Shown in pieces: positions 1 through 64,000 of a stretch of 64,000 bases of DNA. The DNA is from Botryllus schlosseri. Taxonomy: Eukaryota. Position numbers and translations under genes: made by a program. Every line of letters starts with the position of its first letter. Within the stretch, counting starts at the first letter, position 1. The notes below the pieces were generated by a model. That model was given only the letters and a program-made list of their open reading frames with translations, ran no database searches and was not told where the DNA came from. Where the stretch lies: the NCBI GenBank assembly GCA_051294905.1, contig CM119372.1, forward strand, positions 29,452,001-29,516,000. Direction: 5' to 3'.

Positions 1-804
1 TGACTCGGTGCTTCAGAAATGTGGATTGACTCGTGACTCGGAGCAAAATGTACGAGTCAATTTCAAGTCATCAAATAAACGGTGTCGATAAATCAATGTA
101 TCTTGTTTATGTTTGGATTGCTCGCGATACGCCGGTGTCACTTGTGAGAGCAGCCAGTCATTCACGGATTGTACATTTCACTGATCCTCCATCGTCACAT
201 CACAAACAAATTGAACGCAAACGAAATGACCCCATCTTGCGTTAATGTGCGAGCAATAGATTAATCTAAAAGCGACGTATCTATGTTCCTTATAGACGAC
301 TCAGTGCATACATTACGCAGTGCTCACCTTAATCAACAATCTTGTATGATTTAAATCGAAGGAATATAGTTTATGCGTTTATATTCTCGCGGATGTGTAG
401 ATGGGTAGTGTACTAAACCAAATGACTCTGTGTTAACTTCTTGAGGCATCGTGTTCGATCCTCGATTTTAGCTAACTATTTTATTGGTAGTTCTACGCCT
501 GTGTGAGCGATGCAACACCATTTTTATGTATATTTAACTTTATATTCGTTATTTGACTCAAGATAAATGTCCAATCAATCTGTCTTTCACACAGCTAGCA
601 AAATGTAATGACTTAGAATCATCATTCATACTTCGAAAATTCAGTTTGACTTGAATTGTGACTTGACTCGTGACTTGACTTGACTTGACTTGACTTGACT
701 CGAGTCACCTTCGAAAATCGGTTGACTTGACTTGACTCGAGTCAAAATGTGCAATGACTCGAGATGACTCGTGACTCGAAGGTAGTGACTTGATCCCAAC
801 ACTG
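1..804. mobile_element. Right part of a non-autonomous hAT-like DNA transposon (MITE) with GACTT/GACTC subterminal repeats
   Basis: Ends in ...GACTTGATCCCAACACTG at 804 (reverse complement CAGTGTTGGG, hAT-type terminus); dense TGACT/TGACTC repeats at 645-790 and 1-60. The left end is outside the window, so the TSD cannot be checked. Confidence 0.55.
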
Positions 805-2269
805 CTTGTTACTGATGAAATGAGGTATTTCTTACTGCTCGAGTTATAGTAGCGTGCGACAGTGTAGGGTATGGTGGCTTATATCTACCATACGCATAAA
901 AGTTCGTCAACACCAGGAGGTTTATCTGACCCATGCAATATATTCGACATTTACACATGTAAATTGATGCTACCTTGGCACATTTGAAAAAATCTCAAAC
1001 CCTTCCTATTTTACTGTCAGCTTACCTCACAACATTGCGTGTACGGTTACCAGTTCACTGCTCATTAATTTTATTGCGTGCTGTTCCATTTTGGGGGTCT
1101 TAACTTTCGCCAATAGTAAGTCTTTACAAAGAAATTCAATTTCTAAAGTGTATAAAGGTTGGGGACCTATCTTATAATTTGACAACACCTTTGTATTATG
1201 TTTTTCTGTAGATGGGGTCACTGCTAGCAGTACGTTACCACACTAGATTTACATGTCGTGAGATTCTGCTGCGATTTCCAAATAATCCCGTGTGTATAGG
1301 CCTATATACGTTCTTACACCGTTGTCCACATATGATATAAAGAAACTGGGGATATCATTGGAGCATCGGGGCTGTTTAAATGGATAATCTCATCCAAAAT
1401 AATTAGAATATATACACTGGAACATTTCCACACGTCAGTAGTATAGTAGCTCGCTGGCATGAGGCCATTGGCTCTTATGTGCGCGGCGGTGATGTGCCTG
1501 AAAACCCATGGTGGCACATCGTACTTTTGGAACCCCCCTCTCGGCGGTGATGTGCCATGTGTTCTTATGGGCGCGGTGATGATGCTACCCTTTCAGGTAT
1601 AGGCTGTGGTGATGATGGGCCGTGACAACTCGTGGTGATGTGTCGCACTTTCAGGTATAGGCTGCGGTGATGATGTGCCTGTGCGGCGATGACGGTACCC
1701 TTTCAGGTATATGCTGTGGCGATGATATGCCCACGGATTCTTGTGTCGTAAGTAGTGTAGTAGATCGGTCGTGACCTGGAAGGGGTTCTTATGGGCCCTC
1801 TCGCACGGTGCCTCGAAACTCGTGTTGGCACGGTGACCCTTTTGACCCCCCTTCCGTTCGCACGGTGCCATTGTGTCTTATGGGCTCTCTCACACGGTAA
1901 CCCTTTTCGGTATAGGGATCGCTCACACGGTGCTTCGAAAACTCGTGTTGGCACATCGTACTTTCAGGTATAGGCATCTCTCACACGGTGCCTCGAAAAC
2001 TCGTGTTGGCAAGTCGTACTTGTGGGTATAGGCATCTCTCGCACGGTGTTGAATATGTATCAGGTATGGAAAATAGTCACGTGATTGGAGGCATCTCTCG
2101 CACGTCGTACTTTCGGGTGTAGGCTGCGTTGGCATGTCGTAATTTCGGGTATAGGTATCCCTCGTGTGGTGTCTTATGGCTGCGGTGGCAAGTCGTACTT
2201 TCAGGTATTTAGTTTGCTACAGAGCCGGCGTAGACGGTGCTTCCAACAATAGCCGCGTTCACAAACCAA

Positions 2270-2880
2270 CACTTCAAATAGGTGTGAAATTGTTTGCAAA
2301 ACCCCGCGATCGCTGACAAGATAATGTCTCGGACATAGCCATCTTTCGTGACTTGGAGTTACAGGCATGCCGATGGCTCAAGGTGTGAAATTTTAGTAAG
2401 CAGTTTGTCACAGAACTTGATTTCACTCGTAATATTTAATAAGTAACGAATAACAGAACCACCAGTATCGGTAACTTGAATAGTGACAAATTGTCACTTA
2501 TTTCTGCTTTAACCCTAATCCTTTGTGAAGTGACCGCTTATTCAAAAAGGTGTGAAATAAGTTACAAATCCCACGATCGCTCACGAGATAACACCTAAGA
2601 CATAGCCATCTCTCACAACTTGTTGTTACATACATTCTAATCGCCATAATGTAATATTTTGATAATCAGTATGTCACAGAACTGGATTTCACTGGTAAAA
2701 TTTAATAAGTAACGAATAACAGAACCGTCGCAGACGGTGATTCGAATACCGAAAAATTCTCACTTATTTCCGATCCAACCCTAATCCTTTGCGAAGTTGA
2801 CGCTTATTCAGATAGGTGTGAAATAATTGTAAAACCCTACGTCGTTGACAGGATAATGCATCAGACATAACGATCTAGCT
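2270..2880. repeat. Diverged ~267-bp subterminal tandem repeat (two full units plus a partial third)
   Basis: Unit start GGTGTGAAAT...GACATA(G/A)C.ATC recurs at about 2281, 2549 and 2815; mirrored at about 14295-14900; related units at about 52030-52600 in E4. Confidence 0.8.
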
Positions 2881-5800
2881 ATAGCACGGGTCGGAATCCA
2901 TTCGCGAGATGTTCTATCGGTAAATTGAGGTAACCCGAAACGAAATATTTTGACTTGGTGTAGTGTAAATTGAAATAGGATTGACAAACATGACTACCAT
3001 CTTTCCCCCAGTCGCATTTCGATATTATACGCACATTGATTTGAAACAAGTAATGAAACATTTTAACTCTATTCACGATCCGGCTTTCCGTTTGTCAAAG
3101 AGACATTTTAACATCTTACCATACGCAAAATAATTATTCATAACATTAACCGGTGTTAAAAATATAGTTTTGACTTACTTGATTATATCACTACAACTTG
3201 CAAACTTGAATTAATTCATCCTGGTTGTATTCATATGACGATAATTTTTATTTAACTGTAAAGGTCGTTACTATTCTGTAAGACAAAGTATTTACTAATC
3301 GGTACATATACGACTTGGCATAAACCCATTACATTTTGAGTATATGAGATTTGAATGACTGAATAATAACTGAGAATTAAATTATCACAAGTGAATCCGT
3401 GAAAGATATTGGAATGTCAGCAACTCTTTACGTTCATAGTTACAACCACATTAACTAATTTACCCGGCCAACACGTCATGATCATTCCTGATATCAACAC
3501 AAACACGACCACTGACTTGAGTTAACCATAAAACGGCATCAAGTTTTTAATCCACTTGTAGCTTTCAGATTATTCGAATGCATCGATGGAGAATATTATT
3601 GGACTCGTCGATATTGTTACTTCAACAAATTATCGCTTACGCCGACTGCGAAAGTTAATATCGAATGATAAGATTTGATCACATATTTGTAGAACACAGA
3701 CATGACAAAGAACATTACTGATATTTTATAAACTAGTCATATTACTTTTCACATCTATCAATATCAGAATACAAGTCATCAATCTTTTTGTTAAATGTAA
3801 CATAGCACTTTTGGAATCGGATTCGTTATAGTCATACAAATTGTATTAAACCCAACACCAAAACAAAAGGACTTTCAAGTTCATTGAAATCAAATCATTC
3901 GTCTTCGACTTGCGCTTTATTAGATTGTACGCAACAATTCGTTACGAATGAGCTGTAACCATAGTTAAGAAATCTTTGTGTCCACAGATGTGGAAGATGA
4001 ATATAGCTAACACAATCACGAATCGACGTTTCAGAGTATTTCACGGATGTAATAAACTTGTTAGTGTCGCCTATCTAAAAGTATGCATGCGTTCGATATC
4101 CATACCGACAGTTGCGATGTTTAGGATTCGCTTACAATGACCAAGAGTGAGGATTTAACATCAATGTCGTTACTGGCGTATTGACAACAGAGAATCGAAA
4201 CATTACACAGTGTGAAAATATATCTTTGATATCCAAGCACTAACCCAAGTACACGATTAATACTCAACCCCGTTCACACTTTCTATAGAACGTGCTAAAT
4301 GTAAAATATCACGAGGTTGCAAGACTTTGATCATTACAAAAGTAAATTGGAATATGTTTGCTAGATGCATTCAATTCAGCTGGAAATGTCTAGTGCACAA
4401 CAATCGTAATATCAAGGAAGTACTTGCTACAGTGTAATATGCTAAACGTGTTTTGCATTGTTGTTCATTTGTAGTATTGATTGAAATTGTTCTTGAACCC
4501 TCAAGTAATAATTTCCGACATGAAACCAAACCGCTGAAAGTCGTTGCCATCACAAAGAAACAATTCGTACGAAGTTTGCCAAATGTGTACTATAGTTAGT
4601 AGTACTAGAATTATTTGTGTAACACATACACCGACAAAGAAATCGGAAATTTTTCCGTTGTCATTCGCTAAAGTAAATGCCATCACAATACTCTGTCACT
4701 AAAATACCATACTTGTATGTGATTGAATCCCTAACAATTAACTCACTAAACCGAACTCCAAAGAAATTTTACTCACTCGACGGATATGAAACAGCGTCGC
4801 TTAACCGGTCTATATCGTTTTCTAAAGGTAAATCATATCCGTCCAATAGAAAACAATTTTCATTAGCTTGGTAATGAAACCGAGTGGGTCTTCATTCAAT
4901 ATTTTGTTTGTGTCAAATACTTTGCAATAAACACACTGGAGTGGTTGAGCTTTACATCATCAGGCTGTAATCTGTAAATCAAGCCTACATTCGATTTGTA
5001 ACTGTATTGTTTACCTAACCGAGTTGTATGCAGAGTTTGATATTTTTGTCATTTAGTGATTGCTGAACATACCACTACGAAACACTCTGTTGATCTTAAT
5101 TCTCTTTGTCGTTATCATCGACGTACATTTGTTTCGAGTACGTAACAACCGACTTTTCTATGACATGATAATTTTTGACAAGTTATGCTTAGAAGATTGG
5201 TACATACCGCGAAAAATAATATACCACTCATATTGATACTGTTACTCCATTGATCAGTATTCTCAAACGGGTCGATTTTCAAACGAGTAAAATTAATTAC
5301 TTGAGTTGTTCTCCTTACTATATATGTAAATGTAAACTCACCCGTCTTTCAACAACAAACAATGATAAAAAGTATCCAATCAAACACAACAAGTTTTACT
5401 ATTAGCCAACTCAACTCATTTCTTACTGAAGGCATATGAAATATATTCATGTTACACGAAAATACTCGATATTCCCATGCTACAAACCTGTACAATGATT
5501 GGTGGTGCTTTCAAACTGTCTCGTTACCTCAAGAACTTTATTGTCTGAATGGTTGTTCATGTATCTTAATAATCAAATAGTTCAACACAGAACTAGTACG
5601 AACAGAAACATCAGAGTTGTTTACACAAAGTTTGTATGTGGATACCATGTGTAAGTCCAGCATAATTGTAGTATCTATCCGAGTGTAGTTAACAAAAATT
5701 TATTATAACAGAGCCGCGTAAACTTTCGTGAAAGAAAAGCATACCCACTTCCTGAGGCTTCTGTCAATGCCATAACAATAAACCAGCTACTCCAACAACA

Positions 5801-6619
5801 GAGTACATATGTTTTCTAGTCACGGTCCTTACATCTTTCACATAGATCAATCTACTTTGCTACCGAAAAGTGCTGAGTCATCACATGATTGTCCTCACAA
5901 CAAAACAACCAGTAGATGGAGCCGTATTAAAATTTTACCAACCCTTTGCACACCAGTGACAAATTATTAAGTGAATCGAGTTGTTGTTCAGCGTCAAGTC
6001 TCCATGTCGAAGCGAAGCGTACATTAAAACAGCGCAAACACAATCCAATTAAAACCACGAATCTATTTTCATTTCCTCACAAACTGCCACATACAGAAAA
6101 ACAAATTTTATTTTCCCAAAACATACTTGTAACCAATCGCTTTCATTAAACACACAACCCCATAAAAGTATTTACTTTCTACAACATAGACATTCCGATG
6201 TCGTCAAGAAATATTTTTATTAATCAAAATCACCGACTTCTGTTTACGGTGTTAGTGTGTGCATGTCATACATGTGGGACCCGTATTAAAATGGACACGA
6301 CACGACTGAATGTGAGGAGATAGAAGTCTATCGCATAGATTTACATGTGGTCTTCGCTACGGTTTCAAAAAACGAATCATCTCTTTTGCATTGATCGAGA
6401 CCGAACAAGTTAGTTACATGTATTCACGGTCATGATTGTGTTTGGCGTATGCGAATGATAGGGTTACTGTCAAATCTACATACAACAACCTTCTGGCGCT
6501 CATAATAGCAATTTCATTCTCTCCCTTCGTAATTGTATATTCACGACAAGTATATTGTACAACTCGACAGCTACGTTTAAAAAGACCAACGACACCGAAC
6601 CCACGACGTTTACCTATGT

Positions 6620-7060
6620 AAAATTACCACTTTCACTTGGCATTCCATCGTTTACCAGCCTAAACATATCATTTTCCTTTGGAGATCTGACGATTACCCA
6701 GAGTAAGAAACCATTTTCACTTGGAAATCTGTTTTTTCCCTGGGTAACAAACCTTTTTTCACTTGGAAATATATTTTTGTCCCGGGTAACAAACCTTTTT
6801 CGCTTGGAAATATATTTTTTACCTGAGCAACAAACCATTTTTGCTTGGAAATATATTTTCTCCCTGAGCAACAAACCATTTTCACTTGGCGGTCCGTCGT
6901 TTACCTGAGTAAAATATCATTTTCCTTTGGAGATCTGTCGTTTACCTGAGTAAAAATATCATTTTCCTTTGGAGATCTGGCGTTTACCCAGTGTAACAAT
7001 ACATTTTCACTTGGTCATCTATCTTTTCCTAGAGTAACAAAACCACTTTCATTTTGAAAT
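6620..7060. repeat. ~40-42 bp minisatellite (CCATTTTCACTTGGAAAT...GTAACAAA)
   Basis: About 10 diverged units; homologous arrays at about 10200-10600 (inverted), 20220-20550 and 41300-41720. Confidence 0.85.
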
Positions 7061-7789
7061 CTGACAAACACCCCTGCCAATTTGGTATTTGTTGTATTGA
7101 CGATAGTTTGAAATAGATTACAACGAACAGCGACAAAATATACACCAACAGCGACTCCGATGCATTTGCGTAATCGCATATTCACTTGTGCTGGTGCATC
7201 CCATCAAAATCATCGGTTGTCCACATGCAATGTGCTCTTGTATATCGAAATGTATGTTTGGGAAATTTGACAATAGGTTTCGATAGGTCTGTGATGTCCG
7301 GGTTCGTGCTTTGGATTGTCCAGAGTTAAAATGTCTGAATAAAACACCTCCTCGACTTTGGTAACTGGTTGGTACGTGGATAACGGTGTTCGGAAAACGG
7401 TTGGATTTATTTCAACCATCGCGATAACAATTCCGGGTCGAGTTTTCTCCCACATGTTTACTATATTGTGTCTTTATTGGTCAATGTATGTCTCGACATT
7501 CAGTTTGAAATCGGAAACCCTGATAAAGTACGTAACTGGATCCGGATACCAACTCTGAATCGATAAACCAATGAACAATATTCAAGTAAACATGTTACAC
7601 CCTGTGTTTCCACGAAAAAATACCATCCACACCTACGTCGCGATTGTTTGCCCACACAAGTATACGCGAAAATGGAGGTGTGTGACATTGCATGCAATGT
7701 GTTGGTATACAAACATCGGGGAGTAAGCCTTCGATCCACAGACATTATCTTAGCCGGTAATTTTGATGCAGATCGAATGTCACCAAGCA

Positions 7790-8120
7790 CCCCGCGATAA
7801 CAATACCAATAAGACACATTGCAATGACTCTGAGTCTGTAAATTCAATCCGAAGCATGACATACAGACACACAAACATGGAACCATAATATGGTTATTCG
7901 CACGACTACCATTGGTGGTGAAAGTGAACTGTACAGCATATACCAATAGAGCGTTCACAGTCGAATATGCGAACCATGCACGATCGTATACCCAGGTTTT
8001 GTTAGATATGTACGAATCCGATAAATCGATACATTTCCTTTCCTTCAACGTCAATAATACAAGGGTCATTCCAATGCATCGCTCGAATGTGAGGTTCATC
8101 GGGTGTAAAATCCATGTCAA
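7790..8120 (-). pseudogene. Possible decayed adenain-type (Polinton) cysteine protease relic
   Basis: Across shifted minus-strand frames: AMHW, then SDSY, then LQTQSHCNVSYWYC, loosely matching the HW / FDSYG / Q...CG.YC order of adenovirus-like proteases. Weak. Confidence 0.25.
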
Positions 8121-8219
8121 ATAGCACCAAAGTGTGCCTTCCGTGTTTTATTATTTCTACCGTCGCATCATGTCTGTGTCGTAACACTATGGTGCGGGGG
8201 TTTGAGAAACGGTACATTG

Positions 8220-8646
8220 CAGAGATGAGCATGGATTAGGATTAGGTTTTGAAAAAACAGGATTTGTGAAATTTTGTCGGATTTGGATTGGATTTGGATT
8301 AGACATTTTTTTCGGAACGGATTAGGATTTGGATTGGATTTACCTATTTTCTGGGAGATTGAGATGTCGTGTGGCGAATGGCAACAAACTTTATTCAGAT
8401 CAGTTATTAATGTACTTATGGTTACTAAGTTATATTGAATCAAGTGAATCGTTGGTTGTGAAAGAAAATTTTCGAATCCCTCCATTGCTAAAATTGGTAT
8501 TTTTTCTGAATTTCCAGTTGGAATCGGATTAGGATTGGACATGGACTTGAATATGAAAAAGTTTCGGATTAGGATTTGGATTTGGATTTGAAGGTTCAGA
8601 TTTGGATTGGATTAGGACATAGAAATTTCAAATCCGCTCATCTCTG
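8220..8646. mobile_element. hAT-type MITE (427 bp) in the E2 spacer
   Basis: TIR CAGAGATGAGC...GCTCATCTCTG; 8-bp TSD GTACATTG (8212-8219, 8647-8654); internal GGATT(A/T)G repeats. Confidence 0.92.
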
Positions 8647-8659
8647 GTACATTGTACAA

Positions 8660-8970
8660 CGGATTGACATGACCAACTGAAACCGACTTCAATAGCCTTG
8701 TGGTGATGCCGTTTCAAAATGCTACCGATATGGCAAACTGAAACCAACGTCAATAGCCTTGTGGTGATGTCGTTTCAAAATGTTACCGATATGACACACT
8801 GAACCCAACGTCAATAGTCTTGTGGTGATGCGGTTTCAAAATGTTACAGATATGACAAATTGAGACCAACCCGATCTCTTGTGGTGATGCGGTTTCAAAA
8901 TGTTACCTATATGACAAATTGAGACTAACCCCGATCTCTTGTGGTGATGGCCGTTTCGAAATGTCACCGG
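8660..8970. repeat. ~60-bp tandem repeat, about 5 copies
   Basis: TTGTGGTGATG recurs at about 8698, 8759, 8820, 8879 and 8939 with homologous intervening sequence. Confidence 0.9.
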
Positions 8971-9441
8971 ACGAGCTGGACAAACCCATACGGAGGTGTG
9001 TTTTATGATTGCGTGTGAAATCACGAGGTGGTGTTCTATTGTGGTGTACGATTGCAGTCTTCATTCCACAGAAACACACCTTATTGGATCACAGTATCAG
9101 TCCGAGATTTGCAGAATCACTGTTCACGATATTTATCTGGAGTCGTTATGTAGGAGTAGCGACATCCATTCATCGTGGCGTAGTGAAAGACTGATCGCAA
9201 TCATTTCGAGCACCGTACTTGGATAGTTCACCTTGGTCAAACGCTGTAGTCTCAGCAGAGAACTTCGGTGTCGACAACACGATGGATATCGACCGATGCA
9301 TCCAGTCACCAGTGGTCTGGGTGGTCTGTCCGCAGATAGGGTCATGACTATCTTGTAATGTTACAACACGATAACACCATCGAGTAAATCAGTGAACGGT
9401 GTCGAAATATCGATGTAATAGCGCGACAGTCATTTGACTCC

Positions 9442-12400
9442 GCAATGTGTCTTATTGGTATTGTTATCGCGGGGTGCTTAGTGACATTCGATCTGCATCA
9501 AAATTACCGGCTATGATAATGTCTGTGGATCGAAGGCTTACTCCCCGATGTTTGTATACCAACACATTGCATGCAATGTCACACACCTCCATTTACGCGT
9601 ATGCTTGTGTGGGCAAACAATCGCGACGTAGGTGTGGATGGTATTTTTTCGTGGAAACACAGGGTGTAACATGTTTACTTGAATATTGTGCATTGGTTTA
9701 TCGATTCAGAGTTGATATCCGGATCCAGTTACGTACTTTATCAGGGTTTCCGATTTCAAACTGAATGTCGAGACATACATTGACCAATAAAGACACAATA
9801 TAGTAAACATGTGGGAGAAAACTCGACCCGGAATTGTAATCGCGATGGGTGAAATAAATCCAAACGTTTTCCGAACACCGTTATCCACGTACCAACCAGT
9901 TACCAAAGTCGAGGAGGTGTTTTATTCAGACATTTTAACTCTGGACAATCCAAAGCACGAACCCGGACATCACAGACCTATCGAAACCTATTGTCAAATT
10001 TCCCAAACATACATTTCGATATACAAGAGCACATTGCATGTGGACAACCGATGATTTTGATGGGATGCACCAGTACAAGTGAATATGCGATTACGCAAAT
10101 GCACCGGAGTCGCTGTTGGTGTATATTTTTTCGCTGTTCGTTGTAATCTATTTCAAACTATCGTCAATACAACAAATACCAAATTGGCAGGGGTGTTTGT
10201 CAGATTTCAAAATGAAAGTGGTTTTGTTACTCTAGGAAAAGATAGATGACAAAGTGAAAATGTATTGTTACACTGGGTAAACGCCAGATCTCCAAAGGAA
10301 AATGATATTTTTACTCAGGTAAACGACAGATCTCCAAAGGAAAATGATATTTTACTCAGATAAACGACGGACCGCCAAGTGAAAATGGTTTGTTGCTCAG
10401 GTAAAAAATATATTTCCAAGCGAAAAAGGTTTGTTACCCGGGGCAAAAATATATTTCCAAGTGAAAAAAGGTTTGTTACCCAGGGAAAAAAACAGATTTC
10501 CAAGTGAAAATGGTTTCTTACTCTGGGTAAACGTCAGATCTCCAAAAGAAAATGATACGTTTAGGCAGGTAAACGATGGAATGCCAAGTGAAAGTGGTAA
10601 TTTTTCATAGGTAAACGTCGTGGGTTCGGTGTCGTTGGTCTTGTTAAACGTAGCTGTCGAGTTGTACAATATACTTGTCGTGAATATACAATTACGAAGG
10701 GAGAGAATGAAATTGCTATTATGAGCGCCAGAAGGTTGTTGTATGTAGATTTGACAGTAACCCTATCATTCGCATATGCCAAACACAATCATGACCGTGA
10801 ATACATGTAACTAACTTGTTCGGTCTCGATCAATGCAAAAGAGATGATTCGTTTTTTGAAATCGTAGCGAAGACCACATGTAAATCTATGCGATAGACTT
10901 CTATCTCCTCACATTCAGTCGTGTCGTGTCCATTTTAATACTGGTGCCACATGTATGACATGCACACACTAACACCGTAAACAGAAGTCGGTGATTTTGA
11001 TTAATAAAAATATTTCTTGACGACATCGGAATGTCTATTTTGTAGAAAGTAAATACTTTTATGGTGTTGTGTGTTTAATGAAAGCGATTGGTTACAAGTA
11101 TGTTTTGGGAAAATAAAATTTATTTTTCTGTATGTGGCAGTTTGTGAGGAAATGAAAATAGATTCGTGGTTTTAATTGGATTGTGTTTGCGCTGTTTTAA
11201 TGTACGCGTCGCTTCGACATGGAGACTTGACGCTGAACAACAACTCGATTCACTTAACAATTTGTCACTGGTGTGCAAAGGGTTGGTAAAATTTTAATAC
11301 GGCTCCATCTACTGGTTGTTTTGTTGTGAGGACAATCATGTGATGACTCAGCACTTTTCGGTAGCAAAGTAGATTGATCTATGTGAAAGATGTAAGGACC
11401 GTGACTAGAAAACATATGTACTCTGTTGTTGGAGTAGCTGGTTTATTGTTATGGCATTGACAGAAGCCTCAGGAAGTGGGTATGCTTTTCTTTCACGAAA
11501 GTTTACGTGGCTCTGTTATAATAAATTTTTGTTAACTACACTCGGATAGATAATACAATTATGCTGGACTTACACATGGTATTCACATACAAACTTTGTG
11601 TAAGCAACTCTGATGTTTCTGTTCGTACTAGTTCTGTGTTGAACTATTTGATTATTAAGATACATGAACAACCATTCAGACAATATAGTTCTTGAGGTAA
11701 CGCGACAGTTTGAAAGCACCACCAATCATTGTACAGGTTTGTAGCATGGGAATATCGAGTATTTTCGTGTAGCATGAATATATTTCATATGCCTTCGGTA
11801 AGAAATGAGTTAAGTTGGCTAATAGTAAAACTTGTTGTGTTTGATTGGATACTTTTTATCATTGTTTGTTGTTGAAAGACGGGTGAGTTTACATTTACAT
11901 ATATAGTAAGGAGAACAACTCAAGTAATCAATTTTACTCGTTTGAAAATCGACCCGTTTGAGAATACTGATCAATGGAGTAACAGTATCAATATGAGTGG
12001 TATAATATTTTTCGCGGTATGTACCAATCTTCTAAGCATAACTTGTCAAAAATTTATCATTTCATAGAAAAGTCGGTTGTTACGTACTCGAAACAAATGT
12101 ACGTCGATGATAACGACAAAGAGAATTAAGATCAACAGAGTGTTTCGAAGTGGTATGTTCAGCAATCACTAAATGACAAAAATATCAAACTCTGCATACA
12201 ACTCGGTTAGGTAAACAATACAGTTACAAATCGGAAGTAAGCTTGATTTACAGATTACAGCCTGATGATGTAAAGCTCAACCACTCCAGTGTGTTTATTG
12301 CAAAGTATTTGACACAAACAAAATATTGAATGAAGACCCACTCGGTTTCATTACCAAGCTAGTGAAAATTGTTTTCTATTGGATGGATATGATTTACCTT

Positions 12401-15400
12401 TAGAAAACGAAATAGACCGGTTAAGCGACGCTGTTTCATATCCGTCGAGTGAGTAAAATTTCTTTGGAGTTCGGTTTAGTGAGTTAATTATTAGGGATTC
12501 AATCACATACAAGTATGGTATTTTAGTGACATAGTATTGTGATGGCATTTACTTTAGCGAATGACAACGGAAAAATTTCCGATTTCTTTGTCGGTGTAAG
12601 TGTTACACAAATAATTCTAGTACTACTGACTATAGTACACATTTGGCAAACTTCGTACGAATTGTTTCTTTGTGATGGCAACGACTTTCAGCGGTTTGGT
12701 TTCATGTCGGAAATTATTACTTGAGGGTTCAAGAACAATTTCAATCAATACTACCAATGAACAACAATGCAAAACACGTTTAGCATATTACACTGTAGCA
12801 AACATATTCCAATTTACTTTTGTAATGATCAAAGTCTTGCAACCTCGTGATATTTTACATTTAGCACGTTCTATAGAAAGTGTGAACGGAGTTAGGTATT
12901 AATCGTGTACTTGGGTTAGTGCTTGGATATCAAAGATATATTTTCACACTGTGTAATGTTTCGATTCTCTGTTGTGAATACCCCAGTAACGACATTGATG
13001 TTAAATCCTCACTCTTGGTCATTGTAAGCGAATCCTAAACATCGCAACTGTCGGTATGGATATCGAACGCATGCATACTTTTAGATAGGCGACACTAACA
13101 AGTTTATTACATCCGTGAAATACTCTGAAACGTCGATTCGTGATTGTGTTAGCTATATTCATCTTCCATATCTGTGGACACAAAGATTTCTTAACTATGG
13201 TTACAGCTCATTCGTAACGAATTGTTGCGTACAATCTAATAAAGCGCAAGTCGAAGACGAATGATTTGATTTCAATGAACTTAAAAGTCCTTTTGTTTTG
13301 GTGTTGGGTTTAATACAATTTGTATGACTATAACGAATCAGATTCCAAAAGTGCTATGTTACATTTAACAAAAAGATTGATGACTTGTATTCTGATATTG
13401 ATAGATGTGAAAAGTAATATGACTAGTTTATAAAATCTCAGTAATGTTCTTTGTCATGTCTGTGTTCTACAAATATGTGATCAAATCTTATCATTCGATA
13501 TTAACTTTCGCAGTCGGCGTAAGCGATAATTTGTTGAAGTAACAATATCGACGAGTCCAATAATATTCTCCATCGATGCATTCGAATAATCTGAAAGCTA
13601 CAAGTGGATTAAAAACTTGATGCCGTTTTATGGTTAACTCAAGTCAGTGGTCGTGTTTGTGTTGATTTCAGGAATGATCATGACGTGTTGGCCGGGTAAA
13701 TTAGTTAATGTGGTTGTAACTATGAACGTGAAGAGTTGCTGACATTCCAATATCTTTTACGCTGTAATATACGGATTCACTTGTGATAATTTAATTCTCA
13801 GTTATTATTCAGTCATTCAAATCTCATATACTCAAAATGTAATGGGTTTATGCCAAGTCGTATATGTACCGATTAGTGAATACTTTGTCTTACAGAATAG
13901 TAACGACCTTTACAGTTAAATAAAAATTATCGTCATATGAATACAACCAGGATGAATTAATTCAAGTTTGCAAGTTGTAGTGATATAATCAAGTAAGTCA
14001 AAACTATATTTTTAACACCGGTTAATGTTATGAATAATTATTTTGCGTATGGTAAGATGTTAAAATGTCTCTTTGACAAACGGAAAGCCGGATCGTGAAT
14101 AGAGTTAAAATGTTTCATTACTTGTTTCAAATCAATGTGCGTATAATATCGAAATGCGACTGGGGGAAAGATGGTAGTCATGTTTGTCAATCCTATTTCA
14201 ATTTACACTACACCAAGTCAAAATATTTCGTTTCGGGTTACCTCAATTTACCGATAGAACATCTCGCGAATGGATTCCGACCCGTGCTATAGCTAGATCG
14301 TTATGTCTGATGCATTATCCTGTCAACGACGTAGGGTTTTACAATTATTTCACACCTATCTGAATAAGCGTCAACTTCGCAAAGGATTAGGGTTGGATCG
14401 GAAATAAGTGAGAATTTTTCGGTATTCGAATCACCGTCTGCGACGGTTCTGTTATTCGTTACTTATTAAATTTTACCAGTGAAATCCAGTTCTGTGACAT
14501 ACTGATTATCAAAATATTACATTATGGCGATTAGAATGTATGTAACAACAAGTTGTGAGAGATGTCTATGTCTTAGGTGTTATCTCGTGAGCGATCGTGG
14601 GATTTGTAACTTATTTCACACCTTTTTGAATAAGCGGTCACTTCACAAAGGATTAGGGTTAAAGCAGAAATAAGTGACAATTTGTCACTATTCAAGTTAC
14701 CGATACTGGTGGTTCTGTTATTCGTTACTTATTTAATATTACGAGTGAAATCAAGTTCTGTGACAAACTGCTTACTAAAATTTCACACCTTGAGCCATCG
14801 GCATGCCTGTAACTCCAAGTCACGAAAGATGGCTATGTCCGAGACATTATCTTGTCAGCGATCGCGGGGTTTTGCAAACAATTTCACACCTATTTGAAGT
14901 GTTGGTTTGTGAACGCGGCTATTGTTGGAAGCACCGTCTACGCCGGCTCTGTAGCAAACTAAATACCTGAAAGTACGACTTGCCACCGCAGCCATAAGAC
15001 ACCACACGAGGGATACCTATACCCGAAATTACGACATGCCAACGCAGCCTACACCCGAAAGTACGACGTGCGAGAGATGCCTCCAATCACGTGACTATTT
15101 TCCATACCTGATACATATTCAACACCGTGCGAGAGATGCCTATACCCACAAGTACGACTTGCCAACACGAGTTTTCGAGGCACCGTGTGAGAGATGCCTA
15201 TACCTGAAAGTACGATGTGCCAACACGAGTTTTCGAAGCACCCTGTGAGCGATCCCTATACCGAAAAGGGTTACCGTGTGAGAGAGCCCATGAGACACAA
15301 TGGCACCGTGCGAGCGGAAGGGGGGGTCAAAAGGGTCACCGTGCCAACACGAGTTTCGAGGCACCGTGCGAGAGGGCCCATGAAAACCCCTGCCAGGTCA

Positions 15401-15421
15401 CGACCAATCTACTACACTACT
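9442..15421 (-). repeat. E2 right inverted arm (~5.98 kb)
   Basis: Reverse complement of 1751-7822 with scattered substitutions and a few indels. Confidence 0.97.
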
Positions 15422-15427
15422 GTCGTG

Positions 15428-17673
15428 GTGAATAATGTTGTGGTGCGGTCATGATGTGATGTTGATTATGATGTAGATTGATCACGTGATTGATCCTTAC
15501 TTAATGTGTATATTCTAAATTATTATATATGACCGATTCGAGTTAATCCCAACGTTTACGGTGAGCGCGACTTCGATATATCGTTATTCTTATGGACGCG
15601 GCGATGATTCGTACCTTCGGGTATAGCCCGCGACGGCATGTTAACGTAGCTGATATAGACGCGGCGACATGATAACGTTACAGGTATAGGGATCGCTCAC
15701 ACGGTTATACATGAAGACGTCATAGTTCAGTCGTGACAAACGACCGATATCGCATTCTCTATTCTAACTCCAAGTCTTTTCGCGCTGCCTGTTGATTCCT
15801 ACGTAACCTGAATAGCACGCCGAGATTCAGCCTGGATTATTCGCACCTTCCATACCGCTGTTTCGTACCTACAAAATAGTCTGCTGTTCGCAATCGTGAC
15901 AAGATAATATTATTCAAAGTCTGTAGACATAGCACTGTCTTATATCAATATTATTAAGAATGTTTATCGCTTGGTTGTCGGACTATTCACTCGTTGATTT
16001 GAAACAAACGTTGAAACTTACAACTCTATCATTGGTCTATAATTATTTTAGTTACAACTGAGTTTTCTGAAAATGCTATCATTATCGCACCCCGAAATTT
16101 TACCGTGTTAGAACACACAAGAGCGTCAAGCACAAAAACATTCACAAGTGTTAAAACTAATTTTCACTTACTTGATTATATTATTACAACCTGTAAACTT
16201 TATTAATTCATCCTGGTGAACCCACGAATAGTGTTGCTCGCTTGTAATATTCACATATTGATCTGAATAATAACAACTCATGAGACCCTACAACTTTATT
16301 AACGAACTAGTTATTTTTACGAAACTGGAAATGCAAACTCTATTCGTCTCGACATCTCGACATCTTACAACACTCGAAAGAGTCAATTATGAAAGCACCG
16401 CCAAGTAAATCCGTTGTAACTCACATAGCACAAGAGTATGTATCCGAAAGTAGACAAACGACACTTGGACAACCACCACATCCAACACTCAATATCTGTT
16501 GTATTCTTCATATTTAATTATTCTACTGTAAAAGCGATTGATAGTTTTCACGACACAACAACTACAAATCAATGCTTGCGACTTGAGATTAACATTGAGT
16601 GTATGAGATTTGAATATCCGAAAAATAACCGAGAATTAATTTCCCACAGACGAATCCGTATACTTTAATGTAAGATATCGTGAGGTAAGTAAGTTCTTTA
16701 CGATGACATTGATTCACAATCCGATATTCTCATCATACCCATTCTTGAAATCAACTCTTAACGGTAATACGAACAATCGTGACATCAACTTTCAAACACA
16801 TCGAATTATTCACACATTCCGCGCCGCTGTTTTCGCCCCAATAGAATCAATACCAACTAGCTCTACAAGAATCAAGAATCACAAGTACGCACATTATACA
16901 GCCATTGTATTTATCAAGTTGAAATCAAGCTCTTAACAAAAACACGCATCTAATCACTTACCAACTCTATCATGAAAATCCTCGAATCCTTATTATTAAG
17001 AATGTTATAGTACAGCGTCGGAATCCATTCGCGAGATGTTCTATAGGTAAATTGAGATCACACAAAATGAAATAGTTTGACTTTGGTGTAGTGGGATTTG
17101 AAATAGGATGGACAAACATGACTGCCAACTTTCACCCAGTCACATTTCGAGATTATACGCACCTTGATTTGAAACAAGTAATGAAATATTACAACTATAT
17201 TCGCGATCCGGCTTTACGTCTGTCAAAGATAGTTTCAGAAATACTATCACTATGACATCTCAACATTTTAACATCTTGCCATACGCAAATGAGTAAAATA
17301 CAAAAACCTTGTCAAGTCAATCCGTTTATAACTTACCAGACCAACTCAACAGTACCCGTATGAAAAGTAAACAAGATTGCGCGAGGACATACAACCACTA
17401 CAACCTAAAATCAATAACTAGTTCGGTTGTATTCGTAGTCCGACGATGCGTCTTTTTTATTCAACTTTAAGTCGTTACTATCCTGTAAGATAAAGGAATT
17501 ACTACGCGGTATATTCTGCAAGACAAAGTAATTACTACTCGATATATTTTGTAAGACAAAAGTAATTACTAATCATTGCAGGTGACTCGAGATTAACATA
17601 ATATGTTTGAGTATACGAGATTTGAAAGTCTGATCAACGTAGTTGGGAATTCATTTCTTACAATCGAACGCTG
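15428..17673 (+). repeat. E1 left inverted arm, distal part (continues 1437-1750)
   Basis: Reverse complement of about 21101-23330; mirrored ORF-track entries 16438..16668(+) ~ 22107..22337(-) and 16703..16936(+) ~ 21839..22072(-). Confidence 0.95.
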
Positions 17674-20600
17674 GCATTATATTGAAAGTTATCATGCTGT
17701 AAACAAAAGGATTGACACAGTGATTTGACATATGAGATTTTGTAATAGTTGATCATTACTTGATTATTAAATTATTCGCGTTAATTAGATACGGCGTTGT
17801 GGTAAAGGTTATTATGACAGCAACAAACTTTGCAGTACCATTGTTATTAACATATTGAGTTGTAAAACTATGCGTGTCTGAAATGTTCTTGATTGGAAAC
17901 TTATTCCACCTTGATACAAATCTCTCTGCGTATCGCGAATATCAGAAAATATTTTACAAATGTAATTGTTTCCAGTAACCAAGACTAAAGATGAAACAAC
18001 ATTTTTGTTTGCTGATTAACAACCGGCGCATTACTTCATTGTCGGAATCTGCGACGAAGAACTGAAACACATACCCGCATTACCCCGCTGTCAAGATGTG
18101 TGAATTGACATACCGCCGCTTGATTAATGCTTATTCCGTTCGCACCATTTCTCACACACTCTGATCATTACAAAAACGAATTGGAATATGTTTGCTAGAC
18201 ACCTTCTACTCAGCTATAGGTTTGAATAATACAGAAAACTCAGAGCATTATTAAACTCGAAATATATTCTTCACCGAAATCTACAAAAATGTGGTTGTAT
18301 TGTTGTTCATAGTAGTGATCATAAATTATTATTTGAATCTTCTAAAGTAATTGTAATCATAAAACGAAACCACTGGTGGTTATTACCATAGCAAAAGCTT
18401 ATTGCAGGATGTTTGCTCAATGCATCCTAGTTTGAGAAACTGGAATTATTTGTAGAACGCACACCATCAAAGAAAAACACGCAACCACTAACATGAATCC
18501 TAGTTGAGATTGAGCTCCAAGTCATTTTCTGCGCGTGCACAACTTAAGGGTCGTTTTTCTGGACACAAGACATAAAATCTTTTAGTTGTCAAAATGACAC
18601 ACATATTTGTAAATATCACTTACTTGGTTAAAGCTAATGCATCGACGGTAACAACCGACACGGATCATTATTATTTATTTCATAATCATTTCAACAAAAT
18701 TACACACACTGTACATTGTTGCTTTTTGCGTGACACGAGAATAAATCAGATCGCAACGAACTTAAGGTGTATTTTACTCACTCGTCGCATTATGGATATT
18801 GACCAACATCGTTTCAACGGCGTGCATCGTTTTGCCGAGTACGAAATATGTTAGTGTAGCAGAATTTGTTTTAGCGTAACAGAAAACTATTTTCACTTTC
18901 TTGACTTTTGAAAACAATACACGCGCATTCTGTTTGTGTCAACTATAGTTACTTGTATGATACGACTGATAATCCCCGCGACTCATACAAAAGTATGAAA
19001 GATATTTACATCACACAAAGTACTCGACCTTACTCGATATTTTTGGTACTACGAAACTGAAGAATGATTGCCTACGCTTTCAAAGTAAAGAATGCTTAGT
19101 TAGACTCTACAGACTGTTTTGACGTCGCAAGTGTTTTTGACATGAATGATCCAACGTAGCTTAATATTCACATAGTTCGATACAGTACTAGTACTTACAG
19201 AAATATCAGAGTTGTTTACACAAAAGTTTGTATATGTACAATATGTGAATACCATGCGTAAGTCCTGCACAACCGCGGTATCTATCCGAGTTTAGTCAAC
19301 ACACATTTATTACACCGGGTCACGTAAACTTTCGTAGAAGATAAGCATAGTCACTACTCGGGGGTTCTGGCAATGTCATAGCAATAAACCAGTTACTCCA
19401 ACAATAGAGTACCTATGTTTTCTAGTCACCGTCCCTAAATCTTACACACAGAACAATCAACTTTGCAAACGAAAAGTGCTGAGTCATCACATGATTGCCG
19501 TCACAACAAAACGACTAGTAGATGGAGCCGTATTAAAAATGTTCCTAACCCTTAGAACACCAGTGACAAATCGTACAATGGATATGTTTTGTCGAGTTGT
19601 TGCTCATTGTCAAGTCTTCGTGTTGAACCGTACATTTGAACAGCACAACCACAAGCCAATTGTAACCACGAATCTATTTTCATTTTGGCACAAATTGCCC
19701 CATACAGAAAAATAAATTTTCTTTCCTCCACACATACTTGTAACCAATCCCTTTCATCAAACACACAACTCAATAAACAACAAAACCCCGACTTAGTTGA
19801 ACATGTAGTTGAGAAATATTTTTAATAATCTATATCATAATCATCGACTTCCGTTTACGGTGTTAGTGTGTGAGTCATATCTGGAGACTTGTATCAAAAT
19901 TGATTCGAATTGACTAAATAGAACGAGGGTTGAAATACTTCGAGTCGATTCATAAGTGGTCTTCGTTGGGGTTTTAATCGAAGCATACAGAATGGTCTTA
20001 CTGTAGGCTCTGCTCTCTTGTTCGGCAACTGGGTGGTCGAAATGCATGCATTCACATTTGAACAACGATCTTGTTTCGTCACGCGAAAAATATCTTCACT
20101 GTTGCGATACTCTGATACTCTGCACAAGATGTGTAAATCCTTTTCACACTCATAATACTACACTAACGGGATTCCGACGTCAACGTTTAACAATACCAAT
20201 GACGCTGAACATACGACGCTTACCCCAGTAAAAATACCATTTTCGTTGGGAAATATATTTTTTCCATGAGTAACAAACCATTTTCGTTTGGAAATCTATC
20301 GTTACCTAGAGTAACAAACCATTTTCACTTGTAAATATATTTTTTCCTAGAGTAACAATACCATTTTCACTCGGAAATCTATATTTTCCCTGAGTAACAA
20401 GCCATTTTCGTTTGTAAATCAAACGTTACCTAAAGTAACAAACCATTTTCGTTGGGAAATATATTTTTCCCCCGAGTAATAAACCATTTTCGCTTGTAGA
20501 TGTGATGTTTACCTGAGTAAAAATACCATTTTAGTTTTGAAATCTGACAACCGCACGCATCAATTTGGTATTTGTTGTATTGGCGACAGTTTGAAATTGA

Positions 20601-20750
20601 TTACAACGAACAGTGACGAAAATATACACGACAACCGGTTTCAGAGTATACTCTCGTCGGTAGCATCACATCTATATCATCGGGTAACCACATGAAATAA
20701 CAATATGCTCTTGTATATCGAAATGTATGCTTTGGAAAATAACGAATTTT

Positions 20751-20782
20751 GTGTGTCCCGGTGTGTGTGTGTGTGTGTGTGT
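20751..20782. repeat. (GT)n microsatellite in the E1 spacer
   Basis: GTGTGTCCCGGTGTGTGTGTGTGTGTGTGTGT; absent from the homologous positions in E2 (~7290) and E4 (~41925). Confidence 0.85.
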
Positions 20783-21100
20783 CCGGGTTCGTGCTTTAGT
20801 TTTTCCACAGAGTGAATATGTCTGAATAAAACACCACCTCGACTTTGGTACCTTGTTGGTACATGGATAACGGTGGTCGGAAATCGATGAATTTAGGTTC
20901 CCGTCGCGCTAACAATCCCGGGTTACTTGTGATTTCCCTCACACATGTTTACTATATCGTGTCACTCTTTATTGGTCAATACATATCACACCGTTCAGTT
21001 TGAAATCGGAAACCCGAGAAAGTATTAACCGGATCCGGATATCAACTCGGAATCGAAAAACCAATGAACAATATTCAAACATGTTACACCCCGTGTAACA

Positions 21101-23662
21101 CAGCGTTCGATTGTAAGAATTGAATTCCCAACTACGTTGATCAGACTTTCAAATCTCGTATACTCAAACATATTACGTTAATCTCAAGTCGCCCGCACCG
21201 AGTAGTAATTACTTTTGTCTTACAAAATATATCGAGTAGTAATTACTTTGTCTTGCAGAATATACCGCGTAGTAATTCCTTTATCTTACAGGATAGTAAC
21301 GACTTAAAGTTGAATAAAAACGACGCATCATCGGACTACATATGCAACCGAACTAGTTATGGATTTTAGGTTGCAGTGGTTGTATGTCCTCGCGCAATCT
21401 TGTTTACTTTTCATACGTGTACTGTTGAGTTGGTCCGGTAAGTTACAAACAGATTGACTTGACAAGTTATTTTTTATTTTACTCTTTTGCGTATGGCAAG
21501 ATGTTAAAATGTTGGGATGTCATAGTGATAGTATTTCTGAAACTATCTTCGACAAACGTAAAGCCGGATCGCGAATATAGTTGTAATATTTCATTACTTG
21601 TTTCAAATCAATGTGCGTATAATCTCGAAATGTGAATGGGTGAAAGTTGGCAGTCATGTTTGTCATTCCTATTTCAAATCCCACTACACCAAAGTCAAAC
21701 TATTTCATTTTGGGTGATTTCAATTTACCTAAAGAACATCTCGCGAATGGATTCCGACGCTGTACTATAACATTCTTAATAATAAGGATTCGAGGATTTT
21801 CATGATAGAGTTGGTAAGAGGTAAGATGCGTGTTTTTGTTAAGAGTTTGATTTCAACTTGATAAATACAATGGCTGTATAATGTGCGTACTTGTGATTCT
21901 TGATTCTTGTAGAGCTAGTTGGTATTGATTCTATAGGCGCGAAAACAGCGGCGCGGAATGTGTGAATAATCCGATGTGTTTGAAAGTTGATGTCACGATT
22001 GTTCGTATTTTCGTTAAGACTTGATTTCAAGAATGGGTATGATGAGAATATCGGATTGTGAATCAATGTCATCGTAAAGAACTTACTTAACTCATGATAT
22101 CTTACATTAAAGTATACGGATTCGTCTGTGGGAAATTAATTCTCGGTTATTTTTCGGATATTCAAATCTCGTACACTCAATGTTAATCTCAAGTCGCAAG
22201 CATTGATTTGTAGTTGTTGTGTCGTGAAAACTATCAATCGCTTTTACAGTGAAATAATTAAATATGAAGAATACAACTGATATTGATTGTTGGATTTGGT
22301 GGTTGTCCAAGTGTCGTTTGTCTACTTTCGGATACATACTCTTGTGCTATGTGAGTTACACCGGATTTACTTGGCGGTGTTTTCATAATTGACTCTTTCG
22401 AGTGTTGTAAGATGTCGAGATGTCGAGACGAATAGAGTTTGCATTTCCAGTTTCGTAAAAATAACTAGTTCGTTGATAAAGTTGTAGGGTCTCATGAGTT
22501 GTTATTATTCAGATCAATATGTGAATATTACAAGCGAGCAACACTATTCGTGGGTTCACCAGGATGAATTAATAAAGTTTACAAGTTGCAATAATATAAT
22601 CAAGTAAGTTAAAATTAGGTTTAACACTTGTGAATGTTTTTGTGCTTGACGCTCTTGTGTGTTCTCTAACACGGTAAAATTTCGGGATGCGATAATGATA
22701 GCATTTTCAGAAAACTCAGGTGTAACTAAAATAATTATAGACCAATGATAGAGTTGTAAGTTTCAACGTTTGTTTCAAATCAACGAGTGAATAGTCCGAC
22801 AACCAAGCGATCAACATTCCTAATATTATTGATATAAGACAGTGCTATGTCTACAGACTTTAAATAATATTATCTTGTCACGATTGCGAACAGCAGACTA
22901 TTTTGTAGGCACGAAACAGCGCTATGGAACGTGCGAATAATCCAGGCTGAATCTCGGCGTGCTATTCAGGTTACGTAGGAATCAATAGGCAGCGCGAAAA
23001 GACTTGGAGTTAGAATAGAGAATGCGATATCGGTCGTTTGTCACGACTGAACTATGGCGTCTTCATGTATAACCGCGTGAGCGATCCCTATACCTGTAAC
23101 GTTATCATGTCGCCGCGTCTATATCAGCTACGTTAACATGCCGCCGCGGGCTATACCCGAAAGTACGAATCATCGCCGAGTCCATAAGAATAACGATACC
23201 GTAAACGTTGGGATTAACTCGAATCGGTCATATATAATAATTTGGAATATACACATTAAGTAAGGATGAATCAGTGATCAATATACTTCATAATCAACAT
23301 CACATCATGACCGCACCACAACATTATTCACTACGACACAAGAATCTGTGGGCACATCATTGCCACAGCATATACCTGAAAGGCTACCGTCATCGCTGCA
23401 CAGGTACATCATCACCGCAGCCTATACCTGAAAGTGCGTCTCACCACCTCGAGTTTTCACGGCACATCATCACCACAGCCCATACCTGAAAGGGTGCCAT
23501 CATCACCGCACCCATAAGAACACATGGCACATCACCGCCGAGAGGTGGGGGTCCAAAAGTACGATGTGCCACCACGGGTTTTCAGGCACATCACCGCCGC
23601 GCCCATAAGATCATAAGATCGCGTTAGCCAATGGCCTCATGCCAGCGATCTACTATACTACT
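21101..23662 (-). repeat. E1 right inverted arm (2.56 kb)
   Basis: Reverse complement of 1437-1750 joined to 15428-17673. Confidence 0.95.
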
Positions 23663-24427
23663 CACGTCAAAAATAGAATATACCTTGAGAGGTTGGTCAA
23701 GTTGTGAAAGTATGGAAAAAGTATCAAATAGGGTATGGAAGAATGTTGCTATGGTATGGAAAAGTGTCAAATATGGTATGGAACGATTGGGCGGGTATGG
23801 AGTATGGAAGATTCTCATTCCATACCATGCCCTGTATGATGCTACTCTCTCGTGTCGCCAGACAGCATTGTTGCGTCCCAATGCCAATCTCCATAACAAT
23901 GAAAAATTCGAAGCTGATTGTGGGGGTTCCACAATATATTTTAGTGATCAGTGCAGAGTCAGCTTTCGATTGATACCCATTTTACCAAATTTAATGCTCG
24001 GCAAGCCTGTCAAAAATGACCGTCAAATTGCCTGTAGCCAAATGGAAATTGTGACGTGAATCAATTTCACTGAGCCGTGAGATTTTCTTGTGTCGACACC
24101 ATATAGGACTATGGTGTAACTGATATATATTCTATGTAAGCTGCATATAATGCTTCTGTAGTGGCGTTTTCGCTTCTCTAAAAAACTACTTTTTGGTCCA
24201 TTTTCCCATAAACTCTTAACTCAGAGTGCACTTTTGCCTTCGCGAATTATAGAGAGTGAAACCACAACGCCGTAGACGCGTCGGTATAATGTGGCCTATG
24301 AATATTGAATATGCTCGACATTTGCTTTCTTCAGGGAATATTCAATGAAAGTATGCATAAAGTCTCAACATTTGTTACAAATGTTCTGTCTAAAATAGGA
24401 ATTTTTCAATCTACTTAGAATTGCTTC

Positions 24428-24491
24428 GTGGGCCGGATAAAATCGTCTAGCGGGCCGGATGCGGCCCGCGGGCCGTATATCTGACACCCTG
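24428..24491. mobile_element. Right terminus of a hAT (Charlie/Buster-like) element
   Basis: GGGCCGGAT...GCGGCCCGCGGGCCG...GACACCCCTG is a typical Charlie-type subterminal and terminal sequence; the partner end was not identified. Confidence 0.55.
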
Positions 24492-25143
24492 GCTTACGTT
24501 GTCGCTTGTCGGCCATGTGATTGTGTCGATGTTCGGTATCGGTATCAGCCCGCAACAATCCATATCGATCGACCTCCAGTAACACTACACATATCAAAAG
24601 TTCACATTGATAGCGCAGTTAAATATAGATTGCTAGGCAGAGTGAATTCCATGTCCCAGCTCAATTAATTGCATATCTGTCTGCTGGCACGTAGAGCTTG
24701 TAGATAGGAAGCGCCATGTTCTCTATATATAATGTACGGGATAATAAGTTATGCAGTTCAATTTACTGAATTTCCTAAATTGTTCCTTCGTGGCCAAGAT
24801 CAGAAGGAAGGTTCTGTCAATTGGGGGTATTTTTTTGACCTAAAACTTTCTCCGCTGCGCGTTGATGACTGTCATCATCATCACCGCTTCTGATTCCTAT
24901 CGCCTGGCTGTTACCTGTAATATTTCGCAGGAAACACATTAAGATCGCGTTAGAAACACTTTCGTAAGGCATAAAAACATTCGAGGCAGTCAATGCGCCT
25001 CGCTTTCCAGACACGAACCATCCCGTTTGCAATTTAGGCCAAAAGCGCTGCAACACCTTATGGAATTGCCGGAATTGGTGCAATTTAAAGGTCACAAATT
25101 GTCAATTGTTTTTTGTAGAATCAGAGTATTACTCGTCGTTTGC

Positions 25144-25406
25144 CAGCCTCAATCAGTGAAACATTTTCTGCTAAAATGCCCGAGATACTCAACTATTAGA
25201 CAATATATCATCGAAGCTGCAAGGAACCATGACGTTAACATTGTATTATCAGAAATTCTTTCTAGCCCTTTCACTGCAACGCCTATTATAGAATTTGCAC
25301 TCCTTTCGAATCGAATAATTTAGAAGTCTTGTTTTAATCAAACTTTCCGTCTGGTGTACAAGGCCACAGTAGCCGGGCACCAATAAAAAAACGTACCAAC
25401 CAATCA
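25144..25406 (+). mobile_element. 5'-truncated non-LTR retrotransposon (LINE) 3' end
   Basis: Encodes QSVKHFLLKCPRYSTIR (C-terminal H.LL.CP.Y...R motif of LINE ORF2); AATAAA then an ACCA-type tail; 13-bp TSD ACTCGTCGTTTGC (25131-25143, 25407-25419). Confidence 0.85.
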
Positions 25407-27249
25407 ACTCGTCGTTTGCAAAATCCCGACCACAAAATGATAGTGCGTGTTTCCAAGTGTGGCCTGATGTTTGATTCGTGGCAATGGGACCATGATTAGC
25501 TCCGTAAATTTCGTAAAATTATCATTTTTGCAAAAAAACTGACGAAAACACATTAAGTCACGGCTCACCTGCGAACCGCTCACGGCCCCCCAGTTGCGGA
25601 TCTTTGTTATCGAGAAATTAAGATTTCCGCACTCTTAGCGAAAAAAGTCTGTGCATTTCCAACTGTGTACCACCCCTGATATACGGGTGTGAATATAGAG
25701 TACACCAATGGCACAAGAAACTAGACCCTACGTCAAACTTGTACCATGGTATGAATCGAGCAAAACATTTTAACCCAAATTATACGTGCACGTACGAAAG
25801 TTGGAAGGTGTGCAGGTGCACGTAGGCACGTAAGATTTGAGACCGCGATATAATTCTGAGTTATGTTTTGTTTCGTGTACCACCATTTTCGGTCCTTTGA
25901 GTGTGAATACATTCTTCTCGCTAAGTATGCACCATGGAGTCACATTTTCATGTCAGAATGCGCCATTGTGGCATCTGTTTGACAAATTAATCGCGTCGAG
26001 CCCTTGACACACCATCCGATATTGTTACGTGCCGACACTGGGCAATCCATATCCGTCCGCAATATTTTAAACAAAATTACCCATTTCTTCTATCGGTCCT
26101 ATAAGTTTGGATATATATACATTTAAATAATGTCCTCACAACGATATATATAGAGCTTTATCACAGCCCCAAACTAAATTTCTAAGGTGTTTTCCGTCAC
26201 TCGGGTATTTTGCAGCAAGACAAATCGTCGTGTCGTTTCTGCTGATTCGATAACTTTGGGGTTTAGTAGCATCCCGGAAGTCAAATCACCGTGAATGTGC
26301 AAGCGAACATGAACCGACGTCCTTTGTTTCGCTGTTCTTGGCATCTTTGAGATGCATTTTGTAATAACAAATATGTGACATCGTATGTAAAATCAGCAAA
26401 TATATTGTTCACGTAGAATAAGTTCAGTGTTTTGCATTTTGAGAATACGCGATTTAATACATCTTTGTTACTTATAGGCTTATCTTGAGATTTGTGAAAT
26501 TTTAAATCCGATGAGTTGTCGCGAGTGTTGATAAGCATTCAAGGCGTCAATAGAATCTGTTTGAGACCCGCTGCTAAGTGACACTGTTGTTAGGTCATCT
26601 GGTGCGTGCCCTTCGATAGTGATGTATAAACATTAGTGTTCATGAGATGTATTTTTAGATTCTTTGAAACGCGGTATAGAACAACATAATGAATGGGTAT
26701 CGGTGGTATGCTAAATGGGAATCGCCATACGGCAGATTGTCTTGTCAATTGTCATGTCAAGATTGGCGACTTATCCGCTACATTCCCCGTTCTAACAAAA
26801 CAAGCTATACATAACCCCCTATTTAGGTCGTGACAATAATTGACTACTCCGGAAAATCATACAAATACTTCGTCATTAGCCACTTTTGCGATTTGGCTAC
26901 ACTACTCACAAACTTTTTCTTCAAAATGCAGATAGTATTGATTTCGTATTCCCATTTATATAGCTGCTTACACTTTCAATTTAGTAGAAACTTATGTGCT
27001 TCCTTCTACTTGTAGGTGTGTACCTACTTTAGTCAAGTTTGATTAGTCATACACGAATCTGTTTTCCGTAGTTGTCTTCGTTACCGACGAATGTAAACCA
27101 GATTAACGTTGGTACACTCAAATGACAGTGAGTCTGAAACTGAGGGAAATTCATTGCGAAATAGGAATGTGTCATTTGGCTTCCAACTCAATTTCTGTAT
27201 ACTGCTAATCCCTTGTTCATTTTTATAGACCAGGGGTCGGCAATCGTCC

Positions 27250-27545
27250 GATTTCACGAAGGCGATTAAGAAGTGCAGTATAGTTAGTAATGGTCTTGGG
27301 AGTGGCTATAAAATCCACTGGCACTGCTATTGTCTCATCGTACACAAGCTCCACCGAAGTCGACCCAACGCCCGCTTCTGGGGCAGTCCAGGTAAGACCC
27401 ACGGAAGTTCCTCTATCCTCCCTGAATATGTGCAACGAGTACGCAAGGTAGCCTTCATGGAACGGTGGCAACCTTCCACCAATTCGTTGGCTTGGTGATG
27501 ATAAGATGTGGTCCCGTGATGTTTGATGCCGAGGGGTTCACACAG
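27250..27545 (-). pseudogene. Ty3/Gypsy integrase fragment (frameshifted)
   Basis: LGIKHHGTTSYHHQANELVEGCHRSMKATLR...EELPWVLPGL and, in another frame, TAPEAGVGSTSVELVYDETIAVPVDF match the TTAYHPQANGLVER.HR..K..L...LP.VLLG.RTA......S.AELVYG..L..PG.F pattern of Gypsy integrases. Confidence 0.85.
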
Positions 27546-27728
27546 GACCGTAACTGCCGCACCCCAAAACCCCCAATTGGGGGGGGGAGGTCGAAGGGGG
27601 CCCAAAATTATTTCGTGAATTAGCATAAATTATAGAGTATTTTTTGAAAATTCATGCAACTTTTGAAAAAAATTTCGCGCTAGGTGCGATTTCAATCTGC
27701 CGAATATCTTGATTTTAGGGTACTCTTC

Positions 27729-29332
27729 AGTAGTTAGTATGATCGCTCGTGAGGTGCGTGGGGTTCTTATGGGTGCGGCCGCATGCTAACGCGAAACTCG
27801 TGGTCGCATACTAACGTTTTCAGGTATAGTCTCCGGTCGCATGATAGCGTTACGGAGATAGGGATCGGTCGCATGCTAACGTTTTCGGGTATAGGCTGCG
27901 GTGACATGCTAACGTGAAAACTCGTGGTGGCATGCTAATGTTTTTAGGTATACGTGTGGCGACATGTTAACGTATCAGTTATAGGGCGGGGTGATGAAGT
28001 TGTGTTTCGGCGGCATGCTAACATTTGAACCGTGGCCATCGTCGACACGGTAAATAGTCACGTGATTGATCCTTACTTAATGTATATATCCCAAATTATT
28101 ATATATGACCGATTCGACGTAGTCCCAACGTTTACGGTGAGTGCGACAATTAAATATATCAATTCAATATATCGTTATTCTTATGGACGCGGCGATGACT
28201 CGTACTTTCGGGTGTAGCCCGCGGCGGCATGTTAACGTAGCTGATATAGACGCGGCGACATGATAACGTTACAGGTATAGGGATCGCTTATACGGTTCTA
28301 CATGAAGACGTCATAGCTCAGCCGTGAGAAATGACCGATATCGCATTCTTTATTCTAACTCCAAGTCTTTTCGCCCTCCCTATTGATTCCTGCGTAACCT
28401 GAATAGTACGCCGAGATTCAGCCTGGATTATTCGCACGTTCCATACCGCTGTTTCGCACCTACAGAATAGTCTGCTGTTCACAACCGCGACAAGAATCAC
28501 AAGTACACGCATATATGCATTCATTGTATTTATTACTCTGAAATCAAACTCTTCACAAAAGCACGAACAATCGTATCATTACCTTTTTCATCATCACCAA
28601 AATAATTCAAGTATTCCTTGGCTGAAAATCCTTGAGCTCGTTTTATCAAGAATGTTATAGCATGATCTCCACAGACACCCGAAATTTTACTCTGTAACTG
28701 TTTCCCAGTCACGGAAAATTCGGAAAATTGATCCGACTCAAGGAATTCGATTATCTGGGGTTTTAGTGGTCCGAAACCTAGTGAACCATGAAAATGAGTA
28801 TCCCCATCTCTGAATCTAGACACCCAGCGAGGCCCCGGTCAAGTTCGACTCGTCGTAACTTTCAACTACGTTCTCGGGTTATTCGTACGTTCCACGCCGC
28901 TGTTTTCACACTTATAGAATCAATACCAACTATCTCCGCGCGTCAAGAATACCCAGAGAATATTTAATCACTTTATTAATTTATCAACTTCAAATCAAAC
29001 TCTTAACAAAAACACACATCTTATCATTTGCTAACTCCAGCATCACCAAAAAAAAATCAGGCGTCGGAATCCATTCATGGGATCTACTACAGGTAAACTG
29101 AGATAATCCAACATGAAATATTTTGACTTTGACATAGTCTCAATTGAAATAGATTGACAAATATGACTACCAACTTTCAACCCAGTCATATTTAGAGATT
29201 ATACGCATATTGATTTGAAACAAGTAATGAAACCTTACAACTCTATTCACGACTGAGTTTTCCGTTTGTCAAATAGAGTTTCAGTAAATATTATCACTAT
29301 GGCATCTCGATATTTTAATGTGTTACTACACA
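27729..29332 (+). mobile_element. E3: left end of a third Polinton-family element (truncated or interrupted)
   Basis: Starts AGTAGTTAGTATGATCGCTCGTGA with the same terminal scaffold; 28050-28495 is highly similar to E1 15480-15905 and later parts to 16800-17290. No matching right end in the window. Confidence 0.85.
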
Positions 29333-30019
29333 AGTAGTAAGGGTACCTGGATTATACGCCCGCCAATCCCCGCCCCTGAGGCTATTTATGTTCGTTGCTC
29401 ACCACCAGATTATCGCGATGCGTATTTAGCACCATGTATCAGATATTCTAATGTTTTGTGAATTTCAATACCGATTTTCCATGTGTATTTAGCAATATGT
29501 ATTGAATAACTTGCTTCCGAGAAATGAATAACATTCATTATACGTTAGATGATTAAATTCCGAGACTTTATAATAACTTGATAATAACTTGCTTCCGAGA
29601 AATAAACAACATTCACTATACAAATTCGCTAGATATTCTATTATGTGTATTTAGGACTATATATTTTCGCGGATAGTATGAGCTCTCAGATAACACTCAT
29701 CAACGTTGAACTATGCGCAGTTTTATGGCGACATATTCAAATTCTACATATATTTCGCGCAATCAATTTATGTGTATTTAAGACTATATATGATACACAA
29801 GACCTCTGTAAATATTGAGAAATGGCATCATCACTAATTAATTAATGTTCATTTATATCGAAAAAAGAGCATAATAGGCCTATATCAGTAATAGCGTTAA
29901 CGTCACAAACGCATCCAGCACGACCTGACGGCGTGAAACAACGCTTTCGCTCGATTCTTGGAGTCAGCACATTTCATACGATTCAGTCCTTTTCATGTCA
30001 CTAGAATAAGGGTAAATAA

Positions 30020-30984
30020 TAGGGATGGTGTGAACGTGAGGTTCACGTTCGCGTTCTGTGTGTGAATCTCAGAAATTTAGAGGTTCACGTTCACAAACGA
30101 ACCTTGGTAGGTTCTGCACTGTGAACCTTTTTCGTATATTGCAGTTTTCACGTCATTATAACATCTTTGGTTGAAATTGATTGCATTTCAACTGCGGGGC
30201 ATTCTATGCATGGCGCATGCAGTAATAAAAAAAATCAGCACTAAAGGAGCGTGCAGTTTGACAATCTAAAAAGTTTTACTTGCTTTGTTACAAAAGTTTG
30301 CTGTAAATATCATTTTGTGAATATTTAGTGACTCTCTGCTGTGAGCTTCTCGCGCAATGAAAATCATCAAGAGCGAAATACACTACATGCAGTTATGTAT
30401 AGGCTTATTCAACCAATCGATGGAATTGGTATCGTTGTCTGATGTAAAAAATCTAGCAGGTATTCGGGGTCAATCTTTATTTCATATGTTTACCGTATCA
30501 TAAAACAGTATCCCTGCGATTGGGGTGTTGGCTACTGCTGTATAACTTGTTAATTGGGTGATATCGGTAGCAAGTATAGAAACCCGTTTTACAATCTGTC
30601 CAATATCAACGTCGCAATACTCAGTCGCCGAATACATTGTCCGGTCTGGCCTAGACCGTTACGGCGCAAGCTTATATTCCCTTGCAAGCCCTCGTCGAAA
30701 TTGTTGGCGAAGCGTCTGAAGATATTGATTTTATGGGATTATTATATCATTTTATTGCCTCAATTGATGCATTTTGTGACGTTGAAAACGACAATATGTA
30801 CTTCAGCATTGTGGGATTATGTGGCCCGAGACGTCGCCAAGCATCATGTACATTGATATAGGCTATCACTTCACGGAAATGTAGTGTTGGAATTAGCAAT
30901 ATGACGTTCGCGTTCACACAGAACCTTTCAAAAAGGTTCGTGTTCACACGAACCTGAACCTTTCATAGGTTCACACCATCCCTA
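30020..30984. mobile_element. hAT-type MITE (965 bp)
   Basis: TIR TAGGGATGGTGTGAAC...GTTCACACCATCCCTA; 8-bp TSD GTAAATAA. Confidence 0.92.
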
Positions 30985-32666
30985 GTAAATAAACCGACAG
31001 TGAAACGCCGCCGGCGTCTTATAACGTAATAATGTAAGCTTCGTCGGGTGCTGCTATAATGTTAGGAGCGAATATAGTAGAAAGTCCACGTCTGGACACC
31101 TGTAAGCTGGTGCGTATACTACCGTTGTAAAACGCATAACGGAATTCACGTAAAAGTCGATATTGCTTTGTGATGATTTTGATGTTGTTCCATACCGATT
31201 GGGAAGATAGCACTCCTAATTTCCTAACTAACTACATAATCCCTAGTAACGTAGTCAGACGCATAACGGAATTTACGCAAAATCAATATTGCTCTGCGAT
31301 AATTTTGATCACTATATGTTTTGATAATAACTTGCTTCCGAGAAATAAATAACATTCATTACACGTTAGATGATACTTTTCCTTGATATTCTATTATGTG
31401 TATTTAGGGCTAATGCGACATCACTATGTTGGCGACAGGCCTGATTTGAACACAGTAATTTTGCGAATTAAACTTATCGCCCACCACTGACACTCAATGA
31501 AGAGCACCCTGGAGACCCACATGAATGCTCCACAATTCTTGACATATAATATACTGAGCATATAATAAGCTGACAAAACTTATACACTTGAGTACTCCGA
31601 AATGTACAAGTAGGCTACTTTACCTTTACACGATGTTTTTGTAAAATGAATACTAATTTCAATGAAATATAAAAATTATCTCCCCAACACGGACACTCAA
31701 TGAAGAGCACCCCGGAGCACCCACATAAAATGCTATACAATTCTTGACATAAAATATACTGATGATGATGTTAATTAACTCATGTTTTCAATAGTATAGG
31801 GCAAGCAGGCAAAATTATTCATGACATATAATAATAATTCTACTTTTACACTTTTTCACATTTTATAACACTTTTGGTAGTACTTAACAGTTTCAGCTTT
31901 AAATAAAATTCGGAATATAAACTAATCGAAAAATTCGGTGACCACCTTATGAGTGCAAGTGCGAGTTCGAAAGTGGCAAATAAGTCAGATCGCTCGAAAT
32001 AATAGTCCCAAGTTGCGTAAAGCTAATGTTCTCCCCGTAGCTGAGATCAAGGTTTGCAATTTCGCCTATGGGAATGAGGTATTAGAAAATACCAATTCGA
32101 GAGGTTATCTACTAGATTAGTGCTTAGCTTTCTCCATCGCCAATACCTGATGCTGTCGGGTAAGTTTGTGAAACTGACACCTCTCATCCAGGGCAATGAA
32201 AAAAGTACGTTCCAACATTTTATTATCACTAAATTTCTACTAAAGTACTGGAAGTGCAGATCTCCAACAAGTAAAAAAGTAAGTATTAAAGATATAGTTG
32301 GCCAGATAACTGAAAATAATAAATAAAATTAAAAAGCGTGAAATATTACATTTTATCCCGGAACGCAACAAGAAAAATCGTATGACTTTTGTAAAGTAGA
32401 TAGAAAACTATGCCTGATAACTGAAAATAATAAAAAATAAAATTAAAAAATTAAAAACGCGGAAAATTACATTTTATCCAGGAACGCAACAAGAAAAATC
32501 GTATGACTTTTGTAAAGTCGATAGAAAACTACACTATTCTGATGCACTAAAGACTTTTACACTCCTGATTTTCTATAGTATATACTAATTTTACATTGCG
32601 GGGTATTCAGTAAACTTTAATCCAGTGATCTTCCGTCTATTTTCAATCACGGTCCTCTTATTATTC

Positions 32667-33249
32667 TAGGCTTCGAACCCCGCATCCAGTACGTTTTATG
32701 GGGATAAATATTTTTAGACTAAAATACTTTTCCAATGTACTAAAGTCTTACAGAACCGATTTTGTAGAGTAGATAGAAAACTACCTTTTGAGTCGATAGC
32801 GAAGTACTTGTACATTTTGGAGTAGTCAAGTATTGGTTTTGCCTTGGTAGAAATAGACTCAATCAAGTGATTATCTATTTACAGCGCATCTACTTCTATT
32901 TCAGAGTTTTCGGTTTTTAGACAAACTATACCTTCAATGCTTACTGATTTACTCGTTCGGAAATCATCACTTCTTGCACTTTACTAAAAATTTACTGATA
33001 CTAAAATGTTAAAATGTACTTTTTTCAATGCCCTCGATGAGCAACGCCAGTTTCAACTATATCCTATCATGCATTTTCGCGCTGCAGAATGACTTATCGC
33101 AACGAAAAATAGCAAAAATACATCGAGAATCTGCAAACTCTCACTGCGAAATATTTGAGTTTCACGAATTATCCTTCAAAGTGAGCTTACATATTGGATA
33201 TTATCGAATAATTGTACATTTGGAGTACTCAAGTATAGGTTTTGCCTGC
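32667..33249 (+). repeat. Segment whose inverted copy lies at ~54770-63880, split by insertions
   Basis: 32667-32850 matches the reverse complement of 63697-63880; 32853-33175 matches 56025-56354; about 33175-33249 matches 54770-54865. More diverged inverted copies at about 33900-34428 and 54250-54770. Confidence 0.85.
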
Positions 33250-34428
33250 CGCGTTTTCAAACTATAGAATGATATAGTCTCTACAAAATGTTTTTGATAT
33301 CAAGATAACTTTTTTACATGAATGGTCACGTATCCTAATATTCAAATAACCCAATACAGACCTAGTACTTACAGAAATATCGTAGTTCTTGTAACACAGT
33401 TGTCTGTGTACAATATATGTTTAAGGTAAGTCCTACATATTTATGATTTCGTCCTAGTTTGTATTTTAGAAAATAACATACAACAATTTACTTTACTAAC
33501 AAGAAGTGTCGAGTTATCGAATGATTTTCCCTTGCGTCAAAACAAATAGTATGTGGAACTATATTTCTAACGTTTCTAACCCTTTGCACACCTGTGGTAA
33601 ATCACACAAGCAACAAGTTTCGAGTACTGAAACTTAATTTTCCAGCAGTGTGATAAACGCCATCAGATGGTACTTAACATCGCGCAATTCCGCTCGAATA
33701 CAAGTAAAAGTACAGATTTCAAAGTAAGTAAGTAAGTAAGTAAGTGAGTAACTGGTTATGTTTGTAGACTATATATCCACTTTTATCGTTCAGGGATGTT
33801 GAGCAGAGAATGACATGAATTTCGTCAAATTACTCAAGTGGGTTTTTGCCTACATGCACCAAATACTCTCAACTCCATATGATATTGGAGTGCTTCAACT
33901 TCATGATAGTTAGAGTATTAGGCAGAAATATACCTGGAGTACTAACGTTTTACTTACTCGGAAATGATTACTTCTATCTTATTTTAAAGGATTCCTCGCT
34001 CGACGCGAAATTTTATAAGGTTTTGAATGATATCCAACATATAGGCTCACTTTGAAGGGTACTTCGTAAAATTCAAAAATATTGCACAGTGAGAGTTCGC
34101 GAATTCTTGATGTATTTTTGGTATTTTTATTGCGGTAAGTCATTCTGCAGCGCGAAAATGCATCATAGGATATAGATGAAACTGACACCGCTCACCAAGG
34201 GCACTGAAAAGAAGTACATTTCAACATTTTAGTAGCAGTAACTTCCTAGTAAAGTACAAGAAGTGATGATTTCCGAGTGAGTTAAAAACTAAGTATTGAA
34301 GGTATAGTTTGCTCGAAAAACCGACAACTCTGAAATAGAAGTAGATGCAGTGCAAATAGTTAATCACTTGATTAAGTATAGCGCAAGCAGGCCAAACCTA
34401 TACTTGAGTACTCCAAAATGTACAAGTA

Positions 34429-35389
34429 GGGGAGATGTGGTACCGATGGATCACTGGGACCGAAAATACTTGAAAAATTTTCCATGATAATTCTATGATT
34501 GCACTCCGTGAATTTTTCTACAATAACATGCTGAAAGAATCTTTCCTCACATGCAAAAAAATTCGACCTGCGCGAGTTATGGGGTCTGTGACGAATGATT
34601 TACGTTTTAGGGGGTGTGAAGTAAATTTAGATCGACATTTGCATTTTTCTATATCACCTCACAGACTAACAAACCCGCCATAATTTTTAATGTGAATTAT
34701 AGGGCTTGTATCAGGGTATATGATGCCACATATTTTTTGAATCAATACCATCCTCGAGTGGACTATTTTCAAGTCAATTACAATATTTATGGGGTGGGGG
34801 ACCTATGGTACCATAGCCAAATCAAGCCAAACAGATGGGCCAACTAATCACTTAACAACAGAAACTCGCCTGCATATATATAGGCGTTAAATCATAGTTA
34901 CATGTGGTGTTTTATCCCTATTACGAGGTATTTGAAAGTCAAAATGTCGATTTGCAGGTAATATGTATGTGGCATTAATTTTGTACGTTTAGGCGTAAAT
35001 CAAAGCATGATTTTATGCCAACATTTGGGTTGATATAATCTATTTTATTCTTGAAGGTCGCAACGAAACATTCTTCATTGGCTTGCTGTAGCTTAGCTTA
35101 CAGTACACAACAAAACAAGTTAACAAATTTGAGTTTTTGAGCGTATGTCTCATAGCTCCCATGATCGTGTGCCTTTGGACCAACCGGTGGGGACCGATGA
35201 CACGTTCGAGCAACAAATTTTAAACGTTCATAAATATTTTTTGAATAATCGCATATTCATGTAAATGTCCGCGATAGTTAGAGCTTGTATCAAAGTGTTG
35301 AGACAGCAAAAGATCCGCTATTCTCGGCTGAAGATTTGAGGGCTAGAGATCATTTTGCAATTTTTGATCCATCGTGACCACATCTCCCC
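34429..35389. mobile_element. TA-target DNA transposon MITE (961 bp), intact copy
   Basis: TIR GGGGAGATGTGGT(A)C.GATGGATC; TA on both sides; the empty site TGTACAAGTACTTCGCTATCG is seen at 63733-63753. Confidence 0.88.
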
Positions 35390-35803
35390 TACTTCGCTAT
35401 CGACTCCCTCCACGTGAAAAGGGACTAGGTTTTAGAGTACTTTATCAGTACTTGACAGTGTCAGTTTTAGACAAAATTTGGAATAAAAAACTAGCTCATT
35501 CACCCATTCGGAAATTTCTTCTTTAACCTGTACTTGAGTGTAGCGAGTAAATCTCATTTATTATTAATTCTACATGTACACTTGACCATGTGTTATGACT
35601 TACATAATTACTTTTCGCTATATTTGAAGTCTGTCAAATTGCAGTATATGTTACGGTGAGCTTATATTCGTTCTGTTTGATCATCTTGACTAACGATATT
35701 CATTCGACGAGCTCTTCAGTGATAGCCCTTGGACTTGGAACAGTGTTGTTTGACATCATAACGATACCAAGTTACGACAGTTTAAAATTATATACCTTAC
35801 GAC

Positions 35804-35997
35804 CAATGTTCCCTCTAATTTTTGACGGGTCTGCGCACACTCACCAACTCACTGCGCAGACCCTTGGAAAACAGTGCGCAACGACTAAAAAAAAGGTCAT
35901 CACTTCAGATTTTTTGTGCGCAACTTGGATCTTCTGTGCGCAGAGACCGTGAAAGTACTGCGCATTTGCGCACGTGCGCAGCTTAGAGGGAACATTG
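35804..35997. mobile_element. hAT-type MITE (194 bp)
   Basis: TIR CAATGTTCCCTCTAA...TTAGAGGGAACATTG; 8-bp TSD CTTACGAC. Confidence 0.92.
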
Positions 35998-36845
35998 CTT
36001 ACGACACCAAATTTCGTTACTTCATCTCCACCTTCAAATATCGTGATATACAAATATTGTGTATACGGGACAAATACATATATGGCTATGTTGTTGCAAT
36101 CTTCAAAAAAGTACATCCCTCAGTAACCAATTTCTCGTAGGCTATGCATACAAATGAGGACAGTTACATCAACGAGAGGTAACTTGTTGTATTATGTAGC
36201 TAGTAATTAGTGCAAGTGAGTCCGCAACTACTGTTCAAGGCCTTTTCCTCGTTTTTACCAAGCATCCTCGTAAGGATAGACAGCCCCAATCAGCTAATGT
36301 AAGTGTGTACTGTGTATGTATGTATGAGGGGTCTTATGCCGCTTGACGAATGAAGTTGATCGTCTATTCTTTTCTGAAATAATCAAGTTAGTGGTTTTTA
36401 ACACGACCTCACCTCGTAGAAACTTCAGTAGAATAACTTATAACCCCTCACGTTTACTCAAGTAAATCTAATTTGATAATCAAGTACTGAATCTTGATTT
36501 TCCAACGAGTTCAAATTTAGCTCTAACTTATGAGATTAAATATAATAACTTTTCATGTTGCAGTGTAATTTACAGCATGAGCCAAGTGATTTCATAATTA
36601 ACACAAAATAAATAAATGAATTACTAGAGTAATATAAGATATTCGTGTCATCCTCCTTCGTATATCATAAAATAATACCTAGGGGAGATGTGGTACCGAT
36701 GGATCACTGGGACCGAAAATACTTGGAAAATTCTCCATGGTAATCCCATGATTACACTCCGTGAATTTTCCTACAAATACATGCTGACAGAATCTTTCCT
36801 CACATGCAAAAAAAATCGACCTGCGTGAGTTATGGGGTCTGTGAC

Positions 36846-37685
36846 AGTAGTTATATAGATCGCTCGTGATTTGCCTGGGGCTCTTATGGGCCCGCTCGCA
36901 CGCGGCTGGGAAACTCGTATTGGCACGCGGCTCCTTATGTCTTATGGGCCCGCTCGCACGCGGCTATTGCGTCTTATGACCCCTCTCACACGGTAACTCT
37001 TTTCAGTATAGCGATCGCTCGCACGCGGCTGGGAAACTCGTGTTGGCATGCGGCTCTTATGTTTTATGGGTGCGTTGGCATGCGGCTATTGCGTATTATG
37101 GCGGGGGTGGCAAGCGGCTCTTATGTCTTATGGCGGCGGTCGCAAGCGGCTGGGAAACTGGGGGTGGCAAGCGGCTCTTTTGTCTTATGGCGGCGGCGGC
37201 ATGCGGCTATTGTGTCTTGTGGTCGCACGGTAACCCTTTTCAGCATAGGGATAGCTCGCACGCGGCTTCGTTGTTGGCATGTCGTACTTCGTGTTGAATA
37301 TGTATCAAGTAAATAGTCATGTGATTGGTCCTTAGGTAATGTGTATATTCCAAATTACGGCGAGTACGACAATGATATATCGTTATTCTTATGGACGCGG
37401 CGATGATTCGTACTTTCAGGCATCTCTCGCGCGGTGTTGAATATGTACGAGTCACCAACAATAACCGCGCGGACGGAAACGTGGTTTGTTGTGAGGATTA
37501 AGCAGTGCGTGCGACCTATATTTCGAATGACCTGTGCGCTGAATTATTTCTCGTCCAGCCGCTACTATCGATTATTACACTATTCCATTCAGTGCGAAAT
37601 AGTTTGCTAAATCTAGGAATCAGTCGCATGGTGTTACTTTAGTAATTAGCTTACCATAGAGCCGGCGTAGCCGGTGATTCGAATA
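36846..37685 (+). repeat. E4 left terminal inverted repeat
   Basis: Reverse complement of about 52598-53437; identical mirrored ORF-track entries 37040..37297(+) and 52986..53243(-). Confidence 0.95.
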
Positions 37686-40600
37686 CCGACAAATTTTCAC
37701 TTATTTCTGACCCAACCCTAATCCTCTGTGAAGTTGACGCTTATCAAAAAAGGTGTGAAATAATTGTAAAATCCTAATCCGAAACCGATTATTTCGACTT
37801 TGGCGTAGTGCGCATTGAAATAGGATTGACAAACATGACTAGCAACTTCCCCACAGTCCCGTTTCGATATTATACACATATTGATTTGAAACAAGTAATG
37901 TAACATTACAACTCTATTCACGATCCTGCTTTCCGTTTGTCAAAGAGATATTTTAACATCTTACCATGCTCAAAAGAATTGTTCACAACATTAACAATTG
38001 TTAAAAATCTAGTTTCACTTACTTGATTATATCACTACAACTCATAAATTTGAATTAATTCATCCTGGTTGTACTCGTATGATCGGTCTTTTTTTATTCG
38101 ATTGTAAAGCTAGTTACTATTCTGAAGACAAAGTATTTACTAATCGGTGCATATACGATTTGACTTGAACATATTATATTTTGAGTATACGAGATTTGAA
38201 TGTCTGAACAATAACTGAGAAATAATTTATCACAATTAAATCCGTATATTACAGCGTAAAAGATATTTGAATGTCAGCAACTCGGTAAGGTCATAGTTAC
38301 TACCACATTACCTAATTTACCCGACCAACTCGTCATGATCATTCCCGAAATCAACACAAACATGACTACTGACTTGAGTTAACCACAAAACAGCATCAAG
38401 TTTTAAATCCACTTGTAGCTTACGGCTTATTTGAATGCGGGTTATGTTCTGTTGTAATTGAGTGTACGGAAATAGTATTACGTCTCGACATCTCACCATC
38501 TTACCATATTCAAAGAGTCAACCACGAAAACATTGTCAAGTAAATCCGTTTGTAACTTACCCGACCAACTCAAACAGTATCAGTATGAAAAACAGCCAAT
38601 CATACACGAATCCATACAATCACTAAAACCTAAAATCCATAACAAGCTTGGTTGTATTCATATCCCTACACATCTTTTTTTATTCAACTTGAAAAGTCGT
38701 TACTATTCTGTAAGATAGAGGAATTACTACGCGGTATATTTTGCAAGACAAACTAATTACTACTCGGTATATTTTGTAAGACAAAAGTAATTACTTCTCA
38801 GTGTCGGCGACTTGAGATTAACATAATATGTTTGAGTATACGAGATTTGAAAGTCCGACCACCGTAGTTGAGAATTCATTTCTTACAATCGAACGATGGT
38901 GTTATATTCAAAGTTATCATGCTGTGAACATAAGGATTGACACATTGATTTGACATATGAGATTTTGTAATAGTTGATCATTACTTTATTATTAAATTAT
39001 TTGCGTTAATTAGACCCGGCGTTGTGGTAAATGTTATGACAGCAACAAACTTTTCAGTACCAATGTTATTAACATATTAAGCTGTAAAACTATGTGTGTC
39101 TGAAATGTTCTTGATAGGAAAATTACTCCACCTTGGTAAAAATCACTCTGCGTATCGCGGATATCAGAAAATATTTCCAGTAACCAAGACTAAAGATGAA
39201 ACGACAATATCGGTATTATTACATTCAACAATCAGTACAATTATTAAAATCTATCGTTTGCGATAAACAGCACTAAAGATGTAATAATTCCAGTATTCAT
39301 ACATTAAACATCCGATACAAAATGCTATATTATCCCGATTCTCAACGGGTAATTGAAACGACTAAGTGTAGATTCAGCATATCACAATATCGTTACTGTT
39401 GAATCCAACGATTTATTGTCGGAATTTGTGACAGAGAATTGAAACATATGCACTTTACAGAGTGTGAAAATATCACTTTGAGTATCGATTACCGTTCGAA
39501 GCTAGCGATCAATTCTTAATCATTTCAGTAACTCCCCATTGTGCGTGCTAAATGTAAAATATCGCGAGGTTATACACTCTAAGACTTTGATTATTGCAAA
39601 AGTAAATTGTGATATGTTTGTTAGATGCATCCAATTCAACTAGAAGTGTCTAGTGCCCAACACTCGTAATATCAAAAAAGTACTTGCTACACTGTTATTT
39701 GCTAAACGTGTTTTGCATTGTTGTTCATTTCTAGTATTGATTGAAATCATTCTCGAACCCTCAAATAATAATTCCCGACATGAAACCAAGCCGCTGAAAG
39801 TCGTTACCATCACGAAGAAACAATGTGTACGATGTTTGTCAAATGTGTCCTACCTGACCAACAGAAAACAATTTTCACTCACTCGAAATGAAACCAATGT
39901 GATGGTCTCCATTCGATATTTTGTTTGTGTCAAATACTTTGCAATGAACACATTTGCGTGGTTGAGCTTTACATCATCAAGCTGTTATTTGTAAATCAAG
40001 ATTTCGGTAAACTTGTAAATGCATCGTTTAACTAACCGACATTTAGTGATTGGGGAACATACCAAACGATACACATCCATCTCTGAAATACTGCATTGAT
40101 CTTAATTTCCATCATCGTGATAATCGAAGTACATTTCTTTCGAATTCGTAACAACCGGTGTTTCTACGACACGATAAATTTTTGACAAGTTATGCTTAGA
40201 AGATTGGTTGCATATCGCGAAAAAAATAATATACCACTCATATTGATACAGAACTAGTACTAACAGAAACATCAGAGAGTTGTTTACACAAAAGTTTGTA
40301 TGTGTACAGTATGCGAATACCATGTGTAAGTCCAGCACAATTGCAGTATCCATCCGAGTTTAGTTAACACAAATTTATTACAACGGAGCCACGTAAACTT
40401 TCGTGAAAGAAAAGCATACTCACTTCCAGAGGGTTATGTCAACACCATAGCAGTAAATCAGCTACTCCAACAACAAAGTACATATGTTTCTAGCCACGGT
40501 CCTTACATCTTTCACATAGATCAATCTACTTTGCTAACGAAAAGTGCTGAGTCATCACATGATCGCCCTCACAACAAAACAGCTAGTAGATATTATCATT

Positions 40601-42249
40601 CAAAATATTCCTAACCCTTTACACACCAGTGACAAATCATACAACGAATATGTTTTGTGGGTCGAATTGTTGTTCAGTGTCAAGTCTACCTGTTGAAACG
40701 TACATTAAAACAGCGCAATTCAATTAAAACCACGAATCTATTTTCATTTCCTCACAAACTGTCACATACAGAAAAATAAATTTTATTCTGCCAAAACATA
40801 CTTGTAACCAAGCGCTTTCATTAAACACACAACACCATAAAAGTATTTACTTTCTACAACATAGACATTCCGATGTAGTCAAGAAATATTTTTATTAATC
40901 AAAATCATCGACTTCTGTTTACGGCGTTAGTGTGTGCATGTCATACATGTGGGCCCCGTATTAAAATGGACACGACACGACTGAATGTAAGGGGGGTAGA
41001 AGTCTATCACATCGATTTACATGTGGTCTTCGCTACGGTTTCAAAAAACGAATCATCTATTTTGCATTGGTCGAGACCGAGCGAACCAGTTACATGTATT
41101 CGCGGTAATGATTTTGCTTATCATATGCGAATGATAGGATTGCTACTCCGACAAATCAAATCAACATACAACAATCTTCTGACGATCATAATAGCAATTT
41201 CATTTTCCGACCCTTCATAATTGTATACGCACGAAAAGTATATTGTACAACTCGGTAACTACATTTAACAAGACCAATCACACTACCAGCGTTGAACACA
41301 AGATACCTACCCAAGTAAAAATATCATTCTGGTTTGGACAACTGACGTTTACCTGTGTAAAATTATCATTTTCACTTGGAGGTCCACCGTTACCTAACTA
41401 AAATACCATTGTCCTTTGGAGATTTATCGTTTACACAGTGTAACAAACCCCTTTTCACTTGGAAATCTATTTTTACCCAGTGTAACAAACCCCTTTTCCT
41501 TTGGAAATCTATTTTTTCCTTGAGCAACAAACCTTTTTCACTTGGAAATCTATTTTTTCTCTGGGTAACAAACCTTTTTCACTTGGAAATATATTTTTTT
41601 CCCCGGGTAACAAGCCTTTTTCGTTTGGAAAACTATCATTTACCTGAGTACCAATACCGTTTTCACTTGGAAATCTATCTTTTCCCTCGGTAACAATACC
41701 ACTTTCGTTTTAAAAACTGACAACCACACCGGACAATTTGATATTTTTGTATATTGTTACAACGGGCAGCGACAAAATATACACCAACAACGATTCCAAT
41801 ACATTTGTGTAATCGCATATTCACTTGTTCTGGTGCACCCCATCAAAATCCTCAGTTACCCACATGCAATATGTTGTACATCAACGTGTATGTTTTGGAA
41901 ATTGGACAATAGGTTTCGACGTGTCTGTGATGTCCGGGTTCGTGCTTTGGATTTTACAGAGTCAAAATGTCTGAATAAAACACCACCTCGACTTCGGTAA
42001 ATGTTTGGCACACAGATAACGGTGGTCGGAAATCGAGGAATTTATGTTTCCGTCAGGCTAACACCGCCGGGCTACTTGTGATTTATCTCACATGTGTTTA
42101 CTGTGTTGTGTCGCTCTTTATTGACCAATACATACCACACCACTCAGTTGAAATCGGAAACCCCGAGAAAGTATTAACCGGATCCGGATATCAACTCTGA
42201 ATCGGTAAACCATATTCAAGTAAACATGCCACATGCCTCCGTGAAAATA

Positions 42250-42467
42250 ACAAGACATCGCACAAATCAAGTATACCACGTGTGGAATTCTACGTTATGC
42301 ATCGGCTTGAAAACCTCTTGATAATTATTGTAACATTATACGACCCTGGATACACTTGGTTTAATCATTGATGTCGCATGCCTAATCAGCTTTGCAACAA
42401 AAGTAGTCTTCCCACTTCTTGAAGGACCACTCACAATACACGCGAATGGGTGGATCAATTCCATCAT
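42250..42467 (-). pseudogene. Truncated Polinton DNA-packaging ATPase (FtsK/HerA, A32-like), N-terminus only
   Basis: Manual translation from the ATG at 42467: MMELIHPFACIVSGPSRSGKTTFVAKLIRHATSMIKPSVSRVV*CYNNYQEVFKPMHNVEFHT. Walker A in the HPF..IV.GP..SGKT.FV context typical of Polinton ATPases; in-frame stop; no Walker B follows. Confidence 0.88.
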
Positions 42468-42510
42468 TTGTTGTTTATTGAAAACTCGATAAAGTGCATT
42501 TGTTTATATA

Positions 42511-42979
42511 TCAACAAGGTTGGGAATATCCACTGTTGTAGTCATCTTGTTCTAGCGGAATATATAATCCCAGTAGAGTTCGATTTAACAATTTTCCGCG
42601 GGTTATGAAATCTTCATCTGTCCCTCGTAATTTCGTCAGCGGAAGTTGTAGTGTTACGAACGCTTTATTCAGATCGTCAAGCAGCTGATCCCAATCTGTA
42701 AAATAATAAATCACATAAGAGGATTCATAACACGAGAGGATTCATAGCACTTTAAAATCTAACAGCGTTACTATAACAACTATAGACCTCACCTTTTGAA
42801 CACTCTTTCAAATCTTTATGTTGTCTCGATACGCGTTGTTCGTATAATTCACGCGATATCTCTCGATTCAAATACAGCTCCACGAGGTGTACATGATCGT
42901 GGCGTTGTACAAGTGTCTTTTCGTGTAACCGAGTCAGGCCTGCTTGTTCCAGAACAGATATTATGTAATCACTAGCCAT
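42511..42979 (-). CDS. Unknown Polinton protein, predicted 2 exons (42979-42793, 42695-42511), 123 aa; paralog of 43078-43626
   Basis: A 97-nt intron AAAG|GTGAGG...TTATTTTACAG|AT joins ORF-track entries 42752..42991 and 42511..42714 in frame; the spliced product aligns without gaps to the neighbouring ORF across the junction. Confidence 0.72.
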
Positions 42980-43077
42980 CTGTAAAAACAAGACACAGAT
43001 ATCAGGAAATATTGTTACTAAAATGTTTTAGTTACAAGTTGACATTTCGAAAACACCCACAGATTGTAAACAAAGTT

Positions 43078-43626
43078 TCACCTAAAACTATCAGTGTTCA
43101 CCACAAGATTATGTTCACAGCGACCAAGGGAATCATGTTTGCAAAAATCATCTGTTGTAGTATCGCTACTTTCAGAGTCAGAACGAGGCCGTTTCAAACT
43201 GTTTGCGACTCGATGTTGATCAAGGAAAAATTGGAATTTTCGATGTCGCTTGCGGGTTCTCAAGTAGGCTTGTCTCTCTTCGTGACCGAAAAGCGGTATC
43301 CACGCACAATTTTTTCCCAAGACCACATAATTTGTCAGCTTTGCTCTGTTGAATAGGATGTGGTTATCACTCGGCGTCTTTCGATCAGGAAATTGTAGTT
43401 GAAGTAGCGCTTCTATGCAGACACTTCGGACACGGATCCATTTCTCGTCTAGTTCCTGCCGGCGCGCCTTGGATCGATCGGGTATCGTGCGGTCTTGTGA
43501 GTTGTCGTCGGTACCGTGAATCAAGAGTTGTGTTAATTCCTGCTCCAGTTCAAGCGTCTCTAAGTGTAAACTATTTAAATCTAATTCGGACATTACTGAC
43601 TCAATATATGAAATAGCGTTATCCAT
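43078..43626 (-). CDS. Unknown Polinton protein (~182 aa from MDNAISY), helical, with basic then acidic C-terminal stretches
   Basis: Open frame directly downstream of pPolB; the ATG at 43626 is immediately preceded by TTTTCCAG; basic patches RTRKRHRK and KRPR; has an adjacent paralog. Confidence 0.75.
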   Translation of the reverse strand: MDNAISYIESVMSELDLNSLHLETLELEQELTQLLIHGTDDNSQDRTIPDRSKARRQELDEKWIRVRSVCIEALLQLQFPDRKTPSDNHILFNRAKLTNYVVLGKNCAWIPLFGHEERQAYLRTRKRHRKFQFFLDQHRVANSLKRPRSDSESSDTTTDDFCKHDSLGRCEHNLVVNTDSFR

Positions 43627-43738
43627 CTGGAAAACAAATGACACATTAGCACATAAAAAGTACAAGTAAATCATAATAATAGCAGACACACAGATAAAAT
43701 ACAATAGCACACAAAATAACAATTACGTCACAATGGTA

Positions 43739-46576
43739 TTACACATTCAATGGCAGGGTTGACACACCATCCTCGAGCACTCGACGTTTGGCATAGAAAT
43801 AGGAAAATGTTTTACGCTGTTGTTTGTACGTATAGACACCTCCATCTCTGCACCGAAACCCCTTGTTCACTCCTCCGACAGATTGCCTAGATGTCAAGAC
43901 ACCCAGCAAAGTTTCGAAATCGATTGGGTTGGATTTCCGGAGACCTTTGGAAGCCAATTTTTTCTTTGGACCATCACAAAAGTAATTTTTGGATTGGAGA
44001 CCGCAGAAAGATGTACCACCTTCATACTCCACTTTCATCAAACCCGGTTGACGAAGGTAATATGCATACGTGTCTTTGCAACACTGCCTCGAGCGATCAA
44101 AAGAAACCGGATCAGTCAGAAACTCAGCTCGGTGTTCGTCACAAAAATAGCGTGGAAACCAGTTCTCGTATTCAAGATAAAATTCATCCCTTTTCTCGGG
44201 GATAAGAATATCATCGAATGAGGCTGAATGCGAAAGATAGAGGGAGTCTGTGTCCATCATTAATAGCATGAAGGACTCGTCACGGAAATATTTACACAAG
44301 CAATCATAAAAAAACGACAGCATCTTGAGCTTAGCATTGTTATACACCCAGAATCCCACTTGAATACAGTTACCCCACTTGATCGTTTTAGGTCGCTTCG
44401 TTATTTCAAATAGATCGGCGTTCAATTCGTCATATTTCACAAAAAAACGATCCTTCACGTGGGTGCCGAATTCACTTTTATCGCAGTAGGAGGTTCGTTT
44501 GAATTTACGTGGGTTCATCAAGACGCGGCCATAGCTGCTGTTTCCGGCTAATTTTTGTGTCAGGGCGATGATCTCTAGGCTAGGGTCGCGGTCCCCAGCT
44601 CGTCGACAATCTGAGACATTTTTCGCAAAGTTGTCAAAACAGGTCTTTTTTGTGAATTCGACCGCCTCATGAATTTTGGATATAATCAACCCGTACTCTA
44701 CATACCACTTGATCAAGTCGGAGGTCAACAAGATTTTCTTGCCCCAGTATGAAGCAACCAACATGCGCGTGGGTTTGGTGAGTAATTTACGATCAATGGC
44801 AAACTGTTTCATGTGACCTTTCAAATGCTCGCGAGACACCATCGTATTTTTGAATATCGGACATAGTTCAACAAACTTCCTTTGTAAATGTTTTGGCGTA
44901 AAAATATCAACTGATAAACATCCGAAGAATGTACCAGTCATTACCATCTCCATCAGTTTTTGTGCGGTGACAGACTTGGTTCGAGTCAATTGTGGTTGAA
45001 TACCATTAAGATATCGCACAATATCAGGATTTTCCTGTTTCTCCGTGTGCCAGTCGCATTCCCATTTACATATGACTTGGTAATTGAGGCTTTTGTAATA
45101 ATCATGAACACGTTTAGTCCGTTCTCGACGTTCCAAATCATCACAACCAAATCTGCACTGATGTGCATGAAAATGACATCCAAGAAAAGACAAGATTACC
45201 CCTTGACCAGCTGAATTACGATAGAACCCATCAGCAGGATAATTACGAGCTCCTACGCGGATTTCAGGTCCATTAAAAACATGGTGGACATGTACATTGT
45301 GGGTATACGAATACCAGTTTAACCATTGAGCTGCTGTCTCCCCCCATTTCGGTGCGGTCTTTACAGGTTTGAATTTAGTACACTCAGCATCGAGTGGTTG
45401 CCAATGCACCGGGAAACCGGTTGGACTAGGTTCACTCAAAGCAAAAAGGTATAGCGAATTGCTGTCCAGCCCTGTTATATGTTGGGTAATCTGAGCGTTT
45501 TCCTTATAAAAATATTCTTTGATTCGAGTTTCACCCTGTTTTTGATATCGATGAAAAATGACTGACGGTCCACCCACTAAATTGTCTCTGAATAGCGAAA
45601 CCAGATCCTGGTGTTTATCGTTGAACAAGGTGAAATCACGCGGAATGCTATTAAAAAGATGCCTCGATACAACCCCAGGCAGAGAGACAGCTTCTTTGAA
45701 TATATCCACACTGAATTGACTTTTGAAAGATTGAAATTGTTTTTCTAACCCCTCAATGAAGTAATGAGTATCGATTGCATTGTACCATTTGAGATAATCA
45801 CGTAAAGTAGTCATTTTGTTATCGTTCCAAACCTTCAAACAGTTTTCATATTCGGCTGTGGATATATTACGACCCTTTAGCGAGCTGTAGAAGTCGCTGT
45901 GACTAGGTGGACTCGGATAATCTAGCTTTTCCAAACTAGTCAGAAACTCATACGGAAAATGACCTTTAGCGGCGCTACATTTGAAGGCTTTCAAATAAGC
46001 ATCGTACGAGAACCCGGGTGCCAAGTAATTTACAATGTCCAAGAATTTCAGTCTGTTGGTTGTCAAAGAGAGGAAGTTGTTACCTCGTTTCAATACATTC
46101 AGATTTTCATCAACGAGTAAACCCATCAAGTACTCTTTGAGACAGTTCAAGTCATACCGACCGCCATTGAACGACAAAACAGGGATTTGTTTTAAATATC
46201 GCATAAACTCCTCTTGTAAACGTTCAAGTGGTATTTTTCCCTCGGTGGGGTCGAGCGCCTTCATTTCGGTAATTTTACATTCGAGCATGTTCAAGTAGTG
46301 TTGATATTCCATCTGTAACAACCTAAATGACTCACTTTGAATATCGTGAAAATGATCAACCATTTCCGCACACAAGTCGTTTGGGTCACCGTTCGAGACA
46401 ATTACATACGGTTCCAAGAACCCTTCCACATTAGAAGATATGCTAACAGAAATGGGAATATGTTTGCACTCCCATGAAGTTTTGGAGGAATCTGGAATAT
46501 CACACTTCTCAAACATACTCTCGATATCAAACGCGATACGGTATTTGAAATAACGAAGCTGGTGAGGAACGAACAC
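43739..46576 (-). CDS. polB: Protein-primed family B DNA polymerase (pPolB), exonuclease and polymerase part
   Basis: Exo I AFDIES, Exo II SFNGGRYD, KGHFPYEF, Exo III YNAIDT, motif A LDSNSLY, motif B KLAGNSSYG, motif C MDTDSL, then SKNY. Continues 46606..47580 across a -1 frameshift. Confidence 0.97.
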   Translation of the reverse strand: MFVPHQLRYFKYRIAFDIESMFEKCDIPDSSKTSWECKHIPISVSISSNVEGFLEPYVIVSNGDPNDLCAEMVDHFHDIQSESFRLLQMEYQHYLNMLECKITEMKALDPTEGKIPLERLQEEFMRYLKQIPVLSFNGGRYDLNCLKEYLMGLLVDENLNVLKRGNNFLSLTTNRLKFLDIVNYLAPGFSYDAYLKAFKCSAAKGHFPYEFLTSLEKLDYPSPPSHSDFYSSLKGRNISTAEYENCLKVWNDNKMTTLRDYLKWYNAIDTHYFIEGLEKQFQSFKSQFSVDIFKEAVSLPGVVSRHLFNSIPRDFTLFNDKHQDLVSLFRDNLVGGPSVIFHRYQKQGETRIKEYFYKENAQITQHITGLDSNSLYLFALSEPSPTGFPVHWQPLDAECTKFKPVKTAPKWGETAAQWLNWYSYTHNVHVHHVFNGPEIRVGARNYPADGFYRNSAGQGVILSFLGCHFHAHQCRFGCDDLERRERTKRVHDYYKSLNYQVICKWECDWHTEKQENPDIVRYLNGIQPQLTRTKSVTAQKLMEMVMTGTFFGCLSVDIFTPKHLQRKFVELCPIFKNTMVSREHLKGHMKQFAIDRKLLTKPTRMLVASYWGKKILLTSDLIKWYVEYGLIISKIHEAVEFTKKTCFDNFAKNVSDCRRAGDRDPSLEIIALTQKLAGNSSYGRVLMNPRKFKRTSYCDKSEFGTHVKDRFFVKYDELNADLFEITKRPKTIKWGNCIQVGFWVYNNAKLKMLSFFYDCLCKYFRDESFMLLMMDTDSLYLSHSASFDDILIPEKRDEFYLEYENWFPRYFCDEHRAEFLTDPVSFDRSRQCCKDTYAYYLRQPGLMKVEYEGGTSFCGLQSKNYFCDGPKKKLASKGLRKSNPIDFETLLGVLTSRQSVGGVNKGFRCRDGGVYTYKQQRKTFSYFYAKRRVLEDGVSTLPLNV

Positions 46577-46605
46577 CCCTTCTAAATCAAGTTTTTCAAA
46601 TATAT

Positions 46606-47580
46606 TCAGCGAGGGCTATAAACGCCACCGGGAAACACTTCAACAGGTTCTGTTGTACATTTATGTCTGGTCAATTCATACTGTAAATTGAAAAATCTTT
46701 CACAAATATCACATTGATAGCTCTCTGCGTAACGGAATATATCAGTAATTAGACAGAAGTGTGCATTTTCTAAATGTAAATACACAGGTTTCGCTTCAAA
46801 CGTGCTACGACGGAGTGCGACAGCTTTACCCTCAGTTTTTGTGTACACAACTATGGCCACATCAAACAAGACCTCGATATCGTCCAACATATCAAGAGTC
46901 ACGCCGGATTCTACATTTACACTATACACCGAAGTAAATTGTTGAGCCAAATCTTTGGTGTCTTTTCCTAGTGAGTGAGCGATACACCGAAAAGCACACA
47001 GATTGTCATTGTACAGTTTACAATTTTTTCGACGTAGCATTGTCAAGACGCATTTCGATTTTGTAAGCCATGTCGGCAGCTTAATACCAGCACAACCAAT
47101 CAGTAAATGACTCGTAGGGTATACATAAAACTGGACATTAGTCAGACAGACTGGCAGTGACTTTGTATCTGCTCGAGAGTTTTGTAACAAATCAAGTGCG
47201 GTTTCCAGGCGAATAGATTCAACAAATTCATCAAATTCAGATAGTGTTGAAATTAGCGCTGGTGTTTCTAATACACTATCGATGTTTGCCGACGCATGTA
47301 AATACCGAAATCTCAGAGTCTCGGTGTGATATAAAATGAAGCCATGTGCGTAGTTCAATTTAAAGGTATGTGACTCGGAGAAAAATATCGCTTGGATATC
47401 GCGGGAAACGTCCGATAGCTCACGATCGATGACTCTAATATTATACACGCGCCGACTCTCATTCACTACATACGATTTTATCGCTTGCCAGTTCTGTGTT
47501 AAAATTTCTTGACGTTCATCACCAATATCTGGCGGCAATTCATCTTCCTCACGGATACGGTGTCTTCTACGACGACTCAT
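46606..47580 (-). CDS. N-terminal (terminal-protein region) part of pPolB, separated from the rest by a 1-nt frameshift
   Basis: Typical Polinton pPolB N-region features (FKLNYAHGFIL, DNLCAFRCIA, YLHLENAHFCLITD, CDICERFF...LTRHKC). Ends FPGGVYSP, and the -1 frame continues SLNIFEKLDLEGVFVPHQLRY into the polymerase ORF. Joined length about 1280 aa. Confidence 0.88.
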   Translation of the reverse strand: MSRRRRHRIREEDELPPDIGDERQEILTQNWQAIKSYVVNESRRVYNIRVIDRELSDVSRDIQAIFFSESHTFKLNYAHGFILYHTETLRFRYLHASANIDSVLETPALISTLSEFDEFVESIRLETALDLLQNSRADTKSLPVCLTNVQFYVYPTSHLLIGCAGIKLPTWLTKSKCVLTMLRRKNCKLYNDNLCAFRCIAHSLGKDTKDLAQQFTSVYSVNVESGVTLDMLDDIEVLFDVAIVVYTKTEGKAVALRRSTFEAKPVYLHLENAHFCLITDIFRYAESYQCDICERFFNLQYELTRHKCTTEPVEVFPGGVYSPR

Positions 47581-48053
47581 CTGTAACATTGTATTCGATT
47601 TTAATTTCACACTCCCGCTAATTAACGAGATAGTAATACCTACTTATCTTTTTCTTTGAAATCTTGATTACTTTTCACCTGGTAAACAAAGAAACAACCC
47701 TCCTTAAATTATATTCACCACGTTGTGGTTTGAAACAGAGCTTACCGATGCAATATGATCCGTGATTGTACTTGATTCTTCTGTATCTGTTTCGACGAAA
47801 CAAAAAACATCAGGTTAGCACAAACTTTAGTTTTGAATTAGATCAGTGTATACTTACACATGTATTGACAATATATCCACAAGTGTAGATTTCACCTCCT
47901 CTCGCCACAACGATCAGGTGGAGAAGACCGATTTGACTGCTTCTGGATTAATCTAGTGTTCACGATTTCAGATCGTTTGTAAGCCTATTATCTGTAATTT
48001 CAAACACAAACACATGAACATTTACATGCAAACAATCAAAGCAATACACTGAA

Positions 48054-48899
48054 TCACAAATCGTATTTCAAGGTATTTCTAATTGGTAAGAGTTGGTTCA
48101 GGTATTGTTCAGTTGCATCGTTCAATTGATTCTGAATCTGTTCAAAATCACTGCGTTCAATAGCCGATGCCAATAGCTTTTTTATTTCAATAAGGATTTT
48201 CCGGATGGAAGGCTTCTTCTTTTCCGTAAGGGAATCAATGAAACCTAGAATCATCGCTAGGTGTGGTCTGATCACATCAAGAGTTTTGAGGTGATCTCGA
48301 ATTTTATTGACAGTGTACAGACATATTTTCTCTTCCTGTCGTCTCGCCCTCGACCGTTTTCTATCCCCACCGCCTTTTACGAGTTTTTGTTTCAATTTAG
48401 AGAGGCGTATCTTTTTACATGGTGGTGGACTGGTTTGTGGCGAGGTCGCGGGTACATCTCGCTTTCTAGAGTTTGATGGTTTCTCGGTCGGGGTCTGTGG
48501 TTTTGGTAGATCAGAAAATAGCCTTCGAGAGGTCGTCGGTTTTTCACTCGGTGCCGCGGGTCGAATTCTAGATTTTGGAAAAGGTTTACGAGGAGTTGGC
48601 TGTTTCTCGATCGGTAACATAACTGAAGTTGTCGGCTCATCCTGAAGGGCTAAGTTCGAAGCCGAGGTTGTCGGTTTGTCAACTGCGACTCCTGATTCCA
48701 ACCATGCCTGTAGTGTGATGTCACGGTCAGGCGGATGGTTTTCAACTGTGGAATCACACTCAACGACCTCTATCGTTGGAGCAAGGAGGTCTTCGGGTAG
48801 GAGACCTTCCAAAAAACCCGCATCCTCTTCGAATCGCTGCTCAAAAGAATTCACTTCATACCCGAGGTTATTAAATCTGTTCAACTGAGCCTGAGCCAT
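48054..48899 (-). CDS. Unknown Polinton protein (~281 aa): acidic N-terminus, PTTS-rich linker, NLS-like basic motifs, helical C-terminus
   Basis: Long open frame co-oriented with pPolB; repeats DKPTTS/DEPTTS/EKPTTS/EKPSNS; PPPCKKIRL and RKRSRARR. Confidence 0.78.
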   Translation of the reverse strand: MAQAQLNRFNNLGYEVNSFEQRFEEDAGFLEGLLPEDLLAPTIEVVECDSTVENHPPDRDITLQAWLESGVAVDKPTTSASNLALQDEPTTSVMLPIEKQPTPRKPFPKSRIRPAAPSEKPTTSRRLFSDLPKPQTPTEKPSNSRKRDVPATSPQTSPPPCKKIRLSKLKQKLVKGGGDRKRSRARRQEEKICLYTVNKIRDHLKTLDVIRPHLAMILGFIDSLTEKKKPSIRKILIEIKKLLASAIERSDFEQIQNQLNDATEQYLNQLLPIRNTLKYDL

Positions 48900-49133
48900 G
48901 ATCAACACTAAATCGAGGTATACTGATTACCGGTTGATGTTCGAATAAGCAAGTAGGATTTACCAGCTGAATGACCACCTATTTATTCAAAAAACGACTT
49001 CCTACCACCACCTTCTTCCTTTTCGGCGTCGTGTTACTCTGTTTATTATAACAACCTTATTTCCAAATTCCAAAATGTATGATCACTTAATCACCGGGGA
49101 TTATTTTTACAGTTTTTGCAATAACCACCCAAA

Positions 49134-49465
49134 ATGGACTCAACTCATACCCGAATGATTATAGAAAATTACCTGCGTCACCATCACAATCTACATGTAT
49201 CCGCTTTGGGAGAAATAGAACAGTCGGTTCACGACATCGTTGATGTATACATATCGGATCAAATTGCTGTGAGCATCGAAAAATGTGATTTCACGTCACT
49301 AAACAACTCGATTCTGGGATACGGCGTGGACTGGAATGGTCTTATGTGCATTATAGCGGTCGCAGCTATGAAAAGTGATGTTCACACTATCTCGGCGTAC
49401 ACAGATTCGACATCGAAATTCTTGAATACACACTTTATCTCGCTGACAAATGATTGGGTATGGTG
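49134..49465 (+). CDS. Putative Bcl-2-like protein (110 aa before the hAT insertion at its stop codon)
   Basis: DFTSLNNSILGYGVDWNGLMCIIAVAA resembles BH1 (F..V.NELF.DGVNWGRIVA.F.F); KFLNTHFISLTNDW lies in a BH2-like position; RMIIENYLRH resembles BH4. Removing 49466-51494 restores ...TNDWVW-TGA. Confidence 0.5.
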
Positions 49466-51486
49466 CAGACATGGGGTAATCGCGATTAGTAATCGTAATC
49501 GATTACGACGATTACAGCATTTTCAAGTAATCGTAATCGCAATCGATTACATTCGAAAAAATCCCGAAGTAATCGTAATCGTAATCGACTACTTCCCATA
49601 TTTAATCGATTTCTTTGTGAAAGAACGATTACTTTTTTTTGTACAAGGACTGTGACATAAACTGAACATTCGTGAACAAGGAAGAGATATTATACCAGTT
49701 ATTGAGAGCACAAACGTCTGATTTTTAAATGCCACTGCTCATTATTACGTCAGAGATAGCCTATTAGCTTTGCTCGTCTTTGCGTAGGAAGTGTCCACGC
49801 ATAGTAAATAGATATTCGATGTACATTAGTGTGATTGTAAAAAACCCACCGTGCTGTATATCGGTTTATCAATAAATTTCAGACGCCACTACCTCGCATC
49901 AGGATAATTAATCATAATCACCTCTCTGCCTAAGATAAAATAGCAACTTTTGTATTGATGTTTGGTTATGCTTAGTTAAACTATAGAATGTAATAGTTCT
50001 AATTCTAGAGTTAAATGCAGTTTCACCGTTGCTGCTTGGCGAGCAGTAGACCTATATGGTATGAGCGTACAGCAGACAAAGGTTTAAAATTTTGTACTCG
50101 TCAAATAAAACATTACGGTTTCCAGAACGAAGCATTAAAATCAACAGCTGCTGATATGTATCATAACTGGGCCGTTGTTTTGCCGTTTCTCGTAATGGCA
50201 GCTTGCGTTACATTATCTGCATTAAGTTGAAGGCAGAATTTTATGTTCTCTTTCTGTTATTCTCATAATATTCTACTCAAAACGGGCGCCAATCGCTATT
50301 TCACAATTCTTTACTGAACATTTGGACTTGCCGCCGTAGCCATCGGCTTATATACCATGTTAGCGTGGGTTGTAGCTAGAATCAGGATCAAAACAGCAAA
50401 AGCGTCCCCTAACCAATCTTTGGTCTTGGGCCCCCATAGGGTAGTCAATTTTATGTTTACGATTTAATTTCGTCAATAATATTGATAATTGCATTATATT
50501 GCATTTTTAATCCAATCTCAGCGACCTAAGGTCAGATTTACCTGAAGAGCGGGGGGGGGGGGGTCGTAATTCATAATTATAACATCTGTTATCTTGCAAT
50601 AATTAATTTATTGTATGTTGTTAATTTGTGACCTCCGGTCTGTTATATAGCCAAAAGTAGTGGCCCAAACAACAGCAGACTAACAGAAAAACTTGCGTGA
50701 GACGCACCGGGTGGCATTTGCATCGTTGGCTCAGATTGGAAGGAATGGACTGTTAGTCATGCCCACCCAGCGCGGCTACTAACAATGGACACATACGCTA
50801 AGTTTTGGCCAATGTCTTTTTTAATAGCACACTTCGTGAAGTCTCATGTTTGCCGAAACTGCATAAGTCTTTTGATGTGTCGAGGAGCGGTATTGACTGG
50901 CACCTAAATGCCTATTACTTTGAATTATGCAATATGCATGCTTTATTTCTTGAGGGGGAGACGTATATGCATTTCGAAATCAAGCTATCTAGAGACATTT
51001 AAATCGCAAAGCTCAAAGAGAAATTCGAAGTTAATGAAATTTCTCGAAAATACTCTATAATTTATGTTGGTTTACAAAATACTTTTGAGTCCCCTCCAAC
51101 CACGCCCCCCACCCTATTGGGGAATTGGGGGTGCGGCAGTCATGGACATGGCAAGAATGCAAATCATTGGGTGCGATAAACCGTCCTCTATAAAATGGGC
51201 TATGGGTACATTATGACGTAACAAGGAAATGTCCCATCTTTTTTAAAGACAGTTGTTATATCATCGGACCTTTCCAGCGCAATCCATGTTTTGTCTTCCA
51301 ATATAACTACTACGATGCAAAATAAATGTAATCGTGAGTAATCGTGATTACTTTTCAAATGTAATCGTAATCGTAATCGACTACTTCCCGATTTTGCTGT
51401 AATCGTAATCGTAATCGTAATCGCGTGATTCAGAAGTAATCGTAATCGCAATCGATTACATTCATGAAGTAATCACCCCATGTCTG
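49466..51486. mobile_element. Non-autonomous hAT element (2.0 kb) inside E4
   Basis: TIR CAGACATGGGGT...ACCCCATGTCTG; 8-bp TSD GTATGGTG; subterminal GTAATC repeats. Confidence 0.93.
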
Positions 51487-52597
51487 GTATGGTGAATTTC
51501 AAACTACACAATCATAAACTATCACTGTGATTCCATTTTACAGAATTCCGCCGAGGATTATTTCAGACCGAGCTTGTTCAGACGATTTATCCGACTTCTA
51601 AACCGAGCAACTACCCGTTTGTGGTCGCAGATTGACCAGTTAACCCGAATTCTAGAGCTACAAGAATGATATGTATATGTGTCTACTGTTTCTCAATACA
51701 CAATGTTTGATGCATATTTTGGTGTCGCCCCTGAATACTGAATATAGATCGCGCTTTTCGCGTTACTGCTGAATACTGAATACCCCTGAATGTAATAGCA
51801 CTGACTGGATTAGTGTAATAATCGATACGATAGTTCAGTATACTGTAGCACGAAACAGCTGCACAGGAAAAAAATTCAGCGCGCAGGTCATTCGAAATAT
51901 AGGGCGCGCGCGTAATCCTCACAACAAGCCGTGTTCGCAAAACGGATGTAGTTAGTGGGTCGCACATATCAAAACGCAAGCGCAAACATCTGTTTTTCAA
52001 AATCGCACAATGTACTGTGGTTTAGTAAATTTCCCCGTCGGCAATAAGTGACAATTTGTTGCTATTCAAGTTACCCACACTGATGGTTCTGTTAGTCGGT
52101 ATTTATTAAATCTTACCAGTGAAATCCAGTTCTGTGTCAAACTGATTACTAAAATTTCACCGCGTGTGCGATCGGTATGGCTATGACACCAAGTCGTGAA
52201 AGATGACTATGTCCGAGACATTATCTTGTCAGTGATCGCGGGGTTTTGCAAATATTTCACACCTTTTTTGAATAAGCGTTAACTTCACAAAGGATTACGG
52301 CTAGAATAGAAATAAGTAACAATTTGTTGGTATTCAAGTCTCGCCGGTGGTGTATCTGTTATTCGGCGCTTATTACACTTATCATGAAATTAGAGTGAGA
52401 ACATAAAGCATCAAGTTGTTGTTTTCGAATTTTGATGTCGAGGTGATAAATTTACGCCTTCAATTACAATTCAACTTCGGTTGTGTATTGAGTGATAGAT
52501 CGATATGCCGGAAGTGGTATCTTGTGAGCGATCGTAGGATTTTACAAATATTTCACATCTTTTTGAAGTGTTAGTTTGCGAACGCGACTATTGTTGA

Positions 52598-53437
52598 TAT
52601 TCGAATCGCCGTCTACGCCGGCTCTGTGGTAAACTAATTACTAAAGTAACACCATGCGACTGATTCCTAGATTTAGCACACTATTTCGCACTGAATGGTA
52701 TAGTGTAATAATCGATAGTAGCGGCTGGACGAGAAATAATTCAGCGCACAGGTCATTCGAAATATAGGTCGCACGCACTGCTTAATCCTCACAACAAACC
52801 ACGTTTCCGTCCGCGCGGTTATTGTTGGTGACTCGTACATATTCAACACCGCGCGAGAGATGCCTGAAAGTACGAATCATCGCCGCGTCCATAAGAATAA
52901 CGATATATCATTGTCGTACTCGCCGTAATTTGGAATATACACATTACCTAAGGACCAATCACATGACTATTTACTTGATACATATTCAACACGAAGTACG
53001 ACATGCCAACAACGAAGCCGCGTGCGAGCTATCCCTATGCTGAAAAGGGTTACCGTGCGACCACAAGACACAATAGCCGCATGCCGCCGCCGCCATAAGA
53101 CAAAAGAGCCGCTTGCCACCCCCAGTTTCCCAGCCGCTTGCGACCGCCGCCATAAGACATAAGAGCCGCTTGCCACCCCCGCCATAATACGCAATAGCCG
53201 CATGCCAACGCACCCATAAAACATAAGAGCCGCATGCCAACACGAGTTTCCCAGCCGCGTGCGAGCGATTGCTATACTGAAAAGAGTTACCGTGTGAGAG
53301 GGGTCATAAGACGCAATAGCCGCGTGCGAGCGGGCCCATAAGACATAAGGAGCCGCGTGCCAATACGAGTTTCCCAGCCGCGTGCGAGCGGGCCCATAAG
53401 AGCCCCAGGCAAATCACGAGCGATCTACATAACTACT
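52598..53437 (-). repeat. E4 right terminal inverted repeat
   Basis: Reverse complement of 36846-37685. Confidence 0.95.
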
Positions 53438-54865
53438 TGTGACGAATGATTTTCGTTTTAGGGGGTGTAAAGTAAATTTGGATCGACATTTGCATTTTTC
53501 TATATCAACTTTCAGACTAACAAACCCGCCATAATTTTTGATGTGAAGTATAGGGCTTGAATCAGGGTATATAATGGCACATATTTTTTGAATCAATATC
53601 ATTCTCGAGTGGACTATTTTCAAGTCAATTACAATATCTATGGAGTGGGGGACCTATGGTAACATAGCCAAATCAAGCAAAGTAGATGGACACACTAATC
53701 ACTCAACAACAGAAACTCGCCTACGTATAAATAGCTGTAAATCATAGTTACCTGTGGTGTTTTATCGCTATTACGAGGTATTTGAAAGTCAAAATGTCGA
53801 TTTGCGGGTAATATGTATGTGGCATTAATTTTGTAAGTTTAGGCGTAAATCAAAACATGATTTTATGCCAACATTTTGAGTTGATATAATCTATTTTATT
53901 CTTGAAGGTCGTGACGAAACATTCTTCATTGGCTTACTGTAGCTTAGCTTAAAGTGCACAACAAAACAAGTTAACAAATTTGAGTTTTTGAGCGTATGTC
54001 TCATAGGTCCCATGGTCGTGTGCCTCTGGACCCACCGGGTGGGGACCGATGACACGTTCGAGCAACAAATTTTAAACGCTTATAAATATTTTCTGAAAAG
54101 GCGGATATTCATGTAAATGTCCTCGATAGGTAAAGCTTGTATCGAAGTGTTGAGACAACAAAAGATCTGCTATTCTCAGCTGAAGATTTGAGGGCCAGAG
54201 ATCATTTTGCAATTTTTGATCCATCGGCACCACATCTTCCCTACTCTCGAATCAAGTGTTTATAATATTGTACTGCTTCAAATCCATTATAGTTTCAGAA
54301 TGAAGCAGAAATAGACTTGGAATACTGACGTTTTACTCAGTCGGAAATAGGTACTTCCACCTTTATTCAAAGGATTTGTCGCTCGGAGCGAAATTCTACG
54401 AGGTTTTGGATAATACCCAAAATGTAGGTTCACTTTGAAGAGTAGTTTGTAAAACTCAATTATCGTATAGTGGGAGTTCGCAAATTCTCGATGCATTTGT
54501 GCTATTTTTCCTTGCGATAAGTCATTCTGAAGTGCGAAAATGCATTGTAGAATATAGATGAAACTGGACCCGCTCATCAAGGCCAATGGAAAAGTACATT
54601 TCAACATTCTATTACCAGTGAATTTCTTCTGAAGTACATGAAGTGCTGATTTCCAAGCGAGTAAAAAAGTAAGTATTGAAGGTATTATTTGTCTGATAAC
54701 TGAAAACTCTGAAATAGAAATAGAAGTAGATGAAGTCTAAATAGATAATCACTTGATTAAGTGTAGCGCAAGCAGGCGAAACCTATACTTGAGTACTCCA
54801 AATGTACAATTATTTCGATATCGAAAGGGTTTTGATAATATCCAATATGTAAGCTCACTTTAAAG

Positions 54866-56024
54866 CAGTGGTTCTTAACCTTGCCCCCAGCGCCCCCCAG
54901 AGGCGCTGGCGATTTTGAAGGGGGGCGGAAACGCTCAGGGGGCGATATGGGGGGCGCTGGGCTCAGGGGGCGGTAACGCTCAGGGGGCGATATGGGGGGC
55001 GCTGGGCTCAGGGGGGCGGTATGGGGGGCGCTGGAGAAAAATGGCTTCGCAGTAGATGATGTGGTGATAGGACATATCCTTAATGAGTATTCAGAGCAAA
55101 TTAACACCGAAAACTTCGTTACATATAGCCTTCAAAATACATATAGGTTTAATTGTCCATGGGCGCCTAAATGACTGACACCGAATGTTTCTGTCTTGGC
55201 AATATGAACCCCAGAAGACGTATGTCAGTGAAGAAATACCAATCTGAAATCGTGTGTGTCTTTTAGTTGGGCGATTGGGCGACAGGGATATTCCTGTTGA
55301 GCGATTCTATATTTTTTGATATTGCAGACAGGGGGTCACGAAATAACATCATGCAACGAAGTCATACCTACGGGTTCGCCCGCCCAAATATGTTTAATTA
55401 TTAGTAACGGGCCCTACAGTTTCCAAGAAACCTCACAATGTTCGCTTTAAGTTTTGATGAGTCTGCGCACACTCAACAACTCACAGCCTAATGGGGGTCT
55501 GGGAGTGAAGTCCCCCGGAAGCTTGATTTATCACCCGACGGAGGCCCAGGACCAACGTTTTTTGTTTGGGGGGGAGCTGACGAAGTGCTGTTACGGCCCT
55601 GGTAACGAATAATTGTACCTGCGGGCACGCCCGAATATGTGTAATTATTAATTACGTGCCCTTTATCTTCCTATACAACAGATCACTCAGTTTATCGCGA
55701 CTTATATATGTAATTACCACCTATTCATTCATGCATTATAGAAAATTTTGATACCTAGGGCGACCAGGCCACACAAACTTTGCTGACCATCGAAATCACG
55801 ATAGGGGGTTCGTGGGGGCGAAGCCCTCAGAAGTTCGGTTTATCACGCTATGGGTGGGCAAGGCAATCGTTTTTAGGGGGTTGACGAAGTGCTGTTACGG
55901 CCCTCACTCTTACTCAGTGTCTTTATTACATTCCTTACAATATGAAGTTGGGGGGGGGGGGGGGGGCTGGAGCACGATAATTTTTGAAAGGGGGCGCTGG
56001 AGGAAAAAAGGTTAAGAACCACTG
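54866..56024. mobile_element. hAT (Charlie/Buster-like) non-autonomous element
   Basis: TIR CAGTGGTTCTTAACC...GGTTAAGAACCACTG; 8-bp TSD CTTTAAAG; G-rich GGGGGCG subterminal repeats. Confidence 0.93.
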
Positions 56025-59000
56025 CTTTAAAGGATAATTCGTAAAACTCAAATATTTCGCAGTGAGAGTTTGCAGATTCTCGATGTATTTTTGCTATTTT
56101 TCGTTGCGATAAGTCATTCTGCAGCGCGAAAATGCATGATAGCATATAGTTGAAACTGGCTTTGCTCATCGAGGGCATTGAAAAATGTACATTTTAACAT
56201 TTTAGTATCAGTAAATTTTTAGTAAAGTGCAAGAAGTGATGATTTCCCAACGAGTAAATCAGTAAGTATTGAAGGTATAGTTTGTCTGAAAACCGAAAAC
56301 TGTGAAATAGAAGTAGATGCGCTGTAAATAAATAATCACTTGATTGAGTCTATTCCCAGTAAACACATTACAGACCCCAAAGATGTAGAAAGCGGAGTCC
56401 GATATAGTAGATATTAGAGCTCGGCAGGTAGTAGAAAGGGGGATTTTGTCGACTCAATTCAATGTCTTTTCCATGTCCTTCAATAATGTAAATATTATGT
56501 AGATGCTACAGCCTTTAAACATGGTGAGTAGAATGTAGATCCTACATTAGAAGAATATCCTGATATAATAACCTGTTTTCTACCACTGGGCATAACCTGA
56601 TCACGACTGCGTACACACACACACACCACATTATCTACTACATATTAATCACATTTGCGGTAATTTATTCCAAAACGGAATTGGCAAGTAAATAATGCCG
56701 GTGTAAAAAATGAAACGAACGAAATTACTTGTAGTGCCAAGTAGCAATGAATGAAACTATGAGAACAGTCAGTAATCAGAAGGTTTCATCGTCTGATGAT
56801 GATAATCCCTCTGGCGTTTTCTTTTCAACACCCTGCAGAAATAAAATGAAAATGACGATTATTAGCTAAGACATTCGTACTGCGAAAATGGCAGAGGTAG
56901 CGAGTAACGAATGACTCCTGCATTTTTTTCGCCCATACTTACTAAAATGGATTTGATTCTGGACTATTTCCACTCAAGTTTTTTTTATTATATTTTTTAT
57001 TATTATATGACTAGAGAACTGACTTCAATCGCCACTTCTACTTGATTATCAAGATCAACGATGACTACTTCAGCAATCTTCACATTCTGTCAAAAATGAT
57101 CAATTCAACAATCCAAATGAATCAGTTATTTGGCAGCTAGTTGGAGAGATATATACTCAAGTCTAGAAAGTGGAATGATACTCTGCCTGGAAAGCTGAAG
57201 ACCTAACAATATTGTGTACAGAGAACAAAACATTTGAGTGGCTGCACTGGTATAGACATTAACAAATTATTAGAATTGACAGCAAGATAACCAGCAAGAC
57301 ATTAAAATGAGAATTAGTGCAGTTTCTTAGGCTGTAGCGATACTCAGCCAGGAAAGTAATTGACCTAGCAGAGAGCAAAACGTTGTAAATAAAGCGAGCG
57401 AAACCTCCGACAAATGATAAAACATTAGAAGCGACAGTCTTACTAGAAGCAGAATAACAATCATGAGGGGTTCGAGAACAGAAGCCGGGAAGTGACCATC
57501 AGAAATTACTGAATACTGGACGAACAGATCCATGACCACTAACAAATGGTCTTTTAATAGTCAATATTGATACCAAATGACACCACCCCTATTTCACCGC
57601 AACATTTAGCAAATACAGCGCTGGAGTCAACCTTATATAACCGCTAACCAAACGCCCATTAGTTTTCCCACCTACTACTACGCGCTTCGCGGATGGAAAT
57701 ACGCATTAAAGCGAACGGACGCGACTTGTCACACTCTTGCTATTTCTGCTCCTTTTTTTTCTTCGTTCCTCTTCTCTGTCGCTTCCGCTTAAGGAGAGAA
57801 ACAGTCGGCCGCGTTTACGGATCGTGAATTCCCGGCTTAATGGTGATTCTTCCTCCAATGGTCAGCACCTTGAAAATTGAGAACAATGTTGTTGCAAAAT
57901 GCATGACAATTTGAAAGTTACATCATTCTAATTATTCCAGTTATGGCCGTGAATCGTTACAAGTGTGGTAACCATAAGAATTATTACTATACTTCAACTA
58001 CAAATACAATATATTGTATAAAATAATTACCCATTCTTTTACGTTGATCGAGTCCCAAATAGATGAAATATGTCAAAAAATTTGCTAAAATTTTTAAGAC
58101 TCCCAACATTTTACAATTCGAAGTTGGATGGCTTTACCAATACAAGTACAGTTTGTATCGCAACTGACAATTATGTAGAGAACGCTGCGAGACATGAGAG
58201 TAGGCCTACCCTAAAACGTTTCTCTGACATGGACATTAGGGCTCTTAAAAAAATGACTTTTTTTCTCAAATCGTTCTGGCTACTTGATAAAATTGTTAGT
58301 TTTTTTCTGAAATCGTTCCGGCTACTTGATAAAATTGTTAGGTTACCTAATTCAAGCCTACACACCAAATTTGGTTCAATTCCAACCAGTAGCCGCATTG
58401 CTACAGGAAAAGAAAGTTTATATTTATTATATAAAAATAAATAGAAAAAATTTGAAAATTTTCTGTTCACCCCATGAAAGTGTTAGGTTATGTATAGAAA
58501 CGATGTTCATCAAATTTGGTTCGATTCAAACAAGTGGAAGCGGAGTTATTGCCATCGAAAAATTTGGACTTGAATAAAATAGTATTTACGGTGCGCACCA
58601 CTATAATAAATAAATAAAGAATTGTGTCACGCTGTCATACTGTTTTACGCGACCGTTGTTATACACTGCATTGTTGCTGTGCTCCGGCTCCATTGATGTT
58701 ATTTCTACATTCGACATTAATGCGTCATAATTCTCCATCTGATTTTGAATTCAACTCTGTTTTGCTTCCTTTATCGTGCCGGTAGCTCTTTAATTGGCGC
58801 GCGAAAAGTTCTTCGGGTTTCAATAACGTTTATCATGAAGGTACTTTTGAAAGCAGTATTAAAATTGTGTACCACCAACCAGTTATTTAATTACTATTTA
58901 TCTTCAAAGTAAATGCTCATTGCATGAAGCAGGGTTGTAAGACCCGAGTCACGATTTTCTGTTGACTCGACTTGACTCAGTAGGGTGGAGTGAAAAATGA

Positions 59001-60134
59001 AAATTTTTGAATTTCCAAAAAGGGTCTTGATATGTGGTGCCAAATAGTAAACAAATAAATTCTATCATAATTTTGGGTTCGTACACCCTCTAGTGGTCGT
59101 GCAATTTCACCGAACGAGCCAAAAACAGCTAATTTCGCCATATCTTGATCATCACTTACACTAGAAAGTCAGTTTTGGGCTTAAAAGATGCAGAAGCAAC
59201 ATGTTTCTATCTCACTTCCATAGAACTTACTCTTAAAAATGAACAGAAAAAAAGTTACAAGCAAATTTCTGATTTTATAGGTAAAATTAAGCACTGAAGC
59301 AGTGGGTAGGATGTCAAAAGCGTGTAGTGATTGATCTTATGACTAAGCAACATACCCTATCAATTAGAACCACTTTTCAAAACTTGCTCAAAGAAATGAA
59401 ACCCCCTCCAAGCATAAATAGGGCTCGGGCATGGAATAGAGACTACTAAAACTGTATTTAAAACAGCGTCCATTGGTAGTGCAGCGTCATGATCGATATC
59501 GGTAAGTTTATAACAACGGCCCTCATGAGATTTCTTACCAAAATGCTGTCGTAGGGTTTGTATCATATTTGTTACAAAGCTCCTGAATGAAAGTGCAAAA
59601 ATTGAAAATACACATTCAAAACACAAACATCAATTCTATACTGGAAACAGAAAATTTTTGTAGCAGTATCATCATATGAGTATCAGTGTGCACAAACATT
59701 AAAATCATGTTTAGTATTGAAAGATTTCATCTGCTTTCAAGACTTCAGTTTTTGTCTGATGAGGCTATCTCTACGTTTAAATCCTAAACATTGAGCAGAT
59801 GCTTATGTCACCACTGACACATGTCTTTCCACTGCCTGGTTGTGGCAAGGATAACTGAGCCTTAATGGTGATGATCATAGGTTACCCAGCTCGTGATCAG
59901 ACAAGGTCTTGATTGCGATGCAGGCGGCTGTTCAATATTTTTGATGTTTAAGTTGACAATTTGGTGGAAAGATTAAGCCTTGATGTTGATAACTGGAATT
60001 TGGAAGAATCTGATGCTGGTGTCAATGTTGCTGCTTTAGGGTTTGGTTTCATTTATAGGCTATATCCTCCTTCAAAGTCGTAAATTGGAACCAGATGTGC
60101 AATATTTAGAGGCTGGGCCCGTCGTTCATTTAAT

Positions 60135-61180
60135 ATGGTTGACTCTCGCATCTCAAATTTCAAAGTACTATGTGGGAAGAGTCGTCCATCGAGAAATCTG
60201 AACTGTCTTGCTCAATTCTGCATGGAGGTCTATTTTCCGTTATGGTTTGAAATAAAAATGTACAATTCCATCGTAGATGGTGCTAAAAATTTCCACAATA
60301 TAGTTTCCCGTGTCTCAAAGCTGACTGATACCCGAATTAACTCCCTTGCACTATCTTTGCTACAAAGAAATGCTCATTTTGAACATCCAGAAAATATTTT
60401 GCTGGGAATGCTTTGGTGACGAGGAGGGAAACGTCCGAAGATTTACAGTTAACAAGATTACAGCTATGCGCAGAACAACCACACCATACCAAATTCCAAT
60501 TATGAATTTGAAGGAAAGGAAAAGGAAAGGACGTAGTTTATTTTTGTCCTTGATGTTTTTGCGGCATATACACCGACTCATGATATACATACACACGATC
60601 TGCGCATATGCATACCATGAGTGCATGATGTGCATATGCCGCTGGACAAGGAAGTGCAGATATAGCCTTTACGACTTTCTAAGTCATGCACCACCCCTCC
60701 ATGCTATCCCAGTAATGCATGAGCGCCAAGCAGGGAAGCCATGGATACCAGTGTTACTAATCAGGTCTTTGGTCTGACCCGGCCGGGAATCGAACCCACG
60801 ACCTACCGATCAAGAAGCCGGACAAGATATATAAATGACACCAAACCTAAAAACAGCGACATTGAGCATCAGTTTCTTCCAAATTCCAGTTATCAACATC
60901 AAGGCTTAATCTTTCCACCAAATTGTCGACTCTAACCACAAAGATATTGAACAGTCGCCTGCAATCAAGACCTTGTCAGATGTTGAGGTGGAAAACCTAA
61001 GATCATCACCATTAAGGCTCAGTCATCCTTGCCACAACCAGGCAGTGGAAAGACATTAAAACGTGCATGGTTACTGAAGCATCTACCCATGTTTCAGGAT
61101 TTAAACGTAGAGATAGCCTCATCAGACAAAAACTGAAGTCTTGAAAGCAGATGAAATCTTTCAATACTAAACATGATTTT
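60135..61180 (+). pseudogene. C-terminal fragment of a hATm-like transposase, disrupted by frameshifts and a SINE
   Basis: LAQFCMEVYFPLWFEIK...DGAKNF...RNAHFEHPENILLGML, then from about 61024 HPCHNQAVERH / VTEASTHVSGFKRRDSLIRQKL...FNTKHDF. Confidence 0.8.
60511..60825 (-). mobile_element. tRNA-derived SINE (5' end slightly truncated)
   Basis: Minus strand GGTCGTGGGTTCGATTCCCGGCCGGGTCAGACCAAAGAC (B box GGTTCGATTCC), then a GGTATCCATGGCTTCCCTGCTTGGCGCTCA core and a CCTTT-repeat tail at 60511-60530. Confidence 0.75.
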
Positions 61181-63880
61181 AATGTTTGTGCACACTGATA
61201 TTCATATAATACTGCTACAAAAATTTTCTGTTTCCGCTGCACTACCAATGGACGCTGTTTTATATATAGTTTTAGCAGTCTCTATTCGATGCCCGAGCCC
61301 TATTTATGCTTGGAGGGGGTTTCATTTGTTTGAGCAAGTTTTGAAAAGTGGTTCTAATTGATAGGGTATGTTGCTCAGTCATAAGATCAATCACTACACG
61401 CTTTTGACATCCTACCCACTGCTTCAGTGCTTAATTTTACCTATAAAATCAGAAATTTGCTTGTAACTTTTTTTCTGTTCATTTTTAAGAGTAAGTACTA
61501 TGGAAGTGAGATAGAAACATGTTGCTTCTGCATCTTTTAAGCCCAAAACTGACTTTCTAGTGTAAGTGATGATCAAGATATGGCGAAATTAGCTGTTTTT
61601 GGCTCGTTCGGTGAAATTGCACGACCACTAGAGGGTGTACGAACCCAAAATTATGATAGAATTTATTTGTTTACTATTTGGCACCACATATCATAACCCT
61701 TTTTGGAAATTCAAAAATTTTCATTTTTCACTCCACCCTATTGACTCAGGTCATCTTCTCAAAGTACGGAAATGACTCGACTCATTGCGCATGACTTGAG
61801 ACTCAGACGGCCAAGACCGACATTTCATGATTATTTCAAAGAATAGTACAGCAAATCGCTATTGGGATTTCGCCTATTGATATTGGTATTTGAAAATGCG
61901 GCCAGAAACTGCTAAAAGTAAGGAAAATTCGTATATTATAAATGCGACCCACTCGATATCACAAAAAATATAATAAGTTGGTTTAACAAGACCTAAATTG
62001 GAAACTAAGCAGCTAACACAATGACTTATACTCTGGCTCGAGTCATAATACCATAACTCGGACTCGGCCCTCTGCTCGCTGACTTGGACTCGGACTTGAC
62101 TCGGTGGTGGAATTGAAAATGACTCGAGTCAAAACTATAAAAGTGAAATTGACTTGCGACCCGGAGCCTTGTGACTTGGTTACAACCCTGGCATGAAGCC
62201 TCAATAGTTACATGAGTGGGGTGACTAGACAAAGAACACAGTCACATTTGCAGCATATCATGAATGTCTCTTACTATATGTGATCTTGTTCAAATGGAGG
62301 TTGATGAAAGTGTATTTCCCATTCTTTCCGACTCTGCTATAATTACACCAGACTGGCGACCTTCTTCATGATGCTTCTTGCTGACTGACCAATATTGTCG
62401 CCGCCAACGGTACGAGCGCAAATGTCTGATATGTCAATATAGGAACAGAATTAGTTGACTGTTCATGACCGTCCACGCTCAGAGTTATAAGCCTAAATAT
62501 AATCCAAGCAATACGATCGTCCACTTTGACTGACTGAATTTCTAAAAATAATAAACATAACACCTTGATAGTTTCCACATCTTACGTTTATATATACCGT
62601 CTGCTATCGGCACAACAAAGTATTTAAAAATAACAAAACAGATTCAACATACCACATATCTTGCAAAGGCTTTTGCTTTCATTCAATATGTCATCAAACT
62701 TCTTTAAATCCTCCTTTGTGGTGAGTGGCTTTGGAATTCTTCTAGGATCAATTCCGATATCGTTTTATCATATACAATCTATGGCGGAATAAAAGTTTCG
62801 GATAAGTTCTAAAACGAACACAATTTTCCACACAAAAGTCAATTGCCATACGAAATGCCAAATGCTACGGTCCCATGTTATGTCTACGCCTGGTTTGAAG
62901 AAAGTCAAACAGCTCTAGGCGTCATATACTACAGGCAATTCGAAATACCCCATAAGCTATATGCTACTGCATATATACCTTTTACCCGCTACCTCATTCA
63001 GTCACAATTCCTATATATTTACGGCATTTACCATACAGAAAGAGCGAACTATGCCTGGCTGCTACCTGTTGCGAGTCAAATCTTTGTCACGCGCGATGAC
63101 GTAAATTTGAGTCGCCGATATATTCTAGAAGTCACGCATCGATAATCATATTCCTAAACGTACAACATCTCACTTATTTAGTTATTCTCTGGATAAAACT
63201 ATTATCCATACTCGTTGAACATACGAGATTACCGAAAGAGCGAATATATATCTAATGAAGATCATATATATCAGAAGAAAACGAAACTGTTCGGCCTTAG
63301 AGCAACAACACGAATATTCAACACCGGTGACATCCTCACGCAATAAAACGAAGGTAGAACATTGTTTTCTAATGGATATAACGAAGCTACCGCTTGAGAT
63401 CGAACAAAACCGGATAGTGATTTATCGTTATTGAATGTAACACAAACATTATCCTTTCTACGTCTTTTAGACATACCCGCAAGCGATGGAAAATTCGCAT
63501 TATTAGGTTAACAACGCGATATAATGAAGTCTAACGCATGCCATGGAACAACACCGAGTTGGAATTTATTCTGATTGAATATAACCACAAGACAACCCTA
63601 CTACGTATTTTAGGCATTCTCCCGACACTTAGAAAATCAGAACCTAATCGAGATGATCCCGGATTATCCTTTTACGGTTTTGTGTTTGCTGGGTTGCTAC
63701 CAAGGCAAAACCAATACTTGAGTACTCCAAAATGTACAAGTACTTCGCTATCGACTCAAAAGGTAGTTTTCTATCTACTCTACAAAATCGGTTCTGTAAG
63801 ACTTTAGTACATTGGAAAAGTATTTGAGTCTAAAAATATTAATCCCCATAAAACGTACTGGATGCGGGGTTCGAAGCCTA

Positions 63881-64000
63881 CCCAGCAAACACAGTACAGA
63901 CCAAAGATGTAGAAAAGCCGAGCCGATATAGTAGATATTAGATCTCGGCAGGTCGTAGAAAGGGGGATTTTGTGTCGACTCAATTCAACGTCTTTTCCAT
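63881..64000 (+). mobile_element. Left end of a second CCCAG-ended element of the 56355 family
   Basis: CCCAGCAAACACAGTACAGACC-AAAGATGTAGAAA... matches 56355-56475; runs off the window. Confidence 0.85.

Follow-up and report, generated by a model that had tools for sequence, protein, structure and literature searches.

Giant gene-less fold-back elements with Polinton-type ends in the genome of Botryllus schlosseri

The window analysed is a stretch of 64,000 nucleotides of Botryllus schlosseri DNA (assembly GCA_051294905.1, contig CM119372.1, positions 29,452,001–29,516,000) that contains two nested palindromic elements, E1 and E2, and a third element, E4. Repeat search, self-BLAST and global alignment show that E2 (1751–15421) is a palindrome of 13,671 bp. 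It consists of a left arm of 6,072 nt on the forward strand (1751–7822; terminus AGTAGTGTAGTAGATCGGTCGTGACCTGG), a centre of 1,619 nt (7823–9441) and a right arm of 5,980 nt on the reverse strand (9442–15421), and the global alignment of the arms gives 98.73% identity over 5,965 aligned pairs, with 76 mismatches and six gap events. Within the left arm are subterminal repeats of 58 nt and, at 6607–7063, a 41-nt array. The element begins with AGTAGTGTAGTAG, ends with ACTACT and is located inside the left arm of E1, where it is flanked by the two copies of its target-site duplication, GTCGTA on the left (1745–1750) and GTCGTG on the right (15422–15427), which match at five of six positions. The unfilled target site is retained in the other (right) arm of E1 (...TGTGTCGTAGTGAAT...).

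E1 comprises positions 1437–1750 and 15428–23662, and measures 8,549 bp without E2 and one copy of its duplication. The arms of E1 (2,560 and 2,562 nt) are 96.22% identical in the global alignment, the termini are AGTAGTATAGTAG...ACTACT, and CACGTC flanks the element on each side (1431–1436 and 23663–23668). The left arm, on the forward strand, is separated by E2 into an outer piece that carries the AGTAGTATAGTAG terminus (1437–1750) and an inner piece (15428–17673), the latter delimited by repeat search, self-BLAST and global alignment. It is followed by a unique inner part on the same strand (17674–21096), assigned from its contiguity with the left arm and its colinearity with E4 (38476–42212) and E2 (~4300–7607), by a 4-nt filler, AACA (21097–21100), and by the right arm on the reverse strand (21101–23662); the single-copy interior including the filler spans 17674–21100. 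The arms have diverged by 3.8% in the host, E1, and by 1.3% in the guest, E2, which fits the order of nesting, one nested pair being the clock check for arm divergence.

The arrangement AGTAGT...ACTACT is found at all ends of E1, E2 and E4. The Polinton end motif occurs seven times in the window where 0.14 occurrences are expected, and none of 100 shuffles reaches seven; two of the seven are weak, with two mismatches, and lie inside the E2 arms. A further Polinton-type terminus, AGTAGTTAGTATGATCGCTCGTGA (27729–27752, forward strand), marks the start of another element fragment, possibly the E3 of the earlier note, with sequence homologous to E1 at 28058–29318.

None of the 74 stop-to-stop frames of at least 55 aa in E1 and E2 reaches the Pfam cut-off, and tblastn with 15 frames of a reference Polinton gives no match to either element at E ≤ 0.01; a reading of the arms as decayed Polinton genes was rejected on this result. 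The longest frame, of 215 aa at the left E2 junction (7500–8147), was rejected as a gene, being split into several frames in other copies. No match to the rve integrase was found in E1, E2 or E4, and the 1,300-aa pPolB frame of the reference Polinton matches E4 alone within the window by tblastn. E1 and E2 have 6-bp target duplications and lack pPolB and integrase. The earlier note had described both as palindromes with AGTAGT ends, 6-bp duplications and no credible gene, which self-BLAST, global alignment and Pfam confirm; its proposal that they integrated as units, with 6-bp duplications and Polinton-type ends and without Polinton genes, is likewise borne out.

The reference Polinton (C8pol) is a resident element of 16.5 kb with the duplication AGCATC that encodes the pPolB frame, an integrase with rve and chromo domains (PF00665, 2.6e-16) and an ATPase with a weak AAA/Pox_A32 match. 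Its terminal inverted repeat (TIR) measures 777 bp; the possibility, raised in the earlier note, that autonomous relatives have TIRs as long as the arms does not hold. Over their first 110 nt, E1, E2, E4, a further palindromic copy (C12a) and both ends of the reference can be aligned, and E2 and the reference have ATCGGTCGTGACCTGG.AGGGG.TCTTATGG in common at the same offset. Judged by this alignment, the ends of the palindromes (the first ~100 nt) are Polinton ends. Beyond the termini, DNA and protein comparisons, including tblastn, gave no similarity of the arms to the reference Polinton. In the protein searches, which scored the best 48 and the best 150 candidates, the best 48 of 326 pPolB candidates show amino acid identities of 91–100% (44 of them at least 94%), mostly in open frames of ~1,200–1,300 aa, and the Polinton gene module has 99 candidates at 98–100% identity. 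The helper Polinton family is large and young.

A different affiliation has to be weighed against these ends. The long arms, internal tandem arrays and lack of coding capacity resemble those of Drosophila FB and Galileo elements (PMC3573991) and would suit conventional fold-back transposons from a different superfamily (FB, P/Galileo, MULE-like) in which the AGTAGT start arose by chance. However, the ~100 nt of terminal homology is shared with an integrase-bearing Polinton, 6-bp duplications are present in all seven elements read, the (AGT)2 motif is known from Mavericks (PMC8097293), and E4 is a naturally formed chimera that includes a Polinton core, all of which makes this affiliation very improbable.

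Palindromes of this kind are abundant in the genome. Copy C12a measures 12,958 bp, with arms of 5,993 nt at 99.63% identity and the duplication AACGGT, and copy C3a measures 15,640 bp, with arms of 7,243 nt at 99.08% and the duplication AACGTG. Copy C5b belongs to a different family: it is 15,788 bp long, with arms of 6,475 nt at 99.66% and the duplication CGTGTG, and its terminus has only the first 11 nt in common with E2. Arm identity within copies ranges from 96 to 99.7%, against differences of 6–25% between copies. The fully read copies are 12.96–15.8 kb in length, 13 of 16 further E2-type pairs fall between 12.3 and 16.2 kb, and the helper measures 16.5 kb. In a related palindrome family, each arm contains an intact Bcl-2-like gene. 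Two other loci were read in part: one (C7a) shows one arm and ~270 nt of centre within 20 kb, and the other (C3b) is another palindrome that runs past the fetched sequence.

Long palindromes are difficult to assemble, and the inverted arms might be mis-joined reads of a repeat. In line with such an artefact, no listed piece among the public 60–200-nt unitigs on 17700–21400, probably from the source sample (four runs), bridges the inner E1 junction at 21096/21101; a loose unitig end at 21096 carries the usual continuation of the family. By contrast, palindromic copies are found by the dozen on numerous contigs, with distinct flanking sequence and a matching 6-bp duplication in every case, and the empty site in the other arm of E1 confirms the insertion site of E2. 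An assembly artefact is hardly credible on this evidence.

The earlier note had taken E1 and E2 as fresh, independent copy-back or snap-back defective genomes of an E4-like Polinton, each made in protein-primed replication and then integrated. The presence of the same end at both termini of each element, in inverted order, is in agreement with this proposal. The junctions of E2, however, argue against it. Genome nucleotide searches scored the best 40 candidates each, and the terms unique and shared, as applied here to junctions, refer to those lists. Queries of 401 nt across the left (7622–8022) and right (9242–9642) E2 junctions, with 1,181 and 1,236 first-look candidates, respectively, each matched over their full or nearly full length, at 88–94% identity, in all 39 other loci that were scored. 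Both junctions are common to the family, so the fold-back architecture was inherited and amplified as a unit. As far as its sequence tells, E2 is a copy of a pre-existing palindrome and not a fresh copy-back product.

The centre of E2 has a more individual history. About 1 kb of it is common to the whole family, a small repeat at ~8218–8660 forms a private insert, and a 61-nt array is expanded at 8669–8969. With the full 1,619-nt centre as the query, no other locus among the best 40 scored candidates matched end to end; because of the private insert in E2, the matches of other copies fall into two segments, ~1–397 and 905/1056–1603. Colinearity with the C5b arm hints that position 9442 is the contiguous side of the E2 axis.

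E4 (36846–53437) is an element of 16,592 bp with a TIR of 847 bp at 98.82% identity. It is flanked by TGTGAC, and a paralogous empty site is present at 34587–34592. The left part (36846–42281, forward strand) comprises the left TIR (36846–37692) and a non-coding module that comes from a palindromic element; the Polinton core follows on the reverse strand (42282–47590), and the right part (47591–53437) ends in the right TIR (52591–53437). The core is 94% identical to the reference Polinton at the nucleotide level and contains the first 62 ATPase codons (42282–42467), a 214-aa frame and a pPolB frame that is split into 958 and 345 aa. Pfam and PDB searches with this pPolB frame returned nothing useful, and it was recognised through homologues that carry PF03175 and through motifs identified by eye. 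Two frames of the right part, of 290 and 176 aa, are 35% and 49% identical, respectively, to frames of the reference.

The E1 and E2 arms are homologous to the left interior of E4, as the earlier note had stated, and the relationship is colinear at 70–87% identity. The origin of that interior is a different matter. The ATPase gene is broken off behind its first 62 codons at the junction (~42281/42282), which none of 39 other scored matches spans. The left module is 97–98% identical to 39 loci, of which 38 form 19 inverted pairs, and the reference Polinton has genes at the place that the arm occupies in E4. By these searches, E4 is a one-off, recent chimera of a Polinton core and an arm of a young palindromic subfamily. 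Its left interior was acquired from a palindromic element, so E4 is, on this comparison, not a representative parent, and the claim that each palindrome is two copies of the left half of a Polinton does not follow. The chimera also shows that Polintons and palindromes recombine and swap parts. The pre-existing E2 junctions, the palindrome origin of the left module of this unique chimera and the genes of the standard Polinton at the arm position, without similarity to the arms, together make independent copy-back genomes of an E4-like parent an unlikely account of E1 and E2.

The junctions of E1 present a different picture. Among the best 40 candidates, all 39 other scored loci continue uninterrupted across the left junction, and none of 39 spans the right junction (21096/21101). 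The left break lies at a point ~215 nt short of the arm end in E2, and with the filler AACA, a native hairpin of 4 bp (ACAC/GTGT) grows to 8 bp (TGTTACAC-CCC-GTGTAACA). E1 is a private asymmetric derivative that consists of one arm at full length and the outermost 2.56 kb of its partner. One history, to which we give a nearly even chance, is that E1 inserted as a complete 13–15-kb palindrome and was subsequently broken at or close to its midpoint; end joining with templated, polymerase-theta-like fill-in would then have sealed the break, with loss of the centre and of 3.4 kb from the inner side of the right arm. The privacy of the junction argues for this history, as do the position of the left break, near the axis where long palindromes break, and the length of E1, which at 8.5 kb is below that of 14 of the 16 E2-type pairs with a derived length. 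A 4-nt templated filler is typical of polymerase-theta-like end-joining repair. Copy-back before integration nevertheless fits the same data equally well: one junction contiguous with the parent and one novel junction with a snap-back-templated 4-nt filler are what copy-back with a loop leaves, and break repair leaves the same signature. With its private junction and snap-back-templated filler, E1 is either a one-off copy-back product or the result of a post-insertion deletion. Junctions unique to this locus had been named in the earlier note as grounds for rejecting its proposal; those of E2 are not unique, and the inner junction of E1 is.

The earlier note had also seen in E1 and E2 two independent copy-back events that point to a recurrent class of Polinton parasites. 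The independence is lost, given that both E2 junctions are family-wide. The recurrent class itself stands, with palindromic copies in the hundreds and no fewer than two different fold-back axes (the E2 type and the C5b type).

We consider it probable that E1 and E2 are gene-less, non-autonomous giant fold-back elements with Polinton ends, members of a very abundant group that is moved in trans by resident Polintons. The Polinton integrase would insert the palindromes, and pPolB, judging by the ends, probably replicates them. In protein-primed replication, the single strand that is displaced would fold back over its whole length as a hairpin, in effect an extreme TIR panhandle, and either this structure or polymerase template switching from one arm to the other may keep the arms alike; arm identity could instead result from post-insertion gene conversion between arms, as in large genomic palindromes, and not from the mode of replication. 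The ancestral fold-back may have arisen from a snap-back or copy-back event or from palindrome-forming repair; its copy-back origin is something that we infer, and the absence of Polinton-gene similarity from the arm interiors makes the capture of Polinton ends an alternative to derivation from a Polinton genome. The filler of E1 is the sole trace of polymerase template switching, and repair synthesis would also leave it. More tentatively, and with the odds against it, the palindromes may be true satellites of Polinton viruses. The snap-back genome would then be an adaptation and not a defect: the hairpin would restore the protein-primed origin and keep the arms identical, the doubled arm would give a packageable length, and some lineages would carry a payload, two convergent Bcl-2-like gene copies under purifying selection.

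Several known systems offer points of comparison with the elements so interpreted. Defective adenovirus DNA is said to have been described by Daniell and Mullenbach in 1978, and the protein-primed yeast plasmid pGKL1 has palindromic or hairpin derivatives in which, as would be the case here, one end is copied back. The arms of Drosophila FB elements are formed mainly by tandem subrepeats and the duplication is of another length, whereas in each 6-kb arm here tandem arrays take up just a few hundred nt, and the duplication is 6 bp. The palindromes resemble snap-back and copy-back defective viral genomes (PMC13506859) in that one end is copied back and helper genes are absent, and the adenovirus and pGKL1 forms also in the protein-primed polymerase of the replicating system; unlike these, they are integrated in the germ line, inherited and present in hundreds of copies. 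With FB elements and Galileo of the P superfamily (PMC3573991), they share a structure of mostly two long inverted arms, tandem arrays, the lack of coding sequence and abundance, and they differ in their Polinton-like ends and duplication length, in arms of mostly unique sequence and in their size of 12–16 kb.

The closest relationship is to Polintons themselves, for which inverted-repeat ends and target duplications have been reported (PMC4196379). The end motif of Mavericks is (AGT)2 or (AG)3, their target duplications measure 6 bp and their TIRs 46–1,447 bp (PMC8097293). The palindromes agree with Polintons/Mavericks in their (AGT)2...(ACT)2 ends, 6-bp duplications, TIRs and ~100-nt homology to a resident Polinton, and differ in lacking pPolB, integrase, ATPase, protease and capsid genes, in having arms of 6–7 kb against that range of TIRs, and in their hundreds of copies. 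Since Polintons by definition encode pDNAP and an integrase (PMC5499653), E1 and E2 are not members but dependants. Butterfly Polintons (10.1101/2025.02.07.637071) are autonomous and have TIRs of ~2 kb that hold the hexon and adenain genes; like the palindromes, they have Polinton ends and inverted repeats of exceptional length, in which any content is present twice. Here, the repeat exceeds theirs threefold in length and accounts for ~90% of an element that has no Polinton gene. No description of giant palindromic Polinton dependants was found in open-access papers or on bioRxiv.

By a rough reckoning, the dependants make up more than 1% of the genome, and Polintons, normally present in low numbers in a genome, can sustain dependants of 13–16 kb by the hundreds. 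We know of no experimental demonstration of Polinton replication or movement, and the protein-primed single-strand racket model of Polintons was deduced from gene content. An abundant, young, gene-less family that has only Polinton ends and a hairpin body is a natural reporter for this model, which predicts hairpin intermediates, identical arms in newly inserted copies, a maximum length imposed by the capsid and dependence on a helper. With the ends and insertion scars of Polintons and a family that numbers in the hundreds, these giant palindromes look like hitch-hikers of Polintons and not like one-off accidents.

Two gene-less palindromic elements, E1 and E2, lie nested in the window. They were detected by an inverted-repeat search and by self-BLAST of the window, with arm figures taken from global alignment, and these analyses bear out the palindromic structure proposed for both in the earlier note. 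E2 (1751-15421) is 13,671 bp long, with arms of 6,072 and 5,980 nt at 98.73% identity and a centre of 1,619 nt. E1 (1437-1750 and 15428-23662) is 8,549 bp long, with arms of 2,560 and 2,562 nt at 96.22% identity and 3,427 nt between them, and hosts the E2 insertion in its left arm. The ends and the 6-bp target-site duplications claimed for the two elements are also confirmed: CACGTC borders E1 on both sides, and E2 is bordered by GTCGTA and GTCGTG, with the unfilled site preserved in the right arm of E1. For the end motif common to the elements, chance predicts 0.14 occurrences in the window, and 7 are present. E1 and E2 together hold 74 frames of at least 55 aa, and no Pfam cut-off is reached by any of them. 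The sole long frame, of 215 aa and spanning the junction at 7822 of E2, was rejected as a gene, as it is frameshifted in other copies.

The reference Polinton, C8pol, is a resident pPolB-bearing element elsewhere in the same genome. It measures 16.5 kb, has terminal inverted repeats (TIRs) of 777 bp at 97.9% and the duplication AGCATC, and contains pPolB (a frame of 1,300 aa), an integrase of 359 aa with rve and chromodomain (PF00665, E = 2.6e-16), a frame of 203 aa that matches AAA/Pox_A32 weakly, and several unnamed frames. The best 48 of 326 pPolB candidates in the genome show 91–100% aa identity (at least 94% in 44 of the 48), most of them in open frames of about 1,200–1,300 aa. The C8pol gene module has 99 candidates at 98–100% identity, with no inverted pairs among the 39 listed. 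Both C8pol ends align with the first 110 nt of E1, E2, E4 and C12a, and a 31-nt block common to E2 and C8pol is found at the same offset with two differences. In PMC8097293 the hallmarks of Mavericks are (AGT)2 ends, 6-bp duplications without mismatch, and TIRs of 46–1,447 bp; the same paper connects the TIRs with jumping-back, a step in protein-primed replication. Taken with the terminal alignment, these hallmarks indicate that the palindromes have the cis-signals of Polintons and none of the Polinton genes. On the simplest reading, the Polinton integrase would act on the palindromes in trans, and pPolB would presumably serve them as well.

A further Polinton-type terminus (AGTAGTTAGTATGATCGCTCGTGA), almost that of the reference Polinton, is located at 27729 and is followed by pieces resembling the E1 arm and the final C8pol frame; this element (27729-29318) is probably truncated. 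Immediately upstream of pPolB, a frame of about 290–297 aa (L041:5910-6800; window 48054-48926) is retained in both Polinton lineages, with an identity of just 35%. The pPolB relatives in echinoderms, cnidarians and one ctenophore often have N-terminal C2H2 zinc fingers, and some of these are annotated as zinc-finger host proteins.

The E2 junctions were searched against the 495-Mb animal genome to which the window belongs, using a 401-nt query over each arm/centre junction and scoring the best 39 other loci among 1,181 and 1,236 first-look candidates. Both queries matched over their whole or nearly whole length in all 39, at 88–94% identity. Two other copies of the E2-type palindrome, C12a (12,958 bp; arms of 5,993 nt, 99.63%; duplication AACGGT) and C3a (15,640 bp; arms of 7,243 nt, 99.08%; duplication AACGTG), have junction positions that agree with those of E2 to within ~15 nt, and a third, C7a, displays a single arm inside the 20-kb sequence examined. 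The terminal 600 nt of E2 located 16 further (+,-) pairs, with element lengths, derived by hand from match coordinates, of 12.3–16.2 kb in 13 cases and of 30.1, 10.1 and 6.2 kb in the remaining three. The 30-kb pair (C1:40805261-40835344) has E2-type termini around a Polinton gene-module match at C1:40830463, and is probably a Polinton nested within a palindrome. The centre is ~1 kb in other E2-type copies; that of E2 contains a private insert and a 61-nt array expanded relative to them. At window 8218-8969, the insert (spacer positions 387-835) is a small repeat 96–97% identical to copies elsewhere, and the tandem array has 5 units in E2 versus ~1–2 in C12a. The check that had been proposed was positive for E2, whose junctions recur at loci bearing other duplications. 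Because of this recurrence, E2 is seen to have inherited a ready-made palindrome, and its supposed origin by an independent copy-back is not borne out. The palindromic form is the rule in the large family to which E2 belongs.

Arm identity within copies is 96.2–99.7%; identity between copies is 66–94%, and mosaic. In the one nested pair, arm divergence is 3.8% in the older host, E1, versus 1.3% in the younger guest, E2, and the order in this single pair fits arms that were identical at insertion and drifted afterwards. Arm-to-arm conversion may instead still be going on after insertion.

The presumed spacer of E1 is its left arm carried on inward. Residues 15428-21096 are colinear along their entire length with the E4 module and the E2 arm in the self-BLAST, and all 39 other scored loci, E4 among them, run unbroken across the left junction. 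The right junction is private, crossed by none of the 39 other scored matches. At this junction, four added bases, AACA, turn an inverted repeat of 4 bp, native to the sequence, into one of 8 bp (TGTTACAC-CCC-GTGTAACA), an extension of a type that four random bases would produce with a chance of 1 in 256. Filler of this kind is left when a 3' end snaps back, is extended on itself and then joins the other arm. Such hairpin-extending filler is predicted by copy-back of a replicating polymerase, and equally by breakage close to the palindrome axis followed by repair with templated fill-in. Repair is slightly favoured by the uniqueness of the inner junction to this locus, the short length of E1 (8.5 kb) and the abundance of complete palindromes.

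E4, the Polinton-containing element at 36846-53437 (16,592 bp; TIR of 847 bp; duplication TGTGAC), had been regarded as carrying the single-copy original of the arms in its left interior. Its core (42282-47590) shares 94% identity with the reference Polinton and opens with only the first 62 ATPase codons (95% aa identity), where the homology ends. The junction at this break is spanned by none of the 39 other scored matches. To the left of the break, the module at 40300-41100 matches 39 scored loci at 97–98% identity; 38 of these loci are arranged as 19 inverted pairs spaced 4.7–6 kb. The ATPase cut, the unique junction and the inverted-pair matches contradict the assigned role, and identify E4 as a recent chimera with a palindrome arm in place of the Polinton's ATPase-integrase-capsid side. 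Together with the terminal alignment, the chimera indicates that the palindrome ends are genuinely related to those of Polintons. Its pPolB is broken into frames of 958 and 345 aa. The right part derives from a more distant Polinton lineage, since the two frames there are 35% and 49% identical to their reference counterparts. E4 is a three-way mosaic of palindrome arm, Polinton core cut after codon 62 and distant-lineage right part; despite this make-up, its terminal 847 nt are 98.8% alike, implying that the ends were homogenised after chimera formation or are both palindrome-derived. The reference Polinton has genes at the position occupied in E4 by the arm, and its proteins from that region have no match in E1 or E2; the arms are, therefore, not two copies of a Polinton left half. 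The host sequence of E4 (36680-36845, 53438-54245) is a copy of another repeat. A second copy 2 kb upstream (33878-35393) keeps the paralogous empty site, at 34587-34592, which gives a clean control for the 6-bp duplication.

A second architecture is found in C5b, a Polinton-ended palindrome of a different family (within C5:28164000-28183999; 15,788 bp; arms of 6,475 nt, 99.66%; centre of ~2.8 kb; duplication CGTGTG; start AGTAGTGTAGT) that has little sequence in common with E1 and E2. Its arm traverses a segment that forms part of the centre in E2 (7956-8189), and the segment order is that expected on reading E2 inward from the right arm. As an E2-centre segment falls inside the C5b arm, the two families fold back about different positions in related sequence, and the E2 type seems to be an asymmetric derivative. 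Each C5b arm carries an intact Bcl-2-like gene of 198 aa (L037:6657-7250, plus strand, mirrored in L038) with a Bcl-2 domain (PF00452, 4.5e-21, 75.7 bits versus a cut-off of 31.4). The closest solved relatives of the protein are BCL2L10 and Mcl-1 (about 1e-10), and a large protein set yielded only two homologues. In the genome, the best 150 of 425 candidates show 74–100% aa identity and are mostly stop-free; a hand count among them gave 53 convergent (+,-) pairs. For 19 copies picked from stop-free rows, a biased sample, the median dN/dS is 0.51 (162 of 171 pairs, with dS > 0.02), with values of 0.30–0.46 in comparisons with the six most divergent copies (dS 0.26–0.39) and of about 1 or more between near-identical copies. 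This pattern of low ratios at a distance and high ratios nearby points to a gene that would be under selection along active lineages and decay once inserted. E1, E2, E4, C12a, C3a and C7a all lack the gene.

No description of giant palindromic Polinton dependants, or of Bcl-2 cargo, was found in open-access papers or bioRxiv. The nearest published item is the butterfly Polintons, for which a preprint (10.1101/2025.02.07.637071) describes ~2-kb TIRs that double the hexon and adenain genes. The palindromes, ends and duplications described in the earlier note stand; its copy-back interpretation is supported in part, and fails for E2 as an independent event and for E4 as a parent. The palindromes are non-autonomous fold-back elements that belong to the Polinton system, by a mechanism that we infer.

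Follow-up and report, generated by a model that had tools for sequence, protein, structure and literature searches.

What keeps the ends of related mobile elements alike in layout while their repeated sequences differ? This question is raised by a 64-kb window, i.e. the whole stretch of DNA analysed here, in which the termini of four insertions (E1 to E4; Table 1) alternate shared linkers with a short unit that recurs within each end and changes from element to element. A first-pass annotation had interpreted these arrays as binding sites for an element-encoded factor diverging by subfamily, and had placed the termini at 1437, 1751, 27729 and 36846; all four were confirmed.

AGTAGT termini, corresponding to the (AGT)2...(ACT)2 end motif, are present in 7/7 ends found. 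Terminal inverted repeats (TIRs) are present in E1, E2 and E4, and the 6-bp target duplication is exact in E1 and E4, while that of E2 (GTCGTA/GTCGTG) matches at 5/6 bases. E4 has an empty paralogous site at 34427-35393, and no right end of E3 was found within the 64-kb window. The elements are, moreover, mosaics of one another's arms. Based on the AGTAGT termini, the 6-bp target duplications and the split pPolB gene in E4, we conclude that the four insertions are TIR-bearing members of one large Polinton/Maverick family. A source on such elements is reportedly Kapitonov and Jurka (2006).

The pPolB of E4 has 337 relatives at E <= 1e-20; PF03175 is present in most of the 120 matches listed, and three named ones are molluscan proteins. 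The related metagenome loci are ordinary Polintons with an rve-chromo integrase and an ATPase. When 581 ORFs of related loci were compared with the window, matches were confined to pPolB, to the ATPase remnant and, in E3, to the remains of one small gene, read here as a maturation protease from its motifs and its place in the gene order; neither an rve integrase nor a capsid gene was found in the window. Thus, all four copies need a helper, and E1 to E4 are defective or non-autonomous Polinton derivatives.

Table 1. Elements, end arrays and genes in the 64-kb window
Feature	Position	Strand	Remarks
E1	1437..23662	+	gene-poor Polinton-family element; inverted arms ~2.5 kb; target duplication CACGTC
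E2	1751..15421	+	near-palindromic Polinton-family element, arms ~6 kb; nested within left arm of E1
E3	start 27729	+	one end only
E4	36846..53437	+	defective Polinton, 16.6 kb; TIR 847 bp; target duplication TGTGAC
E1 left end array	1437..1750	+	14-bp units at 1486, 1511, 1544, 1576, 1609, 1635, 1667; core mostly TGATG; broken off by E2 at 1750
E1 right end array	23332..23662	-	slots as at left, offset 16-17 bp through near-terminal indel
E2 left end array	1751..2090	+	units at 1800, 1825, 1857, 1889, 1922, 1948, 1980 and more; core CACGG
E2 right end array	15080..15421	-	
E3 end array	27729..28070	+	units at 27778, 27803, 27836, 27868, 27901, 27927, 27959; core CATG, tail TAACG
E4 left end array	36846..37330	+	units at 36895, 36920, 36953, 36985, 37018, 37043, 37075 and more; tail GCGGCT; 121-bp block duplications
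E4 right end array	52953..53437	-	
TCA(C/T)GTGATTG motif	2077..2088	+	closes E2 array; presumably E-box plus CCAAT-like
E3 small-gene remnant, broken	28539..28892	-	similar to 154-173 aa gene of related Polintons; no Pfam hit
Packaging-ATPase remnant, broken	42282..42464	-	Walker A region
Orphan ORF, 198 aa	43078..43674	-	downstream of pPolB
pPolB main open frame	43739..46615	-	37-44% identical to best Polinton-type relatives
pPolB N-terminal part	46606..47643	-	separate frame (split gene); one internal finger at 46713
Orphan ORF, 281 aa	48054..48899	-	upstream of pPolB; low-confidence four-helix C-terminal part

The arrays keep a fixed register relative to the terminus. In all four elements, the first seven unit cores lie 54, 79, 111-112, 143-144, 176-177, 202-203 and 234-235 bp from the terminus. 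All seven slots are colinear between E1 and E2; in E3 and E4 some linkers are swapped with the spacing kept, and the core-to-terminus distance agrees within 1 bp across elements even at slots with a swapped linker type. The unit had been proposed to recur every ~25-33 bp, and 32/32 listed spacings are indeed 25-26 or 32-33 bp (6, 5, 13 and 8), the list comprising slots picked by eye and omitting a 19-bp step in E4 as well as the irregular slots that follow further along in E1 and E3. Moreover, in E1, E2 and E3 the short linker has a length of 10 bp ahead of slot 2 and of 11 bp ahead of slot 6, despite the change of both adjoining units. Repeated 9-mer pairs in the first 330-460 bp number 40, 66, 26 and 154, compared with maxima of 4-6 in 300 dinucleotide shuffles of each end. 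In plasmid iterons, the sites are phased on one helical face; here, the 32-33-bp steps fit three helical turns while the 25-26-bp steps do not, and the units as a whole do not appear to share one face. Finally, these short direct repeats at conserved positions adjoin the presumed start of replication, which is assigned to the terminus because of protein priming (PMC8097293, in the text available).

Units and linkers behave differently. Over a 15-column window that, like the slots, was drawn by eye after the pattern had been seen and covers four mutually related ends only, unit identity was 0.69 within an element versus 0.49 at the same slot between elements, and 0/5000 label permutations reached 0.69; for long linkers the corresponding values were 0.48 and 0.61, and 2055/5000 permutations reached the within-element value. 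By column, 12 of the 14 offsets between -4 and +9 showed an element effect of +0.16 to +0.52, and outside this stretch the effect was at most +0.14. Between elements, 13/14 unit columns were variable versus 18/50 linker columns (Fisher p 0.00015), the linker columns being taken from the only four slots at which the linker type is the same in all elements, a choice that favours the contrast; with all long linkers, the unit-linker contrast was 0.47 versus 0.57. The first-pass annotation had named two outcomes that would speak against its reading, equal divergence of units and linkers and random mixing of unit types; by the column counts and, within the four ends, by the permutations, neither was observed. 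Of the linkers it had listed as shared, TTTC(A/G)GGTATAGG has no exact match in E4, and the long linkers group by slot. Its element-specific units are borne out by the identity values, but their homogenisation is incomplete at 69% identity over 15 columns: the E3 unit as literally proposed occurs once and the E2 unit twice in the left ends, and some units follow the slot (14/15 bases agree between U4 of E2 and U4 of E4, and between E1 U2 and E2 U6). In total, these observations show that the slots are fixed, that each element has its own words with a border sharp at 14 bp, that the words diverge faster than the spacers, and that copying between slots occurs.

How much of this can copying explain? 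TRF detects periods of 58 bp (E1, E2), 33 bp (E3) and 32/121 bp (E4). In E4, two identical 26-bp tracts, linker included, are found between slots, while shared tracts in E1 to E3 measure 11-16 bp. Public contigs also display mixed head/tail units, joints that omit or repeat whole units, and E1-like pieces joined to E2-like pieces. Judging by the slot-specific units, the 26-bp tracts in E4 and the mosaic or unit-skipping contigs, a large part of the array owes its shape to copying alone. All of this is in line with a neutral patchwork, in which template switching and biased micro-conversion remodel an old minisatellite of 32 bp within a recombination-prone TIR, homogenisation is limited to still-similar stretches and no protein reads the words. 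The mosaic arms also fit, as does the report that Galileo TIRs expand and exchange too (PMC3573991, in part), and between the left and right ends of E1 the unit positions appear unprotected (11/135 versus 8/143), a comparison that mainly measures decay after insertion. Nevertheless, we regard such a neutral origin as quite unlikely. Unbiased spread should not give units that diverge faster than spacers, yet the units do; homogenisation passes over linkers lying between two homogenised units; and over 235 bp the spacing stays constant to within 1 bp even though linkers have been replaced. Moreover, in toy simulations of neutral mutation plus conversion, run with and without a homology requirement and with unbiased conversion throughout, 0/1215 combined homogenised units, unhomogenised linkers and faster divergence of units. 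The earlier argument against simple tandem re-duplication needs the correction that re-duplication does occur, as the TRF periods and the E4 tracts show. We conclude that copying accounts for the spread of a word and does not readily account for the sharp border, the held spacing and the faster divergence.

Pairing between units would be another way to couple their changes. If the end were displaced as single-stranded DNA, units could pair with each other and concerted changes would be compensatory; an 8-bp inverted match between U1 and U2 of E1 and the partial self-complementarity of the E2 and E3 units (0.52 and 0.59) point in this direction. However, folding z values were -1.4 to +2.9 over eight strands of the four ends, with no stable or shared fold, making this reading highly improbable.

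Copies outside the window extend the pattern. In three runs, 8803, 1264 and 265 contigs aligned to positions 1380-2400, together with 140 RNA reads, which carry no information on function; most are 90-99% alike, and from these numbers and this likeness the family is large and diverse. Among 40 differences listed (53 further ones were recorded), slots U1, U2 and U5 show a CA-to-AC change at offsets 0 and +1 in 4/4 runs, U1 and U5 having similar contexts such that short contigs may be common to both. ACCGG cores also occur in neighbouring units of loose contig ends, as does a further type, GGTCGTGA(A/T)TCGCC. The CA-to-AC change is a fifth core type that switches at the same slot positions, in data not used to define the slots, and at least five core types coexist within one host species. 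In several related loci, the ends carry short repeated words of their own. A screen for repeats flagged 14/48 contig ends versus 13/266 interior windows, approximately half of the flagged ends being simple repeats or flank, and is only a lead. The terminal pattern had no match in viral or metagenome contigs, and pPolB searches of viral contigs gave nothing or weak partial matches. A capsid-like alignment was obtained for one locus, L073, which is without N-terminal fingers and has no end in view.

If the words are binding sites, which protein reads them? Our search of the window identified no binding protein. The first-pass annotation had proposed the two orphan ORFs and the pPolB N-terminus, none of which could be tied to the array. 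ORF 48054-48899 had no match in Pfam, the Atlas or homologue searches; a match to a repeat protein was judged spurious, and a bHLH assignment found no support in a low-confidence four-helix model (pLDDT 60), which matched generic bundles only. Searches with ORF 43078-43674, given earlier as 43078-43626, yielded no usable homologue. No tandem N-terminal C2H2 fingers were found in the N-terminal piece of the E4 pPolB or in its sister P0001, and none of 10 window ORFs had a Pfam hit to a P-type transposase with a THAP domain. In a quick tree of pPolB, in which E4 is on a long branch, a finger pattern is present in the first 230 residues of 36/44 other polymerases, a count that includes truncated proteins displaying an internal finger, and the recognition helices are variable. 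Among seven related loci, protein identities revealed no single gene that tracks the end word.

Loci having both an end and fingers were read with the helix-to-triplet tables given in PMC3607563 and PMC5260015. The test set comprised nine loci chosen by eye among 65, with a single representative of each near-identical group; two of the nine ends are contig ends without the terminal motif, and the end sequences had been seen before the code was applied. For L018, the helix table of PMC3607563 translates the three Pfam C2H2 fingers into GAGGAGGT, a word present 7 times in the 250 bp that follow the AGTAGT end (0.01 expected) and 0 times in the 8 other ends; the right end of L018 lies outside its contig and its terminus is placed from the motif. 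For L045, the predicted GGGAT occurs 3 times (0.33 expected). Over the nine ends, there were 2 clear matches (L018 and L045), 1 trivial match (L021, GG) and 6 failures; permutation of the finger-word assignment gave p 0.004, or 0.03 without L018, the latter resting partly on the trivial GG. As judged from predicted finger specificity, the array at the end of a Polinton can be matched by one of its own proteins; that the window family works in this way does not follow. Because the E4 pPolB and P0001 are without N-terminal fingers, the L018 result is not directly transferable to the window.

A host protein could also be the reader. The TIR may be an enhancer or promoter, or an auxiliary origin, bound by host transcription factors; different subfamilies would adopt other host factors or escape repressors, and copying between slots would spread the change. 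The motif TCA(C/T)GTGATTG, which resembles an E-box plus a CCAAT-like box, closes every array: in addition to the E2 copy in Table 1, it is found at 15094 (-), at 15482 (E1), at 28058 (E3) and at 37317 and 52966 (-) (E4), and it is also present in the related loci L040, L041, L043 and L062. The linkers are conserved, and the ends of L021 and L018 carry GGAAGT-type words, which we presume to be of the ETS type. Single units also resemble RFX, NFI, p53 and YY1 consensus sequences, a likeness not used as evidence. Finally, competition with host factors has been proposed as a driver of iteron change (PMC12548392, in part). However, with a single factor one word should prevail, and one host species has at least five core types; escape by itself should wear sites away and not put a shared new word into the fixed slots; and the L018 word matches the fingers of its own element. 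We consider the host-factor explanation to be unlikely.

Altogether, these observations suggest, with a probability of about 0.6, that the words are iteron-like sites for an element-encoded reader that diverges between subfamilies. The binding-array reading of the first-pass annotation is thus supported in part: neither of the two outcomes named against it was observed, and no candidate protein was tied to the array. The ends hold a fixed-register array of putative 14-bp recognition sites between conserved spacers, and the cognate autonomous element would encode a sequence-specific protein that binds the words. As the specificity of this reader drifts, a new word would come to occupy the slots through mutation, copying of short patches and duplication of blocks; selection would retain the new word while the spacing is held. 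The likeliest step served by the words would be iteron-like, the loading onto the end of the machinery for protein-primed replication, an assignment we make tentatively; packaging appears improbable, and integration marginally more so. In relatives, the reader would be the C2H2 fingers of the pPolB N-terminus, and in the finger-less window lineage it would have to be another element protein. The gene-poor E1 and E2 would keep their word and thereby stay usable by a matching helper. More generally, it is possible, although doubtful, that animal Polintons use an iteron code in which slot words are read by the N-terminal C2H2 fingers of a terminal-protein/polymerase precursor, or by a substitute, and which divides Polintons and their palindromic satellites into replication groups. 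If so, helper-satellite pairs would be predictable from sequence. A fixed-slot array whose word differs from one subfamily to the next would be a candidate for a specificity signal, and could explain the coexistence of many subfamilies and gene-poor satellites in one genome. It would offer a eukaryotic case of binding sites and reader changing together that would be traceable over hundreds of genomic copies.

The window elements share with Polinton/Maverick elements the (AGT)2 end motif, the 6-bp target duplication, long TIRs, pPolB and an ATPase remnant, and differ in that the window copies are without integrase and capsid genes. In the available text of PMC8097293 and PMC10748475, the cis signals described for Polintons are TIR length and the 6-bp end motif only. 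Slot arrays, subfamily words and finger-word matching in Polintons were not found described in the accessible portions of the open-licence literature; sources without such arrays in the text available include PMC11296320, PMC11131425, bioRxiv 2024.01.15.575659 and bioRxiv 2024.03.18.585575.

The first-pass annotation had also drawn an analogy to adenovirus packaging repeats, which fits poorly by position and composition. According to the excerpts of PMC5033970, seven A-repeats lie within 400 bp of a protein-primed genome end, their spacing is important and the IVa2 ATPase binds them; they are AT-rich, at one end, outside the ITR and of a consensus kept across serotypes. By contrast, the window units are GC-rich, inside both TIRs and different by subfamily. 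The ATPases of related Polinton loci match Pfam Adeno_IVa2 weakly.

Two systems come closer. In Galileo, as in the window, coexisting subfamilies have a common tip, extra sites in TIR repeats and TIR-only derivatives, a likeness that extends to Foldback elements (PMC3688188 and PMC3573991, in part), and the TIR repeats carry THAP sites with subfamily-selective binding (PMC3688188, same excerpt). However, Galileo is described there as a P-type cut-and-paste transposon with a THAP domain whose extra sites are within long direct repeats, whereas in the window arrays short words change in place between differing spacers. In geminiviruses, iteron positions are conserved while the sequence changes between close relatives, and iteron identity is not essential for replication in the virus studied (PMC12548392, in the portion available). 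The window arrays likewise keep repeat positions while the repeat sequence differs. Geminivirus iterons are read by a replicon-encoded protein, Rep, possibly in competition with host factors; in the arrays described here, 7-14 putative sites, each 14 bp long, lie at either end of a linear element that is protein-primed, integrates and has no Rep.

The left arm of the defective Polinton-family element E4 (37775-42228) is copied in the related elements E1 (15422-21101) and E2 (4424-7822), the latter nested in E1, as far as roughly 42212-42228 in E4, past which both E1 and E2 switch into an inverted arm. E1 and E2 have a copy-back layout with a nearly identical turning point. Moreover, the arms of E1 and E2 are mosaics of pieces resembling E4 and E3, a further Polinton-family element. 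The insertion of E2 at 1750/1751 lies within the E1 end array, shortly after the last regular slots of E1, and separates this array from its closing motif. Tandem repeats within the elements, together with the other repeats in the window, are listed in the table.

Repeats and a further open reading frame (ORF) in the window
Feature	Coordinates	Strand	Basis
41-42-bp tandem repeat, 8-11 copies, common to E1, E2 and E4 arms	6607-7063, 10201-10557, 20227-20545, 41369-41718
33-bp repeat	17479-17571, 21197-21295, 38722-38799
61-bp tandem repeat, 5 copies, unique centre of E2	8669-8969
Separate dispersed repeat family, about 400-550 bp, 80-98% alike	32667-33208, 33878-34428, 54261-54824, 56025-56354, 63694-64000	both
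Inverted pair, 518 bp at 98%	58969-61752
173-aa ORF in E4	49134-49655	+	motifs

A short way left of E3, a 107-bp segment (27553-27655) has 79% identity with an inverted segment inside E4 (51034-51140). Short degraded Polinton-arm pieces at 33252-33620, which are 71-78% identical to the arms of E1, E2 and E4, may represent the far part of E3.

The 518-bp inverted pair encloses an additional inverted match of 420 bp, and a terminal-pattern search of this region for an AGTAGT end found none. The 173-aa ORF gave no match in a Pfam search; its motifs are reminiscent of Bcl-2 family helices.

Among related Polinton loci from metagenome contigs, the ends of L019, L021, L035-L038, L045, L049, L054 and L062 have their own short repeated words; the L045 and L049 ends are colinear over about 90 bp, and GGAGCAGTTCG, just inside the terminus, is common to L045 and L018. 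The Polinton end at L018:256-505 contains seven copies of GAGGAGGT in both orientations. L018:2688-3500 encodes a polymerase with three N-terminal C2H2 fingers, for which published helix-to-triplet tables predict the word GAGGAGGT. This match between end word and predicted finger specificity is the most promising starting point for binding assays.

Follow-up and report, generated by a model that had tools for sequence, protein, structure and literature searches.

E4, a Polinton-derived element of Botryllus schlosseri, combines a frame-broken polymerase gene with a satellite-type arm and lacks recognisable integrase, capsid, and protease genes

E4 is a Polinton-derived element that occupies positions 36,846–53,437 of a 64,000-nt stretch of Botryllus schlosseri contig CM119372.1 (hereafter, the window). 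The element has intact ends and an exact target-site duplication (TSD), carries the gene for a family B DNA polymerase of the protein-primed type (pPolB), but not as one open frame, has no recognisable integration or virion genes, and later received a 2-kb insertion. E4 has indeed lost the integration and virion module, and this loss, on indirect evidence, seems to predate the insertion of E4 at this site; the integrase used for that insertion was therefore probably borrowed. Our preferred explanation, to which we give an even chance, is that E4 is a helper-dependent Polinton derivative, i.e., a chimera of a polymerase half and a satellite arm that was inserted by the integrase of a helper. 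Copies of the E4 type are probably few.

Analysis of the borders revealed terminal inverted repeats (TIRs) of 847 bp on the (+) strand at 36,846–37,692 and on the (−) strand at 52,591–53,437, both ending in AGTAGT. The TIRs are 98.8% identical, with 8 of their 10 mismatches located within the inner 110 bp, and the 6-bp TSD (TGTGAC) is duplicated exactly at 36,840–36,845 and 53,438–53,443. A sister repeat at 34,427–35,393 (92% identity) is continuous across both E4 flanks and contains TGTGAC only once, at 34,587–34,592, thus representing the empty site. The original prediction of a young insertion with a perfect TSD, near-identical TIRs, and an empty site is borne out by these features. The inverted repeat is restricted to the 847 bp, leaving E4 with only one long arm, unlike a two-armed palindromic satellite. 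Without its secondary insertion, the element measures 14,563 bp, similar to the fold-back E1 (13,671 bp). Intact ends and a TSD thus occur together with the absence of an integrase of its own, the combination that marks a trans-mobilised non-autonomous Polinton derivative.

We found no signal of an integrase, major or minor capsid protein, or protease in E4, either when 684 ORFs of related loci served as tblastn queries or with 20 family HMMs, and a Pfam search of 12 stop-read-through frames was likewise blank for integrase, capsid, and protease. The top HMM scores in E4 (−2.9 to 4.1 bits) did not exceed those of block-shuffled DNA (−3.3 to 5.7 bits). Among the positive controls, the integrase of a relative matched PF00665 at 1e-13, and the protease HMM gave 45 bits for a decayed protease at another place in the window; for the capsid HMMs there was no such decayed control, and the capsid and protease of the relative also escaped Pfam. 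The claim that E4 has no recognisable integrase, capsid, or protease ORF therefore stands, and intact integrase or capsid genes, whose detection by HMM had been named in advance as evidence against the original prediction, did not appear.

The pPolB gene is split over two (−) strand frames that meet near 46,615. The downstream frame (46,615–43,739; 958 codons) has complete exonuclease I–III and palm A–C motifs, and the upstream frame (47,580–46,606; 324 aa) terminates in a stop and, from its position and motifs, would comprise the terminal protein, a vOTU-like protease, and a zinc finger, following the domain order described in PMC11161782. The two frames overlap by just 10 bases, with no canonical slippery heptamer found by inspection, and no Met occurs in the downstream frame before codon 34, past the exonuclease I motif (codon 30). 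Each of the 10 relatives tested (of 99 found) has a single pPolB ORF that aligns to E4 as two pieces meeting at the break. Hence, the idea that E4 kept its polymerase holds for the gene and all of its catalytic motifs and fails for its reading frame, and the continuous series of open frames proposed between 42511 and 49465 is interrupted here; the ATPase stub likewise carries a stop and a frame break. Since pPolB is frame-broken, with no Met upstream of exonuclease I, self-replication in the manner of a linear plasmid finds no support in this copy: judged by its coding sequence, E4 as assembled is unable to replicate itself.

The E4 pPolB is 37–44% identical to its best relatives and probably belongs to the Beta class, as judged from the missing PF03175 hit. 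A scan of IMG/VR with the pPolB alignment returned 71 pattern matches, 0 of which were confirmed. RNA depth over pPolB ranged from 0 to 1.7 reads per base (one RNA run, about 6% read). In all three DNA-type runs, pPolB-like DNA (≥85% identity) was 8- to 23-fold deeper than the E4-type ORF281 region, so other sources of polymerase outnumber the E4 type.

Only the start of the packaging ATPase gene is retained, at 42,235–42,467 on the (−) strand (about 65–75 codons, Walker A intact, Walker B absent). From 42,467 it covers profile positions 2–59 of 213 in the HMM, in agreement with the ~65 codons originally reported, and it is additionally interrupted at codon 44 by an in-frame stop and near 42,280 by a break in the frame, which may itself have resulted from the joining of arm and ATPase. 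A search for an intact ATPase of the E4 family among longer proteins gave one candidate and no significant match, which is weak evidence. The stub makes up 3.2% of the coding DNA but holds two of its three lesions (P about 0.003, or 0.06 counting the stop alone; post hoc). At the 0.14–0.6% divergence allowed by the TIRs, only 0.005–0.02 stops would be expected in the stub since insertion, so its lesions are probably older than the insertion of E4. The stub is more decayed than the remaining 5.7 kb of coding sequence, a hint, post hoc and based on 2–3 events only, of continued selection on pPolB once the module was lost; the same lesion pattern would be expected from an ATPase-dead, integrase-bearing parent.

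Next to the stub, the left 5.4 kb of E4 is non-coding and similar to fold-back arm DNA. The arm proper (37,693–42,228) is homologous to the arms of the fold-backs E1 and E2, which cover 3,779 and 2,854 of its 4,536 bp, respectively, and contains a 42-bp tandem array at 41,308–41,718. Its copy number is very high, with a summed contig depth 20–38 times that of pPolB (3 runs). An origin of the arm by decay of a structural module was rejected, given HMM scores at the level of shuffled DNA and the absence of a coding signal. On the other side of the element, the right sub-terminal non-coding region (51,495–52,590) is partly E1-arm-like (70–87%). The junction between arm and ATPase stub falls at 42,222–42,245, and arm homology stops at 42,228, close to the position of 42,240 proposed initially. 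This junction lies ~17 bp from the position homologous to E2's own junction (21,100), where E2 rearranged. An 8-bp hairpin precedes the E2 junction (two junction cases compared, post hoc), whereas the corresponding site has no stable hairpin in E4 (z = −0.34) or E1 (z = +0.28). Neither a junction-spanning record nor an intact ATPase relative occurred among the records listed for the sequencing runs. The termini of E1 and E2 match those of E4 at just 23–29 of the first 40 bases, which, together with the deeper alternative pPolB sources and the pPolB RNA depth of <2 reads per base, leaves the tiered system, in which E4 would supply pPolB to E1/E2-type fold-backs, without support.

According to our preferred explanation, the replication half (pPolB, four accessory ORFs, and the right end) would have been joined to a satellite-type arm, replacing the ATPase, integrase, capsid, and protease genes (about 6 kb). 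Template switching may have produced the join, at what would be a site prone to rearrangement on the arm's inner end, while free linear copies underwent protein-primed strand-displacement replication. The chimera would then have relied on its own pPolB for a period of replication, during which the ATPase stub, no longer of use, decayed, and would have been inserted at its present locus by an integrase supplied in trans, leaving the 6-bp TSD. The pPolB frame break and the transposon insertion would have come afterwards, leaving E4 inert or passively mobile. The retained part (9.2 kb), an L008-like module (about 6 kb), and one TIR add up to about 16 kb, and the published Polinton/Maverick size range of 12.7–24.6 kb (PMC8097293) also accommodates a complete parent of 21 kb.

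Such a parent features in a somewhat unlikely alternative, namely decay in place of a complete Polinton of ~21 kb that had used its own integrase to insert and afterwards underwent an internal deletion of ~6 kb, a disruption of its frame, and invasion by a transposon. In its favour, 96% of vertebrate Maverick loci are reported as degraded (PMC8097293), and 10 loci of C. elegans that have pPolB beside a TIR without integrase are treated as remnants (10.1101/2024.01.15.575659); E4 itself carries two further disruptions, and no second copy of its junction was seen among the records listed. However, in-place decay sits poorly with ATPase lesions that appear older than the insertion, with a junction that coincides with that of E2, and with the satellite-type arm filling the left 4.5 kb, given that related loci of at least 10 kb carry capsid genes beside pPolB in 11 of 16 cases and integrase beside pPolB in 11 of 16, with no such arm in the gene maps inspected.

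We also consider it doubtful that E4 is a recently broken copy of a multi-copy, integrase-less, and capsid-less Polinton lineage whose pPolB is under selection and which replicates as free linear DNA in the animal nucleus, is inserted by a helper integrase, and arose by swapping modules with palindromic satellites. An established lineage of this kind, with sister copies that have intact pPolB, replicate like linear plasmids with a borrowed integrase, and supply polymerase to the E1/E2 fold-backs, seems to us quite unlikely. It would account for the differential decay of the ATPase stub, for the retention of every catalytic pPolB motif, and for the absence of stops in 5,742 coding sites, where 4.3–8.6 would be expected at 2–4% neutral divergence, or about 2–4 once the half of that divergence belonging to the relatives is allowed for. 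Close relatives differing by 1.5–4.4% (9 pieces chosen among 24 rows shown) and synonymous changes in 11 of the 22 variants displayed inside ORFs (40 of 1,360 rows, a non-random sample) point the same way. Yet these signals of selection would be just as likely with complete elements as the close relatives, and the broken pPolB of E4, its low RNA depth, the deeper alternative polymerase sources, and the divergent E1/E2 termini all count against an established lineage.

It is very improbable that the break in pPolB is no lesion at all. The assembly could be wrong at this point, for or against which the records listed for the sequencing runs contain no entry, or splicing or ribosomal frameshifting could yield separate products of the two parts; three E4 genes begin directly after a splice-acceptor-like site, and one intron is supported by reads. 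Adenoviruses keep terminal protein and polymerase separate. Against this, all 10 relatives are continuous at the site, their aligned pieces leave zero room for an intron, and the short frame overlap offers no canonical slippery heptamer. Moreover, described splits, such as that of a coral polinton (PMC11161782), lie between terminal protein and vOTU, whereas that of E4 comes after the zinc finger.

Compared with known systems, E4 shares AGT-type ends, a 6-bp TSD, and the size range with complete animal Polintons/Mavericks (adintoviruses), and its TIR length falls inside their 46–1,447 bp (PMC8502044; PMC8097293). It also shares with them a multi-domain pPolB, and, as in L008, the start of its ATPase gene follows downstream of pPolB. 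Unlike complete Polintons, E4 has no integrase, capsid, penton, or protease gene, a truncated and broken ATPase gene, a frame-broken pPolB, and a 4.5-kb non-coding arm, and one of its accessory genes is spliced, whereas introns are reported to be absent from intact vertebrate elements. Large non-autonomous or capsid-less Polintons have been reported, including Polinton-1N1_DR (15,469 bp) and Polinton-2N1_DR (11,092 bp), and capsid, penton, ATPase, and protease are jointly absent from 9 of 72 elements (PMC4028283). E4 resembles these elements in being near full size and in the joint loss of these genes; it retains an ATPase stub and has a satellite arm, and the published table lists neither pPolB nor integrase status. 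The polB-less polintons of Pieris butterflies, as reported in 10.1101/2025.02.07.637071, resemble E4 in being TIR-bounded, in having lost a core gene, and in having apparently moved later; they are nevertheless the mirror case, having lost pPolB and kept structural genes, whereas E4 lost integrase and structural genes. Like the palindromic satellites E1 and E2, E4 is built with their arm DNA, ends in AGTAGT, has a 6-bp TSD, is of similar size, and probably depends on a helper, but it has one arm, with the polymerase module replacing the second, and a different TIR subfamily.

Linear plasmids in the cytoplasm of fungi, for example pGKL1, are thought to descend from polintons through loss of the virion (morphogenetic) module and have, like E4, TIRs and a TP-vOTU-Exo-Palm polymerase; they are free, cytoplasmic, and functional, whereas E4 is chromosomal, TSD-flanked, and broken in pPolB (PMC11161782). 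In the literature searched, whose coverage excluded most subscription papers and two founding Polinton papers, no pPolB-bearing, integrase-less, TSD-flanked family or integrated intermediate was described. Should the lineage reading be true, the E4 type would be a living intermediate between polintovirus and linear plasmid. If several loci share the junction, Polinton integrase would act in trans on polymerase-bearing derivatives, with pPolB selected in cis; if the junction is unique, E4 would be merely another defective Polinton. The match between the E4 and E2 junctions points to one site that may generate both fold-backs and chimeras, which would make the replication model testable from sequence.

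Four accessory ORFs accompany pPolB. ORF123 (42,511–42,979, (−) strand) consists of two exons (42,979–42,793 and 42,695–42,511) separated by a 97-nt GT-AG intron, which is backed by 23 RNA reads with a loose end at 42,697 in addition to the splice sites. Its transcription comes from related copies, and the upstream exon joined to it by RNA reads had no convincing match within the window. ORF182 (43,078–43,626, (−) strand) is a weak paralogue of ORF123 (blastp E = 3e-4) with no convincing relative and one weak match (E = 6.6e-4) among 1.84 billion representatives. ORF281 (48,054–48,899, (−) strand; 290 codons from stop to stop) encodes a low-complexity accessory protein without a Pfam match. 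ORF110 (49,134–49,465, (+) strand), the stop codon of which was displaced by the secondary insertion, also had no Pfam match, and the idea of a Bcl-2-like protein was dropped. Its Atlas neighbours are unnamed phage-type proteins (0.91–0.92), followed by PD-(D/E)XK families (0.86), a lead only, and its single-sequence structure model was unusable (pLDDT 38). The secondary insertion itself (49,466–51,486; 2,021 bp) is non-autonomous, bounded by short TIRs, flanked by an 8-bp TSD, and presumably hAT-like. It is missing from relatives, and a joint skipping 2,029 bp was found in all three DNA-type runs; therefore, insertion-free copies exist.

E4 (36,846-53,437) is a Polinton-like element with inverted-repeat ends (TIRs) and a TSD. 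The TIRs start with AGTAGT, are 847 bp long and carry 10 mismatches, 8 of which lie within the inner 110 bp, and an exact TGTGAC duplication flanks the element on both sides. A sister repeat at 34,427-35,393 (92% identical) is continuous across both E4 flanks and contains TGTGAC once. The exact TSD, the few TIR mismatches and this empty site bear out the original prediction of a genuine, young insertion. Excluding a 2,021-bp secondary insertion, which has an 8-bp TSD and sits on the stop of ORF110 (accessory ORF, 49,134-49,465, plus strand), E4 measures 14,563 bp; the joined form without this insertion was seen in all three DNA-type runs. Related short repeats cluster at 32,793-35,393 and 53,438-56,354, with E4 inside one of them.

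By definition, Polintons encode an integrase and a protein-primed family B polymerase, pPolB (PMC5499653). We compared E4 with 80 metagenome loci carrying related polymerases, among which an integrase ORF and a major capsid ORF were each present in 11 of the 16 loci of at least 10 kb. Both tblastn with 684 ORFs (from comparison loci of at least 5 kb) and HMMs of 20 ORF clusters matched E4 only at pPolB (minus strand, 47,580-43,739) and at ATPase positions 1-59 of 213 (the stub; minus strand, 42,467-42,235). The HMM scores of E4 for capsid, penton, integrase, protease and three smaller genes were at the level of shuffled DNA, and Pfam gave no matches on 12 read-through frames. The integrase of a relative and a decayed protease at 28,533-28,883 were detected, and therefore the methods work; the capsid profiles, unlike the protease, have no decayed control. 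The claim that E4 lacks integrase, capsid and protease is thus upheld, and intact integrase or capsid genes, named beforehand as evidence against it, were looked for by HMM and were absent. In three metagenome loci (L072, L078 and L060; 11-18 kb), pPolB is accompanied by no ORF assigned to the integrase, capsid, protease or ATPase clusters, perhaps because these loci are degraded, incomplete or divergent.

The pPolB gene is split over two frames; a stop codon lies at 46,606-46,608. Among 99 relatives found, which include single ORFs of 1,281-1,563 residues, all 10 tested align as two pieces meeting near 46,615. The downstream frame retains all exonuclease and palm motifs; exonuclease I precedes its first Met, and the priming domain sits on the other piece (pPolB domain order, and linear plasmids derived through module loss, are described in PMC11161782). 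Polymerase retention, as originally claimed, holds for the motifs but not for one intact gene, the frame being broken near 46,615 in the assembled copy. The ATPase stub also contradicts the open frames reported earlier: its codon 44 is a stop, and its frame breaks near 42,280. None of the read-table rows listed covers the pPolB break either way, which leaves some room for an assembly error, but the 10-base overlap of the frames contains no slippery heptamer on inspection, the aligned pieces leave no space for an intron, and with all 10 relatives meeting at one place we consider an assembly error or a non-lesional split very improbable. E4 is neither a complete Polinton nor a working replicon; it is a real Polinton derivative of odd construction, and the present copy has a broken polymerase.

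The left part of E4 (the arm, 37,693-42,228) is non-coding. It shares homology, with identities mostly of 71-87%, with the arms of two palindromic fold-back satellites, E1 and E2. Based on contig depths in three DNA-type runs (medians, matches at 85% likeness, which are not copy numbers), the summed depth of the arm was 33, 38 and 20 times that of pPolB, which in turn was 23, 10 and 8 times that of ORF281 (accessory ORF, 48,054-48,899, minus strand). This rank order was identical in all three runs; therefore, the family that includes the arm is very abundant, and E4's exact type makes up a minority of the pPolB relatives. Within the arm, a 277-bp block (40,716-40,992) stands out: E4 and E1 share 95% identity in it and ~80% elsewhere. 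The block overlaps a plus-strand frame of 113 codons, which is broken in E1. Homology of E1 and E2 to E4 stops at one motif (E4 42,228; E1 7,594), and E2 has its own junction ~17 bp beyond it, after an 8-bp hairpin; no stable hairpin is present at the junction site in E4 or E1, and the E4 junction (~42,222-42,245) is spanned by none of the 24 pieces listed. With both E4 and E2 rearranged at this one site of a 5-kb arm, there may be a hotspot, although the two cases were noticed post hoc.

The TIRs allow a divergence of 0.14-0.6% since E4 inserted; for the ATPase stub, this predicts 0.005-0.02 stops. The stub represents 3.2% of the coding DNA, yet holds two of the three lesions (P ~0.003, or 0.06 counting the stop alone), and the remaining 5,742 coding sites contain zero stops, although nine close pieces, chosen among the 24 listed, differ from E4 by 1.5-4.4%. 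For these reasons, the ATPase probably died before the insertion, while pPolB was still kept. Early ATPase death agrees with a derivative that relied for some time on its own polymerase for replication, and it also agrees with an ATPase-dead, integrase-bearing parent deleted later.

The best reading, which we hold with about even confidence, is a chimera that was integrated by a helper and later broken. A template switch during protein-primed replication would have fused a satellite-type arm to the half of a complete Polinton that carries the polymerase, the arm taking the place of ~6 kb of genes for structure and integration; the integrase of a helper would then have inserted the product, and the present copy would have broken since. 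Replacement rather than loss is suggested by size, an argument that leans on the layout of one metagenome locus, L008. Deletion after insertion would agree with the degraded state of 96% of vertebrate Maverick loci, intact ones spanning 12.7-24.6 kb (PMC8097293), and with the 10 loci of C. elegans at which pPolB and a TIR occur without integrase (10.1101/2024.01.15.575659), but it seems unlikely, as the ATPase death probably predates the insertion. That E4 is a copy of a selected polymerase-only lineage is a bolder reading, and an unlikely one. More doubtful still is the full tiered system of helper, replicon and defective elements initially proposed, the weakest part of which, E4 as pPolB supplier to E1 and E2, finds no support: other polymerase sources are deeper, and the ends of E1 and E2 match those of E4 at 23-29 of 40 bases only. 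E4 works like a helper-dependent Polinton derivative and was probably integrated by a helper.

Capsid, protease and ATPase are missing from 9 of 72 elements in section 4 and Table S1 of PMC4028283, a table from which pPolB and integrase status is absent, and polintons of Pieris butterflies without polB appear to remain mobile (10.1101/2025.02.07.637071); complete animal Polintons/Mavericks (PMC8502044) provide a comparison. In the literature searched we found no description of a pPolB-bearing, integrase-less family with TSDs, and 10.64898/2026.10.13.758929, 10.1101/2023.08.22.554363, 10.1101/2022.07.12.499685 and PMC11131425 added nothing on such a form.

E1 (1,751-15,421), whose arms are 97-99% alike and whose TSD has one mismatch, sits inside the left end of E2, the two occupying 1,437-23,662. 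E2 has an exact 6-bp TSD, and its left arm extends as far as 21,100 and terminates in the 8-bp hairpin, after which the sequence switches to the mirror copy of 17,673. A further Polinton end, E3 (27,729-29,320), carries the decayed protease (minus strand), directly followed by arm-type DNA rather than by a capsid gene; a right end matching E3 was not found. An inverted repeat at 58,969-61,752 (518-bp arms, 98%, 1.7 kb between) has weaker symmetry inside, and no AGTAGT ends were found there.

In one RNA run, of which ~6% was read and 1,735 reads were placed, depth per strand was 10-38 over 42,164-43,651 and 0-1.7 over pPolB. At two sites, 124 of 125 and 119 of 119 reads bear non-E4 alleles, and the transcripts therefore stem from relatives of E4; a related copy is transcribed, with hardly any pPolB signal in that run. 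Loose ends of 23 reads define a 97-nt GT-AG intron in ORF123 (accessory ORF, 42,511-42,979, minus strand), and 78 reads join ORF123 to an upstream exon, which was looked for and not found within the 64-kb window. Splice-acceptor-like sites directly precede the start codons of ORF123, ORF182 (43,078-43,626, minus strand) and pPolB (42,511-43,626 and 47,580). The stretch between ORF281 and pPolB (47,581-48,050) may hold small exons, as it contains several sites resembling splice donors and acceptors.
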